A model generated the notes under the pieces. The model was given only the letters and a program-made list of their open reading frames with translations. It was not told the DNA's origin and ran no database searches. The position numbers were made by a program, and so were the translations under genes. From an uncultured virus (IMG/VR IMGVR_UViG_3300031951_021468) (Duplodnaviria > Heunggongvirae > Uroviricota > Caudoviricetes), in IMG/VR virus record IMGVR_UViG_3300031951_021468: DNA of 31,957 nt. One strand, 5' to 3'. How positions within the stretch are numbered: position 1 is the stretch's first letter; each line of letters starts with the position of its first letter. Shown here piece after piece: positions 1 to 31,957 of the stretch.

Positions 1-511
1 TTATTTGATCTAACTTTTCAATAACTTGTTTTCTTGCTTGGCTTTCACTTTCAAAATGAGCACGAGTATCCTTTGCCATTATTTCAAATTCAGAAATCAT
101 ATCATTTAAAGCACTTTCGACAGCCTCTCTATTGGCACTGCCGAGCTTGCCATCGTCACTAATAAGCTGCTCAATTTTGGCCTTAAACAACTCCAATTCA
201 GAGCCAAAATGAGACAAAACTGCATTAAACTCTTCAATTTCTTCCGACATTAATGCATCGCCTTCGCGTTGATACTGCTGATAAGTTTTCAGCAGTTCGC
301 TCATTGTTGTTATTTTCTCAAAAATTTCGCGTACTTCTTTTGAGTCAGATTCGCTGAGTTTTTCAATGTCTGCTTTAATCTCTGTTTGCAGATCGTAAAT
401 ACGGACGAGTGCATTAGAAAATTCCACATAAGCTTCAGTTTGCGCTGTGATTTCATTGCGCAACATTTTCAAATCTTCTATAGATGAATTATTTGAATTT
501 TTTTCACTCAT
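1..511 (-). CDS. Acidic coiled-coil hypothetical protein, partial (3' end runs off the window edge)
   Basis: Not in the ORF track. My translation from ATG 511 gives MSEKNSNNSSIEDLKMLRNEITAQ...ARKQVIEKLDQI, 170 codons with no stop. Purine-rich AGAGAG upstream; helical, E/K/L-rich. Confidence 0.8.
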   Translation of the reverse strand, partial: MSEKNSNNSSIEDLKMLRNEITAQTEAYVEFSNALVRIYDLQTEIKADIEKLSESDSKEVREIFEKITTMSELLKTYQQYQREGDALMSEEIEEFNAVLSHFGSELELFKAKIEQLISDDGKLGSANREAVESALNDMISEFEIMAKDTRAHFESESQARKQVIEKLDQI

Positions 512-530
512 TGTATAACACTCTCTTTTG

Positions 531-557
531 ATTCTTTTATAATTAAAAAGAATCTTT
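531..557 (-). promoter_or_regulatory. Variant of the AGG-N19-GAAT promoter motif (AAAG-N19-GAAT)
   Basis: Same 19-nt spacing as the other copies, one mismatch in the upstream box, about 20 nt before ATG 511. Confidence 0.4.
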
Positions 558-608
558 GACCGTTTTGAAAACATGCCCAAGATTCTTTTTTCGAGTTCAA
601 TTAATAAA

Positions 609-962
609 TTACCTAGTAATCGCTTTTCTTAATTTAGCCGTAGATGCTTTAAGCCTCGCGGTGGATGGAGTTTCAAAACTCACCTCATGCAAAAATACAG
701 TTCCACCATTTTTTATCATTGATTTTTTAATACTTATGTCTCTACCTTTAAAGCTCAAAATTTTCACTTCTCCGACATTCATGTTTTGCGATAAGTTCTG
801 TATTACAAAACCCTGGCTTTCAAGCTCCTTCGCAGGTTCATTCATGAGTCGAATATGATCATCCTCTACAATCCAAACTGGATGCCTGTAACTATCCAAC
901 ATAGCTTGCAAAATTTTCTGATAATTCTCAGATGATTTTGTTGTTTTAGCAGAGCCACTCAT
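609..962 (-). CDS. Stand-alone PAS-like domain protein
   Basis: ILQAMLDSYRHPVWIVEDDHIRLMNEPAKEL fits the PAS N-terminal pattern (ld...p.v.i.d....i...N.aa..l). SD-like AGAGGA upstream. Confidence 0.6.
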   Translation of the reverse strand: MSGSAKTTKSSENYQKILQAMLDSYRHPVWIVEDDHIRLMNEPAKELESQGFVIQNLSQNMNVGEVKILSFKGRDISIKKSMIKNGGTVFLHEVSFETPSTARLKASTAKLRKAITR

Positions 963-982
963 TGGTTTTCCTCTTTGTATTA

Positions 983-1846
983 TTAGAATATTCTATTAAA
1001 GTATTCCTGGAAAATATTAAAACTTTCTTCATCTTCCATAACAATATATACATGGGTGATTGATTTTGTTTCAACACTGTTTAAAAATGTATATATTGCA
1101 GATAGCTGCACTCTGGCCGTGTGAGCAATGTCATGAGTGCCACAATCACATGGAAGAATTACTACTTTATTTGCGCCTAATTCTTCGGCCATTAATAAAG
1201 ATTTTCTCATTGCTGTTTTTATGTCTTGCTCATTGACCAACCTGCTAAATCCAGCCACAACTGCATGAACGATAGCCTTGGGAACTACTAAGCTTTTTTC
1301 TCCACCATTGCTTGTTAGGTAAACGTGGCCCATCTTCACAGAATCTTCGGCAATTTTATCACATTCTTCTTGAATTAAGCCTTTTGAAAGGCGGTTTAAT
1401 TTATAGTCATCTATTGTTAAGCCAATGTTTGTAGGCAAAACCAAAATATCAGACTTCACAGCATAAGGATTATCAACCTGATGAATGCTAACTTGAACAA
1501 CTTCATGTTCATCTCCATCCTCGTAATCATCAGGCTCATCAGAATCGTCGTAATCTTCAGAATCTTCACTTTCTAGTTGATCTTCTTCTGTGATTTCTTC
1601 ATCATTGCTTTCGATATCTTCATCCATTTGCCAAATTATAGGCAAAACAGAACACTGGGAATATAAACCTTCGCAATCTTCCTTCCAGGTGTCTTCACTG
1701 AAATCTTCTGGCTCTAAAAAAGATTTTGAAAGTTTGTCTTGTGTTACAAAGAATTTAAAAACACACTTGTTATCACCAGATACATCCTGGAGGTAAAACG
1801 GGCACTCGCAAGCTTGGCCGACAGGTAATTTAACAAACTTTTTCAT
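983..1846 (-). CDS. Divergent macrodomain (Appr-1''-p/YmdB-like) protein with Cys-rich N-terminus and acidic linker
   Basis: The C-terminal ~170 aa follow the macro fold pattern: SDILVLPTN, LIQEEC, GHVYLTSNG, AIVHAV, MRKSLLMAEELGANKVVILPCDCG, SITHVYIV. Confidence 0.75.
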   Translation of the reverse strand: MKKFVKLPVGQACECPFYLQDVSGDNKCVFKFFVTQDKLSKSFLEPEDFSEDTWKEDCEGLYSQCSVLPIIWQMDEDIESNDEEITEEDQLESEDSEDYDDSDEPDDYEDGDEHEVVQVSIHQVDNPYAVKSDILVLPTNIGLTIDDYKLNRLSKGLIQEECDKIAEDSVKMGHVYLTSNGGEKSLVVPKAIVHAVVAGFSRLVNEQDIKTAMRKSLLMAEELGANKVVILPCDCGTHDIAHTARVQLSAIYTFLNSVETKSITHVYIVMEDEESFNIFQEYFNRIF

Positions 1847-1867
1847 TTAAGATTTTTATACAGCAAG

Positions 1868-2608
1868 TTAAGTAATTGGAGTTGGTGTTCCGCTCGCGCC
1901 CTGATAGCCAAGTAAGTTGGTTGTTGGCATGCTGTTATATGATTGGCCTGAATAATTTGCGCTACCACCCTGCATTTGCTGATTCGTTGATTGCATTTGC
2001 ATAATCTTTTGTGCTTCAGAGTTCAAAAAGTTTTTCAAATCGGCTGGCATGTCTGGCCACGATTGGAATAATCGAGCCATAGTTTGTTGCATAACTTGCG
2101 GGCTCTGACCCCACATTTGTCCCAAAAGCATCCCAGAAATAGCCTGGTACATTTGCTGTCTAACGGGCTGTGGTAAATTTGGATATCGACGGAGAAATTC
2201 TGCATATTGCATTAGGCTTTGCTGATTTCTGTAAACCATGCTTGGGTCATTTCGCAGCGCAATTGATTCATCATACATCATTTTTCCTATTTCTTCCGCG
2301 CTTTTACCCTCCCAGTTTAAAGGATTGTTAGCCTGTGATACCATCGGTGCATCGGGTGCAGATGATGATGAATCCTGGAATGTTCCCCGAGGATTACCCT
2401 TGAAATAACCTTTGTATGCTCCTTCGGCAGAGTCGCCAAGGTTTTGAGTGCTCATTTCCATTCCAGGAACACCCTGAAGGGCCTTGTTTAAAGTTAAAGC
2501 CTGGGAAATTCTAAGAAAATCTGTAATAGCGTCTGCTGTTTTGTAATCTCCCGTGTTATCGGCTTTAGACGCCATTTTAACTAAACTTTGATAATTGTTT
2601 GAATTCAT
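1868..2608 (-). CDS. Hypothetical Q/M-rich protein with N-terminal helical tag; putative virion-internal protein
   Basis: 246 aa ORF; N-terminal LVKMASKADNTGDYKTADAITDFLRISQ is shared with other ORFs; AGGGG SD upstream. Confidence 0.55.
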   Translation of the reverse strand: MNSNNYQSLVKMASKADNTGDYKTADAITDFLRISQALTLNKALQGVPGMEMSTQNLGDSAEGAYKGYFKGNPRGTFQDSSSSAPDAPMVSQANNPLNWEGKSAEEIGKMMYDESIALRNDPSMVYRNQQSLMQYAEFLRRYPNLPQPVRQQMYQAISGMLLGQMWGQSPQVMQQTMARLFQSWPDMPADLKNFLNSEAQKIMQMQSTNQQMQGGSANYSGQSYNSMPTTNLLGYQGASGTPTPIT

Positions 2609-2625
2609 AAAATACCCCTATTGCC

Positions 2626-3849
2626 TTAAATTGTTTTTGATATTAAATCAGTTTTGTCAGCAATTGTTCCCACATACTGATTTGCATGTTCTATTGCTTT
2701 CGTGGACTCTGGCCCACCATGTTGATTAATAATGCTAATGATATTTTGAACAAATTGATGAACATCAGGAATCGACGCAAGGTATTCTTTTGCCTCTTCT
2801 GGCGCTTCTTGAATCATAGATTGGGCCAGACTTATTCGTAAGTCATTTGTTGAATTTTCTCTAAACATAGAAGAATAATCAACAACTTTGTTTGTAAATG
2901 TATCATTGCCAAACATATCGGGAGCCGACTGAATACCTCCGAGTGAACCAAAATTGTTGCCGTTAGTCATGTGCGGGTGACCAGAACTTGAGCTATTTGT
3001 TTGCGTATTATTGGGCGAAACTGGAGCAGTGGGCGATGGATTGAGTGATTTTTGTATGTCCGTGGAACTTGGTGAACCCATGGTCGCTGCAGCAGCCGCA
3101 GGAATGGCAATACCAGCCGCAGCCTTTAAACCAATGACAGCAAGAATAGCTTTATAAGCCAGTCCCTTCATATAATTAAAAACTGCAACATCTTTGTATT
3201 GCTCAGCAAATTGAGTTGCTATTTTGTCTACTTCTTTATTTAGCTCGACCTGATCATAATCAACAGCATGGCCTTGTGAGTCAATTCTTTTCAGGTTTGC
3301 CGCTGATGGATTGGTGAGTAATTCCATCATCGTAACAGGTTTAGGGTTCATATTAAAGTTATCAACCCTGACGACAATTGATGGATCAAGTGGTTTTTCT
3401 AATGTTTGCTTTAGCCTGTTATCACCTATGATTTTCTGTATTAGATTGCCAATTTGGCCTCGTCCTTGGCCAAAATTAGCAGACTCAATCATTGCTCGCA
3501 AAGTGTCACTGTCATGAATTTTTGTTGGATTTTTCATGTCATCAGGCATAAAGTTTCCGACGCCAATATTTTGAACTCCTCTTTTTGTTGGAGACAAGGC
3601 CTCAAGTGTTTTTTCTTGAAGAACTCTGTTCAAAATTTCATTTTGGGCACTTGGAGTGTGCCCTTTAAACAACTCTTTGACTTCATCCGTATTTTTAAAC
3701 GGACTTCGCGTTCGTCTGAAAAAATTCCACAGACTTTTTAGCTCACCAGCCGCAACTACAACTCTTTCTGAGTCAGCGTTTATGGCCGCTTCGCGCATAT
3801 TATCCAACACGCGCTCAATTGGATTTGTCTTTGAAAATTTATTAGTCAT
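2626..3849 (-). CDS. Hypothetical protein with a hydrophobic Ala/Gly segment; putative virion/ejection protein
   Basis: 407 aa ORF containing AILAVIGLKAAAGIAIPAAAAA then an S/P/N-rich linker; preceded by the AGG-N19-GAAT motif. Confidence 0.5.
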   Translation of the reverse strand: MTNKFSKTNPIERVLDNMREAAINADSERVVVAAGELKSLWNFFRRTRSPFKNTDEVKELFKGHTPSAQNEILNRVLQEKTLEALSPTKRGVQNIGVGNFMPDDMKNPTKIHDSDTLRAMIESANFGQGRGQIGNLIQKIIGDNRLKQTLEKPLDPSIVVRVDNFNMNPKPVTMMELLTNPSAANLKRIDSQGHAVDYDQVELNKEVDKIATQFAEQYKDVAVFNYMKGLAYKAILAVIGLKAAAGIAIPAAAAATMGSPSSTDIQKSLNPSPTAPVSPNNTQTNSSSSGHPHMTNGNNFGSLGGIQSAPDMFGNDTFTNKVVDYSSMFRENSTNDLRISLAQSMIQEAPEEAKEYLASIPDVHQFVQNIISIINQHGGPESTKAIEHANQYVGTIADKTDLISKTI

Positions 3850-3877
3850 AGTGTCTTGCCCAAGGGTATAAGTATAA

Positions 3878-3904
3878 ATTCAATATTTTTTCTAAAAAAA
3901 CCTT
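3878..3904 (-). promoter_or_regulatory. Sigma-H-like promoter AAGG-N19-GAAT
   Basis: Exact motif on the minus strand about 30 nt upstream of ATG 3849. Confidence 0.65.
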
Positions 3905-3931
3905 GAATCAAAAAATCCCCTTTTTTATAAT
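3903..3931 (+). promoter_or_regulatory. Sigma70/SigA-type promoter TTGAAT-17-TATAAT
   Basis: Near-consensus -35, perfect -10, 17-bp spacer; upstream of AAGGA SD and ATG 3962. Confidence 0.7.
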
Positions 3932-3961
3932 AGAGAAATAATATAGTACAATAAGGAACAC

Positions 3962-4231
3962 ATGTTTTTAAATATCATTAATCTCGTGATTATGTCAGCG
4001 ATTGGCACGATCATTCTTTATGCCGCTCTGCCCAATTCTCGAAAGGAATGGAGCCTTTTACCTTTGCTTTTTATGGGTGTGTTGATCTATATTGCCGTAA
4101 CAGGAGGCATCGCCTTTGGCACATGGGTTATGATTTCGGCTTTTGTTGGATCAGGGGTCGGCCCTGCAATTATAATCGGATTAGTTTGGCTTCTTGCTGC
4201 ATTCTTTGTAGCTAAATCATGGCTTAATTAA
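3962..4231 (+). CDS. Small multi-pass membrane protein
   Basis: 89 aa, almost entirely hydrophobic (about 3 TM segments), with its own promoter and SD; converges with clpX with an 8-nt overlap. Confidence 0.75.
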   Translation: MFLNIINLVIMSAIGTIILYAALPNSRKEWSLLPLLFMGVLIYIAVTGGIAFGTWVMISAFVGSGVGPAIIIGLVWLLAAFFVAKSWLN

Positions 4232-5615
4232 TTGTAACATACGATTCTGGATTGGCAATGCACTCATTTGTTATAACAACATGTTTGATCTTTCTGGAAG
4301 GTTCTGAACCTAAAAGATCAAACGCGGCTTGGCTAACAGCTCTTTTAACAAGAGTATTTAAAGCACGAGTTCCTGTGTCTGATTTGGCAGTTGTTTCAAC
4401 AACTGCCTGAAGCATGCTTTCCTCAAACTCCAATTTTACTCCTGATTCCGCGAAAAGCATTTGCGATCTGGAAACTGGCGAGTTTGGCAAATCAATTAAG
4501 CACTTGTAAAGTTGCTCTTTAGTTAGTGGCGCAAGCGGAACAATAATTGGAATTCGACCAATAAACTCGGTGTTCATTCCAAAATCTATCAACGCTTTTA
4601 TGATCACATCGGTTGACGCTTCGGCAAGAATATTATACGAGCGTATCGAAGATTCTATACGATCTTCTTCATTTCTTTTGGATAAGGAAATGGTTCTTCC
4701 AGAGTATCCCATCAACTTGCCCACCTGCTCAGCAAGTCCGTTAAATGCCCCGCCGAACATAAAAAGCATCTTGGTTGTATCCACCATTGTCATTGTTCCA
4801 GGCGGGTGGCCCAAATTTTGCATTGGCACTTTTACTTTTTTGCCCTCAATAAGTTTAAGTAAAGAACTTTGTGTTGCGTAGTTTAAGCCCTCTGATTTTG
4901 TGCCTTGCATTGCATGTGTTGAAAGCTTGTCAATTTCGTCAATAAATGCAATGCCTTGTTCTGCGGCATGATGTACCCCGCTTGATTTGTACATCATTTC
5001 AAAAATAATGGTATCAACATCTGCGCCCTGAAACCCTGTGGGAGAATAACTTGTTGCATCGGCGGACACAAATGGAACGTCTAATATTTTCGCAATGGAA
5101 TTTGCAATTAATGTTTTTCCACTTCCAGAAGGCCCAAGCATAAGTATATTTTGTTTTTCTAATAGCGGGCTATCTGCGCGTCTTTGGGCGTTTTTATAAT
5201 GTTCGTAGACTGCTAAACTTATGCGTCTTTTTGCTTCTTCTTGGCCAATAACATTTTTGTCAAGATATTCATAAATTTCTCTAGGTGATTGCTCCTTATA
5301 TGTTCCTTTTATATGAGCTTGCAATTGCTTATCTTCAAGTTGCCGCCGTGCTGACGGAACCATTTCAAGTATGTGCTCTTTGATTTGTTGAGAATTTAAT
5401 GGATCGTCCATTTTTAAAATAAATTCCGCTAATGCAGAATTTAGCTCTAGCTGACCCATCACAGCACCAATATGAAAGGCCTCGGCATGCTTGCCGCACA
5501 AAAATATTTTACGATCATGAAACTGAATGTAACGCTGGTCAGTTGAGCCTTCTTCAGGTGGAGTACCGCAAACAACACAATTTGCATCTGAGATAATTTT
5601 ATTAGGATCAATCAT
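4224..5615 (-). CDS. clpX: ClpX-like AAA+ ATPase (divergent)
   Basis: SPREIYEYLDKNVIGQEEAKR, KQNILMLGPSGSGKT (Walker A), ADAT, FIDEIDK (Walker B), LLKLIEG, FGGAF, EFIGRIP; N-terminal CxxC...CxxH. Confidence 0.9.
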   Translation of the reverse strand: MIDPNKIISDANCVVCGTPPEEGSTDQRYIQFHDRKIFLCGKHAEAFHIGAVMGQLELNSALAEFILKMDDPLNSQQIKEHILEMVPSARRQLEDKQLQAHIKGTYKEQSPREIYEYLDKNVIGQEEAKRRISLAVYEHYKNAQRRADSPLLEKQNILMLGPSGSGKTLIANSIAKILDVPFVSADATSYSPTGFQGADVDTIIFEMMYKSSGVHHAAEQGIAFIDEIDKLSTHAMQGTKSEGLNYATQSSLLKLIEGKKVKVPMQNLGHPPGTMTMVDTTKMLFMFGGAFNGLAEQVGKLMGYSGRTISLSKRNEEDRIESSIRSYNILAEASTDVIIKALIDFGMNTEFIGRIPIIVPLAPLTKEQLYKCLIDLPNSPVSRSQMLFAESGVKLEFEESMLQAVVETTAKSDTGTRALNTLVKRAVSQAAFDLLGSEPSRKIKHVVITNECIANPESYVTIN

Positions 5616-5646
5616 ACCAGTAACCGCTTAGAGCAAAGTTAAAATT

Positions 5647-5841
5647 TCATTTTTTAACTTCATTATTGGGTTTATACATATAACACTCAATAGAAAATCG
5701 ATTATTTTTAATATCCATCATAATTAATTCTCTTTGTTCATCTGAATATTGAGACCAATTACGTATTTCTTCTAATGATCGCTTGCAAGCAATACAGACA
5801 TTGTTGTCAAGTTTGCAAATCTTAATACATGGGCTTTTCAT
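5647..5841 (-). CDS. DUF1289 family small Cys-rich (putative Fe-S/Zn) protein
   Basis: SPCIKICKLDNNVCIACKRSLEEIRNW matches the DUF1289 SPCxxxC...CxGCxRxxxEIxxW signature. Confidence 0.85.
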   Translation of the reverse strand: MKSPCIKICKLDNNVCIACKRSLEEIRNWSQYSDEQRELIMMDIKNNRFSIECYMYKPNNEVKK

Positions 5842-5846
5842 TAGAT

Positions 5847-6911
5847 TTATCTTTTAAATCTACTAACATTAGTGTTCGCAGATTTATTTTGTGCATATGA
5901 CGACTGGGCGTTTTGAACCATATTATCAATTCGCTCTTTGCCTTCTAAAACATAAGTCCAAACTTGATTTCCAGCAGCTAATACTTGAGGATCATTTCCT
6001 GTAAGCCTGTTAACTTCTGTGATAATTTTTTGTATATCTACTGACTGATTGTGATAAAGTTTTTGAGCACCTTGTAAATTTTCAATGGCATCAAAGATAG
6101 CTCCAACACCTAATTCGCCGACTAATCCAACGCCCATACTCTTTAGGCTGCCCACGCCTTTTAACATATTGGGAGCAAGGTTTTGAACAGTTTTCTTAAC
6201 TGCGTATTCCCCAGCATTACCACCCAATGCACCTGTGCCTAATTCCGTGCCTAATTGCTTAGCGGAAGAGCCTAAGTCATGGCCATAATTTGAAGATGGC
6301 GAATTGTTAGAGTTTGATATAAAATAGTTTTGATTATCCGCAGATGATGCTATTCTGACAATTTGATTAATACTCTCGTATGATGAGGCTCTTAAGTTTT
6401 GTAAATTAGCATATTCCTGCTGAAATTTTTGCGTCATTTCTTCAGGAGAAATATTGAATCTATTGCTTTGAAAATTTTCAGATTTTCTTCCCTGAATATG
6501 CCCGTCAACAAACTCTTTGTATTGGTTACCTAATGTCTTTAGTACCGAGGCTAGAGTTGAGTCTTGCCCTTGAATTAAGTCCGCAAGTTTGTTCAATCTC
6601 TCCTCAAGATCGCCAGCTTGCCAAGATGCTTTATCTTGGTTCGAGCGAGTATTGTACCATATGTCTGTTATGCCTTTGATCGCGACGTTACCCGCCGCAC
6701 CAATGGCAGCCCCAGGAACAGCTCCCACGCCCCCGAAAAGAGCGCCACCGATAGCCCCTCCTGCTCCGCCCTCTAGCGCGGTTCTTCCGTAGCCTCCCCA
6801 GTCCATCTCGCCGCGAATAGCCTCTTTGTAAAGAAAATCAGATTCGCGGATAAGGGCGGAATCCGCCTCATCCAACCTTTGTATTCCTGATTTTAACCAA
6901 GGCTTATCCAT
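5847..6911 (-). CDS. Glycine-zipper protein with internal duplication; putative virion protein
   Basis: GGAGGAIGGALFGGVGAVPGAAIGAAG plus a second Gly-rich segment, each followed by a similar helix; AAGGA SD. Confidence 0.6.
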   Translation of the reverse strand: MDKPWLKSGIQRLDEADSALIRESDFLYKEAIRGEMDWGGYGRTALEGGAGGAIGGALFGGVGAVPGAAIGAAGNVAIKGITDIWYNTRSNQDKASWQAGDLEERLNKLADLIQGQDSTLASVLKTLGNQYKEFVDGHIQGRKSENFQSNRFNISPEEMTQKFQQEYANLQNLRASSYESINQIVRIASSADNQNYFISNSNNSPSSNYGHDLGSSAKQLGTELGTGALGGNAGEYAVKKTVQNLAPNMLKGVGSLKSMGVGLVGELGVGAIFDAIENLQGAQKLYHNQSVDIQKIITEVNRLTGNDPQVLAAGNQVWTYVLEGKERIDNMVQNAQSSYAQNKSANTNVSRFKR

Positions 6912-6925
6912 AATGTATCCTTTTA

Positions 6926-7768
6926 CTATCTGGCTTTAAAGTAGTAATTTGGCTTGCGCTTTCCAGTTTCGGGATCGACTTCGCCTTTGTGACCGCGGAA
7001 TGTTAAAACACTTTCGGGCTTAATTTGACGGTGAGCCCAACCAATCTGCTTAGGAAGAGAGTATGGTTCACCCGTCTTGGGATCAACGCCTAAATAGCGC
7101 TCTCTTCCAGATTTTTCGTCTTCATCCAGTGACTCAAGATCAAATGTTGGATCAAAAAGTGCGCGAAGCTTTCTTTTGTCATAAAGACTAACATTGTTTT
7201 CGCTTGGTCTAAAATCGGGGTCAGAAGACATTAGACTATTTAATTCGGGATCAAAAATGTAAGACCGCTCATATCCAGGTTTGCTTGTAGAAGCATAATC
7301 TAAATCAAAAGTTGCACGACGAGATCGGTTGCGTGTGGCCTTATCGAGTCTGTCATAAAAAGCCTCTCTGTTGCGTTGAAGTTGATCTGGGCTCATAAAA
7401 AACTCTGGGAGTCTTTTTTCAAAATTGCTTTTAAATCCTGGGGGCAACATTACTGTCCGAGGTCCATACCGCATTGGCTCTTTCATTGGTATTCTGCGGC
7501 CAGGTGTATAATTTTCTATCGCATCGGCAAGTTCTGGATGTGCGCCGCGAATAATTTCTAGGTGTTCAGGGTCGCTTAAGTCTAAATTCTTAATTGTGTG
7601 ATACATCTGAGCATGATATGGGTCAATTTCCTCAACATCATTTTCGTCATCTGCCTCCCAAAGGGCATTAGCAGCATATTTGCGAAGCACGTCAGTTACA
7701 ACATCAGCTTCAGCAAAAAGCCCCTGCTGGTCAAGCCACATGGCAGTTTCGGCGAATTTTCTTAACAT
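6926..7768 (-). CDS. Hypothetical protein with N-terminal helical tag
   Basis: MLRKFAETAMWLDQQGLFAEADVVTDVLRKYAA; GAGGAG SD; AGG-N19-GAAT motif upstream. Confidence 0.6.
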   Translation of the reverse strand: MLRKFAETAMWLDQQGLFAEADVVTDVLRKYAANALWEADDENDVEEIDPYHAQMYHTIKNLDLSDPEHLEIIRGAHPELADAIENYTPGRRIPMKEPMRYGPRTVMLPPGFKSNFEKRLPEFFMSPDQLQRNREAFYDRLDKATRNRSRRATFDLDYASTSKPGYERSYIFDPELNSLMSSDPDFRPSENNVSLYDKRKLRALFDPTFDLESLDEDEKSGRERYLGVDPKTGEPYSLPKQIGWAHRQIKPESVLTFRGHKGEVDPETGKRKPNYYFKAR

Positions 7769-7831
7769 TTTGTGTTTAAATCTCCTCAGAAGTTACGATG
7801 AACAATAAAGTTGCTCAATATCTTAATAAAA

Positions 7832-7858
7832 ATTCTCAACAAAAACCAAGCAGCCCTG
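7832..7858 (-). promoter_or_regulatory. Sigma-H-like promoter CAGG-N19-GAAT
   Basis: Exact spacing, upstream of ATG 7768; the upstream box lies inside the recD2 terminator stem. Confidence 0.6.
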
Positions 7859-7882
7859 CAAATGTTTTTCATTTGCAGGGCT
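7841..7882 (-). terminator. Intrinsic terminator after recD2
   Basis: 13-bp perfect stem AGCCCTGCAAATG (7852-7864) / CATTTGCAGGGCT (7870-7882), with an interrupted T tract on the minus strand. Confidence 0.7.
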
Positions 7883-7886
7883 TTTG

Positions 7887-10127
7887 CTATGATGCCCTAG
7901 AAGTATCGTCAACTAAATTTTTCAACAGATCAGATAAAGTTGTATTGCGAGATATTTCCCTGTCATTTGCCACTGCTATCTCTAGCGCTTTCTTAGTGCC
8001 CGCAATAATACAAAGCTTTTTGGCACGAGTCACTCCAGTGTAAATCAAGTTGCGTTGGAGCATATTATATTGGGAAGGATGTTGAACCAAAATTACGCAA
8101 GGATATTCTGCACCCTGAGACTTATGAACAGTGCACGCTAAACAATGCATAATTTCATCCCAGTCTTCGCGAGAATACTCAACTGGCGATTCCATATCGG
8201 GGTATTTAACCCAAATTGTCGTGCCATCTTTTTCGTCATTTATAATAGACGAAATATAACCTATGTCTCCGTTGAAAACCCCCGCATCGCCCTTTTTATA
8301 ATTATTCTTAATTTGCATAACGCGATCACCAACCCTAAAAATACGATTTCTATCCTGGATTTCTGGCTTTTTATCAGATGGCGGATTAAGTGCCGCTTGC
8401 AGAGGTGGATTTAAATCTTCAACCCCCAGTCCCCGACCACGCATGGGGGTTAGAATTTGAATGTCTTCATTTTTGAAACCTGCCTTTGGCAATGATTGAG
8501 TAACCAACTTAATGATCATATCGGTCAGTGTTGCCTGATCTTCAGAGACAACTAAAACGCAATTTCTTCCTTTAGATTCAATAGGTGTTGGCAAATCAGG
8601 CACTACGCCATGCAAAATGTCGTGTGCTACGGGAATAATAGTATTCCCCTTGCTTTGTCTGAATATTTGATCTAACTTAACACAAGGGACTTTGCCTGAT
8701 GAAATAAGGTCTCTTAATACATTTCCTGGTCCAACGGATGGTAATTGGTCTTTATCACCCACAATAATTAGTCTCATGTGTCTTTCCATTGCAAATAAAA
8801 TCGATCTAAACAATCTAATGTCCATCATTGACGATTCATCAATGACAACAACATCGGCCCAAAGTGGATTTCCCTGATGATAAGTAAACTTTTGGGAAGT
8901 TGAATCCCCTTTTAGCAATCGATGTATAGTTGAGGCCTCTGATCCTGTGGCCTCGGAAAGCCTTTTTGCAGCGCGGCCCGTAGGTGCGCAAAGCAAAAAA
9001 TCCATGTTGTGCCTTTCGAAAAGCGCACAAAGGGCTTTCGTGACCGTGGTTTTACCAACACCTGGGCCACCAGTTATAATCGCAACCCTTGAATTAAGGG
9101 CCGTGAACAAGGCTTCCTCTTGCTTTTCAGCAAGAACAATATCTTTTGTGACATCAATTTGTTTTAAATCCTTTCTAAGTGCTGCAAGGTCTTTGTATAT
9201 GGCATCACCCTTGTAGCACAACATATCTGTGATCATACTAGCAACATTTTTCTCAGCCTCGCGGATACCTGAAAGAAATATTTTGTGGTTTTCGTTCACA
9301 ATTTGAGATGACGAAGCCAACCTTCGGACAGACTCCATAACATGTGTTGCGTTCACGTTGCCTTTTAGAAGCCCCACTGATTGTTCAGAAACATCAGGAA
9401 GAGGCAAATAACAATGTCCACTGGACAACGCTTGATCGAGTACGTACAAAACAGCGGCGTCAACGCGCTGTGGACTATCTAATTTAACACCCGACTTAAG
9501 GGCAATTTCATCCGCTTTAAGAAATCCAATTCCCGAAACTTGTGTTAATGTGTAGATATTTTCTCGAATCATATCTAAAGCAGATTCGCCAAGCGATTTG
9601 TAGACTTTCTTGGCCATCATGGGAGTCATGCCATACTTAACTAATTCGGCTATAATTCTGTTAAATTCTCGATTTTCTGTCCAACATTGAATAATAGAGT
9701 CAACTTTTGAATCTGATAGGCCTGGGACATCATAGAGTCTTTCTGGATCATTGTCTAAAATATCGAATGTTTCCATCCCAAAAACTTGCACAATAGACCT
9801 GGCCGTGGAAACCCCTATTCCAGAAAATGTGTTGCTAGATAAATATTTAATGAGCGAATCTATATTAGCAAATCCATTTTCCTCAATATCCCGAACTTTA
9901 AACTGCTCTCCATATTTTTGGTGTACAGTTTTTTCAGCGAGGGCTTTGATTGTCATACCCTCGGAAATTCCTGGCATATCTCCCACTAATTTGACAGATG
10001 TATTACCTTTCTTAACGGTCACAATGGCGTATCCACTGTCAAAGCGATTAACTCGCGTTACTTCTCCGATGATTTCCACTAAATTGTCTTGATCTGCAGT
10101 CATTTTTAAACCCAAAATGTCTACCAT
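7887..10127 (-). CDS. recD2: RecD2 (SF1B) ATP-dependent DNA helicase
   Basis: N-terminal OB and HhH region (LTQVSGIGFLKADEIA), ITGGPGVGKTT, APTGRAAKRL, TIHRLL, IDESSM, VGDKDQLPSVGPG, FNGDIG, TVHKSQGAEY, YTGVTRAK. Confidence 0.95.
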   Translation of the reverse strand: MVDILGLKMTADQDNLVEIIGEVTRVNRFDSGYAIVTVKKGNTSVKLVGDMPGISEGMTIKALAEKTVHQKYGEQFKVRDIEENGFANIDSLIKYLSSNTFSGIGVSTARSIVQVFGMETFDILDNDPERLYDVPGLSDSKVDSIIQCWTENREFNRIIAELVKYGMTPMMAKKVYKSLGESALDMIRENIYTLTQVSGIGFLKADEIALKSGVKLDSPQRVDAAVLYVLDQALSSGHCYLPLPDVSEQSVGLLKGNVNATHVMESVRRLASSSQIVNENHKIFLSGIREAEKNVASMITDMLCYKGDAIYKDLAALRKDLKQIDVTKDIVLAEKQEEALFTALNSRVAIITGGPGVGKTTVTKALCALFERHNMDFLLCAPTGRAAKRLSEATGSEASTIHRLLKGDSTSQKFTYHQGNPLWADVVVIDESSMMDIRLFRSILFAMERHMRLIIVGDKDQLPSVGPGNVLRDLISSGKVPCVKLDQIFRQSKGNTIIPVAHDILHGVVPDLPTPIESKGRNCVLVVSEDQATLTDMIIKLVTQSLPKAGFKNEDIQILTPMRGRGLGVEDLNPPLQAALNPPSDKKPEIQDRNRIFRVGDRVMQIKNNYKKGDAGVFNGDIGYISSIINDEKDGTTIWVKYPDMESPVEYSREDWDEIMHCLACTVHKSQGAEYPCVILVQHPSQYNMLQRNLIYTGVTRAKKLCIIAGTKKALEIAVANDREISRNTTLSDLLKNLVDDTSRAS

Positions 10128-10190
10128 AGCGATGGTGATGTACTTTTATTCGTGGATTTTCTGGATATATGTCGAGTGTTTTTGTTTTTA

Positions 10191-10218
10191 AAGGAAAATT
10201 AAGTTCAATGACCGAAAT
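10191..10218 (+). promoter_or_regulatory. Sigma-H-like promoter AAGGA-N18-GAAAT
   Basis: Exact motif at the start of the rightward gene run. Confidence 0.6.
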
Positions 10219-10256
10219 AAACATGGTTCTAAAAAACAAAACAGGAGAACTAAAAA

Positions 10257-10481
10257 ATGGGAATAGGAGACAATGTGCTGAATAATCGTGGCGAAGGAGA
10301 ATGGGAAATAACAACTTACAATCCTGAAAAATCCATTGGGATTTTTAAGGGATGGCTTTTAGTTGGCAAAGATTTTCATGTGATCTTTGAAGATGAATCA
10401 CATACAATCTGTGTTATGAACGTGGCAAGTCAAAACGTGGCTTATGCCATTAATGTGGCAGCTCTTGAAAAGCAAAAATAA
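10257..10481 (+). CDS. Small hypothetical beta-rich protein
   Basis: 74 aa ORF with AGGAG SD; alternative GTG start at 10275 also has an AGGAG. Confidence 0.65.
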   Translation: MGIGDNVLNNRGEGEWEITTYNPEKSIGIFKGWLLVGKDFHVIFEDESHTICVMNVASQNVAYAINVAALEKQK

Positions 10482-10485
10482 TTCT

Positions 10486-10764
10486 ATGTGGTATCGCACG
10501 CAATTTGCATCTGAAAAAAGTCAAGCCTCGGATCACGGATACGAGGCTAAAATTGCGTATTCGGTCACCGAAAATGTTGTGAGAAAATTTTTCAGAACAA
10601 AAGGGCATTACAACCCCAGTATTCACGAAGTTAATCAAAAAGTGAACTTGATTATACGTAAAATCAAAGAAAAATATCGTAACATTAACAACATGAGACT
10701 TCACTCAAAAGATGGAAGAATAACTTCTGTTATTGAAGATATTGCAAGTGACATCCTAAAATAA
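10486..10764 (+). CDS. Hypothetical protein with MWYR leader
   Basis: Likely start ATG 10486 just after the previous stop, giving MWYRTQFAS...; same leader as 11993-12313. Confidence 0.6.
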   Translation: MWYRTQFASEKSQASDHGYEAKIAYSVTENVVRKFFRTKGHYNPSIHEVNQKVNLIIRKIKEKYRNINNMRLHSKDGRITSVIEDIASDILK

Positions 10765-10773
10765 GGAGGCTCT

Positions 10774-11427
10774 ATGGCGAAAAGCGTTGAGCAAGTGCTG
10801 CGAGAAATTGCATCCTCAAAATCAATAGAATTTGTGCACGAGTTGTTATTATCTCTTCATGCTTGTCTTGGTAACAAAGAATCAATACCGCGGGCGTGGA
10901 TACCTACATTAGAACATCCATCAGAAAGTTTAATTGATCATTTACTATTGATTTCAATTGATGAAGTTGACAATTCCACTCACTCTTGTCTTCAAAAGGC
11001 GGGATTGTCTATTAATCAAATAAAATCTCTGTCTTATCGAGACTCCGAAAACCTGATTAAACTTTGCGAAGATTTTTTAGAGTCTCTATTCGGCCCTGGC
11101 CACGTAGGTTATGAAATGGCAAGAATGACTCCGTTTTCCGAGGATGTATCTTATTACTTACTGGGTGTGTTCCCAAATATTTTTAATGAAAATTTGCAAA
11201 AAACAATAATCATAAGAAATAAGAAAATACAAAACATATCAGAAAGTTTTTCATTTTTAATGCCAGGATCAAAAAGTCAATATCAAGCAACTTTATGGTC
11301 ACAAGCCCTTAAGGCTAAAATAAATACCCAGTGGCAAAAGACTTGGTTAAGCTCGGAAATATATGATTGTGCGTCGAGAGAGGAATTTATTGTGAGAACT
11401 TTAAACATTGCGGAGTCTTATGAATGA
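10774..11427 (+). CDS. Hypothetical protein
   Basis: 217 aa ORF with strong AAGGAGG SD. Confidence 0.75.
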   Translation: MAKSVEQVLREIASSKSIEFVHELLLSLHACLGNKESIPRAWIPTLEHPSESLIDHLLLISIDEVDNSTHSCLQKAGLSINQIKSLSYRDSENLIKLCEDFLESLFGPGHVGYEMARMTPFSEDVSYYLLGVFPNIFNENLQKTIIIRNKKIQNISESFSFLMPGSKSQYQATLWSQALKAKINTQWQKTWLSSEIYDCASREEFIVRTLNIAESYE

Positions 11428-11996
11428 CCAAGGCCTATTTATCCTTTGTAACAAACGTAAAAGATAGTGGATTAGGTAAGTCAATTGAGATTTTAGATTT
11501 AGACTTTAAAGAAATTGTTTTAACGGGTATTAAGTTTGTTCAAATCGGTCAAATTGTTTTATTTGTGTGTTCTGAAAATGATATTCCAATGGGATTATAT
11601 GTAATAAATGATAAAATTCCACATCAGATATGGGGTAAAAAAGATGCCTTATTTGAAAGTTGCATTATCGAGGACCTTACCCGTTCACGGCTGGAAAATT
11701 TAAGGGCATCGGAATATATTATTAAGCAAGGGTATAAATTATTAAGCATTGATCAAATGATTAATAATAAACACGAACTTATTTCTTGGGAGTCTTTTTG
11801 TATGGAAATGAATATAACATGTTCATTTGACTGGCCAGAATGCAAAGAAAAATGTATCATGGCCTTAAACAAAACTTTGCTTTCTGATCTTATAAAAAAC
11901 CTAATTATCGAATCAATAAATGCATCTCCGAGGCCAAACAAAGTTTTATTAAATCAACCTATTGAAGTTGATATCACTGGTTATGAAATACTTTAA
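11424..11996 (+). CDS. Hypothetical protein
   Basis: 190 aa ORF, ATGA overlap with the upstream gene (translational coupling). Confidence 0.7.
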   Translation: MTKAYLSFVTNVKDSGLGKSIEILDLDFKEIVLTGIKFVQIGQIVLFVCSENDIPMGLYVINDKIPHQIWGKKDALFESCIIEDLTRSRLENLRASEYIIKQGYKLLSIDQMINNKHELISWESFCMEMNITCSFDWPECKEKCIMALNKTLLSDLIKNLIIESINASPRPNKVLLNQPIEVDITGYEIL

Positions 11997-12313
11997 ATTC
12001 CAAAGATTGATGCCTGATAAGCATTAAAAGCTTCGCCAATTTGTCTACACTGCTGGCAGGCATTTTCTGAGAATTCCCAAATTTTTCTTCCTCCAGGCAT
12101 GGTTTTTATTTTGCAGTGGCACCTATCGTGCAATGGTGGTTCGGGGAATATGTCTTGGGGCAATTCGGGAGGCATAGCTGCACCAGCGGGAATGTCTTGG
12201 GGAAATTCTTGCTGGCCAATCGGAGCAATGCCTGGGTTATTGACTGGCGCAGGCGTGACAATTGGCAAAGACGACGTTTGTGCTAGTCTTGTTTTAAAAT
12301 CCCGATACCACAC
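11993..12313 (-). CDS. Small protein with MWYR leader, Pro-rich linker and MuF-like His/Cys metal motif
   Basis: GTG start; MWYRDFKTRLAQ; PPLHDRCHC followed by W and CQQC. Confidence 0.65.
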   Translation of the reverse strand: MWYRDFKTRLAQTSSLPIVTPAPVNNPGIAPIGQQEFPQDIPAGAAMPPELPQDIFPEPPLHDRCHCKIKTMPGGRKIWEFSENACQQCRQIGEAFNAYQASIFGI

Positions 12314-12322
12314 AATTAATTA

Positions 12323-12349
12323 ATTCCCAAATATTTGTATAATAGCCTT
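12323..12349 (-). promoter_or_regulatory. Sigma-H-like promoter AAGG-N19-GAAT
   Basis: Exact motif ending 9 nt before GTG 12313; no SD visible. Confidence 0.6.
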
Positions 12350-12376
12350 GAATATTCATTCGCCAGGAGTTTAAAA

Positions 12377-13354
12377 TTGTCACATCAAGCTTTTGATCCA
12401 GATAAAATCATAGACTATTCCAAGGATTATTATGCCATACTTGGGCTACAAAAAGGATGCTTGCCACAAGGAAATAGCCGCCAAGACAAAATTAAAACCT
12501 CAGAAATATTAGAAAAAGCTTTTCGAGTTCAGGCAAGAACTGCACATCCAGATTTTGGAGGAAGCAAAGAGCAATTCTTAGATATTATTCGAGCCAGGCG
12601 CGTCCTTGAGGACCCTATTTTAAGAAGAATTTGGGAGTCCAATGGAGAAGACAAGCCCCGATATGTCGGAGACGAAAACAATCAATTTGAAGTTGACTGG
12701 TCAAAAATCGGAACATATAGGAAAGGAACGCCTGAAGATACCGTGGGTTACGCGCTGTTTTTAAGTATTGCTGAGCAAAAACAAAAATTTAATATTGTTC
12801 CTGCATTTTACCCAACAACACCAGAAGATAATTATCAATGGGACTTTGCCATACCAGATAAAGGCGCTAAATTAGCATTAGCAATAGTAAATGACGAAAA
12901 TGAAGTTCTCAGGCTCACAAGCGGGGAACAAACTGAAGAATTTTTACCTTTTAAAATCTACATTTGCATACCAAGGGGTTCGTTATATTTGGTAAGAGAT
13001 CAAGACTCAAGATTTGAAGGTCCACAAGGCCAAACTATTATGAATGGCAAACTATTGGGGGCAGCCTATTCTGATTTTAATCTTTTGGAAACGACCTCTC
13101 TAAAAGAAGCTCATGATTATATATCTGATCGAAATAGATTGGAAAAAGATTTGGAATTATTTAGAGATGGCACTATGGCAAGAAATCAAGCGCAGCGAGA
13201 CATTGCTAATAAACAACAAAAATGGGTTTCAGGCGGTGAAATGCAAACAATGGATCAAAAACAATTAGAATATATTTTAAAAATGAAAAGCTTTAATGTA
13301 GTTCCAGACGATAAAGCTGCTGATTTCTTGCAAAACATACCTGATGAAAAATAA
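12377..13354 (+). CDS. J-domain (DnaJ-type) protein with unknown C-terminal domain
   Basis: DYYAILGL...AFRVQARTAHPDFGGSKEQFLDIIRARRVLEDPILR with intact HPD. Start moved to TTG 12377 after AGGAG (track start 12335). Confidence 0.85.
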   Translation: MSHQAFDPDKIIDYSKDYYAILGLQKGCLPQGNSRQDKIKTSEILEKAFRVQARTAHPDFGGSKEQFLDIIRARRVLEDPILRRIWESNGEDKPRYVGDENNQFEVDWSKIGTYRKGTPEDTVGYALFLSIAEQKQKFNIVPAFYPTTPEDNYQWDFAIPDKGAKLALAIVNDENEVLRLTSGEQTEEFLPFKIYICIPRGSLYLVRDQDSRFEGPQGQTIMNGKLLGAAYSDFNLLETTSLKEAHDYISDRNRLEKDLELFRDGTMARNQAQRDIANKQQKWVSGGEMQTMDQKQLEYILKMKSFNVVPDDKAADFLQNIPDEK

Positions 13355-13504
13355 TTAACCACCCAAATGATCCTTAAATATAAAGAAATTGAGTTAAAAA
13401 TTAAGCGTCTTGGTAAAGGGCATGAGTCCTTAATTGTTGAAGATTAAGGTGTCGAAGACAGGCAGTGACAGTGGTTGCAACATCGACAAAAAAGGAGAGT
13501 AATC

Positions 13505-14875
13505 TTGGCTAAGCACATCTACATCGTTGACACGTGCGTTCTACTCCACGATCCCCAAGCGATCTACAAATTCAATGAGAATGACATCTACATTCCACTT
13601 GCTGTTATTGATGATTTAGACGACATCAAAACGCGAAAAGAAAGTGTAGGATGGAGCGCAAGAGAAGTGTTCCGACAGCTTGAAAAATATTCGTTACCAG
13701 ATTTAATGAAAGGGGTCAAAGTTAATGACAAGGGGGGAAGATTATTTATTTATAACCCCGAAGCACCTTTACAAAAAAATGAAAGACCAAACATTGTCAA
13801 AGTGCATTCCGACAATGCAATAATTGAAGCTTGTCTATCTCTTAAAACAGCAAACCCAAAGAAAAAAGTTTCAATTGTAACCAAAGATACAGGCCTAAGA
13901 ATCAGAGCAATGAGCTGGGGCTGTGAGGCTGAAAACTATCGCTCAGACTTGCTTGAAGATGCAAGTTACACTGGGATGCGAAAAGTTGTTTTATCAGAAA
14001 GTAAAGATTGGGATATGCTGTGGAGCGCAGAAAATATTGAAATCAAAAAACTTTCTGCAGAGCTTAAAGAAACAATTAAGGACATATCACCAAATGAATT
14101 CGTAATTTTTCAGTTTGGCGACCAAGCCTGCCCAACATATCACAAAAAAGGAGTGCTACAGGTATTAAAGGACAAATCTAATGGAATAGATCGCAAAAAA
14201 CCCACGTTTATGGACATTTCTCCAAAAAACCTTGAGCAAAGATGTGCCATGACCGCATTAGCTGACACAAATGTTCCATTAGTAACATTGTGTGGTCCAG
14301 CTGGGACTGGAAAAACAATGCTTACCTTGGCTGTGGCTTTGCAGCAAGTTGATGATGGTATTTATGACAAAATCATTGTTATCAAGCCGCTTATTGCTGT
14401 TGGAGGAAAAGATATTGGGTTCTTGCCAGGTGATAAGTTTGAAAAAATTAGCGCATGGCTTGGGCCTATGCGAGACAATATTGAACAATTGCTTGGTTCG
14501 AGCACTCAATCTGGCGCGAGTCCATTCGAGGAAATGGTTCACGATGGCACAATAGAAGTAGAAGCTATGGCTTTTATTCAGGGCAGATCAATACCCAAGG
14601 CTGTTGTTATTGTTGACGAATCACAAAACTTAACACCACGTGAAGCTCGCATGGTAGTTGAAAGATGTGGCAAGGGAAGCAAAGTAGTTCTTCTTGGTGA
14701 TTTAAGCCAAGTTGAAAACACTTACTTGGATGCACGTTCTAATGGCTTGGCTCATGCTATGCAAGGTGGCAAAAATAGCGAGCTTGTTGCAGGAGTAGCA
14801 CTCACAAAGGTCGAACGATCAAGTTTAGCTGCTGTGGCTAGCGAAATATTCAAGCGACCTGAATCTCAGCGATAA
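13505..14875 (+). CDS. phoH: PIN-PhoH (PhoH2/YlaK-type) ATPase/RNase
   Basis: PIN motifs YIVDTCVLLHDP, DNAII, VTKDTGLRIRA; PhoH motifs GPAGTGKT, DIGFLPGD, IQGRS, IVDESQN, LGDLSQ, NGL. Start TTG 13505 after AAGGAG. Confidence 0.93.
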   Translation: MAKHIYIVDTCVLLHDPQAIYKFNENDIYIPLAVIDDLDDIKTRKESVGWSAREVFRQLEKYSLPDLMKGVKVNDKGGRLFIYNPEAPLQKNERPNIVKVHSDNAIIEACLSLKTANPKKKVSIVTKDTGLRIRAMSWGCEAENYRSDLLEDASYTGMRKVVLSESKDWDMLWSAENIEIKKLSAELKETIKDISPNEFVIFQFGDQACPTYHKKGVLQVLKDKSNGIDRKKPTFMDISPKNLEQRCAMTALADTNVPLVTLCGPAGTGKTMLTLAVALQQVDDGIYDKIIVIKPLIAVGGKDIGFLPGDKFEKISAWLGPMRDNIEQLLGSSTQSGASPFEEMVHDGTIEVEAMAFIQGRSIPKAVVIVDESQNLTPREARMVVERCGKGSKVVLLGDLSQVENTYLDARSNGLAHAMQGGKNSELVAGVALTKVERSSLAAVASEIFKRPESQR

Positions 14876-14886
14876 TCTTGTATAAA

Positions 14887-14919
14887 ATGCGCCGTAGATA
14901 ATATAAATCTACGGCGCAT
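14887..14919 (+). terminator. Hairpin after phoH (probable terminator or processing site)
   Basis: 13-bp perfect stem ATGCGCCGTAGAT / ATCTACGGCGCAT, 7-nt loop; weak T tract on the plus strand. Confidence 0.6.
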
Positions 14920-14933
14920 AGGTTTAAATAATA

Positions 14934-17909
14934 ATGTCAATTGCTCACACATGGGTGGAATATGAAAACACTTCTCCTTTCTCGATTACCGAGAAGGATT
15001 TGCCGCTAATAGACTTCGGCATTCTTCAGCCAAATGTTTGGAGCACAAAAAGAGTTATTGGGCTTAGATGGCTTGGAGGAAGTGTTCAAAATATCAAGTT
15101 TTGGATGGATGGTTCATTGGCCGACATATACAAGGACTCTTTATTGCCCGAGCCTGATTTAAGAGTCGATTTGAATGCCAGGGGTTATAAATTTAGATAT
15201 ACTCTTCTAAATCAAACAGGTACAAATGTGCTCGCAACATGTCGTGCTGCTACTAACTCTAATATTACTGGCTATTCTAGCGGCGAGTTTGCTACTGCAC
15301 CAGATAATTATGATGGTATAACATTAAATGTCGGGGAAAGACTGCTTGTTAAAAATCAAACATCAAAATTAGAAAATGGTATTTATAGTGTTGCTGAGGC
15401 AACATTGGGGGCTATTAATCTTTTAAATCGATCATCAGACTGTCAGGCAATTTATCGCGGGGGAGTCGTAAATGTTACTGCGGGGACAGCTGGGGCTAAT
15501 AAAAGTTATTTTATGTATGCTGCGGCTGGAACCAGCGCAATAGGGACTCTTGACATTAAGTGGGTTGACAGGACCACCAGGACTGCTCATGCCAATTGTC
15601 AGGTTGCGACGACTGGCAATATCAATACCGCTGCTGCACCAGCAATAATTGATGGGCGAACTTTGCAAGTTAGTGACAGAATATTAGTGCGTGCGCAAAC
15701 TAATAAAATTCAAAATGGTATTTACAGCGTCACGGCGCTTTATCCCGCTAATAGTAAAACATTTAGAAGAGACACTCGGTTTATTTCCAATGCGCTAAAT
15801 ATAGGGCAATCTGCATTTGCTCTGGCAACGGCTGGGACAACGAACAGGGGTAAGCTCTATTGCTGTAGACCAACAACAAACCCTCCATATATTGCGGGAA
15901 GTGCGGTGTTTCAGTGGGTGGATGTAACACATCATTATGGCAATACTACAGTAAGGATTCATACCACCGCTAATATTGCCAACCTGAACGGAGGAGCGCC
16001 GCTGGTTGTCAATGGCGTTACACTAGTAAATAGTGATAGAGTATTGGTGGCAAGCCAAACTGACACTAAAACTAATGGTATTTATACTGTTACATCTGCG
16101 GGAACTGGATCGAATGGTGTTTGGGATCGTGCCAGTGATTTTAACACAACGGCAGAAATTGTGCCGATAATTGTGGTAATGACCGAATCTGTCAATAGTC
16201 TTGGTAGAAATTGGTTCCATATGTATCCCTCTACCCAATATCAAGAAGATTTTGTTATTAATGTTAGCGGCATTACGGTAAATAATCAACCATCAACAAG
16301 TGCATCATGGTATTTGGCCTGCAACAATATGACAAATGCAAATATTTCTAATTTTGGGGCAGTCTCAACGAGTGCATTTGTAACAACATCTCCAGCAATA
16401 GGCCAGCGTGTTTTAGTGCGTGGCCAAACTGCAGCGGCGGAAAATGGTATTTATACTATTACTGGAACATCGGGGCCAAATTGGGTAATGTCACGGGCAA
16501 GCGATTTAAACTCTTCGGGAGAAATTAAAGCATTTGCATCAGTTTTTCTTATCAATGGATCATCTGGGTCAACATACTGGCTAAGCGTCCCGCCTGGCCC
16601 ATATACACTTGGAACAACAGCGCTTACTTTCCCCGAACGGCCAGCCAGCAGCGCTTTATTCGTAACCCAAGCTGTCGGAACATCAAACATAAGCACTCTG
16701 GCGGGAGGCGCACCCGACAGCCTTGATGGCGTTACTCTAGTTGGCGGAGGAATTGTGCCCGTATTACTTACAGGACAAACTACAACAACAGAAAATATGT
16801 TGTATCTTGTTGATAATGCAGCAGCCGCTCCTGTTTTGGTACGAGACCCTGCATTTCTAATAGAGCCTGGGGAAGTCACAACTCTTACAGGACAATCTTT
16901 GGGCAATAATCAAGTTTGGGAAACTTATTTTGATCCTGCGGCCACAGTAATTGGCACTGACGAAGTCGAATTTATTAAGGTCAACTCAAGGACGAATTTT
17001 TCAGCGACTGCTACATCATCAACATCAAATATAGATATTGCACTTGCTGCGCCATCAACAATTGATGGAGTAACCTTGGGCGTCAACTCAAGAGTGTTGC
17101 TTAAGGACCAAACAGATAAAAAACAAAACGGAATCTACATAGTAACGCCCCAAAGAACACTTCGGCTTGTAAGATCATCGGATATGAATGATGATACTGA
17201 TTTAAATCCCCTGTCAAGAACTCAAGTTACTCAGGGAGTTTCATTTGGAAACACTTGGTGGGGTATTTATTTGGATGATCCCACACCTGTTATGGGAACG
17301 GATAATATTCGATGGGTAAGTCAACCCCAGGACGTAAGACTTATTCCAGCGAGAGTTGCAACCACTACGAACATTTCTAATCTAGCGAGTGGTGCACCAA
17401 AGGTAGTAGACGGAATAACTTTAAAAAATGGTGATCGCGTATTGGTCAAAAACCAATCAACACAAAGTCAGAACGGTGTTTACCAAGTCAATAGCGTTGG
17501 GACTGGATCAAATGGAAATTGGCTAAGAGCCTCTGACTTGTCTAGTGATTCGCAACTTGTTCCTCAGCTTGGAATATACGTTGAAGAAGGAACCACCAAT
17601 GGACAAGATGATTTCGTAATTAGTTTACCAGTTCCCGCAGACACACCCCCTGCTTATGTTTTGGGCACCACAAATATACAATGGGTTGTTCAATCAGCGC
17701 TAACAATCTTTAACCAATCGCCTAACACGTGGAATACAACGCCGTTTTCCATAGACCAAGCTGTTTCAATAGGCAGCGCCAATATTGGCGCTAATAACGA
17801 AGCATATAGTATAAAATTTGCTGTTGCTGTTCAGGCACCAAACGGAGAGGCTGATGGTGAAGTACGCAGAATGAGATTTTTAGCACAATACGAAACAGTT
17901 GATGAATAA
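14934..17909 (+). CDS. Large virion fibre/decoration-type protein with 7 tandem ~120-aa repeats
   Basis: Seven copies of (D/N)GxTLxxGxRxLVxxQTxxxxNGIY, a repeat I recognise from phage structural/fibre proteins; T/G/A/N-rich. Confidence 0.8.
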   Translation: MSIAHTWVEYENTSPFSITEKDLPLIDFGILQPNVWSTKRVIGLRWLGGSVQNIKFWMDGSLADIYKDSLLPEPDLRVDLNARGYKFRYTLLNQTGTNVLATCRAATNSNITGYSSGEFATAPDNYDGITLNVGERLLVKNQTSKLENGIYSVAEATLGAINLLNRSSDCQAIYRGGVVNVTAGTAGANKSYFMYAAAGTSAIGTLDIKWVDRTTRTAHANCQVATTGNINTAAAPAIIDGRTLQVSDRILVRAQTNKIQNGIYSVTALYPANSKTFRRDTRFISNALNIGQSAFALATAGTTNRGKLYCCRPTTNPPYIAGSAVFQWVDVTHHYGNTTVRIHTTANIANLNGGAPLVVNGVTLVNSDRVLVASQTDTKTNGIYTVTSAGTGSNGVWDRASDFNTTAEIVPIIVVMTESVNSLGRNWFHMYPSTQYQEDFVINVSGITVNNQPSTSASWYLACNNMTNANISNFGAVSTSAFVTTSPAIGQRVLVRGQTAAAENGIYTITGTSGPNWVMSRASDLNSSGEIKAFASVFLINGSSGSTYWLSVPPGPYTLGTTALTFPERPASSALFVTQAVGTSNISTLAGGAPDSLDGVTLVGGGIVPVLLTGQTTTTENMLYLVDNAAAAPVLVRDPAFLIEPGEVTTLTGQSLGNNQVWETYFDPAATVIGTDEVEFIKVNSRTNFSATATSSTSNIDIALAAPSTIDGVTLGVNSRVLLKDQTDKKQNGIYIVTPQRTLRLVRSSDMNDDTDLNPLSRTQVTQGVSFGNTWWGIYLDDPTPVMGTDNIRWVSQPQDVRLIPARVATTTNISNLASGAPKVVDGITLKNGDRVLVKNQSTQSQNGVYQVNSVGTGSNGNWLRASDLSSDSQLVPQLGIYVEEGTTNGQDDFVISLPVPADTPPAYVLGTTNIQWVVQSALTIFNQSPNTWNTTPFSIDQAVSIGSANIGANNEAYSIKFAVAVQAPNGEADGEVRRMRFLAQYETVDE

Positions 17910-18349
17910 TGTTTAAGCACCCTAGACATATCTATAATATCTGCGGACAAATATCAAGCCTCCCAGTTTTTTGGGAGGCTGTTGTAGGTGGTAAAGTCAT
18001 AAAACAGATCGGTGGCGATGGTATGGTTTGCAGAAAGCGCAGCTCGCTTCCACTTGAAGAAATTGAGTATTGGGGTATAGTTTGCGAACATGGAAAGTGC
18101 GGGTTTGACATAAAACAGCAAAATCTGGATTGTTTTGGCAAATTAATACCTGTTGATATTGACAAAAATATTGACAAACTTGATTACAAAAGAAGCATTA
18201 TTGTTGATTCCGACGGCAATGAACAGACCGCATGGGTTGAAATTGGAATTGACAACAAGTGCCTAAAGGTCATTTTTTTGCCAAAATTTGAAGTAAATTT
18301 AATAAACTTTCAAGATAAGTTGCAATACATAAAGGAAGTATCTAATTAA
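17909..18349 (+). CDS. Hypothetical protein
   Basis: 146 aa ORF, TAATG overlap with the fibre gene. Confidence 0.7.
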   Translation: MFKHPRHIYNICGQISSLPVFWEAVVGGKVIKQIGGDGMVCRKRSSLPLEEIEYWGIVCEHGKCGFDIKQQNLDCFGKLIPVDIDKNIDKLDYKRSIIVDSDGNEQTAWVEIGIDNKCLKVIFLPKFEVNLINFQDKLQYIKEVSN

Positions 18350-18358
18350 TTACGGAAA
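18332..18358 (+). promoter_or_regulatory. Sigma-H-like promoter AAGGA-N18-GAAA
   Basis: Exact spacing, upstream of ATG 18445; a second copy with 1-nt shorter spacing at 18389-18415. Confidence 0.55.
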
Positions 18359-18444
18359 AATTATTTGAGACATAAGTCAATGTTCCGACAGGTAAATGTA
18401 CCAGAGGGCAGAAATAGCACTCTAAGGAGATAGACAGAACAGAA

Positions 18445-18939
18445 ATGCGCCACATTGAACAAGAGCTGCACCAGATGCTTGAAGAAATAGTGCCTAATTC
18501 TTCTATGGAAGAACAGGCACGAATAATTGCTGAGGCAACAGCATTTTTCAAGGCCGCAGAAAAAAGTAAAAACAAGACAAAAACTGCTAGTCAGTGTGTT
18601 CGTGAATCAATGATGGCTGATGCCTTACTTAAAGCCATTGGAACTCTGGACGATTGGAATCAAGACCATAATGATAATTATGGGGCAGATTTTGTGGACG
18701 GAAGAGGGCTTGACCACAGAGCTATCATTTCGCAAGCATCTGGCATCGCCAACAGAACTGCAAAATCAGATTTGTGGGGCGACATGGATATTTTAAACGA
18801 AGATTTAGAAGAATTTCTATCTCGCGAAGACGAAGATGAAGAGGGCTACGAAATAGAAGACGGCCACGATGAACATACATCTGAGGTCTTTTTCTCTCCA
18901 GGCCGCGGTCGTCATCGAAGTGATTCGTTATCTCGATAA
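18445..18939 (+). CDS. Acidic hypothetical protein
   Basis: 164 aa ORF with TAAGGAG SD; contains KTAS and RTAK motifs. Confidence 0.7.
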   Translation: MRHIEQELHQMLEEIVPNSSMEEQARIIAEATAFFKAAEKSKNKTKTASQCVRESMMADALLKAIGTLDDWNQDHNDNYGADFVDGRGLDHRAIISQASGIANRTAKSDLWGDMDILNEDLEEFLSREDEDEEGYEIEDGHDEHTSEVFFSPGRGRHRSDSLSR

Positions 18940-18954
18940 CAGGAGTGGTATTTA

Positions 18955-19641
18955 GTGGGCAAATTTGTACGCAAGGCTCAAATGCCTCCGATGGACATGG
19001 GAGGGCCAGATATGGACATGGACCTTGGCTCACTAGGTGCTGCACCACCAGCTCCAATGGGTATGCCGCCACTTGGAGGCCCGCCGATGGGAGGTATGCC
19101 TACTATGCCAGCAGCTGCCCCTGGAGCGCCCACTGATCCCGAAAGAGAAGAAATTGGGTCACCCCTTGACACGCTGGGGAAAATTTTATATGATGTCGAT
19201 GCCCCTACATTAATTATGCAAATGGCAGGAACTGATTCCGAGGATATCGCATCCCACATATGGGAGCTTTATGGAGGAAATAATAAAGGCGGAGTAGACA
19301 AATCAAAAATAGGAGCAAGAGAGCCCAAAAGCGATGTTGATCCCAAGGTCGAAAAAGCTGAGCAAAAAGCCACGGAAGAATCTAGATGGCTGAGATTGCC
19401 AAAAGGCAAGAGAATTAATGAAATCACAACACTTGAAGAACTTAATTCCGTAATAAAAGGGCTGGTATTAAACACAGTTAAAAATGAATCCAAAAAAGGC
19501 CAAGCCCCTGGCGGTATGCCAGGAATGCCAATGGCTAACGCAGCATATGAGCTGATACGTCTTGCCCAAGATTTGGATCGAGACAAACTATATTCTGCAT
19601 CTGATCAAATATATTTATATGCGCTTAAAATTTTAAAATAA
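18955..19641 (+). CDS. Pro/Gly/Met-rich protein with VRKAQ leader and C-terminal helical tag
   Basis: GTG start after AGGAG; MGKFVRKAQ; C-terminal LIRLAQDLDRDKLYSASDQI. Confidence 0.7.
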   Translation: MGKFVRKAQMPPMDMGGPDMDMDLGSLGAAPPAPMGMPPLGGPPMGGMPTMPAAAPGAPTDPEREEIGSPLDTLGKILYDVDAPTLIMQMAGTDSEDIASHIWELYGGNNKGGVDKSKIGAREPKSDVDPKVEKAEQKATEESRWLRLPKGKRINEITTLEELNSVIKGLVLNTVKNESKKGQAPGGMPGMPMANAAYELIRLAQDLDRDKLYSASDQIYLYALKILK

Positions 19642-19664
19642 TTTTTTTAGGTACCCCCTACATC

Positions 19665-19698
19665 AAAAGCCAGCAATTTTAAAATTGCTGGCTTTTTT
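19665..19698. terminator. Bidirectional intrinsic terminator
   Basis: Perfect 32-bp palindrome AAAAGCCAGCAATTTT|AAAATTGCTGGCTTTT with T tracts on both strands. Confidence 0.85.
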
Positions 19699-19708
19699 GT
19701 GCCAAAAA

Positions 19709-19821
19709 CAGGATTTTGCACTAATAAGATAGTATTGAAAGAGTGGAATTAACAATTCCAATTGATTTTTGAAGAAAGTCAAGCTCTGAAATATAGTCGT
19801 TAAAGCAGTGATATAATCACT
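19709..19821 (+). promoter_or_regulatory. gyrB upstream control region
   Basis: CAGGA-N18-GTAT variant motif (19709-19735); dyad TGGAATT-aac-AATTCCA (19744-19760); extended -10 TGaTATAAT (19809-19817) inside the dyad AGTGAT-ata-ATCACT. Confidence 0.5.
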
Positions 19822-19853
19822 CACACATTTAAAGACAAACACTTAGGTGAGCA

Positions 19854-22025
19854 ATGAAAAAACAAATAAATAATTACGACGATACGTCAATTACGATGCT
19901 CAAAGGGGCAGAAGCTGTCCGCACAAGACCAGCGATGTATATTGGCGACACAGGCAATAAGGGCCTGCATCACTTAGTCTGGGAAACCCTTGACAACTCT
20001 GTAGATGAATCCATGGCTGGATTTTGCAGCCAGATCAATGTTACCGTTGCTGAAGATGGATGCACGATCACTATTGAGGACGACGGAAGAGGCATTCCTG
20101 TTACCCCGAAGCAAGACGATCCTAAAAAGCGATCTGCTCTTGAAATTGTATTTACAGAATTGCATGCTGGCGGTAAATTTGACAGCGCTGTATATGATAA
20201 ATCAGGCGGTTTGCACGGTGTTGGCGCATCATGTGTTAACTTTCTTTCAAGCACGTTAGTGGCCAAGGTTTGGCGAGATGGTGGCGCACATGAGATTAGC
20301 TTTGAGCGTGGCGTGCCTACAAGTGCATGTGAGCGAGTAGGAGATTCAAGAAAGAGAGGAACTTCAGTTACTTTTTGCCCCGATTACAACATGTTCGGGC
20401 AAGTTAACATTGAAGATATGTTTTCGACCGTCCTCGGAGAAGATTATATTCCCGATGAAGAAATGTCTGATGCTGTGATGGCATGGAGAAAAGCTCTCAT
20501 TTCTGGCAAAGTTGACGAAAGCATTTTTGTTAATGTTTTTAGTCATTTGGCAAAATCTGTTACAAATGAAGATGTTCTTAAACAGGTTTATAGCAAGTGG
20601 CTGAGCCAGTCTTTGCGGAACATCAGGTTTGACGACGAGGTTATGATCCGCAGATTTAGAGAAACTGCGTTTTTGAATGGTGGATTAAAGATTGTTTACG
20701 AAAATAAACGAACAGGAAGAAAGGAAACTTTTCTTTATGAAGGTGGTATTTCAGATTACGTAGAGTATCTTTCATCTGCAAAAACAAATCACTATCCAGT
20801 CAAGCCTATATATTTTGATACCAAGAGCGGCAGAGTTTCACTTCAAGTTGCCATTCAGTTCACTGAAGAAGATGAAGAAACCATTTTAACTTTTGCCAAT
20901 AATATCAATACGGCTGACGGAGGAACACATTTAGCTGGATTTAAGACAGCCATCACAAGAGTCGTGAATCAATTTGGCCGAAGCACTGGCATTCTTAAGG
21001 AAAAAGACAGCAACCTTGCTGGCGATGACATTAGAGAAGGAATGACATCGGTTGTAAGTGTTCGGCTTCCACAACCTCAATTTGAGGGCCAAACAAAGAG
21101 TAAGCTTGGATCACCAGAAATTGAAGGTGTTGTGGCCAGACTTGTTGGAGAATCTTTAACTGAATACTTTGAAAAGAACCCTGCAATTGTTAAGCTGATC
21201 GTTGAAAGGGCTCTTGTTGCACAAAAGGCACGAGAGGCGGCTAAGAAACAAAGCGAATTAATTAAGAGAAAGTCATTATTTGGCCGATCTAATAGACTGC
21301 CTGGGAAATTAAAAGACTGTGACTCTGAGAACAGGGACGAAACCGAGTTGTTCATTGTAGAAGGTGATTCAGCCGCGGGGCCAGCTAAAGATGGCAGAGA
21401 CCCACGGGCTCAAGCCATTCTTCCTATTCGCGGTAAGATTATTAATGCTGAAAAGCACGATTTGGTCAATTTGCTTAAGAATACCGAAATTCAAGCTCTT
21501 ATTTCAGCTATTGGGGCTGGTGTTACAGTTAAAACAAATGAGGGCGAAGATGATTTCAATCTTGAGAACAGGCGATATAATAAAGTCATTCTTATGACTG
21601 ACGCTGATGTAGATGGGTCTCATATCGCTACACTTCTTCTGACTTTCCTCTATAGATTTATGCGCCCGCTCGTAACAGAAGGGCATGTGTATTTGGCCCA
21701 GCCGCCGCTATATAAAGTGGATAATGGCAAGCAAAAGATTTATTGCTGGTCTATGGACGAAAGAAATGAGGCTATACAACAACTTGGTCCTAGATCAAAA
21801 ATAACCAGATTTAAAGGTCTTGGAGAAATGAATGCTGAGGAGTTGGCGGAAACAACAATGGATAAAGAATCACGGAGGCTCATTAGGGTCAATGTTCCTA
21901 ATACTGGAGACGCAGACTTGATGCTATCTGTTCTCATGGGCAGAAATATTGCCGCCAGAAAGGCACATATTGTGAAAGAAAGCCAACAAAGAACTGACAA
22001 AATGCTTGAGGAAAGCAACGTTTAA
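19854..22025 (+). CDS. gyrB: DNA gyrase subunit B
   Basis: VRTRPAMYIG, ETLDNSVDE, DDGRGIP, LHAGGKF, GGLHGVGASCVN, FEGQTK, IVEGDSA, PIRGK, MTDADVDGSHI, RFKGLGEM. Confidence 0.97.
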   Translation: MKKQINNYDDTSITMLKGAEAVRTRPAMYIGDTGNKGLHHLVWETLDNSVDESMAGFCSQINVTVAEDGCTITIEDDGRGIPVTPKQDDPKKRSALEIVFTELHAGGKFDSAVYDKSGGLHGVGASCVNFLSSTLVAKVWRDGGAHEISFERGVPTSACERVGDSRKRGTSVTFCPDYNMFGQVNIEDMFSTVLGEDYIPDEEMSDAVMAWRKALISGKVDESIFVNVFSHLAKSVTNEDVLKQVYSKWLSQSLRNIRFDDEVMIRRFRETAFLNGGLKIVYENKRTGRKETFLYEGGISDYVEYLSSAKTNHYPVKPIYFDTKSGRVSLQVAIQFTEEDEETILTFANNINTADGGTHLAGFKTAITRVVNQFGRSTGILKEKDSNLAGDDIREGMTSVVSVRLPQPQFEGQTKSKLGSPEIEGVVARLVGESLTEYFEKNPAIVKLIVERALVAQKAREAAKKQSELIKRKSLFGRSNRLPGKLKDCDSENRDETELFIVEGDSAAGPAKDGRDPRAQAILPIRGKIINAEKHDLVNLLKNTEIQALISAIGAGVTVKTNEGEDDFNLENRRYNKVILMTDADVDGSHIATLLLTFLYRFMRPLVTEGHVYLAQPPLYKVDNGKQKIYCWSMDERNEAIQQLGPRSKITRFKGLGEMNAEELAETTMDKESRRLIRVNVPNTGDADLMLSVLMGRNIAARKAHIVKESQQRTDKMLEESNV

Positions 22026-22043
22026 AACAAAAAGAGAAAAACA

Positions 22044-24584
22044 ATGAGAAAGTCAAAGTCAAAGAACGAAGACGTAAATATTAAATCAATCATCGAGCAT
22101 ATTTCTGATGAAGAAATTACACATTTGCTTAATGAAAATTACATGCGCTATACCTTTTCGGTTATGGAAGATCGAGCGTTACCTGACGCAAGAGATGGTC
22201 TTAAGCCATCGCAAAGACGTATTTTACTGGCCATGAATGATCTTCACTTAAGCCCTAATAGCGCTTTTGAAAAGGTAAGTAAAATTTCTGGGCAAACAAT
22301 GGGGGATTATCACCCTCATGGCGACGTCGTTATCACTCCCACGCTTGTAAGAATGGGTCAAGATTGGATCATGAGATACCCACTCGTTGCCAAGCAAGGG
22401 AACTATGGGAATATTGACGGTGACCCGCCTGCAGCTGCTCGATATATTGAAGGAAAACTAACAAAAGCTGGGGCGGCGATTTTAGCCGATCTTTCACCAG
22501 ATGTCGTTAAATACATCCCGAACTATAATGATAAACTCAAGGAACCCACGGTACTTCCGTCTCTGTTGCCCAACCTTCTTGTTAATGGTGGAGCAGGCAT
22601 TGCCGTGGGCGTCGCCACAAGATTAGCACCCCATAATTTAAGAGAAGTCGTTCAACTCATTAAGGCATACATTGAAAATCCAAACATGACTGTTGATGAC
22701 GCGATGAAGATCATGCCTGGCCCTGATTTTCCCACAGGTGGTGTAATTAGGGGTAATTCTGGTATTAGAAATTACTACGAAACTGGTCGTGGCTCAGTTC
22801 AAATTGAAGGCGTTTATGAAATCATAGATGAAGGCAAGGGCGGACAATACATCAAGATCACTGGCGTTCCTTATGGGGTGTCCCCAGAAAGATTGGCTGA
22901 ACAAATTGCCAATCTGGTGAAAGAAAAGAAAATTGAAGGGATTTCAGACTTGAAAGACTTGGGATATCTGAATCGCCAGACAAAGGAAAGAGTAATTGAT
23001 GTTAGAGTTTGGATTCAGAGAGGCGGCAATGCTCAGTTGATTTTGAACCAACTTTTAAAGTCAACAAATCTTCGGACTTCTTATGATGTTAATCAAACTG
23101 TTCTGATCGGCGGAGAAGTAAAGGAAAATGTTCCAATCCTAGAACTCGTAAGAGTGTTTGTCGAACACAGAAGAGAGGTTCTTTTTAACAAATTTACTGC
23201 CGAAAAATCAAGCAATGAAGCCAGAGTCCATATTCTGGATGGTCTCTTAAAAGTCGCCATGGACATCGATAAGGCCATAGCACTTATCAGAGGTTCCAAT
23301 GATGCTGAGGAGGCCATTAATGCGTTGATTACAAACAATTTGGTAGACACTCAAATTCAAGCAGAAGCCGTGCTTAAAATTACGCTTCGCCAATTAACCA
23401 AACTTGAGTCTTCGGCATTGGAAACGGAAAGACAAAAGCTTTCTGAAAGAAATGAATGGCTAACTAAGGTTCTCGGAAGTAACAAGAAACTTCTTGAACT
23501 TGTTTCCAAAGAACAAGACGAACTCGCAAAGCAAATTGGCGATGATCGCAGAACCGAAATTGGGCATGACTCTGACGACATCACTGCAGAAGACCTTATC
23601 CCCGAAGAACAAATTGTAGTTACACTTACAAAAGATGGCTACATCAAGCGTGTTCCAATGAATACCTTTAGAGTTCAAAACAAGGGGGGCAAAGGAGTTG
23701 TTGGTGTTAAAGGTCGGTCAGAAGACGAGGCATCTGACCTTTTTGTAGGCTCTACTCATGATCTATTCCTGTTTTTCACAAACAAGGGTCTTATGTACAA
23801 AAAGAAGGGCTACCAAATCCCCGCCGCCGCAAGAACTGGCAAGGGAACTCACCTAGCAAATCTGCTGGCTCTCTCTGCTGATGAACGAGTTACGAGCACA
23901 ATATCACTCAAGACCCTCGACACGGATGGATTTTTCTTGATGGCTACCAAAAATGGCCTTATTAAGAGAACCGAAATTCGAGATTATAATTCAAGTCTTA
24001 AACAAAGAGGACTACAAGCTATGAAATTGAATGAAGGAGATGAAGTGGCATTCGTGCAAGTTTCTGACGGATCAAGAGACATCTGCATCATTACTGCGAA
24101 TGGCATGGCCGTGAGATATCCAGAGTCGAACGTCCGAGTGGTAAGTCGAGTTTCACTTGGGGTTAAGGCTATGAACATCGCCGATAATGATGTCATCGTT
24201 TCTATGATTACGCTTGATAAGACGGAAAATCCTGATATTCTTGTGATCACCGAAAATGGATATGGAAAGCGAAGCCCAGCGTCGAAATACCGATGTCTTC
24301 AGGGCAGATATGCCAAGGGTGCGAGAACAATTGATCAAGTGAAGCGCGACCGAAATGGATTGATTGTTGCAGCGCTTGTTGTGAACGAAGAGGATCGTAT
24401 TCTGATTCTAACAACGAAGGGCAAAATGATTCAAATCGCCGTCGAAGACATCACGTCTAAGGGAAGAGTCACAATGGGGAACATCATCGTGAAGCTTGAC
24501 GCAGGAGACATGGTTCAGACTGTGGTCAAGGTAGATGCGGATGACATCGAAGAAGATGAAAATTACGACGAAACATCTGAATAA
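22044..24584 (+). CDS. gyrA: DNA gyrase subunit A
   Basis: [26 protein letters not shown] (catalytic Tyr), GPDFPTGG, GyrA-box QNKGGKG, beta-pinwheel repeats, acidic tail. Confidence 0.96.
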
Positions 24585-24585
24585 T

Positions 24586-24635
24586 TAGAACAAAACACAA
24601 AACACAAAATTTTATTGATTTTGTGTTTTGTTCTA
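24586..24635 (+). terminator. Long A/C-rich hairpin after gyrA
   Basis: 17-bp inverted repeat TAGAACAAAACACAAAA (24586-24602) / TTTTGTGTTTTGTTCTA (24619-24635). Confidence 0.6.
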
Positions 24636-24660
24636 GGTCTAGTTTTAGTGTTTATAGAAT
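24634..24660 (+). promoter_or_regulatory. Sigma-H-like promoter TAGG-N19-GAAT
   Basis: Exact motif heading the tail-gene run. Confidence 0.65.
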
Positions 24661-24697
24661 ACATCTTTAACGTCCCTCTCAGGGGATGGGAGTTCTG

Positions 24698-25102
24698 ATG
24701 GCAAATCTTATATATGATTCTGGTCGAGAAGCTTTCTTAAATGGTGATATAGACTTTACAAACGATGATATTCGAGTCATACTTCTTTCAAGCGGATACA
24801 CATTTAGCTCAGCGCACGATTTTCTTAATGACGTTGCTGGCGGCGGGGTCCGAGTTGCTACATCATCTGCGCTGACTGGCAAAAGCTCAACCGCTGGCGT
24901 GGCCGACGCCGCCGACGTCACTTTTACAGCAGTGTCTGGGTCTCAAGTTACTCAGTTTATTATTTATCAACACACTGGGACAGAAAGCACAAGTAGGCTT
25001 ATAGCATACTTTGATACTGCAACAAACCTGCCAATTACTCCAAACGGAGGAGACATCACTATACAGTGGGACAATGGCGCAAATAAGATATTTAAACTTT
25101 AA
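24698..25102 (+). CDS. Phage structural (minor tail/fibre-associated) protein
   Basis: MANLIYDSGREAFLNGDIDF...DAADVTF...LIAYFD...PNGGDITIQWD...IFKL resembles a common small phage structural family. Start ATG 24698 after GGGAG. Confidence 0.7.
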   Translation: MANLIYDSGREAFLNGDIDFTNDDIRVILLSSGYTFSSAHDFLNDVAGGGVRVATSSALTGKSSTAGVADAADVTFTAVSGSQVTQFIIYQHTGTESTSRLIAYFDTATNLPITPNGGDITIQWDNGANKIFKL

Positions 25103-25124
25103 GACACTAAAAGAGGGAATATAA

Positions 25125-25367
25125 ATGAATAAATACGAAGAAATGAGCCTTGAAGAACTTGAGACTTTGCGATTGGAAAAAATGGAATCAGTCAGGATCG
25201 CTAAAGACGACCTTGCGGAAGTTAGTTCTGTTTATGATCGCAAAGCCCGTGCCGCTGAACTTGCCAGAAAATTAGGGGGATTGTCTCCTGAAGACTTGGC
25301 ATTATTGCAAGAAATGATGCCAGATGGAGTGCCAACCGAAGAAAACGTCGGAGTACCAGGTCAATAA
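25125..25367 (+). CDS. Small coiled-coil protein in the tail module
   Basis: 80 aa, helical and acidic; AGAGGG SD. Confidence 0.65.
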   Translation: MNKYEEMSLEELETLRLEKMESVRIAKDDLAEVSSVYDRKARAAELARKLGGLSPEDLALLQEMMPDGVPTEENVGVPGQ

Positions 25368-25376
25368 AAACAATCC

Positions 25377-27512
25377 ATGCCTAAAGTTGCCGTTGAACAC
25401 CTGTTTACAGGAGATACCGTTGAATACACAAGTTATGACTCAACAAGAACCATGTTGGGGAAGCACATCGTCCAGCAAACTGGCCCTTCGGCTGAAGATA
25501 AGTTTGCAGGACCGATGCCCATTTTACTTGGCAGGCCAATGGAGCAACAAGTCGCAACAGCTCAGGCGGTGGGGTTCCCACATGTAATTGATATTGGGGG
25601 AGGTAAACAATTGTGCTTTTTAATTGGCACAGGCGCAACTAACCCTTTGCGTGTCGTTATGTATGAGTTCGACAAGCAAGCCAATACATTTACTTATATT
25701 GGCTTTGTAACAGTAGCGTTTGCAGCAGGAAACGCTACTGCAAGAGGTTTTCGAGCTCAAAGGTATCTTCATACAACGGGTACGGTTGCTGTAAGCGGGA
25801 CTGGTGTTACTGGAACTGGAACCCAATTCCAATCAGAACGAATTGGCGCGGGGGCAAGAATAGGATTTGGGAGCACAAACCCCAATAACATAACAACTTG
25901 GTACACGATAGCGCCCGCTTCGGCCATTGCAAGCAATACTGCTTTGACATTGGTTGAAAACGCAGGTACAATATCTGCGGGAACACCTTATGTAATTGAG
26001 GAGCTGCGTATTGTGGTTTCAATTACAAACGCAACGGCAACAAACGGCGGGCTATATCTTGCAAAAGGACTTCACGCTGGTTTGTTTACTTCCGCTGGAA
26101 CAACAATCAGCTTGGCCACTACCGTGGACAATATCAGAGCGGTTTACTGGCTGAAAGACGCCGCAACTGTTACTAATACAGTTGCGGCTGGGTGCGCAAT
26201 TGAGTCTCCCGTAAGCAACACAGAACAATATGTTTATGTGCTAAACGGTGCCACAACAGCAAGTGTTTGTTATAAATATAACATAAGAGCCTCTTTGGCA
26301 TCATTGACAGCTGGCGCTTCACAATCAGCGATAACGCTCATCTCAGGTACCGCAACCCTGGTAGGAAACCAGTCTCAGTTAAACAATGGGCGAGTAGCCA
26401 CCACATCGCATGGACCTGGATCGGGATCAGCATGTTTGTATTGGGTCACAGCTACACGTATATATAGGGCGTTGCTTTCGGGGATAACTGCGGGGTCAAC
26501 AACATGGGCTAATGATGCAGCTGTTGAAAATCCACCTGGAGGCTCGGCTACTTTTGCTCTTGGAAGCGCATTCACATCGGTAGAATATGCAGGCAATATA
26601 GACCGATTTATCGTGGCTACAAGCGGCGCGGCGGGCATAAGGTCATATGTTACTCGGTATATTACTGATGGTTCTCAATTTGATCATATTTTTCTAGTAG
26701 ACACAAAACAGTTAGATCAATCTACCGCTGATGCTGGAGGGGTTATTCATCCAGCAGTTAATGCATCGACTATGAGCGTCTGGTCTGAAGATGGCTATTG
26801 TTATCTGTGTCGAAACGGGGCGACGGCAGCTCTTAATCAAATTTACATCGTTCCGCTATCAGCCCATTGGTTTTACGCCACTGGATTTTCGGACAACAAT
26901 AGATTAATTACCCCTGCTATTTCAACCCCAGGAGCAACAAAATTTTACAGATTGTATGTCAACAATATTGAACACTTAGGCACGGGCACATTGGGCATGC
27001 CGCCTGAACCATATAGGGTTTACTACAGAACAAGTGGTATAACAGACGACTCTGGCAGCTGGACCCTTCTTGGAGAGGGCCGCGATTTATCTGGTGTTTC
27101 CCCTGCAGCATCTATACAATTTGCTTTTGAGTTTAAAATAATTGGACTAACCTGTATTCCAGGGAGAATATTAGGCTTAACAGTTCTGTACGAACAAGGG
27201 GATGAAATCCCATCACATCTGGAATGGAATTACACTGATTCTAGTTTAAGTGATGGTACGCTTGGATTTAAGCAAGTGTCGTCTTATGGCAGCGTACCCC
27301 ATTTAACTATCAGTTATTATCGAAGTGACAATAATAATCTTTTATTAACTCAGGCTAGCACGGGAACAACAAATGGCGTGTTTGAATACTGGAGTGGCTC
27401 GGCATGGGTGGCTGGAAATGGCACCGACACAGTAGGGCTCAGAAGAAGATTTAGACCCACGGCGGGGCTGCCAACTAATGTTGACGTATATGCAAAACTG
27501 CAACTTGTTTAA
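25377..27512 (+). CDS. Tail fibre / receptor-binding-like protein
   Basis: 711 aa, T/G/A-rich and beta-rich; TGTVAVSGTGVTGTGTQF is a typical fibre motif. Confidence 0.7.
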   Translation: MPKVAVEHLFTGDTVEYTSYDSTRTMLGKHIVQQTGPSAEDKFAGPMPILLGRPMEQQVATAQAVGFPHVIDIGGGKQLCFLIGTGATNPLRVVMYEFDKQANTFTYIGFVTVAFAAGNATARGFRAQRYLHTTGTVAVSGTGVTGTGTQFQSERIGAGARIGFGSTNPNNITTWYTIAPASAIASNTALTLVENAGTISAGTPYVIEELRIVVSITNATATNGGLYLAKGLHAGLFTSAGTTISLATTVDNIRAVYWLKDAATVTNTVAAGCAIESPVSNTEQYVYVLNGATTASVCYKYNIRASLASLTAGASQSAITLISGTATLVGNQSQLNNGRVATTSHGPGSGSACLYWVTATRIYRALLSGITAGSTTWANDAAVENPPGGSATFALGSAFTSVEYAGNIDRFIVATSGAAGIRSYVTRYITDGSQFDHIFLVDTKQLDQSTADAGGVIHPAVNASTMSVWSEDGYCYLCRNGATAALNQIYIVPLSAHWFYATGFSDNNRLITPAISTPGATKFYRLYVNNIEHLGTGTLGMPPEPYRVYYRTSGITDDSGSWTLLGEGRDLSGVSPAASIQFAFEFKIIGLTCIPGRILGLTVLYEQGDEIPSHLEWNYTDSSLSDGTLGFKQVSSYGSVPHLTISYYRSDNNNLLLTQASTGTTNGVFEYWSGSAWVAGNGTDTVGLRRRFRPTAGLPTNVDVYAKLQLV

Positions 27513-27529
27513 AGTGGTGGTGATGATGC

Positions 27530-29578
27530 ATGTCACTTCAAAGCTTAAGCGTAAGAAAAAGTAGCCTGGGGCTGAAACTAAACAATTTACCAGTTGAGCC
27601 AATTCAGTATCTTGCTACAAAAGGTAAACAAGGTGTTTATGTAAGTGACGGGAGTGATAATTCAAGATATCTCCTCACATCACGAAACACATCTCTTGGC
27701 ACAGTAAGAAGCCTGCAGTTGTTATCTCCTGGGTCAATAAACTCTTTGGAGTCTTTTGGCACGGCAACGTTAAATCTTGGGGCGGCAGTTCTTACAATTT
27801 TGCCAGAAAGTATTTTAAGTGCGGAAAATTTTGGCAGCCCAACTGTGCGATCTAGCATTTCAATCATATTAAATTCTATTAATTCGTTAGAAGCCTTCGG
27901 CTCATCTACCATTAGATCGTCTATTAGGTTGTTTCCTGGTAGTATTTCAAGCGGTGAAGTTTTTGGCCTTCCTGAAATTAGCTTAGGGCTAGCAAGCATT
28001 GTTCCAAATGGCATTAATAGCGCTGAAGCATTTGGTTCTGTTATTATTTATGCTGGCGAAGTTGCGTTAAATCCCACAGGAATTAATTCTAGTCAGGTGT
28101 TCGGATCACCCGTAGTCAGGCCAGGAACAATAACAATCAGCACGTCAGGTGTTGCAAGCCAGGAAACACTCGGATTACAAACATTTATAGCGGGCGGCAT
28201 TACAATAACACACGGCGGATTAGCCAGTGGTGAAATGTTTGGCATACCTGTTGTCAATGCTGGAGTAGTGCTCATTAATAGCGGATCAATTTCTTCTCTT
28301 GAGTCTTTTGGCTCTTCAATTTTAAGAGATGGGACAACAACAATTCAGCCAAACAGCATCAACAGTGCTGAAAATTTTGGTCTAGCCGCCTTAAGAGCTG
28401 GAGCTATATCAATTTTACACAGCGCTATTAGCTCACAAGAGATATTTGGCAGCGCTGTAATTAGACCTGGTACTGTCACAATATTACATGCAGGCATAGC
28501 AAGTTCTTTTGAAACTGGTACAGCAAGCTTTATTACTTCTCGATTTATTGCACCCAGCGGAATAATTTCTACGGAAGCCTTTGGCGCACCTAATTTGATA
28601 GCAGGAGGCATTCTAATAGGACACACAGGCGTGCCTTCAAGCATAGCCTTAGGCAACCAATCGATCATTCCTGGTGTCTCGAATATAAATGCGACGTCAG
28701 CAGCGTATGAATCTGCTATGGGCAATGTAATTTTAAGACCAGGCATTGTTTCAATAGGACACTTAAGCATAGGGTCATCATCTTCTTTTGGCAATGCATC
28801 AGTAGCGCCAGGCAACACAAATTTAAACACTAACGCCATCGAAAGCCAAGAAATTTTTGGCTCGGGGCAAATACTTGCAGGCAATGTTAACATTAATGCC
28901 ATTGGAATAGCAACGGGAGAATCATATGGTTCGTCAACAATAAGACCTGGAAATGTATCTTTACAACCAGTTGGGATATCAAGTATTGGTGAATTTGGTG
29001 TAAACATATTGATCCCTGGGGTGTCATATGTAATCTCATTTGGAATAGAAAGCCAAGAATCATTTGGAACTGTCTCGTTGGAAACATTATCACAAATAAG
29101 CGCCGAAAGTATTGCCAGCTTATCAGGTGTAGGATTACATGATATTTACTCATTAAATATGATGATGCCAAGCGGCATCATCAGTCAAGAAATTTTTGGT
29201 GATATTAATTTTTATTCCATTGCCAAACTTGTTGCAACAAGCATCAGTAGTTCAGAGCTTTTTGGAAATCATATCGTTGCACCTGGCGGCGAAGTATTTA
29301 TTTCACACCAGTCAATTTCATCATTGAGCGCATTGGGATCACATCTTTTAATCCCTGGGGAAGTAACCATATTTACTCCATCGATTGAATATCTTTCTCA
29401 GATGGGAATCTGGAATTTTATATTTAATCCTCTTAATGGAACGCTGTCGGTGTCAGTCCATGGAACAGTTAATATTGAAACTAAAATTAAATCCAAGATA
29501 AATATCGATCCTTCAAGCAGCCTAGATGTCACTATAACAACTCGTGTGTTTAACCGAGGTCAGAGAAGCCTTTCTTAA
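27530..29578 (+). CDS. Fibrous repeat protein (about 25 repeats of 22-25 aa)
   Basis: Tandem PxxIxSxExFGxxxxxxGxxxIx units through nearly the whole 682 aa. Confidence 0.75.
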   Translation: MSLQSLSVRKSSLGLKLNNLPVEPIQYLATKGKQGVYVSDGSDNSRYLLTSRNTSLGTVRSLQLLSPGSINSLESFGTATLNLGAAVLTILPESILSAENFGSPTVRSSISIILNSINSLEAFGSSTIRSSIRLFPGSISSGEVFGLPEISLGLASIVPNGINSAEAFGSVIIYAGEVALNPTGINSSQVFGSPVVRPGTITISTSGVASQETLGLQTFIAGGITITHGGLASGEMFGIPVVNAGVVLINSGSISSLESFGSSILRDGTTTIQPNSINSAENFGLAALRAGAISILHSAISSQEIFGSAVIRPGTVTILHAGIASSFETGTASFITSRFIAPSGIISTEAFGAPNLIAGGILIGHTGVPSSIALGNQSIIPGVSNINATSAAYESAMGNVILRPGIVSIGHLSIGSSSSFGNASVAPGNTNLNTNAIESQEIFGSGQILAGNVNINAIGIATGESYGSSTIRPGNVSLQPVGISSIGEFGVNILIPGVSYVISFGIESQESFGTVSLETLSQISAESIASLSGVGLHDIYSLNMMMPSGIISQEIFGDINFYSIAKLVATSISSSELFGNHIVAPGGEVFISHQSISSLSALGSHLLIPGEVTIFTPSIEYLSQMGIWNFIFNPLNGTLSVSVHGTVNIETKIKSKINIDPSSSLDVTITTRVFNRGQRSLS

Positions 29579-29604
29579 AGGAAGTAGTGTTTTTAAGAAA
29601 GAAA
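29578..29604 (+). promoter_or_regulatory. Sigma-H-like promoter AAGGA-N18-GAAA
   Basis: Exact spacing, just upstream of AAGGAG SD and ATG 29627. Confidence 0.6.
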
Positions 29605-29626
29605 AATAAAAAAGGAGATTGTTTTA

Positions 29627-29926
29627 ATGTTTTATGTCAATAGCACTTTAGAAATTGAGGGAAAAGTACGAAAAAGAGACGGAACATTATTTAATCCATC
29701 GGGCATTAGAGTGTTTGTTACCAACCCTTCAGGTGTCACAACTACATATATTTGGGGAACAGACGCAGCGCTTCAACAAGCTGAAGATACGTCTGGGGAC
29801 CCTATTGTTGGGGTTTTTGTATTGACTTATACCCCAACTCAGCCAGGAACTTATTCATACGTTTTTGAGTCATACGGTGATTTTACCTCAAAAACAAAAA
29901 ACATATTTCACGTGGAGAAAACTTAA
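29627..29926 (+). CDS. Small Ig-like/BppU-N-like structural protein
   Basis: 99 aa all-beta pattern with VTNPSG...GVFVLTYTPTQPGTYSYVF. Confidence 0.6.
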   Translation: MFYVNSTLEIEGKVRKRDGTLFNPSGIRVFVTNPSGVTTTYIWGTDAALQQAEDTSGDPIVGVFVLTYTPTQPGTYSYVFESYGDFTSKTKNIFHVEKT

Positions 29927-29929
29927 AAC

Positions 29930-30874
29930 ATGTCCTTCCCTGGCAATCTTTCAAGATTTGAGCCAGCTTCAGGCCTTTTGGTTCGATCTATAAAAATCAA
30001 TGGGCATTATTTGTTTGTTGATAGCTGCGAAATAAATCCCGAGCAAGAAATTGATCTAGAGTTTCTAATTCAGGGAGGCCCAGGGGCTGCCATTGCTAAT
30101 ATAGGTGTGAAAAAAATCAGTGGCAGAATTACTTGCCCTATAAGAGTAAACAGAAGTGGTGTTGTCAATAACGCTGTGAAAGCGCTTTTGCAACATGCAG
30201 AAAGCCCAATGAGTGCCATTAGAATTGACACAAATCATGTTTTGTCGCAAGTCGGGCTAACCGCAGATAATGGCGGAACTGATAACAACCAATTATTGTC
30301 TCTTGACACCGTGGTTGTTAGTGACTTAACAATTACAGCAACTCCCGATGGCGGCGTTCAGCTAACAGCCCAAATTTTAGGCATGGTTGATGCTCGCGAT
30401 CCCTCTGATTATGTCGCTCCATCACCAGGTCAGCTTCTTGGCAGAGAGTTAAGTTGGGGTGATTGTAATGTAAAAAGACTTGAATCACAAATGAGATCAG
30501 CGACGTCTCTTGAAATTAATATCAAAAACGAACTAAAGCCATTAAATTTTATTCCCCCTATCACCACAGAAATTAACGACCTTTCTGATCAAATTGATAT
30601 GATCGGGATTCAATCGTGTAAGTGGGGAGGAAAATTTGAAGAAATACTTAGGCTTGGAGTAGATATGGAAAGCCACATACATGGCGGATGGATGCAAAAC
30701 GAAAACTTAAATATAGATTTTGGCCCTATATCTGCAACATTATCATGCCCTTTGTTTAAAATAGCTGAGGTTCCTTTGTCAAGCAAGCAGATCAGAAGAA
30801 CAACTTCGTTCTTTGGTCAAATTCAACCGACATTGCCTTTGGCAACAGGTGGGCTATTTACATTTTCAGAATAG
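29930..30874 (+). CDS. Putative tail-tube-like structural protein (paralog 1)
   Basis: Beta-rich; N-terminal half aligns by eye with the next ORF (IKINGHYLF...FLIQGGP...IGVKKISGRITCPIRV). Confidence 0.5.
   Translation: MSFPGNLSRFEPASGLLVRSIKINGHYLFVDSCEINPEQEIDLEFLIQGGPGAAIANIGVKKISGRITCPIRVNRSGVVNNAVKALLQHAESPMSAIRIDTNHVLSQVGLTADNGGTDNNQLLSLDTVVVSDLTITATPDGGVQLTAQILGMVDARDPSDYVAPSPGQLLGRELSWGDCNVKRLESQMRSATSLEINIKNELKPLNFIPPITTEINDLSDQIDMIGIQSCKWGGKFEEILRLGVDMESHIHGGWMQNENLNIDFGPISATLSCPLFKIAEVPLSSKQIRRTTSFFGQIQPTLPLATGGLFTFSE
30846..30872 (+). promoter_or_regulatory. Sigma-H-like promoter CAGG-N19-GAAT
   Basis: Exact motif at the 3' end of paralog 1, upstream of paralog 2. Confidence 0.55.
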
Positions 30875-30934
30875 TTTATTTTAAGGGTCTGCGCAAACAC
30901 AATTTTGTTTCCGCCACAGGAGAATCATTCAATC

Positions 30935-31957
30935 ATGCCTATTAATAACAATATTTTTGGAGTTTATAAAACTTTAAAGATTGGAGGAAAATTTGTCCTG
31001 GCTACTAATGTAAGTCGAAATCAGACCATGCAGGTGGAAGCGAAAAGCTTTATTCAAGGAACGCCGAAAACCAGAGTTCTGGACATTGGTGGTGTTAGAG
31101 AAGAAATAAATCTTTCCGTTCCTATTCTTGTGGGAGGTGGCGCAAGAATTGACGGCAGAGAATTATTTAATGAGCGAATAGAAAATATCTTAAGTAATCC
31201 AGAAGATGCAACACTTCCTTTGCTCAAAAGTGCTTCTCTTAGAATTAGCCCCCAAAACACAGACTTAAGCGTGGTTTTAGTTTCAGATGGCGACCCCGCA
31301 AGCGAACAGGTATTTGAAATATCCCCAGAAACATCTGAGGCACTGACTGATGGCGTCATAACCGATTTGCTTAACCCAGTCCACCCTAATCCTGTAATTA
31401 AACCAACCCGCGTTGCCAAATGGTATGACTTCAGAATATCGCTGGCAGGAAGAACGTTTTATATCACTGACGCAAACATTGAAGTCATGGTGACAATACA
31501 AGATACATTTTTTATCGGGGCTAAAGTTCCCGAAACGGACACAAACCCTCAGGCCATTTTAAATGTCGCTGGTGGCACATTCCATTCTGGAACACAATTT
31601 CCAACCATGGGTGTCACAGGTATTGCAATTAAGGGTAGCGGAAAGGCTGTCGTAGCCCTAAGGGACATCAATGACGATGGAGACTTCAATGATTTTTCTG
31701 GAGATCAGAATAATGATAGTGATGAATCTCTTAACCTGAAAATTGGTGGCGGAAGCACAGACCTTACCCTTCAGACGCCAGGCCAAGTGATACATGAAGA
31801 CGGCACTTTTTCGCTTCAAATAAGAAGAGATAACACTTGGGAAGAATTAATCCCAAGTGTAGACCTAACCCGATCAGTCATTGAAAAAGCTAATTTCTCA
31901 ACAGATGGAGCTGGCATGATGACTATGGACTTTGGCTTCACATGCTGGGTTAAATAA
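30935..31957 (+). CDS. Putative tail-tube-like structural protein (paralog 2)
   Basis: LKIGGKFVL...SFIQGTP...IGGVREEINLSVPILV. Likely start ATG 30935 after AGGAG (track start TTG 30905); ends at TAA 31957. Confidence 0.5.
   Translation: MPINNNIFGVYKTLKIGGKFVLATNVSRNQTMQVEAKSFIQGTPKTRVLDIGGVREEINLSVPILVGGGARIDGRELFNERIENILSNPEDATLPLLKSASLRISPQNTDLSVVLVSDGDPASEQVFEISPETSEALTDGVITDLLNPVHPNPVIKPTRVAKWYDFRISLAGRTFYITDANIEVMVTIQDTFFIGAKVPETDTNPQAILNVAGGTFHSGTQFPTMGVTGIAIKGSGKAVVALRDINDDGDFNDFSGDQNNDSDESLNLKIGGGSTDLTLQTPGQVIHEDGTFSLQIRRDNTWEELIPSVDLTRSVIEKANFSTDGAGMMTMDFGFTCWVK

Follow-up and report, generated by a model that had tools for sequence, protein, structure and literature searches.

Fixed-spacing AGG-N19-GAA motifs as a probable promoter class of an uncultured freshwater jumbo phage and a phage-encoded SigH-like sigma factor as their candidate reader

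The motif AGG-N19-GAA(A/T/G) probably represents a promoter class of an uncultured freshwater jumbo phage and of its clade, which would be read by a phage-encoded SigH-like sigma factor on the host core enzyme. The -35 box would be AGG and the -10 box GAAD, with an invariable distance between them. Transcription would begin about 9-13 nt past the final base of GAAD, a point that for roughly one site in five coincides with the A of the ATG itself. About 35-40 transcription units would be served genome-wide, about 9-10 of them in the window, which is the whole stretch of 31,957 nucleotides analysed here. The promoter-class behaviour of the motif is deduced from its spacing and strand specificity, its upstream position, its conservation in relatives and before orthologous genes, and its fixed distance to ATGs that lack a Shine-Dalgarno sequence.

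The window is part of a 379-kb phage genome (G000), on which 420 genes were called, 30 of them in the window; these home-made gene calls overlooked at least two ORFs within the window. The window was found in metagenome runs from 13 studies, labelled as freshwater, with five rows being fungus metagenome, and no RNA run was among them; a megablast search with positions 14000-22000 against a phage collection gave no match. Chaperone and sigma genes are encoded by the genome, namely Hsp70, a DnaJ-like gene, GroEL, and sigma genes. The PHROG scan covered the first 130 of 403 referable genes plus chosen subsets and named few functions, so that the functional make-up of the regulon is known as a sample.

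All eight exact AGG-N19-GAAW sites of the original prediction are present in the window (Table 1). Their placement was right, while the lengths of 27 nt were not, the motif spanning 26 nt and each range having included one base too many at one end. Counted over the whole window on both strands, 15 matches occur versus 10.53±3.13 in shuffled sequence (13 of 100 shuffles reach 15), which is not significant, and six of the 15 are intragenic (238, 840, 4418, 9499, 20991, and 28566). The enrichment is confined to upstream regions on the coding strand. Within 120 nt upstream of the 30 window genes, eight matches are found versus 0.78±0.86 (2000 dinucleotide shuffles, largest 4), and upstream of the 420 genes of the genome there are 35 versus 10.25±3.36 (200 shuffles, largest 25); whenever no valid path was obtained within 200 tries of a shuffle, the sequence was left as it was, which can only raise the shuffle counts. 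The density of the motif amounts to 0.70 per kb upstream, compared with 0.155 per kb in coding sense. Genome-wide upstream enrichment against shuffled and coding controls, which had been proposed as a check of the regulon, was thus obtained.

The spacing is decisive. For AGG-N-GAAW upstream of the 420 genes, the 35 matches at spacing 19 stand against a mean of 6.1 (largest 13) at the other spacings between 12 and 26, and for the shorter AGG-N19-GAA in the 120 nt upstream of the same genes, 48 matches stand against a mean of 10.5 (largest 17) over spacings 12-26. At spacing 19, the 100-nt upstream stretches contain 30 matches on the coding strand versus 8 on the antisense strand, and N19 alone is enriched, with 5 matches for N18 and 8 for N20. 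About 10 of the 48 genome matches would be expected by chance, so that single sites, such as that at 29579, may be false. This site is the weakest of the eight, since GAAA recurs in an A-rich run at the -10 position and a start 9-13 nt downstream would hit the Shine-Dalgarno sequence. A combination of AGG as Shine-Dalgarno sequence with GAA as an early codon was considered and rejected because of the one-spacing-wide peak and of in-frame stops between AGG and the ATG at the short-distance sites.

Every core base is required, that is AGG in the -35 box and GAA in the -10 box. None of the single-base variants of the -35 box at spacing 19 is clearly enriched, AGA being marginal (25 vs 15.4, largest 23), and the fourth -35 base shows no bias towards A (10 A, 5 C, 4 G, and 12 T in 31 sites). 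The fourth -10 base in the 48 sites is A in 19, T in 16, and G in 11 cases, all of which are enriched, while C (2) is not; the GAAG class reaches 11 versus 2.6. The conserved bases total only about 6-7, with no further conserved position. The two one-mismatch variants in the original prediction both exist, but the classes to which they belong are not enriched (AAG, 17 vs 19.6; GTAW, 4 vs 2.6), and as promoter sites they are therefore probably due to chance.

Table 1. Motif matches, neighbouring signals, and sigma genes discussed in the text (window coordinates unless a G000 contig is named).
Feature	Position	Strand	Context
AAG-N19-GAAT, one-mismatch variant	531..556	-	probably chance
AGG-N19-GAAA	589..614	-	absent from original prediction; upstream of ORF 2-580, which runs off window start; in-frame ATG 15 nt after motif
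AGG-N19-GAAT	3878..3903	-	28 nt before ATG of 2626-3849(-), 407-aa protein without family match
AGG-N19-GAAT	7832..7857	-	63 nt before ATG of 6926-7768(-); Shine-Dalgarno GAGGAG
Terminator-like hairpin	7837..7880	-	11-bp perfect arms 7870-7880 / 7854-7864, T-rich run 7837-7847; directly before and overlapping 7832 site
AGG-N19-GAAA	10192..10217	+	divergent gap between recD-like gene and 10257-10481(+); 39 nt before ATG; Shine-Dalgarno AGGAGA
AGG-N19-GAAT	12323..12348	-	9 nt before GTG of ORF 11993-12313(-); product begins (M)WYR; leaderless candidate
AGG-N19-GAAG variant	13417..13442	+	absent from original prediction; 62 nt before TTG start 13505 of phoH; Shine-Dalgarno AAGGAG
TGTATAA	14879..14885	+	49 nt before 14934 Ig-like 'fibre' gene
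TGTATAA, further copies	1856-1862, 5672-5678, 12336-12342	-, -, +	
AGG-N19-GAAA	18333..18358	+	straddles stop codon of 17909-18349; 86 nt before ATG of 18445-18939
AGG-N19-GTAT, one-mismatch variant	19710..19735	+	probably chance
TGATATAAT	19809-19817		signal of topoisomerase gene, instead of 19710 variant
Hairpin, 14-nt arms	24589..24632	+	after topoisomerase II genes, immediately before 24635 site
AGG-N19-GAAT	24635..24660	+	37 nt before ATG 24698; heads same-strand gene run 24698-29578
AGG-N19-GAAA	29579..29604	+	directly after stop of 27530-29578; 22 nt before ATG 29627
AGG-N19-GAAT	30847..30872	+	overlaps last codon and stop of 29930-30874; 62 nt before ATG 30935
SigH-like sigma, 230 aa	G000:C1:109410-110102		outside window
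ECF-like sigma	G000:C1:112530-113120		

The gene run headed by the 24635 site includes a protein (27530-29578) with minor-tail PHROG matches. Upstream of phoH, where no motif had been noticed originally, the GAAG variant is found. At the 7832 site, the AGG belongs to the 3' arm of the hairpin situated behind the recD-like gene, and the 12323 site overlaps TGTATAAT on the opposite strand.

Several of these sites recur in a relative, G002. The homolog of the ORF behind the 12323 site (289367-289849(-) in G002) is preceded by AGG-N19-GAAT 8 nt before its ATG, the phoH ortholog (70% identity) has the motif 47 nt before its start, and for the ortholog of the gene at 30935 even the distance of 62 nt is identical. 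The G002 orthologs of 10257-10481(+) and 18445-18939 are without motif, and no ortholog of the 2626-3849(-) protein was found there. Among 143 reciprocal-best pairs of G000 and G002, the motif precedes 26 genes in G000 and 16 in G002, with 10 pairs having it in both (expected 2.9, P=3e-5); among 35 such pairs of G000 and G001, the figures are 7, 6, and 6 (expected 1.2, P=4e-6). The spacer sequences of orthologs are not alike. In an unbiased two-box scan comprising 94,208 tests, the pair AGG/GAA with a spacing of 19 came 15th in G000, below one much stronger class and A/T-rich pairs, and it came first in both G002 (30 vs 9.3) and G001 (9 vs 1.9). In five relatives, whole-record motif counts were no different from a reversed-pattern control, as would result from dilution of the signal when gene context is absent, and no clear peak at spacing 19 emerged from the 3-kb flanks around the sigma gene of 51 relatives (8 vs 0-10 at other spacings). 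That a degenerate 7-base word had been picked post hoc from chance matches would agree with the shortness of the word and with the non-significant count over the whole window; such an explanation is nevertheless next to untenable, being contradicted by the specificity for spacing, strand, and position, by the first rank in the scans of two other genomes, and by the conservation between orthologs.

A subset of the sites bears on the nature of the signal. Nine genes of G000 and four of G002 have their ATG 8-12 nt after the motif, without a Shine-Dalgarno sequence and with an in-frame stop just upstream, from which leaderless mRNAs are implied; with spacings of 16 or 22 as controls, the bins of 5-14 nt contain one match each, versus nine at spacing 19. 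The transcription start 6-9 nt after GAAW assumed in the original prediction is slightly short, as the leaderless ATGs begin 9-13 nt after the W. With merely about 6-7 conserved bases, the motif might also be a conserved signal other than a promoter, that is a two-part binding site of a repressor or activator, or an RNA element in 5' leaders. We regard this as quite improbable, because the centres of the boxes are separated by about 22 bp and the spacer is unconstrained, a layout shared with sigma promoters, because two sites directly follow terminator-like hairpins, and because an RNA element 8-12 nt before ATGs devoid of a Shine-Dalgarno sequence would lack a transcript to occupy. For heterologous tests, the leaderless subset provides promoters fused cleanly to an ATG.

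No RNA polymerase beta or beta' domains were found in the genome with Pfam, so that the host core enzyme would be needed, and it would most likely read the promoters together with the phage SigH-like sigma. A search of the genome for sigma-70-family genes, as had been suggested, yielded three ORFs. The original prediction of a phage-encoded SigH- or ECF-like sigma is borne out insofar as both kinds are present, and the SigH-like one has SigH as its best match in both NCBIfam and the PDB. Its best five NCBIfam matches all belong to the SigH group PRK08295/TIGR02859 (TIGR02859, E=2.7e-30, positions 8-195 of 198), with scores far under the curated SigH cut-offs (105.3 vs 294.8, 111.6 vs 212, and 103.7 vs 208 bits), and among PDB entries 3mzy, 'RNA polymerase sigma-H factor', matches best (E=6.9e-12). 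Judged by these scores, the 230-aa protein is to be classified as SigH-like, not as an equivalog. With a Listeria protein that passes the SigH cut-offs it shares 32% identity (E=1e-31) and the region-4 helix K-x-[VI]-D-N-A-L-x-R-[IV]-[KR]-K-K, which reads KCVDNALMRIRKK in the phage sigma, KAIDNALQRVKKK in Listeria SigH, and KSIDNTIQRIRKK in 3mzy; this helix of the phage protein is invariant in 17 of 17 aligned family members. The family comprises 231 homologs, and 51 IMG/VR loci of it lie on contigs of up to 358 kb. Among 185,579 species genomes, an alignment-based search retrieved it on one 6,960-bp contig of a Bacteroidetes MAG, and a search of the species-genome contigs with a single SigH-like protein retrieved nothing. 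By this distribution it is a phage family; the single MAG contig is too weak for naming a host.

The same promoter class could instead be read by the ECF-like sigma, which would also drive its own gene, as ECF sigmas commonly do. The motif lies before its gene as AGG-N19-GAAT in G000 and as AGG-N19-GAAG in G001, and every relative tested has kept this sigma (by local tblastn in G001 and G002, and in four of four records). All 16 IMG/VR loci found for it fall in the clade of the SigH-like sigma, for which reason the two proteins are inseparable by presence and absence. The usual ECF boxes have AAC in the -35 and CGT in the -10 region. Neither is present in the motif, the boxes of which are AGG and GAAD and which is SigH-like in both boxes and in spacing, while the region-4 helix of the ECF-like protein, TQASFCKRLQRGL, is unlike that of SigH and the protein has no significant similarity to a bona fide SigH (E=0.25). 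In G002, moreover, no motif belongs to the ECF-like gene itself, which lies behind the SigH-like gene in a same-strand run. Reading by the ECF-like protein is thus considered rather unlikely.

Still less probable is that a SigH or another alternative sigma of the host reads the motif and the phage borrows a signal of a host regulon, although the motif does fit a bacterial promoter type. The host stationary-phase sigma, one of the two readers offered in the original prediction, becomes unlikely because the rigid layout is kept unchanged, together with the conserved phage sigma, in each of three phages of 34%, 41%, and 55% GC (33.8% and 54.6% in the two relatives), which should have different hosts, and because the sigma family occurs on just one short contig among the species genomes. 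Bacteroidota are not expected to possess SigH. A host SigH would hence not be expected if the hosts were Bacteroidota, to which two hints, both weak, point: the binned contig and the host predictions for a possibly related lineage given in the available portion of PMC12619734.

The promoters would fire at a non-early time, as suggested by the inclusion of head-module genes. In the head and packaging module, conserved sites lie before a head-protease-domain protein and before genes adjacent to those for portal and terminase. Other sites are found in front of phoH, a sigma gene, and the genes for an RNA ligase and a CCA/polyA-polymerase-like enzyme. TGTATAA(A/T) forms a second signal, located before the 14934 'fibre' gene and before the genes for the portal and two giant adhesin-like proteins. 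The original designation as the late promoter would appear to be only partly supported.

For a phage clade that is as yet uncultivable, assignment of the motif provides a map of transcription units that can be tested; it also connects a concrete DNA target with an orphan phage sigma family of 231 homologs, and it implies that a SigH specificity of Bacillota type is used by widespread lake phages. More speculatively, and with rather less confidence than in the promoter class itself, the SigH-derived sigma of the clade on a foreign core, in hosts that are maybe not Bacillota, could be part of a portable module of transcription, translation, and targeting that is independent of host rules for promoters and ribosome binding. 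In such a module, the rigid AGG-N19-GAA promoters would often be fused to the start codon, allowing translation without a Shine-Dalgarno sequence, and would often precede proteins with a common N-terminal MWY(R/K) tag.

The closest known counterpart is SigH (Spo0H) of Bacillota such as B. subtilis, C. difficile, and Sporomusa. Published SigH promoters have a -35 box AGGA and a -10 box GAAT with a spacer of 17-18 nt, according to the accessible part of PMC12456013, and the layout AGGA-N18-GAAT is equal to AGG-N19-GAAT of the phage. Common to the phage sigma and SigH are the region-4 recognition helix and, behind region 2, the stretch LNNxVSLDxP. In contrast to SigH, it is phage-encoded and not cellular, with about 32% identity and scores far below the SigH cut-offs; at its promoters, the fourth position of the -35 box is unconstrained, the last position of the -10 box can be A, T, or G where SigH has T, the spacer has a single length, and many targets are leaderless. 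Nothing ties the phage system to stationary phase or sporulation. The 'Moraphages', described in the available text of PMC12619734 as large phages of aquatic habitats that share DnaK/DnaJ chaperones and a core sigma factor, are likewise freshwater jumbo phages without RNA polymerase genes; their genomes measure 200-307 kb, versus 379 kb for the present phage. In the portion of that paper at hand, no phage promoters are described, 'promoter' occurring once in the main text on another topic, and a literature search found no description of AGG-N19-GAA phage promoters of the present kind.

In the cascades of SPO1 (gp28, gp33/34) and T4 (gp55), phage sigma factors likewise re-aim the host core to promoters of several classes that deviate from the host consensus. 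In the accessible part of a preprint, gp28 is found in a mixed cluster with sigD, sigH, and sigI (10.1101/2021.11.12.468384). The 14 phage records that the SigH-like sigma matches at E<=1e-3 include neither SPO1 nor T4. The -10 boxes of the SPO1 and T4 cascades are T-rich or TATAAATA, whereas that of the present phage is GAAD. Compared with these systems, the switch would be a familiar one for phages, built with an unusual part.

The eight exact AGG-N19-GAAW sites (W, A or T) for which a window-wide sigma-H-like promoter regulon was originally predicted are all present in the window sequence, each range as given exceeding the site by one base. Counted over the entire window and both strands, the motif occurs 15 times versus 10.5±3.1 in shuffles, at least 15 occurrences being reached in 13 of 100 shuffles; by itself, this count is proof of nothing. 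The signal emerges when position and strand are taken into account. Within 120 nt upstream of the window's 30 genes, 8 sites are found versus 0.78±0.86 after shuffling (n=2000, maximum 4). For the full genome record (G000), 420 genes were called with a home-made scorer based on codon usage and Shine-Dalgarno (SD) sequences (88.6% coding); these calls are imperfect, and ends of neighbouring genes fall within the upstream stretches. On the coding strand, the 100 nt upstream of these genes contain 30 AGG-N(x)-GAAW matches at x=19 and 0-14 at any other x from 10 to 30, with 8 matches at x=19 on the antisense strand. Within 120 nt, 35 matches are found versus a mean of 6.1 (maximum 13) across other spacings, and 48 versus 10.5 (maximum 17) for AGG-N19-GAA. 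Enrichment over shuffled and coding controls, the check proposed with the original prediction, is borne out by 10.25±3.36 matches (maximum 25) in 200 dinucleotide shuffles of the 120-nt stretches versus the 35 observed, and by a density of 0.70 per kb upstream versus 0.155 per kb in coding sense.

Any single-base change in AGG or GAA abolishes the enrichment. At its fourth position, the second box tolerates A (19 of the 120-nt upstream matches), T (16), and G (11) but not C (2), G seldom precedes the AGG box, and information content is nil at all further positions. Two predicted one-mismatch sites, 531-556 (AAG..GAAT) and 19710-19735 (AGG..GTAT), are present, but their variant classes are not enriched, and they are therefore treated as chance. 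One exact site had been overlooked, as had a GAAG variant before phoH, a gene for which the original prediction had found no motif directly upstream. All trinucleotide pairs separated by 8-30 nt were compared in an unbiased scan (94,208 tests); AGG/GAA at spacing 19 has a P of about 1e-16 and rank 15 in G000, preceded by pairs of one far stronger promoter class located elsewhere in the genome and by A/T-rich pairs.

Features of the window and sigma-70-family genes of the phage genome (contig C1 of G000)
Feature	Position	Strand	Remark
Exact AGG-N19-GAAW site	589-614	minus	overlooked in original prediction
AGG-N19-GAAG site	13417-13442	plus	before phoH; overlooked in original prediction
TGTATAA	1856-1862	minus	
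TGTATAA	5672-5678	minus	
TGTATAA	12336-12342	plus	
TGTATAA	14879-14885	plus	
AAA ATPase	4224-5615	minus	
recD-like helicase	7887-10127	minus	
M-W-Y-(R/K) ORF	10486-10764	plus	
M-W-Y-(R/K) ORF	11993-12313	minus	overlooked by gene caller
phoH	13505-14875		
Ig-repeat protein	14934-17909		
Topoisomerase II	19854-24584		two subunits
Protein with minor-tail PHROG matches	27530-29578		
s1, sigma-70-family	G000:C1:302787-303413		
s2, SigH-like sigma	G000:C1:109410-110102		230 aa
s3, ECF-like sigma	G000:C1:112530-113120		

The window corresponds to the minus strand of G000:C1:226899-258855. G000 is a single IMG/VR virus record of 378,848 bp with 40.6% GC and a CheckV completeness of 100%; its gene content includes Hsp70, GroEL, a DnaJ-like gene, NAD synthetase, PRPP synthetase, RtcB, two RNA ligases, and two transposase-like genes. 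Megablast of window positions 14000-22000 gave no near match among 50,697 phage records, and the portion 22000-31957 occurs in metagenome runs of 13 studies, mostly freshwater-labelled. Most window genes other than those tabulated are without a family match.

With box centres about 22 bp apart and a free spacer sequence, the motif has the layout of sigma-70-family promoters and is therefore read as a promoter. It is located 8-120 nt before the start codon, and strong hairpins at upstream gene ends (7837-7880 and 24589-24632) each directly precede a site. The most telling argument for the promoter reading comes from nine genes of G000 and four of G002, a relative carrying the same sigma gene, in which the ATG follows 8-12 nt past the motif. 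These genes lack both an SD and an alternative start nearby, and an in-frame stop precedes the ATG by a few codons, implying that their mRNAs would be leaderless; in the 5-14 nt bins, nine matches occur at spacing 19 and one each at control spacings 16 and 22. Judging from these ATGs, transcription would begin 9-13 nt past the end of the motif; the distance of 6-9 nt after GAAW originally predicted is slightly short.

Twelve G000 ORFs of 81-722 aa, ten of them outside the window, have an M-W-Y-(R/K) N-terminus, frequently continued by x-A-Q. Among the 420 called genes, 9 such starts are seen versus 0.03 expected by composition, and one G002 homolog shares it. AGG-N19-GAA is found 8-10 nt ahead of the start codon in 4 of the 12 ORFs. 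This N-terminus looks like a putative shared tag.

The motif is conserved in G002 (340,000 of 358,269 bases covered, 33.8% GC, 380 genes) and in G001, a second relative with this sigma gene (46 kb, 54.6% GC, 39 genes). At spacing 19, 30 matches are found in G002 (4-14 at other spacings) and 9 in G001 (0-4), and AGG/GAA at this spacing ranks first in the unbiased scan of either genome. Among 35 reciprocal-best ortholog pairs of G000 and G001, the motif precedes 7 and 6 genes, respectively, and both members in 6 pairs (1.2 expected, P=4e-6); among 143 pairs with G002, the numbers are 26, 16, and 10 (2.9 expected, P=3e-5). Between those orthologous sites that were compared directly, the spacer varies, and both boxes are kept. 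Three window sites are kept in G002, namely those of phoH (62 nt from the start in the window, 47 nt in G002), at 30847 (62 nt in both), and at 12323(-), where the ATG of the downstream ORF's homolog comes 8 nt after the motif; for five further window genes the G002 ortholog lacks the motif, and for two no ortholog was found. Among the G002 pattern matches are several near-identical palindromes, consisting of AGG, a 9-10-bp stem, a loop, and the stem's complement ending in CCT, followed by GAAA (e.g., G002:C1 154263-154288, 155580-155605, 163833-163858, 171730-171755, and 172236-172261); these were rejected as members of the promoter class and represent a repeated hairpin element instead.

By regular expression, the motif is found within 150 nt of 49 of the 420 genes, with roughly 10-13 expected by chance. 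Functional annotation sampled part of G000, and a Pfam family was assigned to 10 of 47 scanned motif-preceded genes, the families being phoH, S8 subtilase, a polyA-polymerase/HD (CCA-type) enzyme, T4-type RNA ligase, pyruvyl transferase, ART-PolyVal domain, InPase domain, DUF1257, and sigma s3. The sites conserved in G001 are situated in the head and packaging region, adjoining the portal and large terminase genes, and precede a protein of 1425 aa that matches a head-maturation-protease PHROG, as well as its neighbours. From this location, it would be reasonable to regard the promoters as non-early, including head genes; the originally proposed label "the late promoter" is too strong.

The search for sigma-70-family genes, likewise proposed at the outset, yielded three ORFs, s1, s2, and s3. 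Pfam searches of the genome revealed neither an RNA polymerase beta nor a beta' domain; a scan for T7-type polymerase gave no match, and none for its control either. The five best NCBIfam matches of s2 are all SigH-group models (e.g., TIGR02859 at 2.7e-30, full length), with scores far under the curated cut-offs of all of these models; its best match of known structure is 3mzy, "RNA polymerase sigma-H factor". With a Listeria protein passing the SigH cut-offs, s2 shares 32% identity (E=1e-31), including the region-4 helix K-x-[VI]-DNAL-x-R-[IV]-[KR]-KK and an LNNxVSLDxP stretch. According to a transcription-start study on Sporomusa, SigH promoters, like their B. subtilis and C. difficile counterparts, have a -35 AGGA and a -10 GAAT with spacers of 17-18 nt (PMC12456013); the layout AGGA-N18-GAAT is identical to AGG-N19-GAAT of the phage. 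The s2 family comprises 231 homologs (identity at least 54% among the 120 listed) and 51 IMG/VR loci on contigs of up to 358 kb, with one match, a 6.9-kb contig, in 185,579 species genomes; it is a phage family, and all 17 of its aligned members are identical in the DNA-reading regions. From these sequence comparisons, s2 would probably be the reader of the AGG-N19-GAA promoters. That s3 reads them is unlikely: it is kept in G001, G002, and 4 of 4 records searched, so that presence and absence do not separate it from s2, and the motif precedes its gene in G000 and G001, but no SigH similarity was found for s3 and its recognition helix is unlike that of SigH. In G002, s3 has no motif of its own and is part of a same-strand gene run with s2. 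Recognition by a host sigma, as alternatively envisaged, is highly improbable, since a single rigid motif is common to phages of 34%, 41%, and 55% GC, all with a conserved phage sigma. For s1, neither G001 nor the 340 kb covered of G002 has a homolog.

Other upstream signals were observed beside the motif assigned tentatively to s2. TGTATAA(A/T), which may constitute a -10-only promoter class, has 57 occurrences genome-wide, of which 26 fall in 120-nt upstream stretches (3.4 expected). It precedes the genes for the portal, adhesin-like proteins of 2889 aa and 1654 aa, the Ig-repeat protein, Hsp70, GroEL, the DnaJ-like protein, and an AAA ATPase; the topoisomerase gene bears TGATATAAT, and the related GTATAAT ranks first among the 7-mers upstream of G002 genes. 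Between TGTATAA and the ATG of the Ig-repeat gene, a hairpin with 11-bp perfect arms (14889-14899/14907-14917, plus strand), not followed by a T-run, would fall within the 5' leader. Outside the window, a far stronger promoter-like class consists of AAAAATCCCC, about 17 free bases, and (A/G)ATCGGATATATAA; by eye, it is carried by 35 of 88 TCC-N20-CGG matches, all within one genome end of about 58 kb (G000:C1 about 1.9-59.5 kb) before small genes. The ATG is frequently 3 nt past the box, which suggests leaderless mRNAs. This class is absent, as is s1, from the 340 kb of G002.

Redirection of the host polymerase by a phage sigma is of a kind already known, SPO1 and T4 being the classic cases. 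In one preprint, SPO1 gp28 is loosely grouped with sigD, sigH, and sigI (10.1101/2021.11.12.468384). The "moraphages" (2025) are jumbo phages of aquatic habitats that encode chaperones and a core sigma gene, and chaperone and sigma genes likewise occur in G000; phage promoters are undescribed in the available part of that paper (PMC12619734). No description of AGG-N19-GAA phage promoters was found in the literature searched; compared with the known cases, the SigH-type specificity, the restriction to one rigid spacing, the subset of leaderless genes, and the clade are new.
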